Shown: positions 1-64,000 of the stretch, in pieces
Numbering within the stretch: the stretch's first letter is position 1
Layout of the letters: each line of letters opens with the position of its first letter
Assembly: GCA_965222615.1 (NCBI GenBank)
Contig: CBDCUI010000008.1
Coordinates: 192,001 to 256,000 of the forward strand
Direction: 5' to 3'
DNA from: Gammaproteobacteria bacterium
GTDB taxonomy: Bacteria; Pseudomonadota; Gammaproteobacteria; UBA4575
DNA length: 64,000 bases
Made by a program: the position numbers and the translations under genes
Notes under the pieces: model-generated
Database searches by the model: none
What the model was told of the DNA's origin: nothing
Seen by the model: the letters and a program-made list of their open reading frames with translations, nothing else

Positions 1-286
1 CGAGTCCATCGTGTAGGCCTTTGTTGCCTTCTATAATGCTGATGTCTGTATTTAAACTATGGGTTGCAAACATGGACCGGATTTCTGCTTTGGATTGGGT
101 CCAGAAATCTAGGTTGTAGCAGCTACGTCCGCTGGCTTCTTTAAGCCAAATAGCATCTATATAGTCAGGACCTTTTTTAAAGGCCTGTATGTTTAAGCCT
201 TTTTCGCGCAATGCTGCGCATATGCCAAGGCTTAAGACGGTTTTACCGGAGGACTTGTGGGCGGCGGAAATTAGTAGATGTGCCAC
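1..286 (-). CDS. dsrN: DsrN, cobyrinate a,c-diamide synthase-like siroheme amidase (5' part; runs off the window)
   Basis: Not in the ORF track. Manual translation from GTG at 286: MAHLLISAAHKSSGKTVLSLGICAALREKGLNIQAFKKGPDYID (P-loop and the CbiA/DsrN FKKGPDYID motif). Directly after dsrP. Confidence 0.9.
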   Translation of the reverse strand, partial: MAHLLISAAHKSSGKTVLSLGICAALREKGLNIQAFKKGPDYIDAIWLKEASGRSCYNLDFWTQSKAEIRSMFATHSLNTDISIIEGNKGLHDGL

Positions 287-293
287 AATTTAA

Positions 294-378
294 TTGAAGA
301 AGCTATAATTTATTCTGCCTTAATTAATTTTCTTAGGTCGTTAAAAAATAATCTCAAAATAAATCAGAGTTTCCCTAA
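294..378. repeat. Internally deleted ERIC/RPE-like palindromic element (copy A)
   Basis: Imperfect terminal IR ttgaagaagctataatttattctg / caaaataaatcagagtttccctaa. Contains gttaaaaaataatctcaaaat, nearly identical to the left arm of the copies at 30851 and 34381. Core missing; overlaps the dsrP stop. Confidence 0.7.
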
Positions 379-1569
379 GTTAAGGGCCTTGTCGGATAGA
401 CTTTCTGGTAGAAACTCCAGTACGGCAATACCAATTGCAACGATGATTAACGATAAACAGATTCCTCCAATACCTAGTAGCACTTCGAAAATACTCGGCG
501 CGTATTCAGCTACTACTCCATCATAAAAACTACTAGTAGTTTCCATGCCAGGGAACAATATTAAAGGATAAGCTTGTCCACCGATAACAATTACATACAG
601 TTGTGCAAGACCACCGATAATGACTAGACAAGCTGCCAACACCAACATGCTTCTAGACTGACTCATTGGCTTGATAAAAACTAAGGCTAGAGGAATTAAA
701 CAACCGATAATGATTTGTACTACCCAAAATAAAAAGGTGTAAATACCTCCATCTAACAAAATAAAGCGTTCGATCCCATGGTGTTCTGTGGCGTATAAAT
801 TAGTTAGGTGGTATGCCAATACAAAATAAAGTACGGTCGCCACAAAAATACCTAATAGTTTTTTAAGTTTATCCAAAATCGCATCACCCAGTGGACGATG
901 AGTCCATTTATAGCTAGCCATTAAAACTAAAATAAAAATCGCAAGACCAAATGCAAATGACATAATGATAAATAAAGGTGCCATAATGGCAGCATCATAA
1001 GCTTGGCGTGCCACCAAAAATCCAAAAATGGATCCGGTACCGGTGGTGAGTATGAGTCGCCAGATGAAAGCAAAAAATCCAGCAGGCTTACTGAACTTAT
1101 TCATTTTTCTTTCCATCATCATCCATAGATAGATCGCAACGATGAGGAGAAAGCCGGTATACAAAAAGATATTCCAAGCAAAAATTGATTTGAAATTATA
1201 TTTAGTCATAGCGACGATCAATCGATCGGGTCGACCCAGATCTAATACCAATACTATTAAGCCACCAACTAGCAAGGCGATAGCTAATAAGGCTGAGAGT
1301 CTTGCCAATGGTTTGTAGTCAGTTTTTCCAAATACCGACGATATCGAAGCGACGTTTAATGCACCGGATGCTGCAACGATTAAGAAAATTGCGATTACAT
1401 GTGGGAAACCCCATACGATTTGATTAGTCATACCGGTAATATGATGGCCTTCCACATCCATATGGTGCGCAGCTAAATAGCCCACTAAGGCAGCAAGCCC
1501 AAGTGCGCCTAATAAAATCCAATATTGGATGGATTTGGCGTCAATGGATGAGAATCTAGTAGTTTCCAT
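364..1569 (-). CDS. dsrP: DsrP, NrfD/PsrC-family membrane subunit
   Basis: Polytopic; WGFPH and DLGRPDR NrfD motifs; position in dsrMKLJOP. Confidence 0.95.
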   Translation of the reverse strand: METTRFSSIDAKSIQYWILLGALGLAALVGYLAAHHMDVEGHHITGMTNQIVWGFPHVIAIFLIVAASGALNVASISSVFGKTDYKPLARLSALLAIALLVGGLIVLVLDLGRPDRLIVAMTKYNFKSIFAWNIFLYTGFLLIVAIYLWMMMERKMNKFSKPAGFFAFIWRLILTTGTGSIFGFLVARQAYDAAIMAPLFIIMSFAFGLAIFILVLMASYKWTHRPLGDAILDKLKKLLGIFVATVLYFVLAYHLTNLYATEHHGIERFILLDGGIYTFLFWVVQIIIGCLIPLALVFIKPMSQSRSMLVLAACLVIIGGLAQLYVIVIGGQAYPLILFPGMETTSSFYDGVVAEYAPSIFEVLLGIGGICLSLIIVAIGIAVLEFLPESLSDKALNLGKL

Positions 1570-1600
1570 TAGTTTAGTTCACTTTTTTAAGTAAGCTTTG

Positions 1601-1727
1601 ATTTAAATTGTAGATTTTGTTCAAAGACGCGGCGCAGTGCTTTCAAGAAGCGCAGTTTACATAAAAGTAAATGAGCATCGGAGAAAGTGCTGCAACAATG
1701 TATTTGGACAAAAGATGCATTTTAAAT
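1601..1727. repeat. ERIC/RPE-like palindromic element (copy B)
   Basis: IR atttaaattgtagattttgttcaaa / tttggacaaaagatgcattttaaat; core gcag-tttac-ataaaa-gtaaa-tgag at 1652-1675; includes the dsrO stop. Confidence 0.8.
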
Positions 1728-2489
1728 ACCTTGATAACGGACACCGGTGTTAAGCCCCAAGTCGGCTCTTATCTGAGTACCACCATGTTTTTCTAATTGT
1801 TTTGAAATTTCACTATTGGGGTCGTTTAAGTCACCAAATAAAAGCGCCTTGTGGCCATCTTTGGCACAGGCCTCGGCACAAGCGGTGTTGTTGTCACCGC
1901 GGTCCACTTTGTGTACACACAAAGTGCAACTTTCGACACAACCTTTACCGCGTGGCGAATGCGGTAGTTGATCTTGTAATGGTTCATGTATAAACGAGCG
2001 TGCTTTATAGGGGCACGCCATCATGCAATAACGGCATCCAATACAGGTATGTTTGTTGACTAAGACGATGCCATCTTCGCGTCTGAATGAAGCACCGGTT
2101 GGGCAAACATCTACGCAGGGCGGGTATTCGCAGTGTTGGCACATCATCGGTAGTGAAATAACGTGACCAGTTTGTTTATCGGTTATATTAAGCTTGCGTA
2201 TCCATTGTGCATCGGTTTCTGGTCGATCCAAGCTCCAGAGTCCATGTTCCTCATTACATGCCGTCACACAGGCATCACAATCTTCTTGACAGAGGTTAGT
2301 ATTGACTAACATGCCCCAACGTTGTTGGTTGCTAACGGCTTGGTCGGCCGGTTTCGCACTAGTAGTTTGATAGAGCATGATACCTGGTGCAATCGCTAAA
2401 CCTCCTAAAACAACGGCACACCGGAGAAATTCACGTCGTTCGAGATTAGTTTCTCCTTGGTTTAATTTTGGATCTAATTTGTAACGCAT
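1722..2489 (-). CDS. dsrO: DsrO, periplasmic 4Fe-4S protein
   Basis: Tat signal ERREFL; CQHCEYPPCVDVCP, CIGCRYCMMACP and CTLC clusters. Confidence 0.95.
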   Translation of the reverse strand: MRYKLDPKLNQGETNLERREFLRCAVVLGGLAIAPGIMLYQTTSAKPADQAVSNQQRWGMLVNTNLCQEDCDACVTACNEEHGLWSLDRPETDAQWIRKLNITDKQTGHVISLPMMCQHCEYPPCVDVCPTGASFRREDGIVLVNKHTCIGCRYCMMACPYKARSFIHEPLQDQLPHSPRGKGCVESCTLCVHKVDRGDNNTACAEACAKDGHKALLFGDLNDPNSEISKQLEKHGGTQIRADLGLNTGVRYQGI

Positions 2490-2491
2490 GG

Positions 2492-2977
2492 TTATTGAGA
2501 AGGTAAGTTGCTTAACTGCAATGACTTATGAATCTTTTGCATGGGAAAATCAGCTTTCGCATCGAGTGCTTTACGTATCGCTTCTTCAGGTCGATCTGAA
2601 TGACATTGAAAGCAATCGATATTTACCGCCGCAAATTGGTGGCAGCTGGCACAGAAATGAGTGTCTTCAGAATAGCGTGCATATTCACCTTGCTCATTAG
2701 GCGTAATATGACAATCAATACAGCTATTTAGACTATATTGCGTAGTTCGAATCCCTTCGATCACTGTGCGGTCACGGTGATCTAAAATGAAATCAAAGTG
2801 CTGTCTACGCATAACTTCTACCGGTTCAACACATATAGTTTCTTCACTGTATTTACCTTTAGGTGGAGGAATGTCTTCAGGGTTTCCTGCATACACCATA
2901 CGCAAACCCACTCCGCAAAAAACTAGTGTGATGAGTAACAATAAATAGCTGCTATATCTCTTCCACAATTTTTTCAT
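2492..2977 (-). CDS. dsrJ: DsrJ, triheme cytochrome c
   Basis: N-terminal TM/signal; CIDCH, CASCH, CFQCH. Confidence 0.95.
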   Translation of the reverse strand: MKKLWKRYSSYLLLLITLVFCGVGLRMVYAGNPEDIPPPKGKYSEETICVEPVEVMRRQHFDFILDHRDRTVIEGIRTTQYSLNSCIDCHITPNEQGEYARYSEDTHFCASCHQFAAVNIDCFQCHSDRPEEAIRKALDAKADFPMQKIHKSLQLSNLPSQ

Positions 2978-3001
2978 TTTTAATTATTATTTAAGGAGTT
3001 T

Positions 3002-3150
3002 GGGGTGCTTCTAAAAATAGTAGATTTTTTTTCAATGTAAATAAAAGACTTTACACAGACTGGTATTTTACTTTCAGGCAAGGCAAAAATGCGCACAGGG
3101 AGGGAGTTTACATGAAGTAAATGACCGACTGAGCACATGTCTAATAATTC
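3002..3150. repeat. ERIC-like element, right end truncated (copy C)
   Basis: Left end ggggtgcttctaaaaatagtagattttt resembles 3151-3180; caggcaaggc...ggag-tttac-atgaa-gtaaa-tgac resembles the ERIC core GGAGCTTACATAAGTAAGTGAC. Confidence 0.7.
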
Positions 3151-3295
3151 GAGGGTATTTCTAGAAATAGTGGATTTTTTGTCAGAGCAAGGAAGTACCG
3201 CGCGCAAAACCGCAGTGTATATGTCAATACATGAGGATTTGAGCACGGGACTGACGAAGCTATGGCGGAAAAGACACATTTTTAGATGTACCCTC
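3151..3295. repeat. RPE-1-like palindromic element, 145 bp (copy D)
   Basis: IR gagggtatttctagaaat / atttttagatgtaccctc; core accgcagtgtatatgtcaatacatgaggatttgagcac; the + frame reads RKTAVYMSIHEDLSTGLT, like the RPE1 peptide; overlaps the dsrL stop. Confidence 0.8.
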
Positions 3296-5243
3296 AGTGG
3301 CCGAGTGCCATGTCGATGTACCCCGTCGGACAAACATCCGCACAAATATGGCAACCAATACATTTGCTGTAGTCGGTATCAACGTAACGACCGGTTGTAG
3401 ACTGATCTTTTTTAACCCGAAACACAGCATCTTGTGGGCAATACACCACACAGTTATCACATTCAAAACACATGCCGCAGCTCATGCAGCGATTGGCTTC
3501 TTCGATGGCTTGTTCTTCCGTGAAGTTTTTCATGCGTTCTTCAAAATGGCCTAGGACTTGTTTGGCATCCGGGCCGTGTTCTTCACGAAGGTTGCGTGGA
3601 GTAAATGGAAAGTGGCCTAAAAACAATTCGTCGTGTGCAATGATTTCGTGTTCTGCACGATCTTCATAGTTGTGCACAGAAAATTCAGATTGATCCGTAC
3701 CTCGATGAGAACCGTGCTCATAATTTTCAGGTTCTAGACCAAATTCTTGTAGCTTCTCTAATAGATCGAAGTGATGTACATCGACTTTGGGGCGTTTAGT
3801 GATTTCTTGATCGGTAAGAAAGTAATCAATACTTTCTGCAGCAATCGATGCTTGGCCGATGGCGGTGGTTAAAAGATGAGGGCGAATGATATCGCCACAT
3901 ACAAAATGACCCTCACGGTTGGGTATTGCATAAAATTTATCGGCATCAATTAAACCGCGACCGTTATCAAATTCTTCTAGGCCATCAAGGTCACCACCTT
4001 GGCCGATTGCAGATACGATTAAATCACACTCAATTTCAAATTCGGTGCCCTCAATCACAACTGGACGATTATCTTCCATTTTACATTCGGCCATACGTAA
4101 TGCCGTGGCACGCCCATCCTCACCAAGGATTACTTTTACTGGCATTACTCCATCTTTAATTTTCACGCCTTCACGCATGGCATCATGTACCTCGTGTTCG
4201 GCAGCAGTCATTTCTTCACGCGCAAATAGTGATGTAAGCGTTACCTCTGCACCCTGGCGTGATGCGGCATAGGCAGCATCATGTGCAACATAGCCACCAA
4301 TAACATGTTCAGGAGCTTCATCTTGTTTTAGCTTTTCAATTTTTCCGAGTCGGCGCGCAACCGAGACCACATCAATTGATGTATCACCGCCACCCACACA
4401 TACCACGCGATCTGCAGTAACCTGTAATCGACCGGTATTGAATGCTTCTAAGAACTTCACTCCAGATACACAGTTAGGTGCGTCGCCCCCTTCAACAGGA
4501 AGACCGCGTCCAGATTGACAACCTATGGCCCAAAGTACGGCATCAAATTCTTCTTCAAGTTCTTTTACAGAGATATCTTTTCCTACACGCGTGTTTAAAC
4601 GTGTTTCAATCTGGCCCATATCTAAAATGCGCTGAATCTCGTGATCTAAATAATTTCGTGGTGTACGGTAACCGGGAATACCATAACGAAACATTCCACC
4701 AAGCTCTTCATGCTCATCAAAAATTACACTAGCATGGTCTTTGCGGCGTAATTGATACGCTGCAGCGAGTCCTGCAGGTCCGCCACCGATAATGGCTATT
4801 TTTTTTCCAGATAATTCGGTTGGCGCTTCAAACTTAAAACCTTGTTCAAAGGCACTGTCACCGATGTATTGTTCAACGGCATTGATACCGACAAAATCTT
4901 CAACATGGTTACGGTTACATCCATCTTGACAAGGAGCAGGGCAAACACGCCCCATCATGGATGGAAACGGGTTTGCTTCGGTTGAACGTAAGAAGGCATA
5001 TTCTTGCATAGACATCTCTGCCGGCGGCTTTTCAATACCGCGCACAATTTGTAGCCAACCGCGAATATCTTCGCCGGATGGGCAGCTACCTTGACAGGGT
5101 GGTGTGCGATGCACATAAGTCGGACACTTATGTGAATGATCGGCTTCAAAAATCTTATCGCCAAAATTTCCCCACTCATAATCTCCATCTTCAAACTTTC
5201 TGAAAGTTAGTTTGTGAGTTAGTTGTTCCTTCGGGGTTGCCAT
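3294..5243 (-). CDS. dsrL: DsrL, iron-sulfur flavoprotein NAD(P)H:acceptor oxidoreductase (operon copy)
   Basis: PPCQGSCP, GRVCPAPCQDGCNR, FAD motif GGGPAG, second Rossmann GGGDTS, C-terminal CMSCGMCFECDNC/CIGCHICADVCP. Confidence 0.96.
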   Translation of the reverse strand: MATPKEQLTHKLTFRKFEDGDYEWGNFGDKIFEADHSHKCPTYVHRTPPCQGSCPSGEDIRGWLQIVRGIEKPPAEMSMQEYAFLRSTEANPFPSMMGRVCPAPCQDGCNRNHVEDFVGINAVEQYIGDSAFEQGFKFEAPTELSGKKIAIIGGGPAGLAAAYQLRRKDHASVIFDEHEELGGMFRYGIPGYRTPRNYLDHEIQRILDMGQIETRLNTRVGKDISVKELEEEFDAVLWAIGCQSGRGLPVEGGDAPNCVSGVKFLEAFNTGRLQVTADRVVCVGGGDTSIDVVSVARRLGKIEKLKQDEAPEHVIGGYVAHDAAYAASRQGAEVTLTSLFAREEMTAAEHEVHDAMREGVKIKDGVMPVKVILGEDGRATALRMAECKMEDNRPVVIEGTEFEIECDLIVSAIGQGGDLDGLEEFDNGRGLIDADKFYAIPNREGHFVCGDIIRPHLLTTAIGQASIAAESIDYFLTDQEITKRPKVDVHHFDLLEKLQEFGLEPENYEHGSHRGTDQSEFSVHNYEDRAEHEIIAHDELFLGHFPFTPRNLREEHGPDAKQVLGHFEERMKNFTEEQAIEEANRCMSCGMCFECDNCVVYCPQDAVFRVKKDQSTTGRYVDTDYSKCIGCHICADVCPTGYIDMALGH

Positions 5244-5295
5244 GAATTACTCCTTAATAATTAAGCTCCATTCAAAATACCTTGTTAAAATAATA

Positions 5296-6840
5296 TTAAG
5301 CCGCTTCAGCTTGTTCTTCATCATCATCCATCTGTGCAGAAGTGCCTTCTTCTGGTTCTAGCACGATGGCATTGCTGACCAGCTGATGCAGGCTCACTAT
5401 TTGATCCATACGAAAATCATAATACGGGAATACTTTTGAAAATTGACTCTTACAAATGGCACATATTGCAGCCATGTGGGTTACCCCATAAGTATCAACA
5501 ACATTTTTGAGTGCTTCCATTCGGGGTAGGGCACCCTTCACGCGCAACTCAATCAAGTCGTCTGTTAATAAACCGCCACCACCACCACAGCAATAGGTAC
5601 CTTCTTTAATGGCATAGCTCGGCATGTCCACAAAGTTATTGCAAACTGATTTAATAATGTCTCTGGGGATTTCAAATTGACCACCGGGTTTATTTCCCAT
5701 GCGCGAAGCACGCGCAACATTGCAGGAGTCGTGGTAGGTCACGACCATGTCATCATTTTGTGAGGGATCTAAAGTAAGTTTGCCTTGTTTAATTAATTCG
5801 TGAGTCACTTCACAAATATGTTGGGGTACCGGATAGTTTGGATCGAGAAAATCAAATGGCCCTGCAAGCGTATTTAAAAATGAATAAGCCACACGCCATG
5901 CATGTCCACATTCACCAAAAACAATTCTTTTGGCGCCGAGATCAATTGCGGCTTGGCGAATTCGTAGTGCAAGTTTTTGCATGTTCTCATAACTGCCGAT
6001 AAACATGCCAAAGTTTGCGGCTTCACTCGCAAAAGAACTCAGGGTCCATGAAAGGCCTGCTTGATGAAAAACTTTGGCGTAACCGATTAATCCATCAATA
6101 TGGGGTTCGGCAAAAAAATCGGCCGAAGGTGTAATAAGTAGAATTTCTGCGCCTTTTTCATCTACCGGAAATCGAACTTTTGCTCCGGTGTCTTCTTCCA
6201 CATCTTCTTCCAATCCTTCTAAGGTATCGATTAATGCGGGCTCGGGTAAGCCTAGGTTGTTACCAATGGTTTGTGCCTTGCCGATAATTTCATTGCAATA
6301 TTTTTGTCCTTTGCCCACGGCATCCATAACTTCACGCGCGGCCATGGAAATTTCTGCGGTATCGATTCCATATGGGCAGTACACCGAACAGCGCCTACAT
6401 TGAGAACACTGATGGAAATAGCTATACCAATCATCAAGTACTTCTTCAGTTAGATCTTCCGCACCAACCAATTTTGGGAAAAGTTTGCCAGAGAGAGTGA
6501 AATAACGACGATAGACTTTGCGGTATAAATCCTGCCTTGCCACAGGCATATTTTTTGGATCGGTTGTGCCTAGGTAGTAATGACATTTATCGGTGCAGGC
6601 ACCACACTTTACACAGGCGTCAAGAAACACTTGCAAAGAGCGATACTTTTTATTGAGCTCGCCCATTTTATCGATCGCGACTTGCTGCCAGTTATCCACC
6701 AGCTCACCAGGAAAGCCGAGCTTTTCTTGGAACTCCGCTTTGGCTACAAAAGGTTGGCTATGTGCCATCACGCCTTTTTGTAGATGAGGGATAATTGGAT
6801 ACTCTTTAAGTTCCGGCGTATCGAATTCTGTAGCAGCCAT
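5296..6840 (-). CDS. dsrK: DsrK, HdrD-like Fe-S subunit
   Basis: CVKCGACTDKC, CSQCRRCSVYCP, CCG domain (YHDSC, CCGGGGG). Confidence 0.96.
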   Translation of the reverse strand: MAATEFDTPELKEYPIIPHLQKGVMAHSQPFVAKAEFQEKLGFPGELVDNWQQVAIDKMGELNKKYRSLQVFLDACVKCGACTDKCHYYLGTTDPKNMPVARQDLYRKVYRRYFTLSGKLFPKLVGAEDLTEEVLDDWYSYFHQCSQCRRCSVYCPYGIDTAEISMAAREVMDAVGKGQKYCNEIIGKAQTIGNNLGLPEPALIDTLEGLEEDVEEDTGAKVRFPVDEKGAEILLITPSADFFAEPHIDGLIGYAKVFHQAGLSWTLSSFASEAANFGMFIGSYENMQKLALRIRQAAIDLGAKRIVFGECGHAWRVAYSFLNTLAGPFDFLDPNYPVPQHICEVTHELIKQGKLTLDPSQNDDMVVTYHDSCNVARASRMGNKPGGQFEIPRDIIKSVCNNFVDMPSYAIKEGTYCCGGGGGLLTDDLIELRVKGALPRMEALKNVVDTYGVTHMAAICAICKSQFSKVFPYYDFRMDQIVSLHQLVSNAIVLEPEEGTSAQMDDDEEQAEAA

Positions 6841-6842
6841 AA

Positions 6843-7610
6843 TTAATTCGTTTCAGATGATTTAGAAGAAGCAAGTTTTGTTGCCCATTCCGCGATATGA
6901 CGACGTTCACGTGGGTTGTCCATTTGATTTCGTGTCGGGCTAAAAAACACACCTGGAGCATGTAAAAGTTTGCTAAATGGAAAAATAATCATTAATAAAA
7001 TAACTAAACTTAGATGCACTATTAAGATTAAATCGTTAGGTAAAGGCGACCAATTAAAAGTCATTAGACCTAGTAAAAATGATTTCAACGAAATGATGTC
7101 AACATGGTCGACAAAGGTCATCAATGCCCCGGTTGCTCCGATTGCAATTAACAGCAGTAGCATTAAATGATCAGAGGGTGCGGAAATATAACGCACACGA
7201 TCGACAAGTAGTCTTCTTCCCCACAAACCTATTAAACCAATCAACATCATAAATGCGGCGTATTTCCCAAATGGCTGTAAAAAAGTAACCCAAGCCCAAA
7301 CCGGATCTATGAAATAGCGCAAATGTCGTAACAACACTAAAAGTAAACCGAAATGGAATAACCAACCAAATAACCAGGTCCACTTGTTGGACTTAAACAG
7401 GCTTTCAAAAATAGTGAGCTCTTTGATCATTCTAAATACGACTCCGCCGCGTGTGGTAGGAGCAGGGGTGGTTGGAATTTTTAGAGGTGCGGGTGTTTTA
7501 GCGTAACACCAAGCCTTATAAGCGACACCAAAAACTAAAATAGCAGTCGCTAGGTAAAATAAAAATGCATACGTTACGGTCAAGGTTGACATCAATTGTG
7601 AGTCTTTCAC
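6843..7610 (-). CDS. dsrM: DsrM, NarI-like diheme b membrane subunit (start may be ATG 7592)
   Basis: TM helices with heme-ligand His (WLFHF, LRHLR, PFSKLLH); between dsrC and dsrK. Confidence 0.94.
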   Translation of the reverse strand: MKDSQLMSTLTVTYAFLFYLATAILVFGVAYKAWCYAKTPAPLKIPTTPAPTTRGGVVFRMIKELTIFESLFKSNKWTWLFGWLFHFGLLLVLLRHLRYFIDPVWAWVTFLQPFGKYAAFMMLIGLIGLWGRRLLVDRVRYISAPSDHLMLLLLIAIGATGALMTFVDHVDIISLKSFLLGLMTFNWSPLPNDLILIVHLSLVILLMIIFPFSKLLHAPGVFFSPTRNQMDNPRERRHIAEWATKLASSKSSETN

Positions 7611-7680
7611 ATTTCATGCTTCGTACAAATACGAACTAAAATTGTTTTTGAGAGGCAGACTAGCTGCCATTGCTCAATTT

Positions 7681-7748
7681 ATTTAAGGGGGTTCTGATTT
7701 ATTTAGTACATTTTTTTACGCAGCATCAAAAATCAGAATGTCTTAAAT
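7681..7748. repeat. Internally deleted ERIC/RPE-like element (copy E)
   Basis: IR atttaagggggttctgattt / aaatcagaatgtcttaaat resembles the family termini; no core; 1 nt from the dsrC stop. Confidence 0.6.
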
Positions 7749-7749
7749 G

Positions 7750-8082
7750 TTATACACAACCCGTTGGTTTTGGCAGTCCAGCATATTTACAAGCTTGTTT
7801 TGCGGGACCATACGGAAACAGTTCGTATAAATATTTGCTGTTGCCTTTATCTTTGCCAAGTTTTTTGCCAATTGCTTTAGTAAGTACGCGTACAGCGGGA
7901 GCAATTTGGTATTCTTCGTAGTATTCGCGTAAGAAGTTAATAACTTCCCAATGGTTGTCTCCAAGTTCTGCACCATCGGCTGCAGCCATTGCTTCGGCTA
8001 ACTCTGGTTGCCAATCATTGAGGTTAGCTAAATAACCTTCTTCATCAGTCTCGTAAGACTTGCCATTTACTTCTAAGGGCAT
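7750..8082 (-). CDS. dsrC: DsrC sulfur carrier
   Basis: C-terminal ACKYAGLPKPTGCV with both cysteines (CX10C). Confidence 0.97.
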   Translation of the reverse strand: MPLEVNGKSYETDEEGYLANLNDWQPELAEAMAAADGAELGDNHWEVINFLREYYEEYQIAPAVRVLTKAIGKKLGKDKGNSKYLYELFPYGPAKQACKYAGLPKPTGCV

Positions 8083-8109
8083 ACGACTCTCCTGTGTAAT
8101 AAAAATTAA

Positions 8110-8418
8110 TTAAAGCCAAGACTGAACTGTGTCATGTTCAGTCGTTAAATCTACAAAGCCGTCATAATCGATAACTTCAATACCATCGACCACATTATTG
8201 TCACTGAGGCCGCGGGCTTTGATATCGGGGCCTAAGACGTAAAATGAAAAATTACTCATTGCTTGAGATACAGTATCACTAAATTTTGTATTCTGCATCG
8301 CGCCAATAACACCATCTTCAAATAAAAGAACTGAGCTGCCTTTTTTTGCTAAACGCAAGCAGGATTCAAGCGTATTCCGTTCAAAGGGAGATTTATTTAC
8401 GGTATGTAATGTTGCCAT
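8110..8418 (-). CDS. dsrH: DsrH (TusB family)
   Basis: LHTVNKSPF...LLFEDGV...DIKARGL; order E-F-H-C. Confidence 0.95.
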   Translation of the reverse strand: MATLHTVNKSPFERNTLESCLRLAKKGSSVLLFEDGVIGAMQNTKFSDTVSQAMSNFSFYVLGPDIKARGLSDNNVVDGIEVIDYDGFVDLTTEHDTVQSWL

Positions 8419-8426
8419 AATGATTT

Positions 8427-8846
8427 TTAAAAACTTAGAATTACATCTTGTTCATCGATAATTGTGGACAATTCATCTCGTCCCACGACAAATAACGAAT
8501 CTTTTTCTGCCCAATCATCGTCTTCATCTTCGTATTTCAAGGCTTGAAGATCATCAGCTGATAAGCCGCGTTCCTCTAAAGATTCTTTTTCAACGTAAAC
8601 TTTTTTAATATCGTAATCACCCAAGGCGGTGTACGTTTTAGAAAAGTTTTTCATACCAATACCAGTGGTATCCTGATCTTTGGTAAGTTGATAAACGCCA
8701 TCGTCGGCAAATACCAGACTGATGTCTTGATCAAAAGCAGCTGCAATCAATACTACTTCTAATGATTCTAAAGCGTAAATGGTTCCATAGGGTGCTTTAC
8801 GATTTATGTAACAAAACTTTTTAACGATACCTTCGCCGTCTTCCAT
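8427..8846 (-). CDS. dsrF: DsrF (TusC family)
   Basis: KAPYGTIYALESLE, VFADDGVYQL, SLEERGL. Confidence 0.95.
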   Translation of the reverse strand: MEDGEGIVKKFCYINRKAPYGTIYALESLEVVLIAAAFDQDISLVFADDGVYQLTKDQDTTGIGMKNFSKTYTALGDYDIKKVYVEKESLEERGLSADDLQALKYEDEDDDWAEKDSLFVVGRDELSTIIDEQDVILSF

Positions 8847-8860
8847 TTAACTCTCCAATG

Positions 8861-9253
8861 TTAATCGCCAAAAGTTACCAGGCGATCGGCCTGAATACCG
8901 GCTTCAATGAGTTGTCCTAATCCTGAAATGCGAAAGCCTTTGGCCAAGTTATTTGCGTTTTTACCATGACGTTTCATCTCATCTTCGTCCAACATTCCAC
9001 GGCGTTGGGCAGCGGCAACGCATACCACTAAATCGAGGCCATGTTTTTCGGCTAGCTCAGACCATTCGTTGGTAAGGTTACGGTCATCTTGTGGAGGTAC
9101 ACTCAAGCTTGTGCCGTTGTTTACTCCATCATGATAGAAAAACACGCGAAAAATTTCGTGTCCTTTGTTTAACGCTGCTTTAGTAAATTGCAATGCAGAG
9201 TCAGACGATTGATGTGTATACGGGCCCTCATTAATAACGATTCCAAATTTCAC
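8861..9253 (-). CDS. dsrE: DsrE (TusD family) sulfurtransferase
   Basis: FFYHDGV; active Cys in VCVAAAQRRG; ISGLGQL. Confidence 0.96.
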   Translation of the reverse strand: MKFGIVINEGPYTHQSSDSALQFTKAALNKGHEIFRVFFYHDGVNNGTSLSVPPQDDRNLTNEWSELAEKHGLDLVVCVAAAQRRGMLDEDEMKRHGKNANNLAKGFRISGLGQLIEAGIQADRLVTFGD

Positions 9254-9268
9254 AGCGATCCCTCATGG

Positions 9269-10342
9269 TTAAAAGCGTATGTGCGTTGAAGAGTTTAGGC
9301 TTCGACGTGCACCACGCCAGTTATCAATGTGGAATTTAGTGAATGGAAGTCCAGTGACTTCAAAGAAACGCGGCCAACCAATGCGTTCTACCCAATCATT
9401 AATTCGTTCCCAGTCCTTGGCATTATCGCGATAGGCACGCAAGATGTTCTTCACCACTGCAGTAGCTTCTGGCCAACGCGGTGGGTTATTAGGGATCCCC
9501 GCAGCCACTAATTTTTGAAATGTAGGTTTGCTACGTGCATTACTATGATTCCCACCGACCCAAATTGCGAGCAGACTGTGTTCGGCGTCATTAATTTGCA
9601 TAGGAGGGCATGGTGGGTAACAAGCTCCACAACAGATACATTTTTTTTCATCGACTTCTAAAGACGGTTTGCCGTTGACTTGTGCGGGTCGTATTGCAGC
9701 AACCGGGCAACGTGCAACGACGGAAGGTCGTTCGCATACATTAGAGACTAGATCGTGATTAATTTTAGGTGGCTTGGTGTGTTGAACATTAATCGCAATA
9801 TCACCTTGTCCACCACAGTTAATTTGGCAACAAGACGTAGTAATGTGAACGCGGTTTGGCATATTGTTTTCACGAAATTCATCGATGAGTTCATCCATCA
9901 TTGCTTTTACCACACCTGAAGCATCGGTCCCTGGAATGTCGCAATGCAGCCACCCTTGGGTATGCGAAATCATAGCTACCGAATTTTTCGTGCCACCAAC
10001 AATAAATCCTTCTGATTCTAGTGCATCAATGAGTGGTAAAACTTTTGCTTCGTCTGCAACCATGTATTCGATATTGCTACGAATAGTAAAGCGCACATGT
10101 CCTTCGGCATATTTATCACCAATGTCACACAGTGTACGTAGCGTAAAGACGTCTAATATACGTTGTGTACCAGCACGTACGGTCCAGATCTTATCCCCAT
10201 TTGCAGCCACATGAAGTAACACGCCGGGCCGCGGATGCTCATGGTAATCCCAATTGCCATAATTTTTACGCATCAAAGGATGCATGTATTGAAAACCATC
10301 AGGACAGCCAGACTCAATAGGTGGGCGATGATCTTGCGCCAT
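9269..10342 (-). CDS. dsrB: Reverse dissimilatory sulfite reductase beta subunit
   Basis: HTQGWLHC, SCCQINCG, CICCGACYPPCP; ends STHIRF. Confidence 0.98.
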   Translation of the reverse strand: MAQDHRPPIESGCPDGFQYMHPLMRKNYGNWDYHEHPRPGVLLHVAANGDKIWTVRAGTQRILDVFTLRTLCDIGDKYAEGHVRFTIRSNIEYMVADEAKVLPLIDALESEGFIVGGTKNSVAMISHTQGWLHCDIPGTDASGVVKAMMDELIDEFRENNMPNRVHITTSCCQINCGGQGDIAINVQHTKPPKINHDLVSNVCERPSVVARCPVAAIRPAQVNGKPSLEVDEKKCICCGACYPPCPPMQINDAEHSLLAIWVGGNHSNARSKPTFQKLVAAGIPNNPPRWPEATAVVKNILRAYRDNAKDWERINDWVERIGWPRFFEVTGLPFTKFHIDNWRGARRSLNSSTHIRF

Positions 10343-10402
10343 ACTTTTCTCCTACGCTTATATTTATTAAAGGTGTGTAAGTAATAAGTTTTTTGATGTT
10401 GG

Positions 10403-11668
10403 CTAGCCAGCTGCAGTTTGTTTTTGCTCGGCTTGTTTACTAAACCATTTCTCAGCTTCGTCGTCCCAACTATCAGAACGGAAGTACGAGCTCTGACGCG
10501 GTTCGTTGACCATATTTGGATCTACGTCAACGCCGACGCCTTCTAAGAAGTTAACTAAACCAATGCGTTCAATCATCTCACCACAGCGTTCATGTTCCAG
10601 TCCGTTTTCAGCCCAAAAATCGATGGTCTCTTCTGCAAGCTCAACCAGACTTTCGTAATCTTCCTCGGTCTCAAGTTTCTTAAAGGGTACGATTACCGTT
10701 CCCATCAAGTCACCGATCTTAAGGGTACGTTTTCCACCAATTAATATCGTGATGCCTTTATCATCACCAGGTGATAACGCCTTTACCATGACGTTCAAAC
10801 AGTGCATACAACGCACACAGTCTTTGTTGTTTACCTCTAAAGTGTCGTCATCTTTAAGCGCAAGGGCTTGGGTAGGGCAGCGGGTGATTACATTATCGAT
10901 TACATACTGACGGCCTTTGCGTTTGACGAATTTTTTAACTTCGTCTTGGTCGACTTTCATGTCATCACGCCAAGTGCCAATGATGGAGAAATCCGAGCGT
11001 TCAATTGAATTCATGCAGTCATTGGGACAACCTGAAACTTTAAACTTAAATTTATATGGAAGTGCTGGTCGATGAACATCATCGGTAAAGTTATTAAGTA
11101 AGGTACGATGAATTTTCATTTCATCTGCATTGGACATTTCGCAACGTGCTGCACCCACACAGGACATGCCAGTACGAACACACGGACCTGCGCCACCTAA
11201 GTCCCAACCATAATCATTGATCTCATCGAAAAAGTGTTGCGTGTTTTCGGTGGTTGCACCGATGAACATAATATTGCCGGTTTGACCATGAAAGGTAACT
11301 AAACCTGAACCCCATTTTTCCCAACTATCACCAAGTTGCCGTAGCATATCTGTGGTGTAGTAATTGCCAGCAGGGGGTTGAACACGCAGGGTGTGAAATT
11401 CTTTTGATTCTGGAAAAGCTGAACCTACTTCCGAAAAACGCGGAATGATTCCACTGCCATAGCCAAATACCGATACGGTACCACCTTTCCAATAGCCTTT
11501 GCGTGTCTCGTACGAGTGTTCTAATTGACCCAGCAAAGAATTGGCTACGCCTTGAATGCGCTCGTCTTCGTGTTTATCGCGTAAACGTTTAATGCCTGAA
11601 ACAAAACTTGGCCAAGGGCCTTTTTCCAACTCATCTAGCATCGGAGTGGGGTGTTGCTTATTGGCCAT
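10403..11668 (-). CDS. dsrA: Reverse dissimilatory sulfite reductase alpha subunit
   Basis: TPMLDELEKGPWPSF; siroheme motifs CVGAARC and SGCPNDC; CVRCMHC. Confidence 0.98.
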   Translation of the reverse strand: MANKQHPTPMLDELEKGPWPSFVSGIKRLRDKHEDERIQGVANSLLGQLEHSYETRKGYWKGGTVSVFGYGSGIIPRFSEVGSAFPESKEFHTLRVQPPAGNYYTTDMLRQLGDSWEKWGSGLVTFHGQTGNIMFIGATTENTQHFFDEINDYGWDLGGAGPCVRTGMSCVGAARCEMSNADEMKIHRTLLNNFTDDVHRPALPYKFKFKVSGCPNDCMNSIERSDFSIIGTWRDDMKVDQDEVKKFVKRKGRQYVIDNVITRCPTQALALKDDDTLEVNNKDCVRCMHCLNVMVKALSPGDDKGITILIGGKRTLKIGDLMGTVIVPFKKLETEEDYESLVELAEETIDFWAENGLEHERCGEMIERIGLVNFLEGVGVDVDPNMVNEPRQSSYFRSDSWDDEAEKWFSKQAEQKQTAAG

Positions 11669-11817
11669 GCGGAATCTCCTAAGTAGTGTAATGTGGGATT
11701 CAGTATTTTGAATCTTTAAGGTACATGAAAAACATACCAGGGCCCGTTAAGGTTAACAGCCTTAAAAACCATGAAAATATACGTTTAGCAGTCTAGAAGT
11801 AGGATGAAAATGGCAAA

Positions 11818-11867
11818 ATCCCCTCCATGGGGTGCCGAGGTAAATACAGCTTACCCCAATAGGGATA
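11818..11867. promoter_or_regulatory. Two imperfect 7-2-7 palindromes (candidate operators) in the divergent dsrA/TauD-like promoter region
   Basis: atcccct-cc-atggggt (11818-11833) and tacccca-at-agggata (11852-11867) in otherwise AT-rich DNA. Confidence 0.45.
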
Positions 11868-11987
11868 GGATTTATGGGGACGATGAGATAAATGAAATTT
11901 ACTGTACTTAGAGTAATCTAAATTATTAATTTGTAACCGGTATATTTACAAAGCTTTATCATCGGAAGCTCCCATATTCCATAAGTT

Positions 11988-12905
11988 ATGCAACCATTTT
12001 TATTGCAAAACCGTCACGAGTATCGGCAATGGCGAGAAGCCAAATTACGCGACTATCCTGTGGATAGTGAGCAGTTGGTTGTGGAAATTCGTAATCCCTT
12101 CAAATTGACTACTCAGGAGCGAGATGCATTGCTCGCTATATGTCAAAAAACAAATTTAGCGATTTATAGATGCCTCAGTAAAAATGTCACTGATAGTAAT
12201 ATTGTATCTGCATTGGCTGCTCAAGTTGGATTGCAACAAATGGATGCCAACTTATGTGCAGACGAAGATAAAATTTCTGCGATTCAAGTGGTCGATAAAG
12301 GGCGTAGTAGCACATACATTCCCTATACCAATAAACCTTTAAATTGGCATACCGATGGTTACTACAACCAAGATCAAGAACGTATTCGCGCATTTTTAAT
12401 GTATTGTGTGCGGCCTGCAAGCTCAGGTGGAATCAATGCCTATCTGGATCCAGAAATTCTTTACATTTTGTTACGTGATGAAAATCCCGATTATATTGAA
12501 GCCTTGATGGATAAAAATGCAATGATGATTCCAGCTAATCTACAAGACCATGAGCAAATTCGTGGTGAAAAAACTGGCCCTGTATTTTTAATCGATGAGA
12601 ATACACAAACACTATATATGCGCTATAGCGCACGAACACGCAATGTTGTTTGGAATGACAACACTGTTACACAACATGCACGAAATAGAATGTTAGAAAT
12701 TCTAAATGATAACCACTATGTTTTCCGGCATCGTTTACAAGCAGGCGAAGGTGTGCTTTGTAACAATGTATTACACAATAGAACTTTGTTTGTAGATGAT
12801 CCTACAGCAAAACGATTACTGTACCGAGCTCGTTTTTATGAACGAGTATCAAAATCAAAACATTCTGATAATGATATGGAAACGGTGAGTCAATGCTGTG
12901 GTTAA
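11988..12905 (+). CDS. TauD/TfdA-family Fe(II)/2-oxoglutarate dioxygenase
   Basis: LNWHTDGYY (HxD), NNVLHNR, RLLYRARF. Confidence 0.85.
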   Translation: MQPFLLQNRHEYRQWREAKLRDYPVDSEQLVVEIRNPFKLTTQERDALLAICQKTNLAIYRCLSKNVTDSNIVSALAAQVGLQQMDANLCADEDKISAIQVVDKGRSSTYIPYTNKPLNWHTDGYYNQDQERIRAFLMYCVRPASSGGINAYLDPEILYILLRDENPDYIEALMDKNAMMIPANLQDHEQIRGEKTGPVFLIDENTQTLYMRYSARTRNVVWNDNTVTQHARNRMLEILNDNHYVFRHRLQAGEGVLCNNVLHNRTLFVDDPTAKRLLYRARFYERVSKSKHSDNDMETVSQCCG

Positions 12906-13093
12906 GTGAAGTCCTTATGCAAAATCATGAGTTGAGGTCATTTGAAGAACTTAAAAAAAAGTTAAGTGAACGCGCACAACAAGGAGAAATGTTTTTTCGT
13001 ATGGACGTGCGACCACCTTTTCAAGATACTCCTGAAAATTGGGAGGATATTCTAGAGTCTGTATTTACATCGGTGAATAATCAGCCTGAGTAA
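12893..13093 (+). CDS. Small hypothetical protein of the dsr-associated cluster (66 aa)
   Basis: Overlaps the upstream stop; ends 7 nt before cas6; DVRPPFQDTPENWED. Confidence 0.75.
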   Translation: MLWLSEVLMQNHELRSFEELKKKLSERAQQGEMFFRMDVRPPFQDTPENWEDILESVFTSVNNQPE

Positions 13094-13100
13094 GCTACGA

Positions 13101-13790
13101 ATGTATTGGCAAGACAAAGAGGAAAAAGATAAACAATATGTCGTACCGGACGATATCGTTGATTTATCTTTCAAAGTACAGTGTAAACAATTGCCATTAG
13201 ACCATGCTTATGTGTTGTCACAAACCATTCAGAAAGAATTACCCTGGATTGCAGATGAACCGCAAGCGGGTATTCATTTAATCCATGGTGCAGAGTCAGG
13301 CAATGGTTGGATTCGACCCCAAGAACCTGATGCAATTTTGAATTTGTCTCGGCGCACACGTTTTATGTTGAGATTACCTAAGCAGCGTATTGACGATGCA
13401 AATCTCATTGCAGGTAAAACCCTAAAAGTAGGCGGACATGAGTTGGTGCTGAGCAATCCACAGCAGAAACTTCTTTCCCCGCTGACTACCATATTTGCGC
13501 GCTATATCATTACAGAAAATATTGAAAACGAAGAGGCCTTCTTAGACCAAGCCGCTGAGTTGGTAAAACAAAAAGGGATTCAGGTGACTAAGATGATGAG
13601 TGGGCGCGCCCATGTATTGCGTATGCCGGGACAAAATTTGTCTACGCGTAGCTTGATGATCGATGGGTTGGAAGTGGAGCAGTCAATTTATTTGCAACAG
13701 CAGGGTTTGGGCGAAGGACGTAAAGTGGGTTGTGGGTTGTTTCTTCCCCATAAGGGTATTGACGCAGTGGGACAAGCCCAGCAAAAATAA
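13101..13790 (+). CDS. cas6: Orphan Cas6 (Cmx6/I-MYXAN-like) RAMP endoribonuclease
   Basis: N-terminal LPLDHAYVL; LSRRTRFMLRLP; C-terminal G-rich loop GLGEGRKVGCGLFLP (GhGxxxxxGhG). Confidence 0.88.
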   Translation: MYWQDKEEKDKQYVVPDDIVDLSFKVQCKQLPLDHAYVLSQTIQKELPWIADEPQAGIHLIHGAESGNGWIRPQEPDAILNLSRRTRFMLRLPKQRIDDANLIAGKTLKVGGHELVLSNPQQKLLSPLTTIFARYIITENIENEEAFLDQAAELVKQKGIQVTKMMSGRAHVLRMPGQNLSTRSLMIDGLEVEQSIYLQQQGLGEGRKVGCGLFLPHKGIDAVGQAQQK

Positions 13791-13794
13791 TATG

Positions 13795-13920
13795 CTAGAA
13801 GCCCTGATTTATTCTGAAACTTTGTTAAAAAATATTTCAAAATGCTCATGTATTTACATATACACTCCGCTTTTTCAATATTTTTTGCCTCGTTTCAAAA
13901 TAAATCAAGGCTTCCTTTAG
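13795..13920. repeat. ERIC/RPE-like element (copy F)
   Basis: IR gaagccctgatttattctgaaac / gtttcaaaataaatcaaggcttc; core ctca-tgtat-ttacat-ataca-ctcc. Confidence 0.85.
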
Positions 13921-13999
13921 AAAATTAAAAATCTCCATTTATGGCCTAGTAACTATTATAAAAATTGTTGTTTATATTGTTAGAAGTGAGGAGTGAAGT

Positions 14000-14341
14000 A
14001 TGGGTATGAATGTAAATGGCAAAGAAGTTGAAACTACCGATTCAGGGTTTCTTGTTAATTTAGAAGATTGGAATAAAGAAGTGGCGCAAGTGATTGCACA
14101 AGAAGAAGATGTTGAGCTTACTGATAAGCACTGGGATGTAATTAATTATCTCAGAGACGAATTTGTAAATAATAACGGCAACCAGCCAAACACCCGTACT
14201 ATGGTTAAGGCGATGGCTAAGGCATGGGGCGATAAGAAATTAAATGCCAAGGTCTTATATGATTTATTTCCTGGTAATCCAAGTAAGCAAGCTGGACGTA
14301 TTGGTGGGCTGCCGGAAAGTCGTCGTAAGGGTGGCTACTAG
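14000..14341 (+). CDS. DsrC/TusE-family protein with no cysteine
   Basis: ETTDSGFLVNLEDW, HWDVINYLR, LYDLFP; ends KQAGRIGGLPESRRKGGY. Confidence 0.9.
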   Translation: MGMNVNGKEVETTDSGFLVNLEDWNKEVAQVIAQEEDVELTDKHWDVINYLRDEFVNNNGNQPNTRTMVKAMAKAWGDKKLNAKVLYDLFPGNPSKQAGRIGGLPESRRKGGY

Positions 14342-14483
14342 AACCCATCTCAAAATAAATCTTTTGCATTGATGCTTCGTTCTCGCTTTTCTCAAATGCT
14401 CATTTACTAACGTGTAAACTGTGCTTCTCGAAAAGCTCGGGCCTTGCCTCAAAGCAAAATCTTGAATTTTGAGCTAGGCTCTA
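14339..14483. repeat. ERIC/RPE-like element, 145 bp (copy G)
   Basis: IR tagaacccatctcaaaat / attttgagctaggctcta; core ctca-tttac-taacgt-gtaaa-ctgt; begins with the TAG stop. Confidence 0.85.
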
Positions 14484-14676
14484 AATAGATACACTATGAA
14501 CTAACTGGAAGTTTGTAGAGTAAACCCACATCATTTGTCGTTATGCGGAGTAATAGTGACGTAGCAATCCAGTTAAAAAGTATTCAGATTAAGCTTTACT
14601 ATTTATCCATAGTGGAATACAGACAGCACTAACTAAATCATTAAATTGTTAGATAGAAATTAACTGAGGATTCAAT

Positions 14677-14880
14677 ATGAGTTCGAAACAAGAAAAGATT
14701 CAAAAATTGCTCGACATGCAAAAGAAATTCATTGAGTTGGAGCAAAGTGGTGAAATTACCGCAGCAAATTATTGGGCACCTGAAGATGGTTCTAACCTTG
14801 ATGGATTTAAAGAAGAATATATGAAACTCGCTATGGAAGTGGTGGATGATGCGCATGAAGAAGTAGGTTCATCACGTTAG
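14677..14880 (+). CDS. Small acidic hypothetical protein (67 aa)
   Basis: RBS gagga; followed by a terminator. Confidence 0.8.
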   Translation: MSSKQEKIQKLLDMQKKFIELEQSGEITAANYWAPEDGSNLDGFKEEYMKLAMEVVDDAHEEVGSSR

Positions 14881-14906
14881 ATTAAATTTTCTATCATTAA
14901 TTTTTT

Positions 14907-14939
14907 AAAAAAGGCCACCATTTTTTGGTGGCCTTTTTT
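14907..14939. terminator. Bidirectional rho-independent terminator
   Basis: aaaaaaggccacca-ttttt-tggtggcctttttt between convergent genes. Confidence 0.9.
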
Positions 14940-14971
14940 ATTGAGCGGAACATATTTAATTAAATATCAAT

Positions 14972-15116
14972 ATAATCTATCTCAACATTGTAGATAGCGC
15001 GCTTAGACAAGGCGCAAACTTTTTTCAGAGCGGAGTTTACGAGTAGTAAATGAGCTATCTGAAGAAAGTTTTGCAACGCAGTATCAGCGTGCTAGATGCA
15101 TTTTGAGGTAGATTAT
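14972..15116. repeat. ERIC/RPE-like element, 145 bp (copy H)
   Basis: IR ataatctatctcaa / ttgaggtagattat; acaaggcgc...ggag-tttac-gagta-gtaaa-tgag...caacgcag; abuts the stop of the minus-strand gene. Confidence 0.85.
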
Positions 15117-15784
15117 TAAACTTCACTCCACATTCGTACCAAATTCACATAGACATTATCAATGCGCTTGGTGTCTTCTGACTCGGGATCTTTACGCAAC
15201 ATTTTTTCTCTGGTTTTGCTGAGTTGATACAATAAATTACGTTGTTCATTGTTACGAATTAAGCTTTGTACCCAAGTTACTGCAACTAATCTCTCGCCAC
15301 TGCTTACTTTTGTGACACGATGTCGTGTAGTTGCAGGATACAACACGGCATCTCCGGCATTGGCTTTTATCGCTTGTTCTCCAAAAGGAGTTTGAATAAT
15401 CAACTCGCCACCTTGGTATTCATCTGGAGAATTAAGGAATATGGTTAGCGCAAGATCAGAGCGATAACGTTCTCCTTCTCCCATAATAGGGTCATCTATG
15501 TGCTCCCCATACTGCATGCCTGTTTGATAGCGTGCATAAAAAGGTGCTGCAACTCTGTGTGGCAATGCAGCTCGTTGATATTGAGGGTGTCGCACGAGGT
15601 TATGCATTACGATTTGATTGAGCCCAGCAATAATTTGTTCATTATCAAGCTCTTCATTGTTTTTGACATTTCTTGCAATTTTCCCCGCCGATTGTTTTCC
15701 ATCTCCAAATGTTGCATTCTTTAATAAGTTTTGAACCTGCTGCAGTTCTTTTTCACCCAGAATATGTTCAATCAGGACTAACAT
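15116..15784 (-). CDS. PKHD-type Fe(II)/2OG hydroxylase (PiuC/YbiX family)
   Basis: YGEHIDD, RSDLALTIFL, YQGGEL, HRVTKVSSGER. Confidence 0.9.
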   Translation of the reverse strand: MLVLIEHILGEKELQQVQNLLKNATFGDGKQSAGKIARNVKNNEELDNEQIIAGLNQIVMHNLVRHPQYQRAALPHRVAAPFYARYQTGMQYGEHIDDPIMGEGERYRSDLALTIFLNSPDEYQGGELIIQTPFGEQAIKANAGDAVLYPATTRHRVTKVSSGERLVAVTWVQSLIRNNEQRNLLYQLSKTREKMLRKDPESEDTKRIDNVYVNLVRMWSEV

Positions 15785-15842
15785 TTTTTGTATTTTGCTA
15801 ACAGGCTATACTTAGTAAAGTTTTTCAAATACATATAAGGCA

Positions 15843-16166
15843 ATGATACTTAAAGTTACGATTGATGAAAAAACATTTCCACTACAAGTCGATGATGAAA
15901 TGATACATCGTGGTAGTGATGTATTTAAAAAAATGGATGATGACATGAATCAAGGATGGCAAATGAGTAGAGTTTGGGTAGATAGGCCAAACGATTTGCA
16001 GCGTTGTCAAATTGCCGCAGATAAAATGTTAACGGCTATACAACGAGAAAAAACGGCAACAGTTGGCCTGATGGCTGCATACATCATGTATAAAATACCT
16101 AAAGTTGAAGCGATTGATATCGATACTTCGGGAGATATGACCCTGACTGAAATTGTGACCAATTAA
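15843..16166 (+). CDS. Hypothetical protein
   Basis: 107-aa ORF with RBS taagg; KMDDDMNQGWQMSR. Confidence 0.75.
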   Translation: MILKVTIDEKTFPLQVDDEMIHRGSDVFKKMDDDMNQGWQMSRVWVDRPNDLQRCQIAADKMLTAIQREKTATVGLMAAYIMYKIPKVEAIDIDTSGDMTLTEIVTN

Positions 16167-16367
16167 AAAGTCGTTGGTATTGTTTCTGAGCGGAAATCCT
16201 GCAAAACCAATATTATATAGATTTTTAATCAACACTTTTTCTAGTGTTGTAACCTATGTACTGGCTCGCATTTTATTGCATAATCAGCAATACTAAATTA
16301 CCACAACATGATTTTAATTCTTCCGACAATCTCTAAGTGTCGGAATACCTGTAAGCGGGAGGTATTT

Positions 16368-18296
16368 ATGGCGGAGGAGAAACTCACGTTTCGACGCTAC
16401 AAGGATGGTGATCATATAACGACGCAGTGGAATAGGGATGTTGTTCAAAACGGGCTGTCTGAGATTTGCCCGGCTTATATTCATCGTACCCCTCCATGTC
16501 AGGCGAGTTGTCCTTCCGGTCACGACATCCGTGGTTGGCTCTCTATTGTCCGCGGTATTGATAAGCCCGTTGGTGATACTGCTTGGCAGGAATATGCATT
16601 TCGACGCATGACCATGTCCAATCCGTTTCCATCGGTAATGGGGCGAGTGTGTCCGGCACCTTGTGAAGATGGTTGTAATCGCAATGAAGTAGAAGAAGCG
16701 GTAGGTATTAATTCAGTAGAGCAACATGTAGGGGATTGGGCTTTACAACATGATCTTACTTTCGCTACACCAGAGGCTGATAGCGGTAAAAAAGTTGCCA
16801 TTGTTGGTGGTGGTTGCGCAGGTTTAACGGCAGCTTATTTTCTACGTCAAAAAGGCCATGCCTGTACAATTTTTGATGAGTACGACCAACTCGGTGGCAT
16901 GATGGTGTTTGGTATTCCAGGTTATCGTACCCCGCGCTCAGTGCTTGAAGGTGAGATTAAGCGGATTATCGATATGGGTGTGGAAGTTAAACTCAATACC
17001 CGCGTTGGTACTGACGTTTCCGTGCAAGAGTTAGAGCGGGATTACGATGCAATATTTTGGGGAATTGGTGCGGTTGCGGGTAAGGCCCTGCCTATTCCAG
17101 GTAGCGACGCCGCAAATGTTGTCGATGGCATGTCTTTTTTACGTGCCTTTAATGAAGGACGCCTGCAATTTATCAGTGGACGAATTTTAGTAATTGGTGC
17201 GGGTGACACCGCGATGGACGTGCTGGCTGTGGCACGACGTATTGGCAATATTCATCATGTTACAGAAAAAGATCGTCCGGAAAATGTAATTCTGGGCTAT
17301 ACCGTACACGACGTTGCCGAGGCAGCGCGGCGCAAAGGTGCTGATGTGTGGGTAGTGTATCGACGTCCCATCTCTCAGGCGCCAGCAACCAAGCATGAAT
17401 TGGAAGCGGTAATCCGTGAAGGTGTGGAGATCCACGATGGATTATCTCCTGTAGAAGTAATTAAAGATGAAGAGGGCAAAGCCAAGGCATTAAAGGTGGT
17501 GCCTGTTGATATGGTTGATGGCGAATTGAAAACCAGAGATGGTGAGGAATTTGAAATCGAATGTAGTCTAATTGTCGGCGCAACGGGCCAAACCGGTGAT
17601 TATCGGGGTATTGAAGAATTCGACAATGGGCGTGGCCTAATGGATGCGGATAAAGTCTACAGAGTGGTCGGCAAGCCCGGACATTTTGTCGCAGGCGATG
17701 CAATTAATCCGCATTTATTAACCACGGCAATTGGTCAAGCTTCGATCGCAGCAGAAGGGTTGCATCATTACTTAATGGGAGATGAAATACCGGCTCGTCC
17801 CAAGATTGATTCTCATCATTTTAAATTATTAGATGAATTGCGTGAACGTGAATTAGCACCCACGCAATTTGAACCACAAGAAGTGTGGGGCACCGATTCT
17901 TCAGATTTTGCCGTACATAATTACGAAGATCGTTCCGCTACAGAAATCGCGACTCACGACCAATTACATCTGGCTTACTTTGAAGAAGTTCCCATGAATC
18001 GGCGGGATGAAGCCAATATCACTGCTGATGAAGTGCTAAATAATTTTCAGGAAAGATTTTCCGCACTAGAAGAACAAAAAGCGATTGATGAAGCCGAACG
18101 TTGTATGAGTTGTGGAATGTGTTTCGAGTGCGATAACTGTGTGGTGTATTGCCCTGAAGATGCGATATTTAGAGTCAAAAAAGAGCAGCGTGCAATGGGA
18201 CGCTATGTGGATACCGATTATGATAAATGCGTAGGTTGTCATATTTGCTCAGAAGTCTGTCCGAGCGGCTACATCAAGATGGGATTATCGTATTAA
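16368..18296 (+). CDS. dsrL: Second DsrL paralog, NADP(H)-type motif
   Basis: Colinear with the operon DsrL (HRTPPCQASCP, CMSCGMCFECDNC); GAGDTA and VVYRR; start ATG 16368 after GGGAGG. Confidence 0.9.
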   Translation: MAEEKLTFRRYKDGDHITTQWNRDVVQNGLSEICPAYIHRTPPCQASCPSGHDIRGWLSIVRGIDKPVGDTAWQEYAFRRMTMSNPFPSVMGRVCPAPCEDGCNRNEVEEAVGINSVEQHVGDWALQHDLTFATPEADSGKKVAIVGGGCAGLTAAYFLRQKGHACTIFDEYDQLGGMMVFGIPGYRTPRSVLEGEIKRIIDMGVEVKLNTRVGTDVSVQELERDYDAIFWGIGAVAGKALPIPGSDAANVVDGMSFLRAFNEGRLQFISGRILVIGAGDTAMDVLAVARRIGNIHHVTEKDRPENVILGYTVHDVAEAARRKGADVWVVYRRPISQAPATKHELEAVIREGVEIHDGLSPVEVIKDEEGKAKALKVVPVDMVDGELKTRDGEEFEIECSLIVGATGQTGDYRGIEEFDNGRGLMDADKVYRVVGKPGHFVAGDAINPHLLTTAIGQASIAAEGLHHYLMGDEIPARPKIDSHHFKLLDELRERELAPTQFEPQEVWGTDSSDFAVHNYEDRSATEIATHDQLHLAYFEEVPMNRRDEANITADEVLNNFQERFSALEEQKAIDEAERCMSCGMCFECDNCVVYCPEDAIFRVKKEQRAMGRYVDTDYDKCVGCHICSEVCPSGYIKMGLSY

Positions 18297-18347
18297 AAAA
18301 CACGATCAAAAAATAACAACTCCGTAGTTAAACTTTTCGCTTAACGT

Positions 18348-18686
18348 TTAAACTGCGCTGCCAAACCCTTTATCAACTGCCCCGGCAGGTGCATGCAGTC
18401 CTGCTATTCTACATCCTTGTGCGACTGGCCCACCTGGAAACAAGTCATATAAATATTTCATGCCACCTTTATGATGAAATTTTTCTTCTAATGCATCGTG
18501 AAGTTCGCGCATATTTATTTGGTTGATTTCGTGGCGTGAATAAAATTCTTGCAAGGCGTGAACTACACTAAAGTGGTCCTCGGTTAGAGTTAACCCTTCT
18601 TCGGTGGCTGCTTTGATTGTATCTTCTTCTGTCCAATCTTCAGATATAAACGCACGCGCATAATCATTTTTTATAGATGTGGTCAT
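18348..18686 (-). CDS. DsrC/TusE-family protein with only the internal cysteine
   Basis: LTEDHFSVV, KYLYDLFPGGPVAQGCRIAGL; no penultimate Cys. Confidence 0.88.
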   Translation of the reverse strand: MTTSIKNDYARAFISEDWTEEDTIKAATEEGLTLTEDHFSVVHALQEFYSRHEINQINMRELHDALEEKFHHKGGMKYLYDLFPGGPVAQGCRIAGLHAPAGAVDKGFGSAV

Positions 18687-18913
18687 AAACTTATCCCTCT
18701 ATGCAAAACAATAAAAAATTATTATTGAACTATTATGTTAGCTAGAATGAATTATACAGTATCTACATAGCTAACGAGAAAATGGGCGGAGTTAATTAGC
18801 AATAAAATCCAGGAGAGTTAAAAGCCTGGATGTAGCGATTATTCATCCAATTAATGTTTATATAGCTGAAAAGTTTATTTTATAGTCAAAAACTTGTATG
18901 GAATCATGGTCAT

Positions 18914-19372
18914 TTAGCGCAAGAATTTTTCCATTCTTTGGTGCTTGAGTGCGAGCAACTCACTTTTACTGTCACCCTCTATTTTGTAACCATTATGAAT
19001 ATACAATGGTATTGCAACTTCGCGCGCATATAGCCAGCAAACTTGCACGTCATTAGAATGTGCAATTTGCTCAAGTTCTCTAAGAATAGAACTACTGATC
19101 CCTTGCCGTTGATAATCATCATGCACTGCCATATATCGAATGCGTGCTGACTTATCGGGCTCGATATGAATTCTGCCCACACCAATCACATTTTGATCAT
19201 GATAAGCAGCAATATGAAAAGCGCTTTTTTCCAATTCGTCTTGTTCGCTACCGCGTGGGAGTCCGAGTGGTTTTCGCAGCATTTCCCATCGAAACAAAAA
19301 ATAGTCTTTAAATTCCTGAGTAGTTGTTGGAGATTTGTAGACAATCAAAATAATGAGGTTAGGCAAACACAA
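18914..19372 (-). CDS. GNAT-family acetyltransferase
   Basis: IRYMAVHDDYQRQGIS acetyl-CoA motif. Confidence 0.85.
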   Translation of the reverse strand: MCLPNLIILIVYKSPTTTQEFKDYFLFRWEMLRKPLGLPRGSEQDELEKSAFHIAAYHDQNVIGVGRIHIEPDKSARIRYMAVHDDYQRQGISSSILRELEQIAHSNDVQVCWLYAREVAIPLYIHNGYKIEGDSKSELLALKHQRMEKFLR

Positions 19373-19988
19373 CCCAGGTAGTTGCGATGTACTTAAGTCC
19401 TTTTTTTAACGTAACGCCACGATGTTCATGAGTCCAAAATGGCGGGAACAATAACAATTTACCAATTTCAGGTTTAATTTTTACATTTTGAAATAAAAAT
19501 TCAGTTTCACCACCAGGACCTGCTACATTATTTAAATACCATATGGCGACAAGTTGGCGATGACTGAAATCGTGGCTGCCTCCATCAATATGCCAGTGAT
19601 AATATTCACCTGCACTCGTTTTTTGAATGCCATAACCCATGTCTTTGAATGGGCCTTTAAAAAAAGGATAGGTTTCACGAAATTCTTGAATGGCAGATCC
19701 TAGTGCACGAAACAGTGTCCGATCTATATCTTGCCAGTGTTTTTTCCCGCTTATTACAAGGTCTGTGGATTTCTTAATGCTAATGTCTTTATCAGCGAGC
19801 TGCCCTATTCGTCCCTCGTATTGTTCATCTTTAGCATTCTCAAATCGTTGAACTACATCTGTACAAAATTGTTCAGAAAGTGAATGGGGTTGCTCAAAAA
19901 TAAAACTATTGGGTTTTACTTCACTTATTGTTTGTGATGATGTTGTAGCTCGTACGTTGCACGAGGCTGTTTCTTGATTATGAGGCAT
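19359..19988 (-). CDS. 2OG-Fe(II) oxygenase
   Basis: YHWHID, WYLN, GGETEF, THEHRG, KYIATTW. Confidence 0.88.
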   Translation of the reverse strand: MPHNQETASCNVRATTSSQTISEVKPNSFIFEQPHSLSEQFCTDVVQRFENAKDEQYEGRIGQLADKDISIKKSTDLVISGKKHWQDIDRTLFRALGSAIQEFRETYPFFKGPFKDMGYGIQKTSAGEYYHWHIDGGSHDFSHRQLVAIWYLNNVAGPGGETEFLFQNVKIKPEIGKLLLFPPFWTHEHRGVTLKKGLKYIATTWVVFA

Positions 19989-19991
19989 TGT

Positions 19992-21035
19992 TTATAGTGT
20001 ATTTTGCTCTACTAAGCCTTCTAACTTAGGTATACAAACATCTTTTTCTTTTTCATAATAATCGAGCATTGTATAAGCTAAGTTAGACCAGTGTTTAACA
20101 CCCCTGGCAACTATTTTCTTTAAGGGTTTTAAGTCATTTGTATCTACCCAAGTTTGATATGCTTGTAGAAAGCTTGGGAAAAGTTCTTTGCGCATAGCAA
20201 CAAAATTTGCTGCATAAAAATGTAGAGATGCGGGGTTATAATTTTCTATTAAACCTGGCAAAGTAGATAAACAATCTGCAAGTAAATCTTTGACTGCCCT
20301 TGCCATTATTTCTGTACGTGACCTAGGCAGGCTTATTATCATTTTGCGCCAGCTTTCACTTAATTGTTGGGTTGCAATAAATTCACCAATTTCATGTAAA
20401 GCTACGGCTTCTAGTTCATTGTCGGTCATATCATCAAGTGCGATTTCTACATTATGGTCAAAATCGTAAAATGCTAGTGCTCTAGCCATGGCATTGTCAT
20501 GTTTATGCCATTGCCATTCTTGAAATTTTTCCCACAAATATCGACGTAATGATTCGCGGCGAATAAAAACGTTTTTTCCTAATGTCATCGCGGGAGGTGC
20601 AGTTAAATCACGCGCGCATTCATCCGCTGATACGTACATAGTGAAATCGTTGTAGACTTCTTTTGTTTCTAATTTGCCTAAGAAAAAATGCGGGGCCGAT
20701 CGCAAGCCAATACCGCCGCTATATACATAGCCCTTAGGGGCCAAGGCATTATTAATGTTATCGGTATCAAAAGGATCGAATTTCTTCCCATCGATTAATA
20801 GTGGTATAAAGCTCTCTTTCTCTAATTCTTCCCATAAACTTTCTCGCTCTTGTACCCAGCTGCCAATAGCCTCGTTAGGTAACGTATCATCGTAGGTATA
20901 ACCATTTTCCCAACGAAAGTATTCACGCATTTTTAGTAGATAGACACATAGTGTGTAATTTGCAGCATAACGTGCATCACAAATATCGCAATTTTTCTGC
21001 ACTGTTTCACATAGTATATGATCTGATTTATCCAT
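19992..21035 (-). CDS. Sfum_1244-like protein
   Basis: VQKNCDICDA...YTLCVYLLKMREYFRWE; HEIGE motif; family recognised from memory. Confidence 0.75.
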   Translation of the reverse strand: MDKSDHILCETVQKNCDICDARYAANYTLCVYLLKMREYFRWENGYTYDDTLPNEAIGSWVQERESLWEELEKESFIPLLIDGKKFDPFDTDNINNALAPKGYVYSGGIGLRSAPHFFLGKLETKEVYNDFTMYVSADECARDLTAPPAMTLGKNVFIRRESLRRYLWEKFQEWQWHKHDNAMARALAFYDFDHNVEIALDDMTDNELEAVALHEIGEFIATQQLSESWRKMIISLPRSRTEIMARAVKDLLADCLSTLPGLIENYNPASLHFYAANFVAMRKELFPSFLQAYQTWVDTNDLKPLKKIVARGVKHWSNLAYTMLDYYEKEKDVCIPKLEGLVEQNTL

Positions 21036-21162
21036 GGGCTTATTATACGCTGTATATGATACGATCTAAAAAGTAATCAAATTAACATTACAAATTGCAT
21101 GCCAAAAGACATTATTGATGAAACGAAACACACCTCCTATTTTGTAGGATAGTTTTTAAACC

Positions 21163-21777
21163 ATGGCTAGATTAAAAACCAAATGGAATTTAAAAGATCG
21201 TAAGCGTACACCTGAGGAAATTGCTAGTGTAATTGGCTTTAATCTTTGGATCTTAGCAGGCGAGTCATGCCTATTCCTTGAAAATGAAGGGTTTGAAACT
21301 CAAACACAATCTCAGCGCTTGGATGTCATAGCAGAATTTATTGCCTTTGGCACGCATATTGCGGATCGTATGGTATTTGATGAGATGACGGTTGCTGAGC
21401 GAGAGCTATTTATAAATGCGCTAGGCCATAATCTTGCTAATACAATGCAAACTAATTGCGAGGAGCTCTATGGCAAGGGGGATTATCATAAAGATTTTAT
21501 TAATTTGTTAAATATAAGGATGAATGAATACTCCGAATTTAGTTACAGTGAGAAAGATGGCCCTAGTTTTTCAATGCGGAGTATAGTCGGCAACCATGTA
21601 CAAGCTGTGATGGGAGAAAAAGATAATAAATGGATTCCTGATTATGTAATTGATTCCGAGATTCCTAAATTATTACTTGGACTTAAAAGAGTCTTTGCCG
21701 GGCAGCATCCATCTTTAAACGAAACTGAATTTGCACCACCACCTATACCGAAATCAGGGGTATGGGGAGAAGAATAA
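21163..21777 (+). CDS. Hypothetical protein
   Basis: 204-aa ORF with RBS agga. Confidence 0.75.
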   Translation: MARLKTKWNLKDRKRTPEEIASVIGFNLWILAGESCLFLENEGFETQTQSQRLDVIAEFIAFGTHIADRMVFDEMTVAERELFINALGHNLANTMQTNCEELYGKGDYHKDFINLLNIRMNEYSEFSYSEKDGPSFSMRSIVGNHVQAVMGEKDNKWIPDYVIDSEIPKLLLGLKRVFAGQHPSLNETEFAPPPIPKSGVWGEE

Positions 21778-21780
21778 AAA

Positions 21781-21800
21781 TTGCATCATGGATGATGCAA
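21781..21800 (+). terminator. Hairpin just after the stop (possible terminator)
   Basis: ttgcatca-tgga-tgatgcaa; no U tract. Confidence 0.35.
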
Positions 21801-22014
21801 GCAGATTAAAGATAAACTATTTGAAATTAGATTTGTTACTAAAATGATACGTGTCTAATTTAAGAAAAAACTTAAACTAAATAATTTATTAATGATTGTA
21901 TTTCATTAATAAGGGAATGGTGGTGCGAAAGTAAATTGCGAAATGAATCACGAGCGGGTACAAGTAAACTACAAAAATAAAACACGTCATATGAGACGTG
22001 TATAAATCCTAATA

Positions 22015-22998
22015 GTGCAAAAAAAATCAGTAATCTTGTTTATTGGGCTTGTTGTAAGTGCACTGGCTTTGTTTCTTGCGGTTCGTGGAGTGGACGGGCG
22101 TGAGTTATTAGAAGCGTTCTCAAAGGTAAAGTTGCTTTATGCAATCCCGCTAGTGTTATTTCTATTTTTGTTTTACTACCTGAAGTTACTGCGATGGCAG
22201 TTGCTATTAAGCGCGGCATCGACAAAACCAAGTAGAGGTGATTTGGCGGGTCCAATGGTGATTGGATTTGCAGCAAATAACCTTTTGCCATTTCGCATTG
22301 GTGAATTGATTCGTTTACTACTAGCTGCTAAAGAGACTCAAATCAGTAAGACTACAGTTTTAGGCTCACTAATAATAGAACGGTTTTTTGATATTAGTGC
22401 AATTTTACTACTTGGTGCACTTGCGTTAACGCAAATAGGAAAAAGTAGTGATTCGCTTCCATTTCAAGCCTATTTCACTCACGTCGCTTTGGCTTGTATG
22501 ATGGCAATTCTGCTGATTTCAATATTTTCACACAAAATAGTCTCTTTTCTTACTTATGTATTAAGGATACTGCCCGTTCGTTGGCATAGTTATCTGGTAG
22601 CACGAGTTCAAGCGTTTGAAAAAGCATTCACTCCAATTAGATCACCACTGCAAGCACTAATTTTGATTTTAAATTCTATTCTGCAATGGGCCTTGCTGGG
22701 TGCCGGTATCTGGGTCGCATGCATTGCAGCAGGTTGCGAAATCCCTGTTCTAGGAGCTTTGTATGTTTTGGTGCTTACTGTTATAGGGATTAGCATTCCA
22801 AGCACGCCTGGCTTTATAGGCGTTATCGAATATTGTTTTGTGTTGGGCCTTTCAGCATTTGGAATTGAAAAGGAGCAGGCACTTGCTGCTGCTGTGTTTT
22901 ATCATGTCATTACTTGGGTTGGGATAACGAGTGTAGGTACATTCTTCGTTCATCGCTACGCCCTTTCATGGAAAAGTATCGCGAATACTGAGAGTTAA
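22015..22998 (+). CDS. Lysylphosphatidylglycerol synthase TM / flippase-like membrane protein
   Basis: NNLLPFRIGELIR, ERFFD, PSTPGFIGVIE. Confidence 0.88.
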   Translation: MQKKSVILFIGLVVSALALFLAVRGVDGRELLEAFSKVKLLYAIPLVLFLFLFYYLKLLRWQLLLSAASTKPSRGDLAGPMVIGFAANNLLPFRIGELIRLLLAAKETQISKTTVLGSLIIERFFDISAILLLGALALTQIGKSSDSLPFQAYFTHVALACMMAILLISIFSHKIVSFLTYVLRILPVRWHSYLVARVQAFEKAFTPIRSPLQALILILNSILQWALLGAGIWVACIAAGCEIPVLGALYVLVLTVIGISIPSTPGFIGVIEYCFVLGLSAFGIEKEQALAAAVFYHVITWVGITSVGTFFVHRYALSWKSIANTES

Positions 22999-23022
22999 AT
23001 TGAGCTAATAATAACTCAGACC

Positions 23023-24042
23023 TTAATATTCTATTTTCATATCCTCTATTAGTTTTTGCAAACGTTCAAAAGTTTGTGCAGACAAAGTTCGTTTATCAGA
23101 TATATTAAAAGACGTAGGCTGCGAGTTTATGTTCTTACGATACCCAAGTTCAGTAGTTTCTGACTTAATTTTCTCAGCCACTTTAACTGGGTTTGCGCAA
23201 AAGTCTTCGTACTGAACCCATAGAATGTTATCAGGTGGGATTGCATTAGCCTCTCTGCGCATGGAGTCGAAATGAAATTTTACCTGTCGACACACATCGG
23301 TTACTGGATCACTTGGATCAGCATCGCTATGATTTACACCATATGGCAATGACATGTTACCGACAATGCGCTCCCTCGCAACTAGTAAGCTCTGGGCTAA
23401 AAACAATGGATCACGCTTAACAAAAAGAAATTTTGCTGTCGGTAAATAAGGTGCGACAATACTTGCACACACATTGAGTCTATTTACTTTGCCAACGATC
23501 GGTTTAGAGTACAGCGCTTCAAGGGCTGCAAAAAAAGATGGCATATCGAACTCGCTACCATGTGCAAGTACGTTGGGAACTTCGGACCGATTCCGACCCA
23601 GCCATCGATCCCATATGTATAGGGCATCGTTGAACCCACTGAAATTTTTGCTGCGACCATAAAATGCATCGTAGTCACCAGTATTTGAAATTGAATTGCG
23701 ACCCCAGATACGGTTAATTGTTAGAGGCGATCTAGGGAATAATGAAGTAAGATTATTTAAATAAGATACATCGAATACGTTTACCAAATATTGTGCAACC
23801 AATGATGTGCCACTTCTAGGTGGGCCCGCTACTAAAAATATAGGCAATTTTGGACGGTCATATCTGTGTACAAATGAATTTTCAAATGGCTTAAGTAGCA
23901 AATCGAGTGGCGCCATCGCCAACCCGCCAATTGCAAAATACAATGCCGATCGTGCTGCTGGGTTCTTAGAGAAAAGAAGCGATAGCGCTAAACGCAATGG
24001 TTTTTGCGGTCCTTGAGGGATATATAGCTGTTTTTTCTTCAA
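23023..24042 (-). CDS. Sulfotransferase family protein
   Basis: PAPS motif GPPRSGTS; FVKRDP; VQYEDFC. Confidence 0.85.
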   Translation of the reverse strand: MKKKQLYIPQGPQKPLRLALSLLFSKNPAARSALYFAIGGLAMAPLDLLLKPFENSFVHRYDRPKLPIFLVAGPPRSGTSLVAQYLVNVFDVSYLNNLTSLFPRSPLTINRIWGRNSISNTGDYDAFYGRSKNFSGFNDALYIWDRWLGRNRSEVPNVLAHGSEFDMPSFFAALEALYSKPIVGKVNRLNVCASIVAPYLPTAKFLFVKRDPLFLAQSLLVARERIVGNMSLPYGVNHSDADPSDPVTDVCRQVKFHFDSMRREANAIPPDNILWVQYEDFCANPVKVAEKIKSETTELGYRKNINSQPTSFNISDKRTLSAQTFERLQKLIEDMKIEY

Positions 24043-24403
24043 CTAAACCTCATAAAATTTAGGCAGATGTAATCAGGGGCTCGAACTTCGAATCACGCTT
24101 TATACGTATTCATAATTACACAACAATAATGCTTAGTCAGAATCTCGATATGAGTATCAATTATTTTAAGTTTTGAATTATCTGGAATGTGCATACTCAA
24201 AAATTATGACCTCAACATAAGCTTATTTTTTTGCAGGTTTATTTTAATGGTCATTTTTCAAACAACATGTTTCAGTTTATCAACGTAATATGTTGAACTA
24301 CAATAAATTAACAACCAACATATGTATAGTGAGCATGTTCTTCACAGAAAAGCTAGTTAAATAACTTAATGAACTTACAAATATTATCGATTAGTAATAA
24401 ATA

Positions 24404-25957
24404 ATGTTTTCATTATTAAGCACAAAAAATTTTACTAATGCTGTTGAATTGCTACTTAAGCAATTAGATCAAGAAACAACATTTGGTAGACTATTTCTTG
24501 TACTTCTACCTCTATTTCTTCTACTTCAGTTACCAGTATTTTGGATCGGCAATGAAGAAATCACTTTTATGGCAGCTTATCGCCGCGTCGCACCGGAAAA
24601 ATTTTCAGAGTTCCATTTATTATTTGGTCAGTCCAATGCGCGCTTTATCATAGACTATTTTCTTGGCAATCTCATAAAGATATTTGGTTATGAGAATGCC
24701 CATTCTATTGCACGCATAATGATGGCGTTGCTTTACGCAGTGAGTTTTGGTGTTCTTTTTAATGCCCTAAAGCTTTCAGTATTACGATCAGTCATTGTTA
24801 TTGTGATATTTATGCTCATGGGCCAACAACTATTCGGTGGTGAATGGCTGTTTGGTGGAGTTGAGCATAAAACATTTGCTTACGCTGCTGTAGTAGCCGC
24901 ACTGGGGTTGGCATTGAATGATCGTTGGCTGATTGCCACTATCCTTGTAGGAATCGCGACTTACTTTCATTTTCTAGTTGGTGGATTTTGGGTAGTCGCA
25001 TTGGCTTTGCTTGTTTTTATTAGAGCAGGATCGTTTCTAAGGGCACTTTACATTTTACTTTTATACTTTTTAATTATTTCCCCTCTGTTGGCTATTATCG
25101 TATTTGAACAATTTGTCAGGCAACCTGAAGTCAGCGGAGTCAATCCCAACGAGCTTTATGCAATGCGAAATGCACATATCGTAGCTCCATTTTCCAGCTA
25201 TCGACAGTTTTGGAACAATTGGACTACAGGGGTTTTTACAACGATTATGATGGCTTTAGCTTTTGTAGTGCTCACTAAGCGAACACAAGCTTCAATACCA
25301 CCTGTGTATATTTTGATACTTTTGCTTTATCTTCTTTTTGCACTTGTGGCCAGCTTTATTGATAAAGATACGTTTATTTTGAGTAAATTTTTCTTATTTC
25401 GGCCATCATCACTTATTCTTTTGCTCGCGTTAGCTACGGTCTTATCTGTAAATTTTGTTGATCGCGAGACTTCTTCGAACACTATAACTTTAATATTGCG
25501 ACTTGTAGCCGTAGTACTTATATCGGTATTCGTGTGGACAGAAGTAAAATCTAAAGTAGACTTATACCGTAAACCTCGAGTGCTTCGAGATCTTCCTGCT
25601 TTAACTGCTGTCATTGAAGCAGAATCTAAACCTACAGAAATTGTTTTAATAGAAGAGGTACAAAAGTATGGTTATCCTTATGTTGGATTACCGCGCCAGC
25701 TCCCGCGTCCTACTTTTGTTTCCTGGAAAGCTATGTCACATAAGCCATCGGAAATACTAAAATGGAATAACCGTATGGAATATAAAAAATCTCTTTTTGA
25801 AAAAGGTTGTAGGGAGCCCTTGATTTATCCAATACGATTACTGTTGGTATTTGATTCCACAACTTTGGACATAGTTAAAAACTGTGGCCAGGTTGTGTGG
25901 CAGTCAAAGAATCGTTACTTACTTCGTATAGATGATCGATGGGTCTATCAGGAATGA
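24404..25957 (+). CDS. Polytopic membrane protein (possibly GT-C-like)
   Basis: Many TM segments; ATYFHFLVG; soluble C-terminus. Confidence 0.65.
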   Translation: MFSLLSTKNFTNAVELLLKQLDQETTFGRLFLVLLPLFLLLQLPVFWIGNEEITFMAAYRRVAPEKFSEFHLLFGQSNARFIIDYFLGNLIKIFGYENAHSIARIMMALLYAVSFGVLFNALKLSVLRSVIVIVIFMLMGQQLFGGEWLFGGVEHKTFAYAAVVAALGLALNDRWLIATILVGIATYFHFLVGGFWVVALALLVFIRAGSFLRALYILLLYFLIISPLLAIIVFEQFVRQPEVSGVNPNELYAMRNAHIVAPFSSYRQFWNNWTTGVFTTIMMALAFVVLTKRTQASIPPVYILILLLYLLFALVASFIDKDTFILSKFFLFRPSSLILLLALATVLSVNFVDRETSSNTITLILRLVAVVLISVFVWTEVKSKVDLYRKPRVLRDLPALTAVIEAESKPTEIVLIEEVQKYGYPYVGLPRQLPRPTFVSWKAMSHKPSEILKWNNRMEYKKSLFEKGCREPLIYPIRLLLVFDSTTLDIVKNCGQVVWQSKNRYLLRIDDRWVYQE

Positions 25958-26050
25958 CAAGCATTTGTTTTGTCTAAACCATAAATTTCAAAGGTGTAAC
26001 CAACGTAATAATTATCTTTCTATAAATCTATCGAACAAGAAACTTAGTAT

Positions 26051-26245
26051 TTACTTCTTCCATTTATCAAAATTATCTGCATTTTTTTCTTGGCCGTCTT
26101 CGTATCCAGCTGTGTAAGCCTCTGTTACACGCTGTTCCTCACGTTCAGGATGGCCTAAGTATCCACCTTGCCAACCTACAATGTATTCGGGATCCACTCC
26201 GACAGATTCCATTTTTGTGACAGCGTCTCGATATGCTTGGTCCAT
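26051..26245 (-). CDS. Alvin_2107-like small protein linked to sulfur-globule oxidation
   Basis: Likely start ATG 26245 after GGAGG; EYIVGWQGGYLGHPEREEQRVTEAYTAGYEDG. Confidence 0.8.
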   Translation of the reverse strand: MDQAYRDAVTKMESVGVDPEYIVGWQGGYLGHPEREEQRVTEAYTAGYEDGQEKNADNFDKWKK

Positions 26246-26273
26246 GTTGCCTCCATTTATATTTAGATAGTGT

Positions 26274-27410
26274 TTAATATAGTTTGTTTTGTTGAAAATG
26301 AGCAAGTGCTTTACCAGAATCAATAACTTTTTTAACCTTCTCGGCAGAAGTTTGTAGATTGTTTTCAATACCCATGTGCGTGAGCATAATCGCGCAAGCA
26401 TAAATTAAGCTATCATGTGCAGGTCCTCGTTCGCCTTGCAGTGCTGCGATTCCAATTTCTGCAGCTTTGCTAGCGAGTTGATCGATATCCATGTTTGCAG
26501 CAGTTTCATCGCCAGCTGCCTTTGCAGCATTTAGTTCTGGCAAAGGTACTGCGCGCACGTCTTGTTCAACATTGACATGACTTGGATGAATTTCAATTTC
26601 TTGTAACTCACCTTTATTGAGGTACTGAAAGTATTTAGATTCTTGCTTTAAAGAAGGTATTACACCTCCTTCCACCCCACGAATTAAAACTGCAGATTCA
26701 AAGCCAGATAACTTGGCTAAGTGTTCATATACAGGAGGATAGGGTTTGTGTACATAACCGGTCATTAAATGTGTTCCGAGTTTTCCTCGTACAGGGCCAA
26801 TTAAAACTTCTACAGTTGTAATAACTGGGCGTTTAACAATTTGAGTGCGCAAAGGAATTAAACTATGCAAAGCAGGACAAATTTCTTTTTGATCTACATA
26901 GGCCCAGGCAATTTCAGGATTATTAATTTGTTTAGTGGCTTGTTGCACATTCAAATCGACATCAATGCCTGCAGCGCGTAATACTTTACGATGTGTTACC
27001 CCGTATTTTGGTCCAACTGCTTCGGCGCCATGGGATACTGCAGGGAGTTCACATGCAGCAAGTACTGCTGGCACAAATGGCGAGATCGGTAATCTACGTG
27101 TGTACCCATCATAAGGATCAGCGACATCAATCACATGATCAACATCTGCTGTAACGATATTGGATGAATCAATAATTGCCTGTAAGGAACCGCCGTTTTC
27201 ATCCAGGGTTTCTCGTTTCATGCGCAAGGCAATTAAAAAGATACCTGCCTGAACGGGATCAGCAGTGCCGTTCAAGATATGATGCATAGCATCTTTCGCC
27301 TCTTCAAAAGAGATGTCTTTACTGTATTCAGGTCCAGTAGCAACACGCTGTATATACGAACGCATCGCAAGTGCTGCATCCGGGTTTATTTGTGATTCAG
27401 CTAGGGACAT
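26274..27410 (-). CDS. Anthranilate phosphoribosyltransferase-like (TrpD/YbiB-type) protein
   Basis: FLIALRMKRET, PYDGYTR, VGPKYG; lacks the canonical TrpD GTGGD motif. Confidence 0.8.
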   Translation of the reverse strand: MSLAESQINPDAALAMRSYIQRVATGPEYSKDISFEEAKDAMHHILNGTADPVQAGIFLIALRMKRETLDENGGSLQAIIDSSNIVTADVDHVIDVADPYDGYTRRLPISPFVPAVLAACELPAVSHGAEAVGPKYGVTHRKVLRAAGIDVDLNVQQATKQINNPEIAWAYVDQKEICPALHSLIPLRTQIVKRPVITTVEVLIGPVRGKLGTHLMTGYVHKPYPPVYEHLAKLSGFESAVLIRGVEGGVIPSLKQESKYFQYLNKGELQEIEIHPSHVNVEQDVRAVPLPELNAAKAAGDETAANMDIDQLASKAAEIGIAALQGERGPAHDSLIYACAIMLTHMGIENNLQTSAEKVKKVIDSGKALAHFQQNKLY

Positions 27411-27738
27411 AGTCTTAATGATGCCATTAAAAAACTGGCAAGGCAGGATACAAAATGGGATGTTCACCAAAATATATCTCTACTGAGGTACGAATGGGGA
27501 ACAAAAAAGTGTCTTTTACCCTTTTACTAAATTGTTTTGCTTTGGCAATTACTCATTTGCTTACATACATAAGCCCTATTTTTCAAAAACACCGTATCTT
27601 GTTCGAGAGCAAAATCCACTACTTTTATACTTGGTATTGTGATCGGGAATTAATCTCAATATGGCTATTACTAGGATTTTGGCATTTCAAGTATGATGGT
27701 TGACTAATTAGTACTCTGATTCAACATCGGGAACAAAT

Positions 27739-28176
27739 ATGTCTGACGATGAGCTGGATTTTAATAGTGGCATGATGGCTTTTGAAGCCAAGCACTTTTC
27801 TCGCGCGATGCAAATACTTTCTCCACTTGCTGAACAAGGCAATACCGATGCACAACATCGTTGTGCAATTATGTATCAAAATGGTTTAGGTGTGGCCGTG
27901 AATCCCGAGGCGGCCTTTAAATGGATGAAAGCCGCCGCTGAATCGGGTCATGATTTGGCCCAACATGGTTTGGGTTTTATGTATATGGAAGGAGATTGTG
28001 TAGAACAAAATGGTGAGGAGGCCGCAAGGTGGTTTACCAAAGCTGCGGAACAGGGGTTGCAAGGTTCTCAAACCACGTTAGCGATGATGTATGAAGAAGG
28101 GCGTGGCGTTAGAAAAGATTTAGAAAAAGCTAAGCAGTGGTATGCAAAAGCAGGCTTTTCCTCTGAAGAAATCTAA
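27739..28176 (+). CDS. Sel1-repeat protein
   Basis: Three Sel1 repeats (AQH..MY..G.GV...A..W..KAAE.G). Confidence 0.92.
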   Translation: MSDDELDFNSGMMAFEAKHFSRAMQILSPLAEQGNTDAQHRCAIMYQNGLGVAVNPEAAFKWMKAAAESGHDLAQHGLGFMYMEGDCVEQNGEEAARWFTKAAEQGLQGSQTTLAMMYEEGRGVRKDLEKAKQWYAKAGFSSEEI

Positions 28177-28340
28177 GGAAGCTCAGATTTATTCTGATAT
28201 GTCCCAAAGAAAGATAAATTAGCAATGATTTCTCAAAATACTCATGTATGCCAAGAAAATAGAGGAAGTATACACTCCGTTTTTTCAAAATCATTTTGCC
28301 TAATCTCAGCCATTTCATTAATAAATCTGAACTTCCTTAG
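28173..28340. repeat. ERIC/RPE-like element with expanded loop, 168 bp (copy I)
   Basis: IR ctaaggaagctcagatttatt / aataaatctgaacttccttag; core ctca-tgtat-(20 nt)-ataca-ctcc; contains the TAA stop. Confidence 0.85.
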
Positions 28341-28376
28341 GTAAAAGAAATTACGTTAAAAGACAATAATCAAACC

Positions 28377-29417
28377 ATGCGTCCAGCACATTTATTAGTT
28401 GTTCTAGAAAAAGAATTTCAAGGCGCAGCTTCGGGTCAACACACTCCAGTAATGCTATGGGGTCCGCCAGGTGTGGGTAAGTCGCAGATGGTCTCGCAAG
28501 TTGCGCAGAAAAATAATGTCGAAGTAATTGATATTCGATTATCGCAAATGGAGCCTAGTGATTTACGTGGTATCCCTTTTCGTGAAAATGATTCTGTTGA
28601 GTGGGCAATACCTGCGATGTTGCCTAATATAAAACGTCATGGCGAATCAGGGATTCTTTTTTTAGATGAAATTACTTCTGCAGCACCAAGTGTCTCGGCA
28701 GCGGCTTATCAACTTATCCTTGATCGTCGTTTAGGGCAGTATGAAGTACCCAATGGTTGGGCTATTTTTGCTGCGGGAAATCGACAAGGAGACCGTGGCG
28801 TTACTTATACTATGCCCGCACCTTTAGCGAATCGCTTTTCGCATTTCGAAGTAGATATAAATTTAGATGATTGGGTGGCTTGGGCTTACGCCAATCAAGT
28901 TGATGAGAGAATTATCGCCTTTTTACGTTTTCGCCCTGATTTATTATTTGATTTTGATCCCGCACATAATCCAATTGCTTTTCCTTCACCACGTTCTTGG
29001 GAATTTGCTCATCGTGCCTTACAAAAGTTTTTAGAAAGACCAGATTTGTTAATTGGAGCACTGCAAGCTTGTGTTGGTCCGGCTGCTGGCGTGGAATTGA
29101 ATGCATTTATCTCTAACTTAGATCAAATGCCGGATCTTGAAGCGATTGTACGAGGTGACGATATCGCAGCACCAAAAGAAATTGATTTGCAATACGCAGT
29201 CGCCACGGCATTAGTCGGTCATGCGATCCGGGCCAAAAAATCATCTGATCCTTTTAAAGTACAAGGCAATATTCTGAATTATGCAAACAAATTCCCGCAG
29301 CGCGAAATGGGGGTAATGATGGTGTCGGACATGCACCGTGCTATTGGTGAAGATTTATTTAGTTTGCCTGAATTTGCGAAGTGGGCAGATAAAATTGCCG
29401 ATATCATGATCTATTGA
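28377..29417 (+). CDS. MoxR-like AAA+ ATPase
   Basis: Walker A GPPGVGKS, Walker B LFLDE, LANRF, SPRSW. Confidence 0.92.
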   Translation: MRPAHLLVVLEKEFQGAASGQHTPVMLWGPPGVGKSQMVSQVAQKNNVEVIDIRLSQMEPSDLRGIPFRENDSVEWAIPAMLPNIKRHGESGILFLDEITSAAPSVSAAAYQLILDRRLGQYEVPNGWAIFAAGNRQGDRGVTYTMPAPLANRFSHFEVDINLDDWVAWAYANQVDERIIAFLRFRPDLLFDFDPAHNPIAFPSPRSWEFAHRALQKFLERPDLLIGALQACVGPAAGVELNAFISNLDQMPDLEAIVRGDDIAAPKEIDLQYAVATALVGHAIRAKKSSDPFKVQGNILNYANKFPQREMGVMMVSDMHRAIGEDLFSLPEFAKWADKIADIMIY

Positions 29418-29420
29418 AGC

Positions 29421-29545
29421 AGGTAACTCTAATTTATCCTGATACTTTGTTAAAAAAATGTTTAAAGATACTCATTTACTAGTTTGTAAACTCCGCTCTT
29501 TAAACATTTTTTTGCCTCGTTTCAAAATAAATTAGAGCTACTTTA
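29421..29545. repeat. ERIC/RPE-like element (copy J)
   Basis: IR aggtaactctaatttat / ataaattagagctactt; core ctca-tttac-tagttt-gtaaa-ctcc. Confidence 0.85.
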
Positions 29546-29626
29546 AGTTTGTTAGAAAGTATCAGGAGTGTTTTATTTTATTTCAAAACGAGTAGTGGCT
29601 TTGTTAGAAGTTATCATTGAGTCTAA

Positions 29627-30853
29627 ATGACCGATTCGGATATTCAAAACAAACTTGCAGCAGCGAGAACGCGGTTAATTTTAGACAAACCTTTTTTAGG
29701 CGCGCTTGTTTTACGCTTACCATTAGTTGCAGCGGATCCTAAGTGGTGTAAGACGGCAGCCACCGATGCAAAAAAGCTTTTTTATAATCAAGACTATATT
29801 GACGCACTTGATATCCAAGAAACTCAATTTGTAGTAGCCAAACAAGCGCTACATTGCGCACTTTCTCATTTCGCACGAAAACAACATCGAATTAAACAAC
29901 GTTGGGAATTGGCATGTGATTATGCAGTAAACCCACTTTTAATTAACGATGGGCTAAAAGCTCCTCCTGGAACTCTGATGGATGAAAAATTTGAGGGGAT
30001 GACTGCAGAGGAGATCTATCACTATATCGATGAGTTCGATAATGAAGATTCTGATTTTGATAAACAAAACCAAGATGATGACGAAACTCATGACCCCACG
30101 CAAAGGGAAGGCGATAAAGATGAAGATCAACAAACACAGAATTCATCAGTAGTAAATCCAAGTTTAGATATTGATGAGCAGCAAGATCTCGCTCCACGGC
30201 CAGCGGATCTATCACCGCAAGAACAAGAACAACTAGCCATTCAATGGCAGCAACGTTTAGCGGGAGCGGCACAACAGGCTATGCAGGCAGGTAAGTTGGG
30301 GGGCTCCATGGCACGTATGGTAGATTTCATGCTGCAACCAAAATTACCTTGGCGTATGTTGTTGGCAAAATACATGACAGCGAGCGCACGCGATGATTAT
30401 AGTTATTCAAGACCGTCTTCGCGTCGTGGTGACCCTGCAATTTTTCCAAGTTTGCGCAGTGCACAAATTAATATTGCGGTTGGAATTGATATTAGTGGTT
30501 CAGTAGACGATAAAGAAATAAATGAATTTATTTCAGAAGTCGATGCGATCAAAGGCAATGTGCGTGCACGAATTACTTTATTACCTTGTGATGCAGCGCT
30601 TGCTAAAGGGGCGCCATGGATATTTGAGCCGTGGGAAGAAATTGAGTTGCCAAGCGATTTTAAAGGTGGAGGTGGCACTAATTTTTGCCCGGTGTTTGAA
30701 TGGTTAGATACACAAGATCAATATCCAGATCTGTTAGTGTATTTTACTGATTGCCTAGGAACATTTCCTGACGTTACACCCAGTTACCCCGTTATTTGGT
30801 TAGTGAAAGGGAAAGAAGGTCCCCCATGGGGACAACGCATCCAACTCAATTAA
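29627..30853 (+). CDS. DUF2201-type metallopeptidase-like plus VWA domain protein
   Basis: TAATD, ACDYAVN, acidic linker, MIDAS DISGS, GGGGTNF, YFTD; the HExxH position reads KQALH. Confidence 0.88.
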   Translation: MTDSDIQNKLAAARTRLILDKPFLGALVLRLPLVAADPKWCKTAATDAKKLFYNQDYIDALDIQETQFVVAKQALHCALSHFARKQHRIKQRWELACDYAVNPLLINDGLKAPPGTLMDEKFEGMTAEEIYHYIDEFDNEDSDFDKQNQDDDETHDPTQREGDKDEDQQTQNSSVVNPSLDIDEQQDLAPRPADLSPQEQEQLAIQWQQRLAGAAQQAMQAGKLGGSMARMVDFMLQPKLPWRMLLAKYMTASARDDYSYSRPSSRRGDPAIFPSLRSAQINIAVGIDISGSVDDKEINEFISEVDAIKGNVRARITLLPCDAALAKGAPWIFEPWEEIELPSDFKGGGGTNFCPVFEWLDTQDQYPDLLVYFTDCLGTFPDVTPSYPVIWLVKGKEGPPWGQRIQLN

Positions 30854-30974
30854 TGAAACTCTGATTACTGAATATACTTCGTTAAAAAATATCTCAAAAT
30901 GCTCATGTATGTTCATATACACTGCGCTTTTTCAATATTTTTTGCCTTGCCTATTCAATAATCAGAGCTTCTTA
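30851..30974. repeat. ERIC/RPE-like element (copy K)
   Basis: IR gaaactctgattactgaata / tattcaataatcagagcttc; core ctca-tgtat-gttcat-ataca-ctgc; starts with the TAA stop. Confidence 0.85.
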
Positions 30975-31020
30975 GAAATCCGTGTGAAGAATATGTCTGA
31001 TAAATTTTCGATAAAATAAA

Positions 31021-32130
31021 ATGCAGTTATCGAGTGAAGATCAATTGCGACTCAATGTTTTAGTTGCACAACCTTTGCAAGCTGTACGTATTGATGAGTC
31101 GCGTATGTGTGTACATGCTCTGTCTGAAAAAGGTGAGGCAACAATACAGCTCAACCCGACTTGTAAAGATGAAAAATATGTTCGTCTTATTCGACAATTT
31201 TTGTCTACACATTACTTGGGGTCGCCTGGAGGCTACCCGGTTTTTTTAAGACGTTGGACACGAATGGGTCAAGCGCGTGATGATAGTTTAGAAAAACTGT
31301 TACTCATTGGTGAACCCGAAGCAGTTGCAGCAGTTGTTCATGCATCTGGTCTTACTGATGAATTAGCACGTCGTGCATGGTGGTCTGGTGAAAATGCAGA
31401 AAATGCGCGACGCATGCTAGAAAAAGAAAATGTAGTCATTGGCAATATGGGGAAACAACTTGCACAATTTCTAGTGGAGTTTTTGCCATTTGAAGAACAG
31501 CAAAAAGCAATCATAGATAGTGTACGTTTAGTATTGCAGCCTGGATTAATCGACGATGAAATGCGCAATGATCTTTGGCAGCGAGCCAAGCGTAAAAATT
31601 CATACTATGTTGGTTTCTTGCAACAAACGCCCCATGATTTGCCACTAGAAACAAAGCCGCATAAAAAGTGGAAGGATCTATCTAGCGCTTTACAAGTCGA
31701 GGTTGAACAGGGAAATGAAGTGGCAAAACTAATCTGCCAGATATTCAGTGCTTCGGGCCAAGCCTATTTACAAACCATTGAATTAGTGTTGAATAAACCA
31801 AATGATCAAGATGTTGTAGTAGAAACACTGAATACGATTGGAGACTATTTTAAGAAAATAAATAAAAAAGCATCCAAATGGCGAGATATGCAATCCTTAT
31901 TTAATTATGCGGACGAGGTATATGCAAAAAGTTCAGAGTCTGAAAAAATCCTAGTCATTGATTCATCTTTGGAATTGCAACTTAAAGCGTTAATTTATTT
32001 ATCGATGGTAAATGAAACTTTAGTGGATCCTATTTTTGGGATCACCGATGCAATTGGATCTGTAATGAGAAAAAGAATTGAACCGGTAACCAAGCCGATT
32101 ATTGATTATTTAAGGGTACTGCAAACCTAG
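31021..32130 (+). CDS. dsrS: DsrS
   Basis: MQLSSEDQLRLNVL...AVRIDES, LGSPGGYPVFLRRWTRMGQ, TDAIGSVMRK. Confidence 0.85.
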   Translation: MQLSSEDQLRLNVLVAQPLQAVRIDESRMCVHALSEKGEATIQLNPTCKDEKYVRLIRQFLSTHYLGSPGGYPVFLRRWTRMGQARDDSLEKLLLIGEPEAVAAVVHASGLTDELARRAWWSGENAENARRMLEKENVVIGNMGKQLAQFLVEFLPFEEQQKAIIDSVRLVLQPGLIDDEMRNDLWQRAKRKNSYYVGFLQQTPHDLPLETKPHKKWKDLSSALQVEVEQGNEVAKLICQIFSASGQAYLQTIELVLNKPNDQDVVVETLNTIGDYFKKINKKASKWRDMQSLFNYADEVYAKSSESEKILVIDSSLELQLKALIYLSMVNETLVDPIFGITDAIGSVMRKRIEPVTKPIIDYLRVLQT

Positions 32131-32145
32131 TAAAGAAATATTATT

Positions 32146-33579
32146 GTGGATTTTCTTCCTCTATTTCTAGATATAAAAAATAAACCATGCCTAATTGTTG
32201 GTGGTGGGGCTATTGCTGAACGCAAGGTATCTATTTTGAAACGAGCGCAAGCAAAAATTACAATTATCGCACCTGAAATCACACAAGAACTACAACGCAG
32301 AGTAGACAGCAATAGTATTTCTTGGCAGCAAAAAAGCTTTGTAGAGGATGATTTATTAGACTACCAACTCGTAATGGCGGCTACGGATAATCGTGATGTC
32401 AATGCTGAAATAGCAATGCTTTGTCGACAAAAAAATATTTTAGTGAATGCAGCAGATGATGCCAAAAATTGTGATTTCATTTTGCCATCTATTATTGATC
32501 GTTCTCCAGTACAGATTGCAGTATCAACAGGTGGCGCATCGCCGGTATTGGCTAGAATGTTACGTACAAAGTTGGAAAACTGTACGCCTGCAGCATATGG
32601 GGCACTTGCAAAATTGATTGAAGATAATCGAGTGAGGGTAAAAGAAAAATTTGCTAGTGTTAATCAAAGAAGAAAATTTTGGGAGCAAGTGCTACAAGGC
32701 CCAATCGCAGAGTTAGTATTTGCCAATCAAATAGATGCTGCGCAAAAATTGTTAGCAGAAAATATTCAACTTGCTGACAAAAATGAAATTTCACAAGGTG
32801 AAGTGTATTTAGTCGGTGCCGGTCCAGGGGATCCAGACTTGTTGACTTTTCGAGCTTTACGTTTAATGCAGCAAGCGGATGTGGTGGTCTACGACAGGTT
32901 GGTTTCACAACAAATTATGGATTTAGTACGTAAAGATGCTGAACAAATTTATGCGGGTAAGGAACGTTCTCAACATACTTTGCCACAAGAAACCATAAAT
33001 GAGCTTTTAGTGCGTCTTGCTAAAGAAGGAAAACGCGTATTGCGTCTAAAAGGTGGCGATCCATTTATCTTTGGACGAGGAGGCGAAGAGATTGCCACAC
33101 TTATCGATGAGCAAATTCCATTTCAAGTTGTTCCAGGTATTACTGCCGCGACAGGTTGTGCCGCCTATTCAGGCATACCTCTTACACATCGTGATTATTC
33201 TCAAGCCGCCATTTTTGCAACCGGCCATTTGCGAGACGGCACGGTAGATTTGAATTGGGAGATGCTTGCACATAGTAACCAAACTCTAGTTTTCTACATG
33301 GGGTTGCAAGGATTAGAGAATATTTGTGAAAACCTAAACAAGCATGGACTAGATGCGACAACTCCTGCAGCATTGATTATGCAAGGAACAACTACCAATC
33401 AAAAAGTAATTATTGGAAATTTGAATACCTTGCCGAAATTAGTGCAGCAACATCATGTTAAACCACCTACATTAGTCATTATCGGTGCTGTAGTACAACT
33501 ACATAAGAAATTACACTGGTTTAATCCCGAAGAAGACGTGACGGCAGGAGCAGTGAAGTCATTTGGAGCAAAACTTTAA
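32146..33579 (+). CDS. cysG: Siroheme synthase
   Basis: MDFLPLF, VGGGAIAERK, VGAGPGDPDLLT, RLKGGDPFIFGRGGEE. Confidence 0.96.
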   Translation: MDFLPLFLDIKNKPCLIVGGGAIAERKVSILKRAQAKITIIAPEITQELQRRVDSNSISWQQKSFVEDDLLDYQLVMAATDNRDVNAEIAMLCRQKNILVNAADDAKNCDFILPSIIDRSPVQIAVSTGGASPVLARMLRTKLENCTPAAYGALAKLIEDNRVRVKEKFASVNQRRKFWEQVLQGPIAELVFANQIDAAQKLLAENIQLADKNEISQGEVYLVGAGPGDPDLLTFRALRLMQQADVVVYDRLVSQQIMDLVRKDAEQIYAGKERSQHTLPQETINELLVRLAKEGKRVLRLKGGDPFIFGRGGEEIATLIDEQIPFQVVPGITAATGCAAYSGIPLTHRDYSQAAIFATGHLRDGTVDLNWEMLAHSNQTLVFYMGLQGLENICENLNKHGLDATTPAALIMQGTTTNQKVIIGNLNTLPKLVQQHHVKPPTLVIIGAVVQLHKKLHWFNPEEDVTAGAVKSFGAKL

Positions 33580-33612
33580 AGAAGCTCTGGTTTATTAATG
33601 AAATGGTTGTAG
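33577..33612. repeat. Terminal fragment of the palindromic element (copy L)
   Basis: taaagaagctctggtttattaatgaaatggttg closely matches the reverse complement of the right arm of copy I; starts at the cysG TAA. Confidence 0.6.
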
Positions 33613-33719
33613 GGTCGTGTATTACGTGATTAACCGTTTCACGCAAGGGTGCAAGTAATGAGTTGGACGTAGTTGATTATCGCGGTTCTATTTATAAGTT
33701 GGTACAGTGAATAGTGCTT

Positions 33720-34256
33720 ATGGAAATAAAATTTTGGGTATTAATTATATTTACTTCATTGATGGGAATATTTAGCGACACGAACGCATCTGAGCTTGAA
33801 GTAGGTTCAACGGCTCCTGAATTTGAATTATTGGATCAGACGGAAACTACTCATGCTTTATCGAACTACAGAGGGAAATGGGTAGTGGTGTATTTCTATC
33901 CAAAAGACGATACACCAGGATGTACTAAAGAAGCGTGTGAGTTTCGTGATGATATTGTAATCTTACAAAGCCTAAACACCCAAGTTTTCGGTATTAGTGT
34001 TGATAGCACAAATAGCCACGCAAAATTTGCTAAAAAATATAGTCTGCAATTTCCCCTATTGGCCGATACGGAAGGCAAAATTGCGAAAAGTTACGGCGCC
34101 TTAACAAAAGTGGGTCCACTAAAATTTGCTAAGCGACATACTTTTATCGTCGATCCAAATGGGAATTTGGCCAAAATATACCGTAGTGTAAAACCGGCTA
34201 CTCATAGCGATGAGGTCATCGCAGCTATTAAAGATTTACAGCAAACACAAGAATAA
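33720..34256 (+). CDS. BCP/PrxQ peroxiredoxin with N-terminal signal peptide
   Basis: YFYPKDDTPGCTKEAC; hydrophobic N-terminus. Confidence 0.9.
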   Translation: MEIKFWVLIIFTSLMGIFSDTNASELEVGSTAPEFELLDQTETTHALSNYRGKWVVVYFYPKDDTPGCTKEACEFRDDIVILQSLNTQVFGISVDSTNSHAKFAKKYSLQFPLLADTEGKIAKSYGALTKVGPLKFAKRHTFIVDPNGNLAKIYRSVKPATHSDEVIAAIKDLQQTQE

Positions 34257-34281
34257 ATCTGTTACTATTCTTTTTTAATTC

Positions 34282-34617
34282 GCTGAAGGTGTCCTTGGCT
34301 TAGATGGAATCTATGTGCAAGGGTGAAACTGGGAAGTCTGTGTGGATCAGGCGCTGCCCCCGCAACGGTGATTGAGTGATTAGAGAACACTGATTTACGT
34401 TGATACAGCGTTAAAAAATATCTCAAAATGCTCATGTATGTACATATACACTGCGCTTTTTCGATATTTTTCGCCTCGTCTCAACGATAAATCAATGCCC
34501 CCCTTGTGTTCCTTTGAAGTAAGCTTAAAAACCACTGTACCTAGAGTATGGGAAGGTAGCTTACTTAGTTATATTTTTTAAATGTAACGCTCATCAGCCC
34601 GGAGACCGGCCTTTAGT
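34282..34617 (+). promoter_or_regulatory. Cobalamin riboswitch (with an internal repeat insertion)
   Basis: aaggtg...gggaa...gctgcccccgcaacggtga...ccactg...gggaagg...B12 box agcccggagaccggcc; downstream gttgcggcgggc is complementary to gcccccgcaac; precedes btuB. Confidence 0.92.
34381..34505. repeat. ERIC/RPE-like element inside the riboswitch (copy M)
   Basis: IR cactgatttacgttga / tcaacgataaatcaatg; interior nearly identical to copy K. Confidence 0.88.
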
Positions 34618-34740
34618 TGTTCCCTGAAAGGGGTTTAGTAGGGTTGCGGCGGGCGACTCAAGCTGAAGTCTAACTATGCAAGCGAATATGCTTGCGTGCT
34701 TCGCTGTGCACCTGCCAATCACAATAACAAGGTGTACAAA

Positions 34741-36528
34741 ATGAATTTTAAAATCCTATCAATATTAGTCATTTTATGTGCAAGTGGATTTGTGCATGCA
34801 TTAGATGAGGTAGTAGTAACACCATCAAGAAACGTACAATTAATAAACGAAGTCGTGCCTTCGGTAATTGTGATTGATCGAAAGACGATCGAGCGTAGTT
34901 ATGCTACCGATATTGCTGACCTATTGCGGTGGCATGCAGGCTTAGATATTGCTCGTACAGGCGGTTTTGGGCAACAGTCCTCGGTGTTTATTCGAGGCAC
35001 AAACAGTAATCATACCGCTGTGCTTATCAATGGTGTAAAAATGAATTCCGCAACGACAGGCGCGGCAGCATTGGAAATGATTAATCCCGCAGTAGTTGAG
35101 CGTATTGAAATCATCAAAGGTCCTCGTTCCACAGTCTATGGGTCAGAAGCGATTGGTGGTGTCATTAATATCATTACTTCTAACGAGAAACCAATAAATA
35201 GAGTTGCGATACATTTATCTAATGGCAGGTATTCAACTGAGGAACAAGGGGTAGATGTTGAATATGGAAATAATAATATAAGTAGTAACTTTTCATTTAA
35301 CCGCATTGATACCGATGGCTTTCCTGCAACCACGACATCTAATACTCGCCATGGGCACGATAACGACACATTTGATTTCAACCTGAGTACCACATTTGGG
35401 TTAACTGAACTTGAGATTGGTTATTGGCAGACGCAGGGAAATACAGAGTACGATGGATTTGGGGTCGACTTAGATCAAGATCGTAAAAATAATGTATTCA
35501 ATGTAGGAATGAATTTTATATTCTCAGAAAATTGGAAATCTATTTTTTCGATTTCCAAAACAAAAGATGAAATTCGTCAAAATCAATTTAATTTCTTGGG
35601 AGATGAGGATTTCGCACATACCGACCGGGTCATTTATGATTGGAAAAACGATATAACTTTAAATGATAATCATCTGACCTTAGGTATCTCTAAAACAGAC
35701 GAAGATACTAAGTCTTTATCCTTTGGAACAAGCTATAAGGAAAAAACCGATCTACATGCAATTTATTTACATGATCAGCTAATTAAAGACAAGCATAGTT
35801 TATTTACTTCAACACGGTATACAGATCATGAGGATTTTGATGAAACTATAACTTGGAACCTGGAATACGCTTATGCAGTTAGTGATCGTGCAAAACTACT
35901 CGCTAGCATAGGCACTGGCTTTCGGGCTCCAGATAGTAATGCGCGATTCGGATTCGGAGGTAATCCCAATTTGCGTGAAGAAACTTCACACACAATTGAA
36001 TTAGGAGTCAACTACGAGTTTAATCAAAATACTAAGGCATCCTTGCGAGCATATGAAAATAAAATTGAAGATTTAATTGAAACCATTTTGATTGATCCAG
36101 GTGCGTTCATTTTTGAAAATCGAAATGTGAATAATGCGCGTATACGTGGATTAGAATTTTCATTTCGGCATGCAGCCAAGCAATGGGATATTGATATAGC
36201 AGGAGTAATGCAAAATCCTCGCAATGAAACGGATGATTCACCATTGTTACGAAGAGCAAAACGATCGCTAAATGGTTCAATGAGATATAATCATGAACGC
36301 TATTATTTTGTTTTAAATGGATTATTGACCTCTGAGAGAAGAGATTTTGGCAACGAGGCTTTACCAGGTTATGGGTTAGTAAGCATCGTTGCTGGTGTTA
36401 CTTTCCCTAATGCAACCTTATCAATAAAGGCAGAAAATTTATTTGATAAGGACTACGAGCTAGCATCAGGATTTAATACACCCGGTCAATCAATTTTCGC
36501 AGAGTTACGCATCAAATTTACGGAATGA
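34741..36528 (+). CDS. btuB: TonB-dependent vitamin B12 receptor
   Basis: Signal peptide, TonB box DEVVVT, FIRGTNSNH, YGSEAIGGVINIIT; B12 riboswitch upstream. Confidence 0.9.
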   Translation: MNFKILSILVILCASGFVHALDEVVVTPSRNVQLINEVVPSVIVIDRKTIERSYATDIADLLRWHAGLDIARTGGFGQQSSVFIRGTNSNHTAVLINGVKMNSATTGAAALEMINPAVVERIEIIKGPRSTVYGSEAIGGVINIITSNEKPINRVAIHLSNGRYSTEEQGVDVEYGNNNISSNFSFNRIDTDGFPATTTSNTRHGHDNDTFDFNLSTTFGLTELEIGYWQTQGNTEYDGFGVDLDQDRKNNVFNVGMNFIFSENWKSIFSISKTKDEIRQNQFNFLGDEDFAHTDRVIYDWKNDITLNDNHLTLGISKTDEDTKSLSFGTSYKEKTDLHAIYLHDQLIKDKHSLFTSTRYTDHEDFDETITWNLEYAYAVSDRAKLLASIGTGFRAPDSNARFGFGGNPNLREETSHTIELGVNYEFNQNTKASLRAYENKIEDLIETILIDPGAFIFENRNVNNARIRGLEFSFRHAAKQWDIDIAGVMQNPRNETDDSPLLRRAKRSLNGSMRYNHERYYFVLNGLLTSERRDFGNEALPGYGLVSIVAGVTFPNATLSIKAENLFDKDYELASGFNTPGQSIFAELRIKFTE

Positions 36529-36547
36529 ATAATCAAGAAGTTTTAAA

Positions 36548-37096
36548 ATGACGTCGAATCGTCTTACAAAAATCCATACAAAAACTGGTGATCAAGGTGA
36601 AACTGGCTTATCAGGTGGTATGCGGGTACGTAAAGATTGCCCTGAGGTTCAAGCAATTGGGGATGTGGATGAGTTGAATTCGGTTATAGGTATGGTACTG
36701 GTTGATGACATGCCGAGTGAATTGAAATCAATCTTAGAGAATATACAGCATCAGTTATTCAATTTAGGGGCTGAGTTAAACAATCCCAAGCTAAGTTTAA
36801 TTTCAAAAGAGATGATTCTTCAGTTAGAGAAGTATCTAGATGGTTATAATGAAAATTTACCCCCGCTTAAAAACTTCATTCTTCCGGGAGGTGGTCATGC
36901 CGCTGCAACCTGTCACTTAGCCCGTGCGATATGTAGGCGCGCAGAGCGCAGTGTAGTTGCAATGACTTTGAGCAAAGAGATCAACCCAAATTTGCAAATA
37001 TATTTGAATCGTTTGTCAGATTTTTTATTTGTAGCATGCAGGGTGTTAGCAAGACATGTGGGCCGAGACGAAACACTTTGGTCAAGTGATCGTTAA
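36548..37096 (+). CDS. pduO: PduO-type ATP:cob(I)alamin adenosyltransferase
   Basis: KIHTKTGDQGETGL, GDVDELNS, RRAER, YLNRLSD. Confidence 0.92.
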   Translation: MTSNRLTKIHTKTGDQGETGLSGGMRVRKDCPEVQAIGDVDELNSVIGMVLVDDMPSELKSILENIQHQLFNLGAELNNPKLSLISKEMILQLEKYLDGYNENLPPLKNFILPGGGHAAATCHLARAICRRAERSVVAMTLSKEINPNLQIYLNRLSDFLFVACRVLARHVGRDETLWSSDR

Positions 37097-37113
37097 GTAT
37101 AAGGAGTATTTTT

Positions 37114-38019
37114 ATTCGTTTAGGGATTGATTTGGGTGGAACCAAGATTGAGCTCTTGGTGTTGAATAATCACGGTGAGGAGTTGTTACGCAAACGCATT
37201 CCAACACCGAGAGATAATTATGCAGAAATTATTAGCTCAATTACAGCGCTCATAAACAATGCTGAAGATGAATTAAATCAGAAATGTACTATCGGGATTT
37301 GTACTCCTGGTTCTTTATCCCCAAAAACAGGTTTATTACGGAACTCAAATACAGCTTGTCTCAATGGTCAAGCTTTTAAACAAGATTTAGAGCAGTCCAT
37401 AGAAAGAGAAGTATGTATTGCGAATGATGCTAATTGTTTTGCGTTATCGGAAGCTATAGATGGAGCCGCTAACAATGCTGCTGTAGTGTTTGGTGTGATC
37501 GTTGGAACCGGTACTGGTGGTGGAATTGTAGTAAATAAAAAAGTGTTAACAGGAATTAATGCCGTAACCGGTGAATGGGGACATAATCCTTTGCCATGGC
37601 CAGAGCCAGATGAACTTGAACTCACAAACTGTTGGTGTGGTCAGCAGGGGTGTATCGAAACTTTTCTATCCGGTCCTGGTTTGGAAAATGATTTTGAAAG
37701 AGTTACAGGTAAAAAATTAAGTGTCGAAAAAATTGTACTCTTAGCTTCACGAGGAGATGCCAATGCAGAGGCTGTCTTAGTTCGATATGAACATCGCATG
37801 GCTAGAAGTTTGGCGCATGTCATTAATGTTTTAGATCCTGAAGTAATTGTGTTAGGCGGTGGTCTATCCAAATTAGATCATTTGTATAGTAATGTCCCAA
37901 AATTATGGCAGCAGTGGATATTTTCTGATTCTGTGAGTACAGAATTGTTACCACCGGAATTTGGAGATGCGAGTGGAGTAAGAGGGGCGGCATGGCTTTG
38001 GGATCACGACATGGGATAA
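37114..38019 (+). CDS. mak: ROK-family sugar kinase (Mak-like fructokinase); probable ATT start
   Basis: (I)RLGIDLGGTK, NDANCFALSE, GEWGH, CWCGQQGCIE, GDASGVRGAAWL; AAGGAG 7 nt before ATT 37114. Confidence 0.88.
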   Translation: MRLGIDLGGTKIELLVLNNHGEELLRKRIPTPRDNYAEIISSITALINNAEDELNQKCTIGICTPGSLSPKTGLLRNSNTACLNGQAFKQDLEQSIEREVCIANDANCFALSEAIDGAANNAAVVFGVIVGTGTGGGIVVNKKVLTGINAVTGEWGHNPLPWPEPDELELTNCWCGQQGCIETFLSGPGLENDFERVTGKKLSVEKIVLLASRGDANAEAVLVRYEHRMARSLAHVINVLDPEVIVLGGGLSKLDHLYSNVPKLWQQWIFSDSVSTELLPPEFGDASGVRGAAWLWDHDMG

Positions 38020-38153
38020 TCGCCAGCCCTAGGTATTAGGACGATTTCTCTCGTTAAGCATTGGCTCTAATCTCTAAAACCCTACAAAAACTAGTTTAAT
38101 GGCTATATTTTCTCCCATCTGTCGTAAAAAACATCAATAAAATCAGGGGACAA

Positions 38154-38169
38154 TGTGAGTCACCTCACA
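38154..38169 (+). promoter_or_regulatory. CRP-family binding site upstream of the polysaccharide locus
   Basis: Perfect TGTGA-gtcacc-TCACA; TACTAT at 38191-38196 would fit class II spacing. Confidence 0.65.
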
Positions 38170-38430
38170 ACCAAATTATCGTAACGAATTTACTATACTA
38201 TGGTTTGTCCCACATGCATGCTGTGGTATAGATTCTTATGACTATTGGTGGATTTTATTTGTGCGGGTTTGGGCGGCCTTTAAGTAGACAGAGTTCATAA
38301 AGTAGTGAACTAAGCTGTCAGACAGTAGTTCAAACGGAGAGTGATACAAATAATAAATACATCTTATCGATGTGTTCAATAAAGAGATTTGTATTGTAGT
38401 TAGTTAATAATAGGCTTCAAGGAGTAAGTA

Positions 38431-39087
38431 ATGATTTCAGTTAATCCTAGTTTGTATTTGCAAGCAAAACAGCGCATGTCTATACATTTTAATACTAATT
38501 TATTCCGTTTTACTACGACTATTTTATTTATTTTCATACTTTTGTTCTTTTCTATTGGGGTTTCAGTGGCCGGAGAAAAGTTTTCAGGTGCTTCGACTAA
38601 TCCTGCTGATTACCGGATTGGTCCGGAAGATGTTTTGTATATTTCTGTATGGAAAGAAGAGGAATTACAACGTGAGGTGCTGGTAAGACCTGATGGCGGA
38701 ATTTCTTTTCCGCTTGCTGGTGATATTCAAGTATCTGGTAAAACGCCTGTTGAAGTAGAGCAGGAAATTACAGCAAAAATCCAACATTATATTCCCGAAG
38801 CAGTTGTTAGTGTTTCTGTTAAAACTGTTTCTGGTTACACGATTTTTGTAAACGGTAAAGTAAAGCAACCTGGTAAATTTGTTGTTGGTCGGTATATGGA
38901 TGTCATGCAAGCAATTACTTTAGCTGGGGGTTTAGATACTTTTGCTAAAGAAGACTCTATCAAAGTTATTCGAAGACAGAACGGCAAGCAGGTAGTGCAT
39001 AGATTCAACTATAAAGAAGTTAAGAAGGGGAATAACCTAGAGCAAAATATAATTTTAAAAAGTGGTGATACTATTGTTGTTCCTTAA
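38431..39087 (+). CDS. wza: Polysaccharide export protein (Wza/Poly_export + SLBB)
   Basis: YRIGPEDVL, VRPDGGISFPL, LKSGDTIVVP; start uncertain. Confidence 0.88.
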   Translation: MISVNPSLYLQAKQRMSIHFNTNLFRFTTTILFIFILLFFSIGVSVAGEKFSGASTNPADYRIGPEDVLYISVWKEEELQREVLVRPDGGISFPLAGDIQVSGKTPVEVEQEITAKIQHYIPEAVVSVSVKTVSGYTIFVNGKVKQPGKFVVGRYMDVMQAITLAGGLDTFAKEDSIKVIRRQNGKQVVHRFNYKEVKKGNNLEQNIILKSGDTIVVP

Positions 39088-39161
39088 GTAGTTATTTTTT
39101 TGAAAAGTGATTAACTGCTTATATAAATAATTAAGACTAAATCAAAGAATAGAGAGTAGTT

Positions 39162-40430
39162 ATGAATAATATTGGGAAGCTATCTATGAAGAATAAAAGT
39201 GGGAGATTATTTTTGAAAACTGCTTGCGCCGTTAGCGCGCTTGTGATCGCGTCGAATTCAGTTAATGCAGCAGTATGGTTGTTTGATCCGACTATTACAC
39301 TATCGCAGGAGTATGATGATAATTACCGACTTGAGTCTGAATCTTCAAATGAAGATGAGGTTAGTACTACAAATCTTACTGGTGAATTAGCGCTAAAGGG
39401 AAAATCTGAACGTCTCGATGTTAAAGCATTGGTTCGGTTAGACGCGATTAAATATAGTGGTGATGATAGAAATTTAAGCGATAGAAATAACCAGCTTGTT
39501 AGTCTATCTTCAAATTATAAAGCTACAGAAAAAAATAGATTCTTTCTTAAATCTAATCTTCTTCGTGACACAATATTGAGATCGGCGAGAATTATTGCCT
39601 TACCTGGAGATATTGATGATGATGTGGCATTAGATCCTGATGAAGACATCGATGTAAATATAATTCAAAGAAATTTAAGAAGAAAGCGTTTTACATTAAA
39701 TACAGGTTGGCGATATCGTATAGATGAAAGAACAAATATTGGATTAGGGTATCGCTATAAGGATCTATCTTTTAGTGGCGGGAGTGACTCAGGCTTGGTT
39801 GAATCAGATCGGCAAACTATAAGTGCTAACCTAACGAGAAAAATTACTGAAAAAGATACGATTACTGGCAAGATCAGTGAATCTTATTTCCGTCCAGATA
39901 ATGATGGTCCGGATCAAGATGTAGACACTCTTGAGGCAAGAATAGGATGGATTCGTGATTTTTCAGAGACATTGCAAATGGATTTTACATTTGGTGGACG
40001 TGAGTCTGACTTTGATAATGCAAGAAAGAGTAGTGACTCAGGCTTTGTGGCAAACATTGGAGCGACAAAACGCACTGGTTTGACAACATACAGAGTTAAT
40101 TTAGAGAGAAAAGTTAATCCAAGTGCATCTGGAAATCAAGCAGAGGTTGATGAGTTGTCTATCTATGTAGATAGAGCGATTACAGAAAAATTGAGTTTCA
40201 ATTTTGACGGGCGAATATTTGATACAGAAACAACTGGAAACACGAACTCAGCATCTGACCGTGAGTATATTTCATTATCACCCTCATTAAAGTGGAGATT
40301 TTCGCCTTCTTGGGTGGCTGGTGTTTCATACAGATATACAGAAGAAGATCGAGATAATTTTGTTGGTGGAAGTGCTGATAATAATGGGGCACAAGTGAGC
40401 ATTAGTTATTCTCCGCCAAGACAATTTTAG
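39162..40430 (+). CDS. Outer-membrane beta-barrel protein of the EPS export system
   Basis: Signal peptide, EYDDN, amphipathic beta strands, terminal F. Confidence 0.75.
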   Translation: MNNIGKLSMKNKSGRLFLKTACAVSALVIASNSVNAAVWLFDPTITLSQEYDDNYRLESESSNEDEVSTTNLTGELALKGKSERLDVKALVRLDAIKYSGDDRNLSDRNNQLVSLSSNYKATEKNRFFLKSNLLRDTILRSARIIALPGDIDDDVALDPDEDIDVNIIQRNLRRKRFTLNTGWRYRIDERTNIGLGYRYKDLSFSGGSDSGLVESDRQTISANLTRKITEKDTITGKISESYFRPDNDGPDQDVDTLEARIGWIRDFSETLQMDFTFGGRESDFDNARKSSDSGFVANIGATKRTGLTTYRVNLERKVNPSASGNQAEVDELSIYVDRAITEKLSFNFDGRIFDTETTGNTNSASDREYISLSPSLKWRFSPSWVAGVSYRYTEEDRDNFVGGSADNNGAQVSISYSPPRQF

Positions 40431-40442
40431 ATACTCATTTAT

Positions 40443-42125
40443 TTGGGACATAAACATATGAGCAACTCTACAATTAATGAAATGCAACAAAGTCTTCAAT
40501 TAATGAGTTTTGGAGACTACTTTGAAATATTAAAGCGACGAAAATATGCTTTCATAATTCCCTTCATATTGGTCATGCTTGCGAGCATATCATTAGCCTA
40601 TTTGCTTCCATCCATATATAGGTCAGAAGCGACAATCTTAATTGAACGGCAAGAAATACCAAAGGAGCTAGTAGAAACCACAGTGACGGGCTATGTTCAG
40701 GAAAGAATTGAAGGCATTTCAAAAAGACTACTCACGCGGAAAAATTTATGGAATATAGTTGATAAGCTCGATCTGTATAAGGGGCAGCGGGATGATGAAA
40801 ATCGGTTTGATATCGTCACTGAAATGCGAAAAAACATAGCTGTAGAAATGGTTGATGTAAAAACGAGTGAGCCTGACCAAAGAAGGCAAGGAGTTGCAAC
40901 CATTGCATTTACGGTAGCCTATGAAGCTAAAGATGCAGCCGAAACTGAGTTGGTTGCTAATGAACTGGCATCATTGTTTATTGAAGAAAATAAAAGAAAG
41001 CGTACAGAGCATGCACGAGATGTATCAGACTTTTTAAAACAAGGGAGTGAGCGGTTAAGTCAGCAAATAAGTGAGCTGGAATCTAAATTAGCTGCCTTTA
41101 AACAGGAACAAAGGGAGCAGTTGCCTGAGTTAATGCAGCTTAATCTGCGGCTATATGAGAAAACCGAGAACGAAATAGAACGAACAAAAGAACAAATTCG
41201 AGCATACGAAGATAGTACAACAGCCTTACAGGCCGAAATGGCAATTACCAATCCGAACCAGGATATCATTGATGATACAGGTAGAAGAGTTCTAGCCGGA
41301 GAAGAACGTCTTAGTTTATTAACTGCCGAATATTTAAGTTTATCTGCAAAATATTCAGCGCAACACCCAGATCTTGTTAAGCTTCGTCGAGAGATTGAAG
41401 CGCTTGGCGGCGAAAAAGATGTCAGTGGTGTGACGGCCTTAATTGAGAATCTTACAGTTTTAAAAGATAAATTATCGAAAGCAAAACAAAAGTACTCAGC
41501 TGATCATCCAGAAGTCATAAGCATCCAGAAATCGGTCGCCGCCGTGGAGAGAGGCTTGCAAGCAGCGTCGCTTTCTTCGTCTGGTCATTCGACGAGGCTA
41601 TCAAGTGCACCTGATAACCCTCGTTATGTTTCATTAAAGACACAACTTAGTGCAGCTTTAAGTAATTTAAAATCAGAAAAAGCTAAGCTTGCTCAGTTGA
41701 ATGAAAAATTGGCTGAATATGAAAAAAGATTATTTCAAACGCCTGCAGTTGAGCGAGATTATAAATTATTGGTTCGGGACTATGAAATAGCTCGGAAAAA
41801 GTATAATGAGATCAAAAAGAAACAATTAGAGGCGTCGTTGGCTGTAGATTTAGAATCTACTGATAAGGGTGAACGATTTTCTATAGTGCAACCTGCTTAT
41901 TTGCCAGCTAGTCCTGAACGTCCAAATCGATTAGGTATTGGGCTTCTTGGTTTTCTACTCGCATGTGGTTGTGGGATTGGTGGTATGACAATCAGGGAAT
42001 ATACAGATCGTACTATCTACAACTCAAAGGATTTGATGTCTATATTTAATGCACCACCACTGGTAGTTGTTCCATATATTGATGAACCTAAAGACACCTC
42101 TAAAGATTTACCTCGTGCGGCATAG
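40443..42125 (+). CDS. Wzc/GumC-type polysaccharide co-polymerase
   Basis: Two TMs flanking coiled coils; YSAQHPD; PASPERPNR; start probably a downstream ATG. Confidence 0.88.
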   Translation: MGHKHMSNSTINEMQQSLQLMSFGDYFEILKRRKYAFIIPFILVMLASISLAYLLPSIYRSEATILIERQEIPKELVETTVTGYVQERIEGISKRLLTRKNLWNIVDKLDLYKGQRDDENRFDIVTEMRKNIAVEMVDVKTSEPDQRRQGVATIAFTVAYEAKDAAETELVANELASLFIEENKRKRTEHARDVSDFLKQGSERLSQQISELESKLAAFKQEQREQLPELMQLNLRLYEKTENEIERTKEQIRAYEDSTTALQAEMAITNPNQDIIDDTGRRVLAGEERLSLLTAEYLSLSAKYSAQHPDLVKLRREIEALGGEKDVSGVTALIENLTVLKDKLSKAKQKYSADHPEVISIQKSVAAVERGLQAASLSSSGHSTRLSSAPDNPRYVSLKTQLSAALSNLKSEKAKLAQLNEKLAEYEKRLFQTPAVERDYKLLVRDYEIARKKYNEIKKKQLEASLAVDLESTDKGERFSIVQPAYLPASPERPNRLGIGLLGFLLACGCGIGGMTIREYTDRTIYNSKDLMSIFNAPPLVVVPYIDEPKDTSKDLPRAA

Positions 42126-42332
42126 AAGTTTCATTAGTAAAGGTTAAAGTTTAGGTGGCTACGATACTATTAAGTCCTTCGGTAAGTATTGTGATAAAGA
42201 GTACTGGAAACATTTGTTCCTTTACCTTTTTACCAGTTTTATCGTTAACATACAGCCTTTTATAGAAATATAAAAAAATGAGTGATTCTAGGGAATAAAA
42301 TATTACCGCAACAAATAATGGAATACTAAAGT

Positions 42333-43133
42333 ATGAGCAGAATTTCTAAAGCTGTAGAACTTGCCAGAAAGGAAGGAGCCTTTCTTAAGAGCCCTATTGA
42401 AAGTAATGGCGATCATGCCGCCATTGAAGCCGATTATGTCAAAACTAATAAAGTTATAGTTAGTCATAATGTACTTAGAAAAAACCGAGTTTTAACGGCA
42501 ATCAGTGATCACCAAGTAATTGACACTTATAGATTGTTGCGCACACGTGTACTTCGCCGTATGCGACAGAATGCTTGGAAAAGTCTTGGGGTAACCAGTG
42601 CCGGTAAAAATGATGGCAAAACTTTAACAAGTATAAATCTCGGAATCAGTATCGCAATGAAACAAAATTATTCGGTAGTAGTTGTAGATACAGATCTTAG
42701 AAATCCAAGTGTACATAAATTATTTGGGTTTGAGCCTGAATATGGGCTTGTTGATTACTTAAAGTCAAATGTACCTCTTGATAAAGTTTTGGTAAATCCT
42801 GATATTGATCGTTTAGTAATTCTTCCAGGAAATAAAAACGTAGATGCATCGTCTGAATTATTGTCTTCTCCTAAAATGTCGCGTTTAGCCAAAGATTTAA
42901 AAACACGGTATCCAACACGTATTGTAATATATGATTTACCACCTGTTCTTGTTGGCGACGATGTCGTAGCGTTTGCTCCTAACTTAGATACGGCCTTGTT
43001 CGTAGTTGAAGAAGGAGGCACAGATTCCGATAAGCTGAAACGGTCAATACAATTGTTAGAGGGCATTGATATTATTGGGACGGTGTTAAATAAATCTAAA
43101 GAAAGTCCTCAAAATGATAGTTATTATTATTAA
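42333..43133 (+). CDS. CpsD/CapB-family BY tyrosine kinase
   Basis: SAGKNDGKT, DTDLR, YDLPP, C-terminal YYY. Confidence 0.9.
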   Translation: MSRISKAVELARKEGAFLKSPIESNGDHAAIEADYVKTNKVIVSHNVLRKNRVLTAISDHQVIDTYRLLRTRVLRRMRQNAWKSLGVTSAGKNDGKTLTSINLGISIAMKQNYSVVVVDTDLRNPSVHKLFGFEPEYGLVDYLKSNVPLDKVLVNPDIDRLVILPGNKNVDASSELLSSPKMSRLAKDLKTRYPTRIVIYDLPPVLVGDDVVAFAPNLDTALFVVEEGGTDSDKLKRSIQLLEGIDIIGTVLNKSKESPQNDSYYY

Positions 43134-43294
43134 ATAAAGTTTTAATATTTAAGTATCTCTAAGATTTCCGCACTATAAAGTTAATCTGGCATACTAAGGG
43201 CGACCTTGGGGCATTAACAAGTTTCAAAAAGATGACGAATTAATTGTTCGTGCAAAATGTATTTAAATTTTTACAAAGAGATGGGAAGTTTGTA

Positions 43295-44068
43295 ATGAAA
43301 GCGGTAATACTTGCAGGAGGATTGGGTACAAGATTATCTGAAGAAACAGTGGTAAAACCTAAGCCTATGGTGGAGATAGGGGGAAAACCAATTCTATGGC
43401 ATATTATGAAGATATACCATGCGCATGAAATAAAAGAGTTTATTGTATGCTGTGGCTATAAAGGTCATGTGATAAAAGAATATTTTGCGAATTACTTATT
43501 ACATAATTCCAACGTTACTTTCGATACTAAAAATAATGAAATGGAGATCCATAAAAATAATGCTGAAGACTGGCGTGTTACGTTGATTAATACTGGTGAT
43601 TCTACGATGACAGGTGGTCGCTTAAAACGAGTGCAGGAGTTTTTGGGAGATGAAACATTCTGTATGACATATGGCGATGGTGTTACTGACTCTAATATTA
43701 AAAAGACTATCAAATTTCACAAAGAGCAAAATAGGCTCGCGACACTAACCGCAGTACAGCCTCCTGGTAGATTTGGTGCGTTTACCTTATCTGAGGACAA
43801 AACTAAGATTGAACATTTTAGAGAAAAGCCAAAAGGTGATAACGCGTGGATTAATGGGGGGTTTTTTGTGCTTGAGCCCGGCGTACTAGAATATGTTAAA
43901 GATGACAATACCGTGTGGGAACAAGAACCACTAACTGGTTTAGCGCATGATTCACAATTGTCTGCTTACAAGCATGATGGTTTTTGGCAGTCGATGGACA
44001 CACTTCGAGATAAAAGTGTATTAGAAGATCTTTGGGACAGTGATAGCCCGCCATGGAAAATATGGTAA
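43295..44068 (+). CDS. rfbF: Glucose-1-phosphate cytidylyltransferase
   Basis: [42 protein letters not shown]. Confidence 0.95.
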
Positions 44069-44072
44069 CGAC

Positions 44073-45272
44073 GTGTACACAGCAGATTTTCTTGTTATTG
44101 GTGGTGGGATAATAGGAACCAATATTGCTTTAGCGCTGAAAAATAAATTTTCTGATTGCAAAGTAATAATCATCGAAAAAGAACAATCTCTTGGAGTTCA
44201 TGCAAGTGGCCGTAATAGTGGTGTACTACATGCAGGCTTTTATTATACGGCGGATAGTCTAAAGGCTAAGTTTACAAGAAACGGAAATGCTCTACTTACC
44301 GAATATTGTGAACAAAGAAATATACCTATAAATAAATGTGGCAAGCTTGTAGTCGCGCTGAATGAAACAGAAGATAAACTCTTAGACCTCCTAATGGAAA
44401 GGGGTATTAAGAACGGAGTTCATTTACAGCAAGTCTCAAAAGAGGAAATGCATGAAATTGAACCAAGAGCATATTCTTGGAGTCGTGCAATATTTTCTCC
44501 TACAACTTCTTCTGCAGATCCTATGGCAGTAATTCGATCTATGGAAGCAGATGCTAAAAGTGTAGGTGTTGATATTCATTATGGGACAAAATATCTTCGC
44601 AATAAGAATAACAAAATTGAAACTACAAATGGTTCTTATAATGTTAAATATGTAATCAACGCAGCTGGATTATATGCTGATAAAATAGCACGAGATTTTA
44701 ATTTTTGTGAAAATTATACAATTTTGCCGTTTAAAGGAATCTATTTAAAATCTAATGAACCTGCTGGCGTTTATCAGACCCATATTTACCCTGTGCCAGA
44801 TTTAGAAAATCCATTTTTAGGAGTTCATTTTACAATTCAGGTAGATGGCAAGGTAAAAATTGGGCCTACGGCAATACCTGCATTCTGGAGAGAACAGTAT
44901 AAATATTTGGATAATTTTAAGTTCAATGAATTTGTAGATATTTCTTCAAGGTCTGCAGGATTGTTGTTACATTCAAATTTCAACTTTTCTAAACTTGCGA
45001 TTGATGAGATTAAAAAATACTCCCGCAAGAGATTGATAGGACTCGCAAAAAGTCTGGTGCCTGATATCCAACAAAAATTTTTCAGGCAATGGGCAAAGCC
45101 GGGAATTCGTGCACAGTTAATTGACTTGAAAAATCGTAAACTTGAAATGGACTTTGTGTTAGAAGGCGATGAAAGATCTATGCACGTTCTAAACGCTGTT
45201 TCACCTGGTTGGACTTGTTCGATACCATTTTCAAAATATGTAGTTAGTAAAATTAATAGGAGACTTAATTGA
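44073..45272 (+). CDS. lhgO: L-2-hydroxyglutarate oxidase-like FAD oxidoreductase
   Basis: IGGGIIG, HASGRNSGVLHAG, PFLGVHFT, GIRAQ, NAVSPG; GTG 44073 is the likely start. Confidence 0.85.
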   Translation: MYTADFLVIGGGIIGTNIALALKNKFSDCKVIIIEKEQSLGVHASGRNSGVLHAGFYYTADSLKAKFTRNGNALLTEYCEQRNIPINKCGKLVVALNETEDKLLDLLMERGIKNGVHLQQVSKEEMHEIEPRAYSWSRAIFSPTTSSADPMAVIRSMEADAKSVGVDIHYGTKYLRNKNNKIETTNGSYNVKYVINAAGLYADKIARDFNFCENYTILPFKGIYLKSNEPAGVYQTHIYPVPDLENPFLGVHFTIQVDGKVKIGPTAIPAFWREQYKYLDNFKFNEFVDISSRSAGLLLHSNFNFSKLAIDEIKKYSRKRLIGLAKSLVPDIQQKFFRQWAKPGIRAQLIDLKNRKLEMDFVLEGDERSMHVLNAVSPGWTCSIPFSKYVVSKINRRLN

Positions 45273-46339
45273 GTAGTTTAAAGAAAATTCTTATCACTGG
45301 AAATATGGGATATATTGGCCCAGTTCTAACGGCTTATTTGAGGTCAATTTATCCTCATTTAGAAATTTATGGAGTTGATCTAGGTTTTTTTGGGCAGTGT
45401 CTTACCGGTGCGCCGGTAATACCGGAATCCCGTGTAGATGTTCAATATATCTCAGATGTGCGCAAACAACCGGATAACTTATTAGAGGGCATTGATGCGG
45501 TAATTCACTTGGCAGCAATTTCAAATGATCCTATGGGCAATGCATTTGAAGATGTAACAGAGGAAATTAATTACCAAGCTAGTGTGAATATCGCTAAACA
45601 AGCCAAACAAGCTGGAGTAAGGTCATTTGTATTTGCCTCGAGTTGCAGTGTGTATGGATATGCTGAAGGTGATGCCAGAAATGAAGAATCAGATTTAAAT
45701 CCATTGACCGCTTATGCTAAGTCAAAAATTAACACAGAGAAAGCGATTCAGAATCTGGCAGATCAGGATTTTATAATTACGAGTCTTCGATTTCCTACAG
45801 CTTGTGGAATGAGTGATCGTTTACGACTTGATCTTGTTTTGAATGATTTTGTTGCATCAGCCGTAGCCTCAAAAAAGATTACTATTTTAAGTGATGGTAC
45901 ACCTTGGAGACCATTGATTGATGTCAAAGATATGTCAAGAGCAATAGATTGGGGTATAAATCGAACTTCAGATGCTGGCGGACTATTTTTGGCAATTAAT
46001 GTTGGTCGTACAGAATGGAATTATCAAGTAAAGGAATTAGCCGAAAAAGTAAATGAAATTATGCCAGATATTGAAATTGAGATTAATTCTGATGCGCAGC
46101 CGGATAAAAGATCCTATCGTGTAGATTTTAGTTTATATAAAAAACTTGCTCCTCATCACCAGCCGCAGGTAGATCTAATTCAGTCGATAACTGAGTTAAA
46201 AAATGGCTTGGAAAAAATCCAATTTAGTGACACAAATTTTAGAGATTCTGAATACATTCGCCTCAAAGTGCTATCTAGACTGAGAAAAGATGGTTTGTTA
46301 TCTAAAAAACTAGAGTGGACAAATCGAGTAACTCAGTGA
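45269..46339 (+). CDS. NAD-dependent epimerase/dehydratase
   Basis: TGNMGYIG, HLAAISND, ASSCSVYG, YAKSK. Confidence 0.9.
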   Translation: MSSLKKILITGNMGYIGPVLTAYLRSIYPHLEIYGVDLGFFGQCLTGAPVIPESRVDVQYISDVRKQPDNLLEGIDAVIHLAAISNDPMGNAFEDVTEEINYQASVNIAKQAKQAGVRSFVFASSCSVYGYAEGDARNEESDLNPLTAYAKSKINTEKAIQNLADQDFIITSLRFPTACGMSDRLRLDLVLNDFVASAVASKKITILSDGTPWRPLIDVKDMSRAIDWGINRTSDAGGLFLAINVGRTEWNYQVKELAEKVNEIMPDIEIEINSDAQPDKRSYRVDFSLYKKLAPHHQPQVDLIQSITELKNGLEKIQFSDTNFRDSEYIRLKVLSRLRKDGLLSKKLEWTNRVTQ

Positions 46340-46360
46340 GTAAAATTGCAAGCTTAAAGA

Positions 46361-46894
46361 GTGATGATTTTTGAAAAAACCAAGCTCAAAGACGTTCATA
46401 TAGTAAAACTGGAGACTTTAACGGATGAACGCGGATTTTTTGCGCGATCTTGGTGTAAAAAGGAATTTGCTGAGCATGGGCTAGTTAATGACTATGTTCA
46501 GACAAATCTATCATTCAATAGATTGAAAGGCACTTTAAGAGGCATGCATTACCAAGTAGAGCCTTATGGAGAAACTAAACTCGTCAGATGTATAAAAGGT
46601 GCAATTTATGATGTAGTAATCGATTTGCGCAAACAGTCCAACACTTACTTAGAATGGTTAGGAGTTGAGTTGAACGAAGAAAATCGTGACATGCTCTATA
46701 TTCCTAAAGGGTTTGCGCACGGTTTTATAACGCTTGAAGATAATACAGAAGTTTATTATCAGATGTCAGAGTATTATAAACCAGAAGCTGCACGTGGTCT
46801 TAGGTATGACGACCCAACATTCAATATACGGTGGCCTGTTGCTGTTGAAGAGATTGCTGAAAAGGATTTGGCTTGGAGTAGTTTTCATAGTTAG
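46361..46894 (+). CDS. rfbC: NDP-4-keto-6-deoxyhexose 3,5-epimerase (RmlC family)
   Basis: DERGFF, RGMHYQ, IPKGFAHGF. Confidence 0.92.
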   Translation: MMIFEKTKLKDVHIVKLETLTDERGFFARSWCKKEFAEHGLVNDYVQTNLSFNRLKGTLRGMHYQVEPYGETKLVRCIKGAIYDVVIDLRKQSNTYLEWLGVELNEENRDMLYIPKGFAHGFITLEDNTEVYYQMSEYYKPEAARGLRYDDPTFNIRWPVAVEEIAEKDLAWSSFHS

Positions 46895-46960
46895 AAACGT
46901 GGTACGTATTTCTAAATATATCTTTTGATAGTTCCATATAAAGCATATAAAAATTAACAA

Positions 46961-47689
46961 ATGAATGAACTAAAAAATCAAGTTGCTGTAGTAACTGGTG
47001 CCACTAGTGGCATTGGTAAAGCTTGTTGTTATGCATTGGCTAAAGAAAGTGTATCAGTATGTCTGTTAGGAAGAAATACAAGTGAGTTAAACAAAATTGA
47101 AAAAGAATTAAAGGAAATCTCTCCTCTAACTAGAGCCGTGAAAGTTGATTTATTTAAAGATAGTGAAATAAATGAGGTAGTGAAATTTATTAAGAGTGAC
47201 TATGAGGCTATACATATATTAGTGCATAGTGCTGGCATATATTCTGTAGGAAGTATTCAAGAAGCAAAAGTACAAGAGTTTGATGATCAATATAAAATAA
47301 ATGTACGCGCTCCTTATTTGCTCACTCAGCAGCTTTTGCCTTTACTTGACAAAGAGGTTGGACAAATAGCATTTATTAATTCAACAGTGGCGATGGGCGC
47401 AAAGAGTAATCTATCTCAATACTGTGCAACAAAATCAGCTTTAAAGGCTTTAGCTGATAGTCTACGTATGGAAATAAACTCATTAGGCGTAAGAGTGCTA
47501 ACGGTTTATCCTGGTCGTACAGCCACTCCAATGCAAGAGGCTGTATGTGAAACTGGGGGTGTTGCATATAATCCAGAATTCATGATTCAACCTGAGCAAG
47601 TTGCCAAACTGTTAGTTTCATCATTTAAGATGCCTCGTGATGCTGAGATTACCGATATAACAGTACGCCCAATGAAAGTTATGCGATAG
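46961..47689 (+). CDS. SDR oxidoreductase
   Basis: TGATSGIG, YCATK. Confidence 0.9.
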   Translation: MNELKNQVAVVTGATSGIGKACCYALAKESVSVCLLGRNTSELNKIEKELKEISPLTRAVKVDLFKDSEINEVVKFIKSDYEAIHILVHSAGIYSVGSIQEAKVQEFDDQYKINVRAPYLLTQQLLPLLDKEVGQIAFINSTVAMGAKSNLSQYCATKSALKALADSLRMEINSLGVRVLTVYPGRTATPMQEAVCETGGVAYNPEFMIQPEQVAKLLVSSFKMPRDAEITDITVRPMKVMR

Positions 47690-47812
47690 TAGTTATTTCA
47701 TGCGAGAAAAATTCTTATTACGCGAAAAAATAAACGGAATTATCAGAATATAGCTTGAGAGCAATCACTGTAATTATACTGGGTAAAAATTTTATTAATT
47801 GGAAATATCATA

Positions 47813-49051
47813 ATGACTAATTTTAATTGCCGCTTTTGTGGGACGAAACTTAACCATGTATTTGCGGATTTAGGTTCAACCCCAATTGCAAATGATTATA
47901 TTAAGGCAGAGAACTTACATTCTATGGAGCCTTTTTATCCGTTGGAAGTTTATGTCTGTGACTCATGTTTATTAGTGCAGTTACCAGAGCATCAGACTGC
48001 TGAGAACATATTTGCAGAGGACTATACTTATTTTTCTTCATACTCTGATAGTTGGTTAAAGCATTCAAGCGACTATGTTGACATGATGATAGATCGTTTT
48101 GGATTTAATAAAGATTCAAAAGTAATCGAAATTGCTAGCAATGATGGCTATTTGTTGAAATATTTTAAACAAAAAGGAGTGCCAATTTTAGGCATAGAGC
48201 CAGCTGCTAATGTAGCTGAAGTTGCTGAAAAAAATGGAATTCCATCTATTGTCAAGTTTTTTGGTGTGCAAACTGCAAATGATTTGGTTAATGATGGAAT
48301 ACAGGCCGATTTGACACTGGGAAATAATGTTCTAGCACATGTTCCTGATATTAATGATTTTGTGAGTGGTATGAAAATAATTTTAAAAGAAGATGGCGTA
48401 ATTACGATGGAATTTCCACACCTATTGCGGCTTATGGAGTTAAATCAGTTTGATACGATATATCACGAACACTTTTCTTATTTATCGTTTACTACTGTCG
48501 AAAAAATTTTTGCTCATCATGGTCTGGCATTATTTGATGTTGAGGAGCTTCCAACTCATGGAGGTTCGTTACGTATTTTTGCAAAACATCAACAAGATGA
48601 CAGTAAACCAATCTCTGATCGCGTATCTAATTTGAAAAATTTGGAAGCCGAAAAAGGATTTACAGAACTAGAACACTACTTACGCTATCAAAATCAAATT
48701 GATGAGACCAAGCGAAATTTACTTAAGTTCCTCATCAATGCCAGAGAGGAAGGGAAGATAGTTGTGGGGTATGGAGCTCCGGCTAAAGGTAATACATTGC
48801 TTAATTACTGCGGAGTGGGTAAAGATTTTGTTCAATATACCGTAGATAGGAGCCCAGTTAAGCAAAATTGTTGTCTGCCAGGCACACGCATACCCATCTA
48901 TGATCCTGAAAAGATTTTTGAGACACGCCCAGATTATATTCTCCTCTTACCTTGGAACTTGAAGGATGAAATTATTAAGCAAATGCAAGAAGTACGCTCT
49001 TGGGGGTGCAAATTTGTTGTACCTATTCCTTCTGTAAAGGTTATCGACTAA
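47813..49051 (+). CDS. NDP-sugar C-methyltransferase-like SAM-dependent methyltransferase
   Basis: Zn motif CRFC..CDSC, EIASNDG, IYHEH, GYGAPAKG. Confidence 0.88.
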   Translation: MTNFNCRFCGTKLNHVFADLGSTPIANDYIKAENLHSMEPFYPLEVYVCDSCLLVQLPEHQTAENIFAEDYTYFSSYSDSWLKHSSDYVDMMIDRFGFNKDSKVIEIASNDGYLLKYFKQKGVPILGIEPAANVAEVAEKNGIPSIVKFFGVQTANDLVNDGIQADLTLGNNVLAHVPDINDFVSGMKIILKEDGVITMEFPHLLRLMELNQFDTIYHEHFSYLSFTTVEKIFAHHGLALFDVEELPTHGGSLRIFAKHQQDDSKPISDRVSNLKNLEAEKGFTELEHYLRYQNQIDETKRNLLKFLINAREEGKIVVGYGAPAKGNTLLNYCGVGKDFVQYTVDRSPVKQNCCLPGTRIPIYDPEKIFETRPDYILLLPWNLKDEIIKQMQEVRSWGCKFVVPIPSVKVID

Positions 49052-49095
49052 ACCAATAATCTATTCTTGTTTATTAGTATGGCTATATATAAGTT

Positions 49096-50376
49096 ATGAG
49101 TGTTGGTAAAGAAATGTTTGCGTTATCTGAGCGTTTGTTCCCAATTTGTAGAAGTATTTCTGGTGATGGAGTAAGAGAAACTTTAAGCATTATTAAAGAG
49201 CATATCCCTATTGAGACTCATGAGATTCCTAGTAATACAAATGTATTTGATTGGACCATCCCACGCGAATGGAATATTCGGGGTGCCTATATAAAAAATC
49301 AAAAAGGAGAACGAGTAGTAGATTTTAAAAATTCGAATCTACATGTTATAAGTTACAGTATACCAATAAATAAAAAACTCACACTGACAGAGCTGAAAGA
49401 ACATCTCTATACGATTCCAGAAAAGCCAGATTGTATACCCTATCGCACTTCATATTATGAAGATACTTGGGGTTTTTGTCTGACACATAATCAGTTAAAA
49501 ACTTTGGATGATGGGCTCTATGAGGTTTATATTGATTCTGATCTCTCTGATGGCCATCTTACTTATGGTGAGTGCTTGATTGAAGGCGATAGCAAAGAAG
49601 AAATTCTTCTGTCTGCACACGTATGCCATCCATCTCTCGCCAATGATAATTTATCGGGAATTACGGTATTGACATATCTTGCTAAGCATTTAAGTGATAC
49701 CCCTCGTCGTCGCTATACTTATAGATTGATATTTGCTCCTGGTACGATTGGTTCGATCACATGGCTTGCTAAAAACGAAGATAAAATTAATCATATTAAA
49801 CATGGCTTAGTAATTTCTTGCGTCGGAGATGCAGGTAGTTTTACGTATAAATGTAGTAGGCAAAAGGATGCTGAAGTTAATCAAGTTGTAGCTTATGCAC
49901 TTGAAAATAGCGGTTTGCCATACACTGTAGAAGATTTTTCACCATATGGGTATGACGAGCGACAATATTGTTCGCCTGGAATAAATTTAAATGTTGGCTT
50001 ATTTGAAAGAAGCAAGTATGGATCTTTTCCAGAGTATCATACTTCAGCAGACAATCTTGATTTTATCCATCCTGCATATTTAGAAGAATCATATGAGTTG
50101 ATTAAAGACATTTTGAATATTTTTGAATGTAATAAAACATTCAAAAATAATTTTCCTAAGTGTGAACCACAGCTTGGAAAAAGAGGGTTATATCGTGCTA
50201 TAGGTGGTGAGCTGGATAAAGCGACAAAGCAGTTAGCTATGTTATGGGTTTTAAACCAATCAGATGGAACAAAATCTTTGCTTGAAATTACTAAACAGTC
50301 TGGAATTAATTTTGAAATTATTTGTGAAGCAGCTGCATTATTAAATTCGCATGAAATAATTACAACTGAATTTTAA
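49096..50376 (+). CDS. DUF4910-type protein (M28 peptidase-like with C-terminal HTH)
   Basis: PICRSISGDG, HVCHPSLANDNLSG, DERQY, YHTSAD, EPQLGKRGLY. Confidence 0.85.
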   Translation: MSVGKEMFALSERLFPICRSISGDGVRETLSIIKEHIPIETHEIPSNTNVFDWTIPREWNIRGAYIKNQKGERVVDFKNSNLHVISYSIPINKKLTLTELKEHLYTIPEKPDCIPYRTSYYEDTWGFCLTHNQLKTLDDGLYEVYIDSDLSDGHLTYGECLIEGDSKEEILLSAHVCHPSLANDNLSGITVLTYLAKHLSDTPRRRYTYRLIFAPGTIGSITWLAKNEDKINHIKHGLVISCVGDAGSFTYKCSRQKDAEVNQVVAYALENSGLPYTVEDFSPYGYDERQYCSPGINLNVGLFERSKYGSFPEYHTSADNLDFIHPAYLEESYELIKDILNIFECNKTFKNNFPKCEPQLGKRGLYRAIGGELDKATKQLAMLWVLNQSDGTKSLLEITKQSGINFEIICEAAALLNSHEIITTEF

Positions 50377-50399
50377 ATACTATTTTAGTTCAACTTAAA

Positions 50400-51230
50400 A
50401 TGATTACTGAAGATAAAATGATAGTAATTGATAGTCAAAGGAAAGGTTGGTCTGCTTTTGACTTTAAAGAGCTTAAAGAATATAGAGACTTGTTCTATTT
50501 TCTTGTTTGGCGCGATATCAAAGCATTATATGCTCAAACTATCTTAGGATTTGCGTGGGCAATTCTTAACCCACTTATTCAAATTGTTATCTTTACAATA
50601 ATTTTTGGAAAAGTCGCGAAACTTCCTACAGATGGGATCCCTTATGTACTGTTTTCTTCTGTAGCGATCATACCTTGGACGTATATGTCGGATGCAATGA
50701 TGAAATCTAGTGCTAGCCTGGTAACTGGCCAAGGTATGCTAGGTAAAATTTATTTTCCACGAATGTTATTCCCAATTACTCCAGTGTTAGCCAAGCTAGT
50801 CGACTTTGGAATATCTTTAATTCTACTTTTAGCAATTGTTATCTACTATCGAGTTCCACTAACCTGGAATCTCTTGTTATTGCCTTTACTGATTGTATTA
50901 ATGATTATGATTCCCACCGCAATCGGTTTGTGGCTGTCTGCACTTGCGATTAGGTATCGAGATGTCAAATTTGCAATGCCGTTTGTGCTCAGGATGTTAA
51001 TTTATACGGCACCAATTTTATATTCTGCTTCGTCAATACCAGAAAACTATAGAATTCTCTATTCGTTAAACCCGCTTGTAGCAGTAATAGAGGGATTTCG
51101 TAGTTGTTTATTAGGTATACCAATACAATATGAATATATAATTCCAGGTATTATTACAACAGTAGTTTTATTTATAAGTGGTGCAATTTACTTCAAAAAG
51201 ATGGAATCGATATTTGTTGACGTAATTTAA
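50400..51230 (+). CDS. wzm: ABC transporter permease (Wzm)
   Basis: [26 protein letters not shown]. Confidence 0.9.
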
Positions 51231-51258
51231 TGGGCTGTCAAAATTTATTGAAGTAGCT

Positions 51259-52614
51259 ATGGATACTAAAGAATTTGCATTTAGAGCAAAAAATATTAGC
51301 AAGATATATCGACTCGGCGCAAAAAATATTGCGAAAGATAGTCTTGGTGCAATTCTATTTGATCTGGCTAGGAGCCCTTTAAAAAACTATAAAAAATATC
51401 GCGCTCTATACAAATTTAGTGAAGATGAACTTCATAGCAAATCAAATTACAATGAATCTTCTGATATTTTATGGGCACTTAATAACGTATCTTTTGATAT
51501 TAAACGAGGTGAAACGGTTGGGATAATCGGGCGTAACGGTGCCGGAAAATCAACTTTACTTAAAGTTTTAGCGCGGATAACTCACCCTACAAGCGGTCGA
51601 GTAGAAATAAGAGGAAGAATAGCAAGTCTGTTAGAGGTGGGTACAGGATTTCATCCAGAATTAACTGGAAGAGAAAATGTTTATCTCAATGGCACTGTAC
51701 TAGGGATGAGAAAACATGAAGTCGATAGAAAGTTTGATGAAATTGTAGATTTTTCAGGGGTAGAAAAATTTATCGATACACCTGTGAAGAGATATTCTAG
51801 TGGGATGCGGGTACGCCTGGCTTTTGCAGTAGCTGCACACTTGGAACCGGAAATTCTTATTGTCGATGAGGTCCTGGCGGTTGGAGATTCGGCATTTCAA
51901 AAAAAGTGCTTACACAAAATGGAAGATGTCAGTCAACATGGTAGAACCGTTTTATTCGTTTCACATAATATGGCATCAGTGAGTCGATTGTGCGAGCGTG
52001 GCATTTTGTTAGACGAAGGTACTGTGATTCAAGATGGACCCATGCATAAAGTTGTTAGTACTTACTTATCTAGTGGCACAGGTACTTCAGCTGCGAAAGA
52101 ATGGCCTGATCCTGCAAAGGCACCTGGCGAGAATGTCGCACGTCTACGGGCGGTAAGAATTATTGATAGTGATAGTAATGTTTCTGAAATTATCGATATA
52201 AGAAATAAGGTTGGAATTCAAATGGAATTTGATGTGATTGAAACGGGTTATACGATGCTTCCTCTTTTTTATATCAATAATGAAGATGGAGTGACAGCAT
52301 TTAAGACCATGGATCAAGATCTTGAATGGAGATCTAAGCCTCGGCCACTAGGACGCTTTGTCAGTACAGCATGGATTCCTGGTAACTACCTTGCAGAGGG
52401 TTCGATTTTAATTACTTGTGCACTTACTACAGTGAATCCAAATATTCCACAATTTATTGAACGTCAAACAGTTGCGGCTCAGATTGTTGACCCGATGGAA
52501 GGTGATTCGGCTAGAGGCGATTGGGCTGGGGAGATGGAAGGTGTGGTTAGACCTAAGTTGAATTGGGAAACACAATATATCGCATTAGAACAATCGAATG
52601 TTATGTCCGGTTAA
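51259..52614 (+). CDS. wzt: ABC transporter ATPase with Wzt C-terminal domain
   Basis: [23 protein letters not shown]; about 180-aa C-terminal domain. Confidence 0.92.
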
Positions 52615-52665
52615 TATTTAGAAATAAATATATTTTTTGCTTTTCACTAGTTTTCATGAAAAATT

Positions 52666-53337
52666 ATGTTTCAGAATGTCATAACAAATGTCGAAACAAA
52701 TGACAGAGTAACTGCATTGACCTTTGATGATGGTCCTCATCCCGTATATACACCCAGCTTATTGCATATTCTCAAAAAGCATAAAGCCAAAGCTACTTTT
52801 TTTCTTGTAGGTGAACAAGCCGTTAAATATCCGGATATTGTTGAGCAGATAGCTACAGCTGGACATGAAATAGGCACTCATACTTGGAAACATAGAAATC
52901 TAACATTAATCAAATCACGACGCCATCGAATGAAGTTAATGTGGAAAGGTTCGAAAGCGATTGCACCTTACTTCACGCGTTTATTTAGACCACCATATGG
53001 AGCACAAGACAAACGCATTCAGATTGATGCATCAATTTTGAGGTATAAGCTTGTACTTTGGAACGTTTCTGCGCAGGATTGGATACCGCAGCAAGCAGAA
53101 GAAATAACGGGAAAAATTGTAAATCGCGTTGCGCCAGGAAATATATTTCTTTTACATGATGCTATATATGATAGTCAGAAGCAGGGTACAGCTAAAATGC
53201 ATGATCGTGAACCTATGTTAACTGGTCTTGACAATGCACTTACTGAACTTAAAAACAAGTTTCGATTTATTACTGTAAGTGAGATTATTAAATGTGGAAA
53301 ATCCGTATGCAATTGGCCAATTAAAAGTATGGCCTAG
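52666..53337 (+). CDS. Polysaccharide deacetylase (NodB/CE4)
   Basis: TFDDGP, HTWKH, FRPPYG, LLHD. Confidence 0.92.
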   Translation: MFQNVITNVETNDRVTALTFDDGPHPVYTPSLLHILKKHKAKATFFLVGEQAVKYPDIVEQIATAGHEIGTHTWKHRNLTLIKSRRHRMKLMWKGSKAIAPYFTRLFRPPYGAQDKRIQIDASILRYKLVLWNVSAQDWIPQQAEEITGKIVNRVAPGNIFLLHDAIYDSQKQGTAKMHDREPMLTGLDNALTELKNKFRFITVSEIIKCGKSVCNWPIKSMA

Positions 53338-53418
53338 GTTTTATTCCGTCTAGAACTAAGTGTGAGTTCCGATTCATACATTAAGTTTAACTACTTTTTC
53401 TAGCTCAGGACTAACGAA

Positions 53419-54324
53419 TTGACAGCATCTACAATACAACTCAGTGTAATAATACCCTGCTTCAATGCCGGCGCTACATTAGCCGAGCAGCTTGATGCGC
53501 TTAGTGCTCAAAAATGGTCTAAGCCATGGGAATTAATCGTTTCCGATAACGGTTCAACTGATAATTCAAATGAGATTGCACAGCAATACAAAGACAGGTT
53601 TCATGCCTTTAAAATTGTAGACTCATCTGAAAAAAGAGGTGGTGCGAACGCTGTCAATAAAGGAGTGATCGAAGCCAGTTCCGATAATATTGCTGTTTGT
53701 GATGCTGATGATGAAGTAACACCAGGTTGGGTAGCGGCAATGGGAGATGCTTTGAGTAAGCATGAAATTGTTTGCGGTAAATTCAAGTTTGATAAATTTA
53801 ATGCGCCTGAAGATGCGGAACGAGCTCTACAAGGCTGGGAGACAGGGCTTTATGTGGGAAGATTTTTGCCTGGTGGTGGAAGTGGCAATTATGGAATTAG
53901 GAAATCTGTTCATGACAGTATTGATGGTTTTGACACATGTTTTAAAAATGTTTATGACGCAGATTATTTTTGGAGATTGCAATTAAAAGGTCATAAATTG
54001 CATGTTGTGCAAGATGCAGTTATTCAAATTCGTTTACCACAAGCTAATTCTTCTTTATCTTATAGGTTTCGTAAAGCGAAAGGTAAAGCGGCATCAAATT
54101 ATTGGCTTTATAAGCGCTATAAAGAATATGGTATGCGGGCCCCTAAACCATTTACAAAAATATTTATTGAATGGACATTGCTATTGAGAAATGGAATGCG
54201 TAATTGTTTGAAGAACAAAGAAAATAGGTTTGTATGGCTCCCAAAATTCGCCCAAAAAACCGGGTTCCTGGTTGGGGAAATTCAAGGTCGATTATCGAAC
54301 CCATGCAAACCATTTATACCTTAG
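53419..54324 (+). CDS. Glycosyltransferase family 2
   Basis: SVIIPCFN, SDNGSTD, DADD. Confidence 0.9.
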   Translation: MTASTIQLSVIIPCFNAGATLAEQLDALSAQKWSKPWELIVSDNGSTDNSNEIAQQYKDRFHAFKIVDSSEKRGGANAVNKGVIEASSDNIAVCDADDEVTPGWVAAMGDALSKHEIVCGKFKFDKFNAPEDAERALQGWETGLYVGRFLPGGGSGNYGIRKSVHDSIDGFDTCFKNVYDADYFWRLQLKGHKLHVVQDAVIQIRLPQANSSLSYRFRKAKGKAASNYWLYKRYKEYGMRAPKPFTKIFIEWTLLLRNGMRNCLKNKENRFVWLPKFAQKTGFLVGEIQGRLSNPCKPFIP

Positions 54325-54359
54325 TAATAAAATAAGAATCTATTACTTTAGTATTTTTG

Positions 54360-55772
54360 TTATTTATGTTTAATATGTAAATATAAGACTGCATCGCCAT
54401 TAAATGGTGCACTAAATTGCATTTTATTTTGTAAATTAGCTATACCAGTTTCGACTATTTTTCCAGATGCCGGATTAAACCACTCATATTTATAAGTACC
54501 TGAAACTATTTGTGCATGAAAGGCGCCAGAGTTGGGCTGATATATGAGATATTCTAAGCCTGGATTCCTTAGGCAGTAACCTGTAGAGCAGTGTTCTAAA
54601 TTAGACGAAGGCACCATGTTTACTAAATCAATTTTTTTTGAATATTCTAAAGTGTAACCCATATTCTTTCGAGCATCGATTAAGTTCCACTTTTTCCAGT
54701 GGCCACCTAAAGGATCCATATAAATGGGATTTAAACCTCTTAGAAAACTTTTCCAAATCCAAATTCTATCTCCTCCTATGCCCCATAAATGGTCTGTATC
54801 ACTAATAATAATTTTTTCGCCGTTAGCAAGTGGTGGATCTTTTCTATAATTTTCACCATTATTTTTATTTTGGATGGGAGAAATCCAATCCGCATCACTT
54901 TCAAAAACAAATTTGTTTCCCAACGATTTGTGGCTTGTTAAGCCAACTGGATGTTGATTGGGTTTTGTAGCTTGATAATGATTGAGATAGTCTAGAAGCG
55001 CATATTGCCATTGTTTATGTTTTTCAGCCCAAAATTTGTCCATACCAGGATCTTCGTTGCAAATTTCGTATAAGACATTATCGAAATCATTTACAGTATC
55101 GACAATTTTTCGAATATAGGCCTTCTGAAACTCAAGGATGGTGTTATCTAATACAGAATGAAATTCTTCGCCCTCACCATTGCGGTTCAAATAATCAGCG
55201 TTTAACTCATTGATATTATTGGATTTATTGAATGGATGGTACTTAAATACATTAATGTGATTGCCAAAGCTAGTATCTATGCTCCAGCCTTGAAACAGCA
55301 TAATGCTAATATATTGGTTTCGATATTTAGCAATTTTTACTCTGGAACTTAAAATGTCGAAATGGAGTTGGTTAAATTTATTTAAATCAAATTTCAATAA
55401 GCCGTCATTAGCATTCCCTGGGCCGGTTCTTTGCCAAGGCATTATTGAGACAGTATCGCCTTCTTCAGTATATGCATTTCCTTTAGTGTGTTCGCTCATC
55501 CAATATCTAATGAAATTATGGCCATGCCTTTCAAGCATTTTAGAAAATTCATTGAAAGACCCTGGTTTTATAAATGACCAAGTGTGCGAACCAGTGAGAT
55601 AAACAATTTCATTTTTTGCATTTGCAAAATAGCGTGGATTATCAGGATGGACTGTGAGTGGACTAGAGCTAAGTGTTGTACTACCTAGTATGTAAACTAG
55701 GAATATGCTTATTTTTAGAATTATTTTTTTTAACAATTTAATTAATAAATAATGTAATAAATAATTAATCAC
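54360..55772 (-). CDS. Secreted glycoside hydrolase-like TIM-barrel protein (DUF6298-like)
   Basis: N-terminal hydrophobic segment; NPRYF, LTGSHTW, YEICNE, DTDHLW, WFNP. Confidence 0.7.
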   Translation of the reverse strand: MINYLLHYLLIKLLKKIILKISIFLVYILGSTTLSSSPLTVHPDNPRYFANAKNEIVYLTGSHTWSFIKPGSFNEFSKMLERHGHNFIRYWMSEHTKGNAYTEEGDTVSIMPWQRTGPGNANDGLLKFDLNKFNQLHFDILSSRVKIAKYRNQYISIMLFQGWSIDTSFGNHINVFKYHPFNKSNNINELNADYLNRNGEGEEFHSVLDNTILEFQKAYIRKIVDTVNDFDNVLYEICNEDPGMDKFWAEKHKQWQYALLDYLNHYQATKPNQHPVGLTSHKSLGNKFVFESDADWISPIQNKNNGENYRKDPPLANGEKIIISDTDHLWGIGGDRIWIWKSFLRGLNPIYMDPLGGHWKKWNLIDARKNMGYTLEYSKKIDLVNMVPSSNLEHCSTGYCLRNPGLEYLIYQPNSGAFHAQIVSGTYKYEWFNPASGKIVETGIANLQNKMQFSAPFNGDAVLYLHIKHK

Positions 55773-55834
55773 ACGCTGCAGAGTAGATTTACAATATTTA
55801 GTAAGAAAGAATTTATAAATTATGGTTGTAATTA

Positions 55835-57043
55835 TTATAAATAAAGAATTTCGGAAATAACTTCTTTATATTTTATTGCATAGTTTTCTCTTGTGTGATG
55901 TTTCCTGGCAAATTCCCAAGCTTTGCGTGATCTAGCTTCTAATTTTTCAGCGGATAAATTAGCGATGTATCTTACTGAATGCTTAATTTCATCGACCGAA
56001 CTGTTATTAAGGATCAGGCCAAAATCTTCAACATCTGATGCAGTCTCATAGCTTATTATAGGGATTAATCCTGCGTGCATACCCATTTTTACAGAACCTG
56101 TACCGGCCTCAGAGCAACTTATATGCAGCATGGCAACACAATTTTTAATTATTTTTTTAAACTGATCGCCTTCAATGTCAACCCAGCCAATTGTTTCAAT
56201 ATTAGGTGTATTAAATAATTCATTATGATAAGCATTAATAAAATCTTTGTCTTTTTCTAGTGTTACACAAATGGTTAAATGGCAATCAGGTAAATCGCGA
56301 AATGCATCTAATACTAAATCTAAGCCTTTATGTACGAAGCCACTACTACTGAACCAAAGAAAATTGTTTCTAACATGATTCCAATTTTTATCCTCAATCC
56401 AGTCATAAGTAGTTGCACACGGGGTGGGCAATTTAAATATTTTTTTATTTGCGTAACTAAACGTATTGATGCACGCATCGTTGCCAACAGTGGTGGCATA
56501 GTCTGCATAATCTATAAGTAAATTAGGTGGTTCAAATCTTCGAGGTTGTAAAATTATACTGCGTCTAATTTGCAATTCTAATAATCTTTTTGCTTCTGCA
56601 GCATTATGGAAAAGTATGTGGGAAGTATCTAAATGAGCTATTTTTACACAGTCGTCATTAAGTAATGGGGCAAGCCGCTCCATGTTTCTGCGTACATCTA
56701 CAAATGCTGCATATTCTCCCTCCGGGATGTATTTATCATTTCTCCAACTGATTACATCGACAATGTAGCCAAGTTCGACAAAAATCTCTGCCATGTTTAC
56801 CGATTGCCATATATTAGTGTGATTATTGGCAATTTGATCTTTGGACTGAACAAGAAACCCATTAATTATGTAAGAAAAGAGAACTTTCCCGCGTGCTGTT
56901 CCTTCGGGTTCGAGCCTGACTACAATACGATCAAGTTTTTCAGTTTTCAGTTTTTTTTTAGTACTACGAAAACAGGATTTTAGCGCTTGAACATATGTAT
57001 AGACTTCACTGCTTTGAGCAGGGCTTATGATCGTTTTTTTCAT
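55835..57043 (-). CDS. GT-B (GT4-like) glycosyltransferase
   Basis: HKGLDLVLDAF; SCSEAG...GLIPI. Confidence 0.8.
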   Translation of the reverse strand: MKKTIISPAQSSEVYTYVQALKSCFRSTKKKLKTEKLDRIVVRLEPEGTARGKVLFSYIINGFLVQSKDQIANNHTNIWQSVNMAEIFVELGYIVDVISWRNDKYIPEGEYAAFVDVRRNMERLAPLLNDDCVKIAHLDTSHILFHNAAEAKRLLELQIRRSIILQPRRFEPPNLLIDYADYATTVGNDACINTFSYANKKIFKLPTPCATTYDWIEDKNWNHVRNNFLWFSSSGFVHKGLDLVLDAFRDLPDCHLTICVTLEKDKDFINAYHNELFNTPNIETIGWVDIEGDQFKKIIKNCVAMLHISCSEAGTGSVKMGMHAGLIPIISYETASDVEDFGLILNNSSVDEIKHSVRYIANLSAEKLEARSRKAWEFARKHHTRENYAIKYKEVISEILYL

Positions 57044-57111
57044 TATTCTATTTTAAAAAAATAAAATTTTTCTGTGTCATTGAAATTTAGCTGAAATTAG
57101 CACTAAAGTTT

Positions 57112-57984
57112 CTAAGTTCTAGTGGTATTAATAGTAGAACTAGCTAATTTTTTTATTGCTCTTTGAGTAAAGACTTTTAGTCGCTTAAACATGTTAAAAT
57201 TTTGTTCTGAATTTTTTTGTGGTATAGGACGCATCAAGATGAGGTTTAAAGGCACCGCACTATTACGTGTCCAGAGGTGTTTCTCCTCTTCGCAACTGAT
57301 ATCCGCTGAAGCGTGAGATTTTTGCTTAATAAAAGTTTCTTCTGAAGGCCAATGCCAATTTTTCTCCCATGTCCAAACTTTGTAGTCTTGATAGTGATTC
57401 ACAAGTTTTTTCACGATATTATCTTTTGCGGGAAACGTTATCATTTCTTCTACATGAGTATACTGCGGTACAATATGAATTGTCCTAGTACTGCAATAGT
57501 TAGAGTACCAGAGGTTAAAGTTTATTGTCGCTTGTAATTCATTTACAACGCGATAAACTTGTACATGCTCTTCATGACCATATTCCCCCCAAGGATTGTG
57601 CGTAAATATGTTTTGATATTGACTTAGTATAGGACTCAGTTTCTCTTTTAGTTCGTAGTAATTCTTCAGATATATATCTTTGTCTGTTAGATGTGTGTTG
57701 TTTTTCCCAACAAATTCTAGCCCATATTGATTGAAGATTGGTGTTTCAAAGCTTCGCGGCCTCCAAACACCGAGTGAGGAAAGACCTAGACAAGAAACAT
57801 TTTGCATTGGGCTGTTTGATATTGATTTAATGCGCCGCGCTCCAAAGTTTGGATCTGCTAACTCATTGGAAAAACATATTATAATTTGTTGAACTTTTTC
57901 TAGTATAGAACTAAACCACAGAACCTCATCGTCTGGGTGTGCGGCAACGATTACCGAGTTCTTCAACTTGCTTACGTTTCCCAT
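57112..57984 (-). CDS. PIG-L/LmbE-family deacetylase-like protein
   Basis: AAHPDDE, THNPWGEYGHEEH. Confidence 0.8.
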   Translation of the reverse strand: MGNVSKLKNSVIVAAHPDDEVLWFSSILEKVQQIIICFSNELADPNFGARRIKSISNSPMQNVSCLGLSSLGVWRPRSFETPIFNQYGLEFVGKNNTHLTDKDIYLKNYYELKEKLSPILSQYQNIFTHNPWGEYGHEEHVQVYRVVNELQATINFNLWYSNYCSTRTIHIVPQYTHVEEMITFPAKDNIVKKLVNHYQDYKVWTWEKNWHWPSEETFIKQKSHASADISCEEEKHLWTRNSAVPLNLILMRPIPQKNSEQNFNMFKRLKVFTQRAIKKLASSTINTTRT

Positions 57985-58126
57985 TATTAGAAATTACCTT
58001 GTCAGAAAATAATTATTTAAAGGTAATTAGATTTTGCTATTAAAATAATAGAGTATGATACATGATTCGCTATCTCCTTCGATTCACCTTCATTGATCGA
58101 GTATTTTGAATCTAGTTATAAATTGG

Positions 58127-59938
58127 TTACTGATTCAGCTCAGGCAAATCACGTAGTTTAATCTCAAAGAGTTTTGGCCATAACTTTCCAGTGACGAAAA
58201 ATTGGTTACTACTGTTATTATATGCAATACCATTCAAGTTATCCGTTTTTCCCTCTTGATCTTTAATGCTTAATAGGCCTTCAAGGTTAATCCAACCTAC
58301 TACTTGACCAGTTTGAGGGTTTATAATTGCAATGTAATCAGTTGGATGAATATTTGCGTAGATCAGACCGTTTATGAACTGTAATTCGTTCAACCCATTT
58401 TGTGGTTTATCATTACAGTGAACCTGTATTTGTGTAAATTCTTTGAAGGTTTCTGGGCTAAAACATCGCAAAATGGAACTGCCGTTACTCATTATTAGAT
58501 GTTCCCCATCATTAGTTAGTCCCCAACCTTCGCCCTCGTACTTAAACTCACCAATAATATTCAAATTTTGTTTATCGTAGATGAACCCCATTTCAGTCAT
58601 GTGGGTAAGTTGAAAAACTTTATCGTGATATATTGTTATTCCTTCTCCCCATAGATGGGCTGGTAACTCCTTCATTGCAATAACATTGCCGGTTTCAAGG
58701 CATACTTTACGAATCGAGGAAAACCACTTCTGCCCTGTGCTTTCGTATAAAACTCCTTCGTCGAAAACTATGCCCTGCGTCCATGCTTTACTATCGTGCT
58801 TATAGCTCTTGACTACGTCATGTTCGTATATTTGTATTCTATTAAAATTAAACTTATCTATAGACTGTTTTGATTCCTTTATTTTGGGTCGTGGATTTCT
58901 AACAGCACGCCTTCCGATGCGCCAAGCATTTCTTATTAAAGGCCTGATTCTGACTATACCTTTTCGTTCAATCGTTACGTTTTGATTAAAGCGTGGTTTT
59001 GCGCCTAAACTAAATTTATAACGTTCATCACCTACACCTAAATCAAATATCTCAAAGCCTTGTTCTAACGCATACTGAATATTCAATATATTCACTATAA
59101 GCCCGGGAGAGTGTATGCCATGATAATCAAGGTTGTAAGTGATATTGTATCCATATAACGCTTTCTTAATTGGGTCTACAAATCCTGCAAAAGCTCCAAT
59201 TACTACCTCATTATCTTTGAGTACAATAAGCCTTAAGCATCCTTCTGCAAAAGTTATCCTAAACAAACTACGATAGCGTTCGGCACGCATAGGCAACTTT
59301 CCCCACTGTTTTACACGAAATTTCAGTAGTGTCTCTATCTGTTCTTCAAGATTAGCCTGTGTAGTTTCAATAACGGAAAATCCTGAAAGTCTATCAACTT
59401 CTCGAAGTGAACGTCGTATTGCTCCACGTGTCTTTTTTTTAAGATAATTGCTTAAATAATCTTCCCAGTTTTCAGGTAGAGAAATAAAAGGGGCTTGTGT
59501 GTCAGGTTGATGTGAAACACTGTATTTTTTAGTAGAAAATGATTGAATAAATAAATCGAGTCTTGTATCAAATACAGCTTCAAGTGAAAGCGTGTTCCAT
59601 TTTAATGAATTTTGGATAAACTCAGCTATTGTGCTTATGGCTTTCTTTTCGTATTCTTTTCGACAAACAAAACCAGTATGATCAACAAGTGGAACTCCAC
59701 CAGAGACTAAAGTAAAAATGTCTTTTTTTCGACGCAACGCCATAAAGGCAACATAAGGGCCTTGCTCGTTTTGTCGTACTCCAATAACTAACCAATCTCG
59801 GGGGAATAACTTTATCCATGCCTTGGTCCATGCCCATGATACAAAAATTGTTGCTTTGAGATCGGCATTATAAACATCCTCCCAATTAACTTTTAATTCA
59901 TCAAATTCTTCAAAGGACCTTAATAGGGTCACTTGCAT
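58127..59938 (-). CDS. Fusion of a CelD/BcsL-type GNAT domain and a glutaminyl cyclase-like domain
   Basis: N-half SPG...FDLGVGDERYK; C-half TQG..LYESTG, GEGIT, GEGWGLT, NEL, LNGIAY, VTGKLWP. Confidence 0.82.
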   Translation of the reverse strand: MQVTLLRSFEEFDELKVNWEDVYNADLKATIFVSWAWTKAWIKLFPRDWLVIGVRQNEQGPYVAFMALRRKKDIFTLVSGGVPLVDHTGFVCRKEYEKKAISTIAEFIQNSLKWNTLSLEAVFDTRLDLFIQSFSTKKYSVSHQPDTQAPFISLPENWEDYLSNYLKKKTRGAIRRSLREVDRLSGFSVIETTQANLEEQIETLLKFRVKQWGKLPMRAERYRSLFRITFAEGCLRLIVLKDNEVVIGAFAGFVDPIKKALYGYNITYNLDYHGIHSPGLIVNILNIQYALEQGFEIFDLGVGDERYKFSLGAKPRFNQNVTIERKGIVRIRPLIRNAWRIGRRAVRNPRPKIKESKQSIDKFNFNRIQIYEHDVVKSYKHDSKAWTQGIVFDEGVLYESTGQKWFSSIRKVCLETGNVIAMKELPAHLWGEGITIYHDKVFQLTHMTEMGFIYDKQNLNIIGEFKYEGEGWGLTNDGEHLIMSNGSSILRCFSPETFKEFTQIQVHCNDKPQNGLNELQFINGLIYANIHPTDYIAIINPQTGQVVGWINLEGLLSIKDQEGKTDNLNGIAYNNSSNQFFVTGKLWPKLFEIKLRDLPELNQ

Positions 59939-59958
59939 AGTTATCCTCTAGGTATTTC

Positions 59959-60942
59959 TTACCAGCTAAACGCTTTTTCGAATGCTTGAGAAAGTCGAAA
60001 CACAGCAGTTTTACTTTTATTATCATTTAAGGATGATGTAGGGCCACTAGGAGTATTGTTTACATCTACGATGTATATCTTACCGTCATGGCGATCTCTA
60101 AGTACATCTATCTCACAATAGTCGAGACCTAGCCTTTTACAAAATCTATTCAATTTTGTTAGTTCTTCCTTAGATAAAACTTCAGCCACTTCTGCAATAT
60201 TGGCTTTTGTGTTTGTATGTTTTCTATCAACAAAACGGCTTTCTATAGGCCTGTATTTCAGATATACAAAAGGGATGATGCCTCCAAATACAGGAACCCT
60301 AATATCCTCGACAGAATCTTCAGAAACTTCATTATAGATAAGTCTTTGATATGTAACATTTGGCTCTCGTTCTTTGATAGGACATTGTATTACTCTGCCT
60401 TCATGAAGCGCATTCCAGTTTGATTTTGCAACACACTGGCCATTAAATTTTGTTGGATCAACAGATATTTGATATTCAAAAACTTCGTAAAAAACCTTAT
60501 TAATGTAATTCTTACTAATATCTTCACAACTCAGATTCAGGAATTTCGAATTTGATGAATGTACGGCAACATTTTTTAGAATGTTTTCCTTTGTTGGTAA
60601 AAATGGATTGCCGTCATACGCATTAAACCATTTCATAGCAATGTCCCAGTTAGCACTTGGATTCGTTGTAATACGAAATCCCAAAAACATTAGTACTTTA
60701 TAGAGAGCATGGAGTGGTAAAGGTTTATCTGGATAGAATAATATTGTTTTGCGCTTAACATATGCATCATATAAACTTTTTGCTAGAAGGTTTAATTTTT
60801 CTAAAGACCGATGTGTGTTCTCTACATGCTTTCTTTGGTTGTATATATGAATAAATGCTGGGTAATTTTCATTAATTTTCTTGTTTAAAACCCTTATGGT
60901 CCATCTAATTTTTTTCTTGATTTTGACTATCATCACGCACAT
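59959..60942 (-). CDS. ATP-grasp-like protein
   Basis: KSNWNALH, YQRLI, EIDVLRD..DGKIYIVDVNNTP. Confidence 0.65.
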   Translation of the reverse strand: MCVMIVKIKKKIRWTIRVLNKKINENYPAFIHIYNQRKHVENTHRSLEKLNLLAKSLYDAYVKRKTILFYPDKPLPLHALYKVLMFLGFRITTNPSANWDIAMKWFNAYDGNPFLPTKENILKNVAVHSSNSKFLNLSCEDISKNYINKVFYEVFEYQISVDPTKFNGQCVAKSNWNALHEGRVIQCPIKEREPNVTYQRLIYNEVSEDSVEDIRVPVFGGIIPFVYLKYRPIESRFVDRKHTNTKANIAEVAEVLSKEELTKLNRFCKRLGLDYCEIDVLRDRHDGKIYIVDVNNTPSGPTSSLNDNKSKTAVFRLSQAFEKAFSW

Positions 60943-61250
60943 TTACTCACATTAGATAAAATACAATGTACTAAATATTCAAAATGCCTGATAGGGGATT
61001 CAATTTATTTAGTCCATGAATGAGGACTATGTATCATAATTTTATTAAGCTGATTCTAGACATATTCTAGTCATAAAATTAAAAGGCCTAGTAATTGCGT
61101 AAATGCCTGTATTTAAAATTAATATGGCGCAGCTTTATTCAGTAATTGTGTGATTGGTATCAAAGAATAATGTGCGCCAGTTCAAAAAAGTGACCTAATT
61201 TGCATTTTTTGCTGATGGAAAACACTAAAATACCCTACTTTAAATAACCA

Positions 61251-62456
61251 TTGGAAAAGATGAGGGATGCAATGAATTCTATATGGAGTTGGATAGAGTC
61301 ACGTAATGGAATTACGTCATTAAAATGCTCTTTTATATGCATGACACTAGTCATTGCACTCGTTGGCTGCTCTGGCGGCGGCGGTAGTGGTGGCGGTGCA
61401 GTGGGTGGAAATACCGCACCATCAATCACCGCGGGTTGCTCAAGCACAAACCAGTCAGATCAGTTGATGGGGACGTTGGTTGCTTCGGATGCTGATCCGA
61501 TATCTTTTAGTCTGGACGTGAATGCTCCTATGGTCGCAGGGCCAGTGGCTACTGCAAATGGAGGAATGGTTGAATTGACCGATGTTACGACAGGTGCGTT
61601 TACCTATACACCTCCAGCACAAGGCGTTGGTCCTCGTGGAAGGGATTCATTCCAGTTTCGTGTAGATGACCCAACCTCATTTAGTATTGCAACTGAAATG
61701 GTTATTGTTAATCCTAAAATTATGCCTTTAGGAGATTCTATTACTCTGGGTACTGGTGGCGGTGCTGTACCTCCAGCAGGTGAAGAAGTCGCCTATCGTT
61801 TGCAGTTACTCAATCGATTGGTAGATGCAGGCCAAGCTGGTGGTGCGTACTCGTTTGAGTATGTGGGTGAGGAGTCTTCAGGGGCAAACTTATTACCTGC
61901 AGGCCAGACATCGCATGCCGGTTATGGTGGATGTCGAGATCAGGATATTGCTGGCTTAGATAATTGCTTTGGTTTAGCACCAAATTTGACTGGTATCTAT
62001 GATGAACTGGAACAAAATCCTGCCGACATTGTATTGTTACATATCGGTACCAATCCCCCAGTCGTAGATCCTGACCCAACTGACTTAGAGACAATTCTGA
62101 ATGAAATAGGACGCTGGGAAGATAGTGCAAATGGTAATCCGGTGTCCATTGTAGTTATGCAAATTATTCCTAAAATGTCTGCTGATCCACAAGTGCAAGT
62201 TTATAACACAAATGTGATCGCTCGAATTACAGATAGGTTGATGAATAATCCTGTAGGCCTACCTGATCAGATTGTCTATGGAGGCAATGAAGCCAATGTA
62301 GATATGTATACTGCGTTTGGTGGAGCCACACCGAATGCGGCCTTGTATCAAGATGGGTTACATCCAAATACTGCTGGCTTTACTATCATGGGCGATATGC
62401 TATATAGCGTTTTAACAGGAACGAATCGTCCAGCGATTCTGCAACAGTGTCCATAA
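61251..62456 (+). CDS. Lipoprotein with Ig-like domain and SGNH hydrolase
   Basis: Lipobox LVGC, Gly linker, FTYTP...DSFQF, GDSIT, HIGTN, DGLHP; start uncertain. Confidence 0.82.
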   Translation: MEKMRDAMNSIWSWIESRNGITSLKCSFICMTLVIALVGCSGGGGSGGGAVGGNTAPSITAGCSSTNQSDQLMGTLVASDADPISFSLDVNAPMVAGPVATANGGMVELTDVTTGAFTYTPPAQGVGPRGRDSFQFRVDDPTSFSIATEMVIVNPKIMPLGDSITLGTGGGAVPPAGEEVAYRLQLLNRLVDAGQAGGAYSFEYVGEESSGANLLPAGQTSHAGYGGCRDQDIAGLDNCFGLAPNLTGIYDELEQNPADIVLLHIGTNPPVVDPDPTDLETILNEIGRWEDSANGNPVSIVVMQIIPKMSADPQVQVYNTNVIARITDRLMNNPVGLPDQIVYGGNEANVDMYTAFGGATPNAALYQDGLHPNTAGFTIMGDMLYSVLTGTNRPAILQQCP

Positions 62457-62490
62457 ATTAATTAAGTTAAATATTTAAATTAAAAATAAT

Positions 62491-62545
62491 GTTAGTAGGG
62501 TTTGATTCTGTAGTTAAATTAACTTTAAATATGAACCCTACTAAC
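62491..62545. repeat. 12-bp inverted repeat (terminator or degenerate GTAG-type REP pair)
   Basis: gttagtagggtt ... aaccctactaac. Confidence 0.5.
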
Positions 62546-62838
62546 TGCATTCCTATAATAATTAATAACATCTCCAATAACTCTAAAGTAAAAGTGTTGT
62601 AAAAAATAGTTAATCGTTCTAACTATTAAAAATATAAATCACTCCTACTTTATAATATAACTTACTATTTTACTTAAGAATTAATAGCATGCCCCTTTCA
62701 TCCAAATAGTTTTGAGCATATAAAAATTTATTGTTTGGATGTAAAATTAATTTCACAATTGATCGCGAATTTCTTAACTGTATGTGAGAAAATAACGTAT
62801 TGGTTTCCAGGACAGTAATTTTATTAGCATAAAAATAA

Positions 62839-64000
62839 ATGGTCATATTTAAAGCCATATCTGCCGTTTTTTATAAAAAACTCCTTTTCGTTTTAATTTT
62901 ATTTTTTACAACTTCGACTTTGTATGCAGCAGTCATACCCCAGTCGGGTTGGAGTCTTTTATATGTAGATAGTGAGCAGTTACCGGAATTTCCGGCCACC
63001 AATGCCTTTGATGGGGATCCTAGTACGAAATGGCACACCGCGATGGGTAGTTCGAATCCGGGGCATCCGCATGAGATCCAAATCGATTTAGGCGCCATTT
63101 ACGACATTGATGGTTTTCGTTATTTGCCACGTCAATGGCCTGAGAGCAAAGATGGAACGATATATAGATATAGCTTTTATGTGAGTGGGGATGGAGTAAA
63201 TTGGCTCAAAGTACTAGATGGTTCCTTTAAACCAAAAAATCGTACTGAGAAAGAAGTATTATTTTCGACGCAGACAGCACGCTATATAAGGCTAGTGGCT
63301 AAAAAAGAGATTCAGGGAAATCCTTGGACCTCTATGGCTGAATTGAATGTTTTAGGAACTATAGTATCTGGTAATCAGGCACCCAATGGGGTCATAGATA
63401 GCCCCACAGGCAATGTCAGTATCAATGCTGGGGAAACTGTAAACTTTGCTGGTACAGGATCGGATCCAGATGGGGATCCTTCTCTCATTTATTTATGGGA
63501 TTTTGATGGTGGCGCCCCCAACTCGACTGCAGAAGACCCTGGATCTATACAATTTAATAATCCAGGTACTTATAACGTCACATTCACGGTAACCGATTCT
63601 TCAAATGTATCAGATCCCACTCCAGGTCAAAGAACGATTACCGTTACTAACAATGGTGGTTGTGGCAGCCTATTTGTAGAAATCACCAAGCCGCTTACAA
63701 AAGCAATACAAGCGCCACCAAATTTTACGGTTACTACTAATGCATGTTTAGACAGTCAAAATCATAGTGGTGTCAAGTTCAAACTCGATGGTGGAAATTC
63801 GCAGGGAGGTGCAGAAATTACTGATCTCTCATCACCTTATGCGGCTGTATTTTCAAATGTACCCATGACTGATGGTCATACTATTGAAGCTGTAATCATA
63901 GACAATAATGGCAATGAAGTTTCTGGACAGAATACTAGCGATACCGTTACCCAAATTGGTTCTGGAGATTATTATGTTGCCATCGGAGATAGCATAACCT
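62839..64000 (+). CDS. Secreted multidomain protein: discoidin/CBM32, PKD, Ig-like, start of SGNH (runs off the window)
   Basis: Not in the ORF track. From ATG 62839: signal peptide, NAFDGDPSTKWHT...IQIDLG...FRYLPRQ, YLWDFDGG...PGTYNVTFTVTD; ends in frame YYVAIGDSIT. Confidence 0.85.
   Translation, partial: MVIFKAISAVFYKKLLFVLILFFTTSTLYAAVIPQSGWSLLYVDSEQLPEFPATNAFDGDPSTKWHTAMGSSNPGHPHEIQIDLGAIYDIDGFRYLPRQWPESKDGTIYRYSFYVSGDGVNWLKVLDGSFKPKNRTEKEVLFSTQTARYIRLVAKKEIQGNPWTSMAELNVLGTIVSGNQAPNGVIDSPTGNVSINAGETVNFAGTGSDPDGDPSLIYLWDFDGGAPNSTAEDPGSIQFNNPGTYNVTFTVTDSSNVSDPTPGQRTITVTNNGGCGSLFVEITKPLTKAIQAPPNFTVTTNACLDSQNHSGVKFKLDGGNSQGGAEITDLSSPYAAVFSNVPMTDGHTIEAVIIDNNGNEVSGQNTSDTVTQIGSGDYYVAIGDSIT

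Follow-up and report, generated by a model that had tools for sequence, protein, structure and literature searches.

ERIC sequences have been used in typing for 35 years, and their origin, mobilising enzyme and function are unsettled. Like the repeats described here, an ERIC lies between genes, is transcribed together with its neighbours and forms an imperfect palindrome, of about 127 bp, whose termini are TA. Reviews place ERIC in the Enterobacteriaceae and Vibrionaceae only, unlike the present family, whose hosts include a sulfur oxidiser and members of many phyla. In Yersinia, as reviews summarise it, the effect of ERIC on mRNA stability depends on its orientation and involves an RNase E site (Delihas, 2008; Minnick, 2024). 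Our literature search, outside which the primary ERIC papers lay, found no report of a strong sense bias or of cross-phylum relatives.

Several other repeats are comparable. According to its published description, MITEPsy1 of Pseudomonas syringae pv. phaseolicola carries the terminal repeat GGAAGGTCTGAAAAAGCC, targets CTAG or YTAA and was reported to transpose into sacB; its authors also mention similar sequences, found in P. stutzeri, Marinobacter, Klebsiella and on a plasmid, and consider that these could be widespread (Bardaji, 2011). By description, Correia/NEMIS (Neisseria), RUP (pneumococcus) and RPE (Rickettsia) are likewise hairpin MITE-like repeats of 100-160 bp, many of them TA-ended, which in the reviews' account share transcripts with neighbouring genes and influence mRNA processing. 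RPEs are also said in reviews to have inserted in RNA genes, a situation matched by one copy below. Finally, the Xanthomonas sRNA sX9 (RF02228) is described as a 75-nt RNA verified by Northern blot.

Copies of the repeat in a 64-kb window

The window, that is the whole 64-kb stretch of DNA analysed here, comes from a host with an oxidative-type dsr operon and 39% GC. It holds one family of imperfect palindromes of 120-170 nt, represented by 10 core-bearing copies and 3 remnants, all within the first 35 kb and either intergenic or within a cobalamin riboswitch. All 13 sites listed in the initial annotation are where it placed them. Exact matches to an IUPAC core pattern were found at 9 sites in the window (0.00 expected from 100 shuffles), the tenth core-bearing copy, at 3002, being one base off the pattern. 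The covariance model R1, built from 131 non-enterobacterial copies with no ERIC sequence included, was run with filters off on both strands of the 64 kb and returned precisely the 10 copies, at 36-88 bits; the best non-copy score was 14.7 bits, and there were no copies in 35-64 kb.

The core is asymmetric and conserved (GC - UCA - 5-bp stem - loop - stem - CUSC - GC) and is flanked on the arms by GCGTTA and GCCTTG, and the termini vary by lineage. Its structure agrees with the initial annotation, which had claimed a core stem that switches by two compensatory pairs, a loop of variable length and strongly diverged outer arms. The stem is TTTAC/GTAAA in the copies at 29421, 14339, 1601, 3002 and 14972 and TGTAT/ATACA in those at 13795, 30851, 34381, 28173 and 3151, five copies of each type. 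Nine copies have a loop of 5-6 nt; in the copy at 28173 it is 20 nt long. The outer arms fall into two types around one common core, and each full copy forms one long hairpin.

Within the dsr operon, a full minus-strand copy with type 2 arms and a TTTAC/GTAAA stem (1594..1727; R1 65.4 bits at 1616-1717) lies between dsrO and dsrP, its first bases holding the dsrO stop codon. Two further minus-strand copies stand in tandem between dsrJ and dsrL: one with GTCA in place of CTCA and added sequence in its 3' arm (2998..3148; 36.8 bits at 3067-3166), and a full copy with type 2 arms and a TGTAT/ATACA stem that immediately follows the dsrL stop codon (3149..3291; 58.1 bits at 3176-3276). A 62-nt mini copy, recognised by direct reading and without an R1 match, is found on the minus strand between dsrC and dsrM (7684..7745); its terminal repeats are flanked by TTAA on both sides, and it retains the GCGT-A-run motif alone, on the minus strand. 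The remnant at 294..382 (plus strand), also identified by direct reading and without an R1 match, has both terminal arms and no core, which was lost by internal deletion between two TCTCAAAAT-like repeats. Situated between dsrP and dsrN, it runs antisense to the dsr operon and is the sole clearly antisense insertion in the window.

Outside the operon, a full plus-strand copy with type 1 arms and a TGTAT/ATACA stem (13795..13922; 80 bits at 13803-13904) separates a cas6-like gene from a DsrC-like gene (14000-14341), which is immediately followed by a full plus-strand copy with type 2 arms and a TTTAC/GTAAA stem (14341..14484; 60.8 bits at 14358-14458). Convergent with the latter is another full copy of the same arm and stem type, on the minus strand (14972..15116; 77.7 bits at 14996-15098), immediately after the minus-strand 2OG-Fe(II) oxygenase gene (15116-15784). 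The remaining full copies are all on the plus strand and have type 1 arms. The one with the 20-nt loop and a TGTAT/ATACA stem (28173..28341; 36.2 bits at 28201-28315) supplies, in its first TAA, the stop codon of a Sel1-repeat gene. Between an AAA ATPase gene and a DUF2201 gene lies a copy with TTTAC/GTAAA (29421..29547; 67.9 bits at 29428-29531), and the first TAA of the next, with TGTAT/ATACA (30851..30977; 82.9 bits at 30860-30961), is the DUF2201 gene stop codon. A solo terminal repeat of the 28173 type (33577..33609), 85% complementary to 28307-28339, likewise carries in its TAA the stop codon of a sirohaem synthase gene.

The copy at 34381..34507 (plus strand, type 1 arms, TGTAT/ATACA) scores 88.4 bits at 34389-34490 and 11.5 on the reverse strand. 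It sits, in the riboswitch's own orientation, within a plus-strand cobalamin riboswitch (34270..34628; RF00174, 62.9 bits against a gathering score of 31.5), upstream of a TonB-dependent receptor gene (34696-36528; Pfam Plug and TonB barrel). The Rfam alignment leaves a 139-nt insert unaligned, and the position of the copy shows that it entered an RNA gene that already existed and was functional. This riboswitch alone passes in the window; for the elements themselves, no Rfam 15 family reached its gathering score, and the matches were at chance level.

Relatives in other bacteria

In public genomes we searched for the core pattern with a downstream GCCT, permitting gaps of 3-22 and 15-20 nt. 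At least 122 loci with the core pattern were found, in Pseudomonadota, Bacteroidota, Chlorobium and others, and among the loci listed the observed gaps were nearly always 4-6 and 17-18 nt. Chlorobium ferrooxidans, Anaerophaga, Marinilabilia and a Bacillus species are isolates among the matches listed. A Rickettsiales MAG is also among them (L044). The genes adjoining the copies elsewhere have no common function; they are ordinary housekeeping genes from many phyla, and nothing ties the family specifically to the sulfur operons in which the initial annotation placed the selection.

The initial annotation likened the core to ERIC and to Rickettsia RPE-1. The likeness to ERIC is borne out: R1 matches the metR-metE ERIC of E. 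coli K-12. In a 50-kb search of this genome with filters off, the metR-metE spacer was the only significant match (44.4 bits, E 1e-9), and the next score was 11 bits. The E. coli sequence agrees with the ERIC consensus as given by Delihas (2007), and that consensus has in common with the present family the segments gcgtt, tca-cttac...gtaag-ctcc and gccttg. The window copies also show what characterises an ERIC superfamily, namely the core with its hairpin in an intergenic palindrome, in regions that are transcribed as judged by position. They differ in that the ERIC stem is CTTAC/GTAAG and in that the ERIC termini are unlike theirs. We rejected ERIC in the strict sense as an assignment, since a blastn search with a window copy against 5,426 complete E. 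coli genomes returned no hits with E values as high as 10, overall identity being below the reach of BLAST, and the host is a dsr-operon sulfur oxidiser.

The likeness to MITEPsy1 concerns ends, targets and occurrence on plasmids of the P. syringae group. With R1, a plasmid element of P. amygdali pv. aesculi with CTAG at both flanks scored 70 bits, and a plasmid copy of P. syringae pv. helianthi 50.9 bits. In 5 of 119 copies (L109, L037, L094 and two from the window), the sequence GGAAGNTCTGA is present at both ends when up to 2 mismatches are allowed, and the termini of the others have diverged from it. Flanks are CTAG/CTAG in L125, CTAA/CTAA in L037 and TTAA/TTAA in L094. CTAG or YTAA targets are a feature that members of the family hold in common with MITEPsy1-like elements, as far as the published description of the latter goes, and terminal repeats of the GGAAG-TCTGA type may be another, in the few copies that retain them. 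That description, rather than the MITEPsy1 sequence, is the basis of the comparison, and it gives a length of 100 nt and a 4-nt duplication, whereas the window copies have 119-169 nt and flanks such as CTAA and TTAG, which fit only a 2-nt TA duplication.

A further likeness is to sX9, whose consensus starts AUGuaC...GuaCACUccGG and corresponds on the sense strand to the core stem and 3' loop of the family. The match, for which the query was a copy from Chlorobium and not one from the window, reached 30.5 bits against a gathering score of 44 and spans the first 39 and last 2 of 76 model positions.

Orientation and strand properties

The initial annotation had proposed a strict orientation with transcription. 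In the window this is exact: all 10 core-bearing copies are on the same strand as their flanking genes, the 4 minus copies at dsrO/dsrP, dsrJ/dsrL (two) and the 2OG oxygenase gene, and the 6 plus copies beside plus-strand genes. Elsewhere the bias is strong but not strict. Among 70 elements in other genomes, those with co-directional flanks comprise 33 sense and 7 antisense cases (binomial p 4e-5), a sense share of about 82-83%; the flanking genes are convergent for 18 more and divergent for 12. Genes in these counts are greedy longest-ORF calls, and 9 of 72 elements that overlap a called ORF were kept in. Where both flanks were validated by Pfam, in two batches with E-value limits of 1e-5 and 1e-12, there were 23 sense and 4 antisense elements (p 3e-4), with 8 convergent and 6 divergent.

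The two strands differ in their predicted folding. The antisense RNA is the more stable in 102 of 113 copies, with means of -35.2 kcal/mol against -29.4 for sense; for the full-length window copies the ranges are -31 to -62 (antisense) and -28 to -44 (sense). With DNA parameters the means are -18.2 and -15.6 kcal/mol, the antisense strand being more stable in 106 of 113. The sense strand is pyrimidine-rich (41% purine) and has on average 0.24 SD-like 4-mers per copy, compared with 3.25 on the antisense strand. It had been remarked that the other strand, which would form G-A pairs, is never the sense strand here, and this is consistent with the energy asymmetry; the remark suggests that the other strand is kept out of RNA, not that a sense structure is selected for.

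Covariation is strong, with 89% paired against 65% in shuffled controls. The initial annotation had read covariation and orientation as selection at the RNA level. The covariation itself is real, but G-U pairs are not in excess and the sense strand is the weaker-folding one. At variable pairs G-U was counted 115 times and A-C 118 times (4 and 12 in the window copies), so there is no strand signature, and with these counts the covariation gives no evidence that RNA structure is selected. A transposon palindrome whose arms are kept alike as DNA would be expected to show identical covariation.

Insertion, selection and alternative explanations

The copies are probably non-autonomous transposable hairpins (MITEs) belonging to a very widespread superfamily that includes ERIC and MITEPsy1-like elements. 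On this reading those of the window are mobile repeats, not sulfur-specific regulators. Insertion is at YTAR sites (CTAG, TTAG, CTAA, TTAA), whose central TA is duplicated so that it stands on each side of the element; window copies read C-TA-[AGGAAGC...GCTTCCT]-TA-G. Because of this target choice, the copies are often on or just after stop codons. Their positions (dsr operon, short same-strand gaps, riboswitch) imply that they share transcripts with the neighbouring genes. Copies would be inserted in either orientation by a trans-acting DDE transposase of the IS5 or IS630 type. As folding energies and word counts suggest, insertions that give a purine-rich transcript strand, with its much more stable hairpin and about three GGAG/AAGG-type words, would then be removed by selection. 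Sense copies that survive would be tolerated as intercistronic hairpins and, by analogy with ERIC in Yersinia, may work as orientation-dependent mRNA processing or decay sites. Pfam found no transposase family among the 35 ORFs in 1-36.5 kb. Mobility in this organism is something that we infer, since no transposase whose ends match those of the copies came to light. The core is conserved across phyla while the termini diverge. Recognition by a transposase alone would predict the opposite, and transposition of MITEs leaves this conservation unaccounted for.

It is this conservation that speaks for a functional core, that is, a strand-specific cis-acting RNA module (for processing, stability or translation coupling) positively selected in sense and read by a widely conserved factor, for example RNase E or the ribosome, with the transposon arms as mere carriers. 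We regard this as rather unlikely. Its unpaired UCA / CUSC and GCGTTA / GCCTTG are 90-100% conserved across phyla and its helices covary, the core is invariant where termini vary, and the orientation bias is present across phyla. The RNase E-dependent effect of ERIC in Yersinia, as reviews report it, would fit as well, and so would the sX9 consensus, which begins exactly at the core-stem AUGUAC on the sense strand and would thereby place the 5' end of an RNA within the conserved loop. However, such a module is at odds with the lack of a G-U excess over A-C, with the weaker folding of the sense RNA, with the sub-threshold sX9 score and the lack of any Rfam family at its gathering score, with the unrelated functions of the adjoining genes and with the 7 of 40 co-directional cases that are antisense. 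Its most general form, in which the 45-nt core together with GCGTTA/GCCTTG is an ancient pan-bacterial strand-specific module read by a universal factor and carried on arms exchanged between lineages, is likewise rather unlikely; here the sX9 match hints at a processing site with its 5' end in the UCA loop.

Two other explanations place the origin of the orientation bias elsewhere. It could have been fixed at insertion, by an asymmetric target (a YTAA stop context) or by coupling to transcription, and with no later selection. YTAR targets do overlap stop codons, TAG stops that presumably preceded insertion have become TAA at 28174 and 30851, and MITEPsy1 was reported, in the published description, to insert at CTAG or YTAA. 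Yet on the left side, in the reading direction of the element, CTAA occurs and so does its complement TTAG, besides two palindromes, CTAG and TTAA; the elements therefore have no fixed polarity to a target that is asymmetric. The two ends carry similar terminal repeats, and the stop codons are tens of bases away from many copies. We find this improbable. Least credible of all is that the element acts as folded single-stranded DNA, as do IS200/IS605 ends, REP with RAYT and attC, with orientation set by replication or cassette order. A long imperfect palindrome with conserved mismatches, covariation that fits DNA hairpins and a strand asymmetry that persists with DNA parameters would all suit it. 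The orientation of the copies changes with that of the genes (4 minus and 6 plus in 35 kb), which argues against a replication rule that would orient all of them one way, and both the YTAR/TA flanks and the terminal inverted repeats are as expected of cut-and-paste DDE transposition. The sense share of 82% (33/40) would exceed what leading-strand gene bias, at its known extent, could transmit in these taxa, which also counts against single-stranded DNA. No Y1/HUH transposase or integrase gene was found by Pfam among the 35 window ORFs in 1-36.5 kb. As specific candidates, REP/RAYT and IS200/IS605-type hairpins were set aside because a single absolute orientation is not seen, and an integron attC because GCGTTA and GCCTTG do not pair in the manner of R boxes, both strands are used and no integrase was found in that ORF set. 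The usual attC R''/R' boxes are absent from the family consensus.

If the core were an RNA module, ERIC, the MITEPsy1-like elements and the dsr-operon copies would belong to a single family, and the action of the core in transcripts would drive how it spreads and is oriented. One covariance model joins the sulfur-oxidiser repeats, ERIC and plasmid elements of the Pseudomonas syringae group with MITEPsy1-like ends and targets. The results also yield a measurable rule: about 83% are sense (33/40), with the weaker-folding, SD-poor strand transcribed. Should these be transposable hairpins, as we favour, this would provide a candidate transposition mechanism for ERIC-type elements. It would also explain in general terms how such hairpins can persist within essential operons and, as here, within a riboswitch.

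Element copies in the window and their genomic setting

The window contains ten copies bearing the core and three remnants (294, 7681, 33577), each named by the coordinate given in the initial annotation. An exact pattern for the core matched nine sites, against 0.00 expected in shuffles, and copy 3002, where GTCA replaces CTCA, is the tenth. A covariance model of the family built from 131 non-enterobacterial copies (R1), applied with filters off to both strands of the 64 kb, recovered exactly these ten copies at 36–88 bits; the next-best match scored 14.7 bits, and the model found no copy between 35 and 64 kb. Because the best copy reaches only 11.5 bits on its reverse strand, the orientation of the copies is well defined. 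Each full copy forms a single long imperfect hairpin of 119–169 nt, whose centre consists, in order, of G-C, UCA, a 5-bp stem, the loop, the stem, CUSC and G-C. The loop measures 5–6 nt (20 nt in one copy). Five copies have a TTTAC/GTAAA stem and five a TGTAT/ATACA stem. The copies, stem types and loop lengths listed in the initial annotation are confirmed.

The outer arms are of two types, with termini resembling TAAGGAAGCTCWGATTTAT or CTCAAAATGCATCT; arm type and stem type are unlinked, and the two terminus types share one core. The flanks read C-TA-[A...T]-TA-G, consistent with duplication of TA within a YTAR target (CTAG, TTAG, CTAA or TTAA) and not with a 4-nt duplication; the TA duplication would have changed TAG stops to TAA at two sites. 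The TAA opening the copies at 28174, 30851 and 33577 is the stop codon of the preceding gene, and the dsrO stop codon lies within the opening bases of copy 1601. Two head-to-tail copies occupy 2998–3291, between dsrJ and dsrL, the first with about 40 extra bases in its 3' arm; these include a small TGTAAA...TTTACA hairpin and may be a nested fragment.

The first 12 kb of the window encode, by Pfam, a minus-strand dsr operon of the oxidative type (dsrABEFHCMKLJOPN). Beyond it lie assorted genes in both directions and a cobalamin riboswitch (34270–34628; RF00174, 62.9 bits) positioned upstream of a TonB-dependent receptor. A full 127-nt element copy lies within a peripheral region of this riboswitch, whose aptamer still scores far above threshold despite a 139-nt unaligned insert. 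We considered that the outer arms might be host hairpins that had received a shorter element, and dropped this idea because the riboswitch copy has the type 1 arms of other copies. Between the convergent copies 14339 (plus) and 14972 (minus) is a hairpin region (14886–14981) with weak matches on both strands to many leader families and terminator-containing families of Rfam. This region probably acts as a terminator in both directions, in which case the two copies would lie in 3' untranslated regions. Between 13000 and 15900, promoter-like sites numbered 8 (shuffle mean 7.8) and terminator-like sites 3 (shuffle mean 2.0), both near the chance level; a single stem inside an element was picked up by the scan, in copy 14972 on its antisense strand.

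Several neighboring features were also recorded. A Cas6-family gene (13101–13790; PF09559, E 8e-61) stands solitary between TauD-like and DsrC-like genes; the Pfam scan of 1–36.5 kb returned no further Cas families, and the whole-window repeat search reported no repeat array. Two DsrL-like paralogues (3294–5243, minus; 16308–18296, plus) have DNA that is 70–75% complementary across stretches of 152–211 nt, and three DsrC-family genes (7750–8082, 14000–14341, 18348–18686) fall within 19 kb. The second half of the window (36000–64000) is lower in G+C (about 36%, against 39–43%), and its ORFs are closely spaced in long same-strand series.

Relatives in other genomes

We scanned public genomes for the core followed downstream by GCCT, permitting gaps of 3–22 and 15–20 nt, and found at least 122 loci. 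Their gaps are almost always 4–6 and 17–18 nt, tighter than permitted, and these loci are therefore relatives and not chance matches. They occur in Pseudomonadota (Pseudomonas, Halomonas, Salinicola, Acinetobacter, Methylophaga, Thiotrichaceae, Granulosicoccaceae, Nitrosomonadales), Bacteroidota (Alistipes, Tidjanibacter, Anaerophaga, Marinilabilia), Chlorobium ferrooxidans, Desulfobacula, Nitrospiria, Oligoflexales and one Bacillus species; many come from MAGs and several from isolates. The adjacent genes are ordinary, for example uvrB, thrC-recJ, fadAB, acrAB, ruvB and mutL. The element is not particular to the source genome. None of the 131 aligned cores departs from the unpaired UCA and CU, both of which the retrieval pattern fixed. 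The GTT of the 5' arm (within the usual GCGTTA), which the pattern left free, and the GCCT of the 3' arm, which it fixed, are each at least 90% conserved.

Rfam holds no family for these elements, at gathering scores or permissive E-values. A full-text literature search for the core words returned unrelated primers only, and neither a paper on Thiomargarita MITEs (miniature inverted-repeat elements) nor a 2024 MITE survey offered sequences or orientation data to set against the window family. The ERIC consensus printed by Delihas (2007) contains gcgtt, tca-cttac...gtaag-ctcc and gccttg, the same asymmetric signature as in the window. When R1, which includes no ERIC sequence, was applied to 50 kb of E. 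coli K-12, its one significant match (44.4 bits, E 1e-9) fell in the spacer between metR and metE, and the matched sequence agrees with that printed consensus (Delihas, 2007). Signature and match bear out the proposed likeness to ERIC and place ERIC in this superfamily. The window copies are too distant from ERIC for BLAST detection, and blastn of a window copy against E. coli genomes found no match. The metR-metE ERIC (27914–28017 of the 50 kb) is on the metE strand about 40 nt upstream of the metE start codon, so that it is sense relative to the downstream member of a divergent gene pair.

A Pseudomonas family member used as query matched 14 plasmids; Pseudomonas accounts for 13 of these, including 11 from the P. 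syringae group. R1 scored Pseudomonas plasmid copies at 50.9 and 70 bits, and one such copy has CTAG on both sides. As described by Bardaji et al. (2011), MITEPsy1 jumps into sacB, has the ends GGAAGGTCTGAAAAAGCC, targets CTAG or YTAA, and has similar sequences in other genera. Ends of this type with CTAA/CTAA or TTAA/TTAA flanks are present at three public loci (L037, L094, L109), and the window has diverged versions of them. On the published description of MITEPsy1, the link to the family rests on ends, targets and plasmid relatives. On a P. amygdali pv. aesculi plasmid (L125, 275–344), a gene for an IS630-family transposase is separated by about 50 nt from the CTAG-flanked element; the sequence adjoining the gene showed no likeness to the element ends.

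Ordinary MITEs conserve their ends and not their middle. Here, only 5 of 119 copies have GGAAGNTCTGA ends with at most two mismatches on both sides. A core conserved across phyla while the ends diverge is the reverse of ordinary MITEs, and odd.

Covariation and folding of the two strands

In the search pattern, two stem positions could vary on both sides and the closing pair was unconstrained. The first free pair is U-A in 95 copies, G-C in 35 and broken in 1; the second is C-G in 115, U-A in 16 and never broken; the closing pair is G-C in 92, C-G in 24 and A-U in 6. When 113 copies were aligned to the model, 89.4% of paired cells were compatible against 64.6% in shuffles (0 of 500 reached the observed value), a large margin even though the alignment, being fitted to the model, favors structure. 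Sliding the partners lowered pairing to 35–48%, and 29 of 32 pairs had double changes. RNAalifold on a MAFFT alignment gave 11 pairs only, since variable helices were misaligned, and was superseded by a pair-compatibility structure and the model-based alignment. The covariation noted initially is strong.

A folded sense RNA predicts more G-U than A-C in helices. We counted 115 G-U against 118 A-C overall, and 4 against 12 in the eight window copies passing the alignment's E-value limit. The antisense strand folds better in 102 of 113 copies (mean −35.2 versus −29.4 kcal/mol), with ranges of −31 to −62 for antisense and −28 to −44 kcal/mol for sense among the full window copies, and DNA parameters rank the strands likewise. 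The sense strand is 41% purine and a weak folder, and carries 0.24 Shine-Dalgarno-like 4-mers per copy versus 3.25 on the antisense strand. The suggestion that selection acts on structure at the RNA level was not borne out by these counts; DNA-level likeness of the arms, as in a transposon palindrome, accounts for the covariation equally well.

Orientation relative to genes

All ten core-bearing window copies are sense, that is, their core strand (UCA-stem-loop-stem-CUSC) is the gene strand. Within the dsr operon, the sole antisense insertion, remnant 294, has lost its core (a single case). For 72 elements elsewhere, we called genes in 2.5-kb flanks as greedy longest ORFs and checked flanking ORFs against Pfam (batches limited at 1e-5 and 1e-12); 70 had a gene on both sides and 41 had both flanks validated. 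Between co-directional genes, 33 of the 70 were sense and 7 antisense (binomial p = 4e-5), with 18 between convergent and 12 between divergent genes, counts that include nine elements overlapping a called ORF. In the validated set, the corresponding numbers were 23, 4 (p = 3e-4), 8 and 6. Orientation is thus tied to transcription, as proposed, but the bias is strong and not strict.

A rule linked to replication is excluded, as the copies flip with the genes inside 35 kb. Asymmetric targets were rejected as an explanation because the flanks are mixed: with symmetric termini and both polarities of asymmetric targets, insertion itself should not set orientation. From the differences between the strands, we infer that antisense insertions in transcribed spacers would be removed by selection and sense insertions tolerated. 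A positive role of the element in RNA is possible. Reviews attribute orientation-dependent, RNase E-linked effects to ERIC in Yersinia, and the Xanthomonas sRNA sX9, in a sub-threshold Rfam match, starts on the sense strand at the core-stem AUGUAC. This match (RF02228) lies at 2504–2544 of one public locus (L002), where the sX9 consensus opens at the core stem; the sX9 family appears to have been modelled on part of an element of the ERIC-like superfamily.

The window elements are MITEs of the ERIC/MITEPsy1 kind. From the original interpretation, the orientation bias and the kinship with ERIC stand, but selection on structure at the RNA level is not supported. The breadth of the superfamily, its conserved asymmetric core and the sense-strand rule make these elements worth pursuing.

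Follow-up and report, generated by a model that had tools for sequence, protein, structure and literature searches.

A tauD-like gene upstream of dsrA has been described under the name dsrQ (Lenk 2012, as quoted in Loeffler et al. 2020, PMC7596348). According to the passages on dsrQ in the same paper, the gene occurs in (facultatively) aerobic chemotrophs, and its product was speculated to release sulfite from sulfonates (PMC7596348). The context given in these passages consists of tauD/dsrQ and a gene marked 'hyp', with no mention there of a Cas6-family gene, of the small gene named p66 below or of a Cys-less DsrC-like gene (PMC7596348), and the published idea leaves these linked genes unexplained. 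Proteins of the DsrC family lacking both C-terminal cysteines have received the family name RspA, as stated in the relevant part of PMC8477390. A further likeness is to DsrR and DsrS of Allochromatium vinosum, accessory and non-catalytic dsr-linked proteins said to regulate sulfur oxidation, a part in regulation being attributed to DsrR in the corresponding section of PMC11406059. DsrR and DsrS are unrelated in fold to the proteins described here (DsrR is IscA-like), and their genes close the dsr operon instead of forming part of a divergent unit. Grimm et al. (in 2010/2011) reportedly placed the regulation by DsrR/DsrS at the post-transcriptional level. To our knowledge, Cas proteins outside immunity are rare, and the transposon- or plasmid-borne cases that we know of still use CRISPR RNAs. 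Our literature search, which covered papers without their supplements, found no paper tying Cas6 to dsr; supplementary gene tables may name the ORFs concerned.

The locus analyzed here lies in a stretch of 64,000 nucleotides (hereafter the window), in which dsrA (10403-11668) and dsrB (9269-10342) are on the minus strand and the true dsrC is found at 7750-8082. Divergently from dsrA, in the position published for dsrQ (dsrQ passages of PMC7596348), the plus strand carries a gene (11988-12905) for a 305-aa TauD/TfdA-family Fe(II)/2-oxoglutarate dioxygenase (PF02668, E 3.9e-18), here called DsrQ. It is followed on the same strand by p66 (12893-13093), encoding an acidic conserved 66-aa protein (pI 4.65), by a gene for a 229-aa Cas6-like protein (13101-13790), by a gene for a 113-aa DsrC-family protein without Cys (14000-14341; PF04358, E 4.7e-36) and by p67 (14677-14880), encoding an acidic conserved 67-aa protein (pI 4.51). 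A G+C-rich hairpin between A and T runs (14907-14939), read from the sequence as a probable bidirectional terminator, ends the unit. Beyond it lie two other conserved neighbors, a gene for a PKHD/YbiX-type Fe(II) dioxygenase on the minus strand (15116-15784; NF003974, 244.9 bits against a cut-off of 143) and, divergent from it on the plus strand, p107 (15843-16166), encoding an acidic conserved 107-aa protein (pI 4.73). No Pfam or NCBIfam family was matched by p66, p67 or p107. A sequence-only reading of the window had listed the five ORFs from dsrQ to p67 in this order, divergent from dsrA and with a Cys-less DsrC among them, and coordinates, strands and the missing cysteines were all confirmed. 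Its description of a tight operon held for dsrQ, p66 and cas6, where p66 starts 13 nt before the end of dsrQ and a 7-nt gap separates p66 from cas6, but not for the last two genes, which are preceded by gaps of 209 nt (DsrC-like gene) and 335 nt (p67), p67 having a promoter-like element of its own. The same close packing was observed across loci, with median gaps of 4 nt between dsrQ and p66 (n=75) and of 9 nt between p66 and cas6 (n=68).

The third gene of this unit encodes a clear member of the Cas6/Cmx6 family. Its product matched PF09559 with an E value of 8.3e-61 (205.7 bits against a cut-off of 26.7) over profile positions 1-190 of 191, and its score for the equivalog TIGR02807 (cas6_cmx6) was 147.7 bits against a cut-off of 98.85. 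At the level of the overall fold, a Cas6 structure is predicted: the AF2 model (pLDDT 89.1, pTM 0.85), when compared with the PDB using Foldseek, retrieved Cas6, Cse3 or Cascade chains at ranks 1-17, the best match being 8fcj_B (E 9.9e-17, TM 0.75/0.79) and the top Cas6 chains 8fcj_B and 8fcu_B giving TM values of 0.75-0.83. The Cas6 fold consists of two ferredoxin/RRM-like domains. The N-terminal DH motif corresponds to D34 and H35; His35, which from other Cas6 enzymes we take to be the putative catalytic residue (its function in the PF09559 family being predicted), was present in 100/100 locus proteins and in 129 of 140 cluster representatives and was invariant in alignment A2, the other 11 representatives having Y, N or C at this position or, in one, a gap. 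Near the C-terminus, G202, G204, G210, C211 and G212 of the Gly-rich loop showed little or no variation among 38 sequences; the framework of the loop is invariant in the clade to which the protein belongs, and the basic residues of the loop are not conserved. The full-length Cas6 with DH motif and G-rich loop that had been noticed from the letters was thus borne out. In public records, the protein is named 'type I-MYXAN CRISPR-associated protein Cas6/Cmx6'.

One alternative is that the gene still serves CRISPR as a regular Cas6, with its array at another place in the genome, or that it is decaying after the loss of its CRISPR locus. The score above the NCBI equivalog cut-off for type I-MYXAN Cas6/Cmx6 and the corresponding name in public records are what such a gene would be expected to show. 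Yet in the host genome (3.10 Mb, 99.79% complete, 9 contigs), the protein was the only PF09559 match, and Cas1, Cas2, DevR/Cas7 and Cas5d had no match; the cas3_core and Cas9 profiles gave only helicase and HNH matches below cut-off. A k-mer scan and TRF detected no CRISPR array in the 3.10 Mb, the k-mer scan recovering, as a positive control, the 21-repeat array of the CRISPR-type relative L061, and the L061 repeat itself had no match in the host genome with up to 10 mismatches. The absence of other cas genes and of arrays first remarked for the 64 kb is therefore true of the whole genome, which holds no array for the protein to process. Among 120 loci scanned, 118 of which contain a gene of the type found here (dsr type), an array lay within about 10 kb in 1/118, at L040. 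This array, 6 kb from the Cas6-like gene, could be taken in favor of a CRISPR role, but it is part of a type II system with Cas9 and Cas1, and type II systems are not known to use Cas6. Across families, and also in 1.1-Mb genomes, the protein has a constant length and is conserved at 42-88% identity, which speaks against an ordinary Cas6 or remnant, and its clade is separate from the CRISPR-linked members. Cas1 does occur somewhere in 57 of the 119 genomes of the class sample described below that carry both the Cas6 relative and DsrA; it is absent from the other 62. An ordinary Cas6 or remnant is already contradicted by the present evidence, and we regard it as very improbable.

To describe the spread of the gene, 401 genomes of the same class were sampled. 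PF09559 was detected in 125/401 and DsrA likewise in 125/401; both were present in 119 genomes, Cas6 only in 6, DsrA only in 6 and neither in 270. Relatedness among these genomes makes the counts non-independent, and we therefore give no P value for the co-occurrence. Cas1 was carried by 145 genomes of the sample, including G343, G075 and G177; G343 also belongs to the 125 PF09559 carriers and to the 6 genomes with Cas6 only; none of the conclusions depends on these genomes alone. In a phylum sample, PF09559 was found in 2/301 genomes, a figure not comparable with that of the class because the make-up of the two samples differs. Within the family of the host, 35 of 36 genomes have the gene, and two 1.1-Mb, 99%-complete genomes retain it, adjoining dsrA in G222. 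At least 582 species genomes contained the clade in one motif scan, and clustering at 50% identity (E up to 1e-30) gave 162 clusters.

The gene is also linked to dsr by position. dsrA was in the locus in 27/30 loci and in 67/80 named loci (two sets that overlap in some places), many of the remaining named loci being ended by contig ends. The full order dsrQ-p66-cas6-rspA was observed in 25/30 loci, and most loci share the order dsrQ, 66-aa gene, cas6-like gene, Cys-less DsrC-like gene and 67-aa gene, divergent from dsrAB. Where the Cas6-like gene is distant from dsrAB, the dsrQ-p66-cas6 trio was intact in 5 of 7 loci, and two genomes of one family retain Cas6, p66 and DsrA although the genes are dispersed. 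The sequence-only reading had mentioned solo Cas6 genes near dsr clusters in other sulfur oxidizers; the 119 co-occurrences and the loci counted above show that it was right. It had also proposed comparing neighborhood and phylogeny with the presence of CRISPR, and the homologs proved to be linked to dsr, to form a separate clade and, in 62/119 genomes, to occur without Cas1.

We compared the dsr-type proteins with CRISPR-linked Cas6/Cmx6, for example the Cas6 of the type I-B CAST Cascade (8fcj_B), with which they share the Pfam family PF09559 and the fold. In a FastTree phylogeny of 155 rows chosen from 281, a branch with an SH-like support of 100 separated the 41 CRISPR-type rows from every dsr-linked row and from each of the 70 sampled representatives. 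The DH motif (41/41 CRISPR-type sequences) and the GxGxxxxxGCG loop are common to the dsr type and to the CRISPR-type relatives of L061; L061 itself differs in adjoining a 21-repeat array and Cas1. In comparison with CRISPR-linked Cmx6, the dsr type is extended by 16-17 residues at the N-terminus, carries (S)GNGWxRP as an insertion of 7 residues, with GW in 138/140 representatives, and has a C-terminal PHKG extension, the tails being conserved; the present gene comes without an array or cas genes. The median pI was 6.17 in the dsr-type clade (13% above 8, n=240) against 9.48 in the CRISPR-linked relatives (92.5% above 8, n=120). Of 14 columns in which K/R makes up at least 80% in the CRISPR type, the dsr-type clade keeps only 2 at that level; it has 11 conserved basic columns of its own and a new conserved Arg cluster (R84 R85 R87 R91 R96). 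The dsr-type clade does not share the basic RNA-binding surface of the CRISPR-linked members.

Taken together, the co-occurrence, the synteny with dsr, the absence of CRISPR and the separate, remodeled clade make the exaptation of a Cas6 relative to the reverse Dsr (rDsr) system well supported, as the sequence-only reading had inferred, and this non-CRISPR protein very probably has a new job in sulfur metabolism.

The loss of 12/14 basic columns and the shift of the pI from 9.5 to 6.2 would suit a Cas6 scaffold that no longer binds nucleic acid and acts as a protein adaptor for p66, p67, RspA or DsrQ in a complex regulating or assisting rDsr. The neighbors are all acidic (p66 4.65, RspA 5.41, p67 4.51, p107 4.73) and could be faced by the new Arg cluster; the clade's own insertion and conserved tails, the tight packing of cas6 with p66 and the presence of the Cas6 relative in 106 of the 107 class genomes (of 401) with p66 are also consistent with an adaptor. 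On the other hand, His35 and the framework of the Gly-rich loop, both marks of the RNA site, are still conserved, which would be unusual for a purely structural exaptation, and 17 dsr-type carriers of the class sample are without detectable p66. We consider an adaptor without RNA binding rather unlikely. A complex prediction for the Cas6-like protein with p66 returned 'no answer' (score 0.00), a result that weighs neither for nor against binding.

The neighbors themselves were conserved. In p66, 11 columns were invariant in alignment A3 (32 sequences), and a comparison with PDB folds gave no match (best E 0.64). The Atlas auto-name of its own clusters, DsrC family, was rejected for p66 after a profile comparison with the DsrC-like alignment (probability 0.3%). 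The 113-aa neighbor had its best PDB match in DsrC of A. vinosum (1yx3, E 1.9e-30) and showed 28 invariant columns in alignment A4, among them the C-terminal RKGGY. The two cysteines of the C-terminal arm of DsrC proper are absent, and with an arm lacking Cys and ending in RKGGY the protein is therefore of the RspA type and not DsrC proper, the invariant RKGGY and the fixed linkage to the Cas6 relative going beyond the likeness to RspA. For p67, 70 unique homologs were aligned and the gene was present in 54/80 named loci; the PKHD dioxygenase gene was found in 58/80 and p107 in 50/80.

The control regions were examined for conserved signals and for an RNA target. In an alignment of 82 dsrA-dsrQ spacers, CTAGACT was conserved; it contains the -10-like hexamer TAGACT (AGTCTA on the plus strand) of a putative dsrA promoter (11790-11795, minus strand). 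A conserved box, CACCCCATGGAGGGGA (11819-11834, minus strand; spacer consensus (C)ACCCCAT(G/A)GGTAGGA), stands 23 nt upstream of this hexamer. The divergent promoter region also holds a 16-bp palindrome, TACCCC-AATA-GGGATA (11852-11867), the consensus of which (TAYCYC-N4-GRGRTA) was present in most of the 82 spacers. The half-site variants occurred in all four combinations, as judged by eye from the alignment and not as a computed count, and such independent variation argues for DNA rather than RNA pairing. A palindrome of the same type, TATCCA-TAGT-GGAATA (14604-14619), lies upstream of p67, at a fixed distance from the gene in many loci, and the regexes used found no second copy of this kind in the genome. 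It is followed after 22 nt by the -10-like hexamer TAAATT (14642-14647, plus strand; position counted from the sequence), and in the loci with hand-counted spacing, including distant taxa, a TAnnnT hexamer stood 22 nt past GG(A)ATA(C/T). A Cas6 site upstream of p67, suggested by a hairpin-like motif with a conserved tail in about 20 spacers that resembled a solitary repeat, was discarded in favor of the palindrome and its TAnnnT spacing. Because of this fixed spacing and of the independently varying half-sites, the conserved palindromes near dsrQ and p67 look like DNA operators and are putatively assigned as such. A DNA-binding role of the RspA-type neighbor might be inferred from them and from the DsrC of A. 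vinosum, which reportedly binds the dsr promoter. Scanning the 3.1-Mb genome for a regulon with a loosened palindrome gave 8 matches, compared with 3-8 per shuffled 1.1 Mb, and thus no enrichment.

Neither Rfam nor blastn-short revealed a conserved RNA target or hairpin for the Cas6-like protein in the neighborhood. Rfam had nothing above the gathering score in 8000-19500, its 5 sub-threshold matches (E 0.046-0.69) being leader/terminator-like and all at the terminator 14907-14939; when 14 spacers were compared with all loci by blastn-short, the depth beyond the host's family never exceeded 1, and no non-coding block was conserved more widely. The lost basic columns (12/14), the near-neutral charge, the lack of a conserved RNA hairpin and the operator-like palindromes somewhat weaken the proposal that the protein binds and cuts an RNA stem-loop as a post-transcriptional regulator.

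A third possibility involves DsrQ, whose Fe/2-oxoglutarate triad, HxD (WHTDGYY) and distal H (VLHNR), was conserved in 81 sequences and which had no relative among PDB sequences at E ≤0.01. The Cas6 scaffold, with p66, could serve as the recognition subunit of DsrQ in an RNA- or protein-directed hydroxylase, for RNA hydroxylation or desulfuration, or in an O2 sensor that sets rDsr expression by hydroxylation and so couples oxygen supply to reverse Dsr. No other part of the module is as conserved or as tightly packed as the dsrQ-p66-cas6 string, the triad is conserved and a second dioxygenase, of the PKHD type, is a conserved neighbor, all of which would agree with such a partnership. TauD-family enzymes act mostly on small-molecule substrates, which speaks against it. 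So does the published speculation on sulfite release from sulfonates, although the occurrence of dsrQ in (facultatively) aerobic chemotrophs would fit an oxygen-related function (both in the dsrQ passages of PMC7596348). In Ruegeria, rDsr was activated at 2% O2 and not in air, according to the pertinent part of a preprint (10.1101/2024.06.14.599071), which would also be in line with oxygen control. We hold a role as partner of DsrQ to be quite improbable.

Our preferred reading, held with slightly less than even confidence, is that an old and distinct Cas6/Cmx6 clade has become a fixed accessory of rDsr that recognizes a specific RNA and acts post-transcriptionally. The Cas6-like protein is encoded in the near-contiguous string with DsrQ and the acidic p66, divergent from dsrAB and sharing with it a control region with operator-like palindromes. 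Its scaffold, through His35, the Gly-rich loop and the new conserved Arg/Lys cluster, would recognize one specific RNA, which would not be a CRISPR repeat, and this recognition would, together with DsrQ and p66, affect the output of sulfur-oxidation genes after transcription.

A clade of the Cas6 family thus follows an enzyme central to the sulfur cycle in a nearly one-to-one manner and persists even in genomes of 1.1 Mb. The label 'type I-MYXAN' can be expected to inflate CRISPR counts in sulfur oxidizers and to conceal what is probably a missing component of rDsr, and the unexplained dsrQ becomes part of a defined unit, comprising three to five genes that share a promoter architecture. For CRISPR biology, the dsr type offers a natural case of a Cas6 surface rebuilt for a new partner. 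If the protein did act as the recognition subunit of DsrQ, a CRISPR-derived protein would work in core energy metabolism.

The 229-aa protein encoded at 13101-13790 (+ strand) was assigned to the Cas6 family with scores far from marginal: PF09559 gave 205.7 bits (cut-off 26.7) and the NCBI cas6_cmx6 equivalog 147.7 bits (cut-off 98.85). Such proteins are named type I-MYXAN Cas6/Cmx6 in the public records. The AlphaFold model, obtained from an alignment of 38 sequences, reached a pLDDT of 89.1, and its best PDB neighbours were the Cas6 chains 8fcj_B and 8fcu_B of the type I-B CAST Cascade (TM 0.75-0.83), followed by archaeal Cas6 and Cse3.

The five + strand ORFs described by the sequence-only reading were all present between 11988 and 14880. 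They comprise dsrQ, encoding a TauD/TfdA-family dioxygenase (11988-12905; PF02668, E 3.9e-18), a 66-aa ORF overlapping it by 13 nt (p66, 12893-13093), the cas6-like gene, which starts 7 nt past p66, a gene for a 113-aa DsrC-family protein without cysteine (rspA, 14000-14341, after a 209-nt gap) and a 67-aa ORF (p67, 14677-14880, after a 335-nt gap). A strong hairpin terminator is predicted 3' of p67, at 14907-14939. Both dsrA and dsrB lie directly upstream on the opposite strand, with the true dsrC (7750-8082) and dsrL (3294-5243) farther along the dsrAB operon. The product of rspA is conserved more strongly than its neighbours, with 28 invariant columns among 31 sequences, an invariant C-terminal RKGGY and two arm subtypes, PESRRKGGY and PQSTRKGGY. 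The region 15116-16166 holds two conserved neighbours, a PKHD/YbiX-type Fe(II) dioxygenase gene and a divergent, acidic 107-aa ORF (p107) of no known family. Since the PKHD/YbiX-type gene is kept beside the unit, the block contains two oxygen-dependent dioxygenases. After the unit, at 16308-18686, come another DsrL-like flavoprotein of 662 aa, which shares about 55% identity with DsrL-like ORFs of relatives' dsr operons, and a 112-aa DsrC-like protein without the C-terminal Cys of DsrC, both recurring in relatives.

The sequence had suggested that no other cas gene and no array were present in 64 kb, and this proved true of the whole assembly (3.10 Mb, 9 contigs, 99.79% complete). A single PF09559 gene was detected in it. 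Profile searches of the assembly returned no Cas1, Cas2, DevR/Cas7 or Cas5d, and for Cas3 and Cas9 only sub-cut-off helicase or HNH matches. No CRISPR array was detected in the whole genome, where the repeats picked up by TRF and by a k-mer scan for even spacing were all coding. As a positive control, the same k-mer scan recovered the 21-repeat array beside a CRISPR-type relative (locus L061), whose repeat had no match in the genome with up to 10 mismatches allowed. The Cas6 relative is thus encoded outside any CRISPR system. Elsewhere in this genome, very long tandem repeats (units of 324-339 nt, 99% match) were found at C7:198335-208312 (30 copies), C8:844755-848192 (10.6 copies) and C8:851551-853251 (5 copies), and probably encode giant repeat proteins. 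In one relative (G036), a type II system with a 22-repeat array, Cas9 and Cas1 (L040:16124-17556 with L154:1948-6333) is inserted directly behind the conserved block; its distance from the Cas6 relative is about 6 kb, and it was taken as incidental.

Gene order was then compared across relatives. Using tblastn with the window's proteins, dsrA was found beside the gene in 27 of 30 loci and the full order dsrQ-p66-cas6-rspA in 25; the exceptions were a short contig, a solitary copy and the copy of CRISPR type. Scanning species genomes for a motif gave 80 named loci, about a dozen of which (L064-L075 with a few more, for instance L091) are places already in the first set. In these we counted dsrA in 67, the TauD-like gene in 72, p66 in 75, p67 in 54, the PKHD dioxygenase in 58 and p107 in 50, many of the loci without a given gene being cut by contig ends. 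Taxa in the record titles included Thiogranum, Thiohalobacter, Sulfuricaulis, Acidiferrobacterales, Thioalkalispiraceae, Thiomargarita, Parabeggiatoa and Arenicellales, among others. Median gaps were 4 nt for dsrQ-p66 (n=75), 9 nt for p66-cas6 (n=68), 81.5 nt for cas6-rspA (n=80) and 118 nt for rspA-p67 (n=57). Where the gene is away from dsrAB, dsrQ-p66-cas6 was unbroken in 5 of 7 fetched loci, and one family retains Cas6, p66 and DsrA at scattered positions. Overall, the Cas6 relative is made together with DsrQ and p66. Between p66 and cas6, 19 of the 80 named loci (Sulfuricaulis, Acidiferrobacterales and other lineages) carry an additional gene for a 238-aa protein that has no known family and no Pfam match (for example L060:8534-9250), and these loci mostly have no p67 match. 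In one relative (G011), the interval between the TauD-like gene and p66 holds a 50-nt unit in four tandem copies (L062:10324-10522).

Among genomes of the same family, 35 of 36 carried the Cas6 relative, the lone exception being 82% complete. Across 401 genomes sampled evenly from the class, PF09559 and DsrA (E up to 1e-60) were each found in 125: both in 119, Cas6 only in 6, DsrA only in 6 and neither in 270. These genomes are related, not independent, and the counts are given with no probability. Of the six Cas6-only genomes, two (G057 and the unpublished G343) have CRISPR-type copies adjoining Cas1, and three are drafts whose family mates have both genes. Cas1 was absent from 62 of the 119 genomes with both proteins. 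Two genomes of 1.1 Mb, 99% complete, retain both, and in one of them (G222) the entire unit adjoins dsrA. The p66 profile matched 107 of the 401 genomes, all but one of which also had the Cas6 relative; 19 Cas6 carriers had no p66 match, two of them CRISPR-type. The linkage of Cas6 homologs to dsr, on which the sequence-only reading depended, is therefore borne out by the genomes with both proteins and by the loci adjoining dsrA, and the Cas6 relative is a fixed companion of oxidative DsrAB.

A HMMER search of 1.84 billion cluster representatives gave 1052 matches with an E-value limit of 1e-3 and 162 with a limit of 1e-30. Among the 140 listed representatives that are 185 aa or longer, with identity down to 33%, we observed an insertion with GW in 138, an N-terminal extension in 130, a PHK-like C-terminal end in 130 and the DH-motif His35 in 129; all four features were present in 100 of 100 locus proteins. 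The sequence motifs GNGWxRP and GCGLFxPHK are marks of the clade. A search with the L061 protein gave 222 CRISPR-linked relatives of about 195 aa, belonging, where named, to Deltaproteobacteria and Thermodesulfobacteriota. In contrast to the dsr-type clade, 41 of 41 CRISPR-linked proteins lacked the insertion, while the DH was present in all 41, and in a FastTree analysis (155 rows chosen from 281) these 41 split off from the remaining rows at a branch with support 100. Median pI values were 6.17 (dsr-type clade, n=240) and 9.48 (CRISPR type, n=120). In the CRISPR type, 14 columns are Lys or Arg in at least 80% of sequences; only 2 of them are still so in the dsr-type clade, where a separate set of 11 basic columns, an SRRTR strand among them, is conserved. 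A role as a protein adaptor is a serious alternative, if somewhat less likely than the RNA recognition discussed below: the clade is near neutral in charge and has lost the basic surface of the CRISPR type, the neighbour proteins are acidic and no conserved RNA element was found.

In the dsrA-dsrQ spacer, conserved elements were identified across 82 distinct spacers. Read on the dsrA strand, they are a palindrome TAYCYC-N4-GRGRTA (window 11852-11867), 17 nt, a (C)ACCCCAT(G/A)GGTAGGA box (11819-11834), about 23 nt and CTAGACT (11790-11795). A palindrome of the same kind lies upstream of p67 (14604-14619), with a TAnnnT box 22 nt past it (14642-14647), a spacing seen also in distant taxa where counted. 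Read by eye from the alignment, the half-sites occur in all four combinations with no strand bias, and for this reason these elements look like operators and promoters at the DNA level rather than hairpins in RNA. The same design, a palindrome or its variant followed by a TAnnnT box at fixed spacing, is shared by 11790-11867 and 14604-14647 and conserved across distant families, suggesting that a single transcription factor serves dsrAB, p67 and the dsrQ unit. The Cys-less DsrC-like protein may be a candidate reader. The window holds another operator-type palindrome, TATCTC-TACT-GAGGTA, at 27475-27490; the loosened pattern was not enriched genome-wide.

Taken together, a Cas6-family protein has left CRISPR. 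The exaptation is real, with no CRISPR system in the genome and a fixed linkage to DsrAB. Loeffler et al., 2020 (PMC7596348) relay the work of Lenk et al., who named the tauD-like gene upstream of dsrA dsrQ, and Gwak et al., 2022 (PMC9371685) repeat the account. A full-text literature search found no paper on a Cas6-family gene linked to dsr, and the exaptation looks undescribed in the searchable literature. The boldest reading, in which the Cas6 relative and the dioxygenase act jointly to hydroxylate RNA or protein or to sense oxygen, appears improbable. Since both His35 and the Gly-rich loop have been kept across a very deep clade, we judge RNA recognition the most likely function, if tentatively: the Cas6 relative would still recognise, and perhaps cut, one specific RNA, and through it may act after transcription on the sulfur-oxidation genes.
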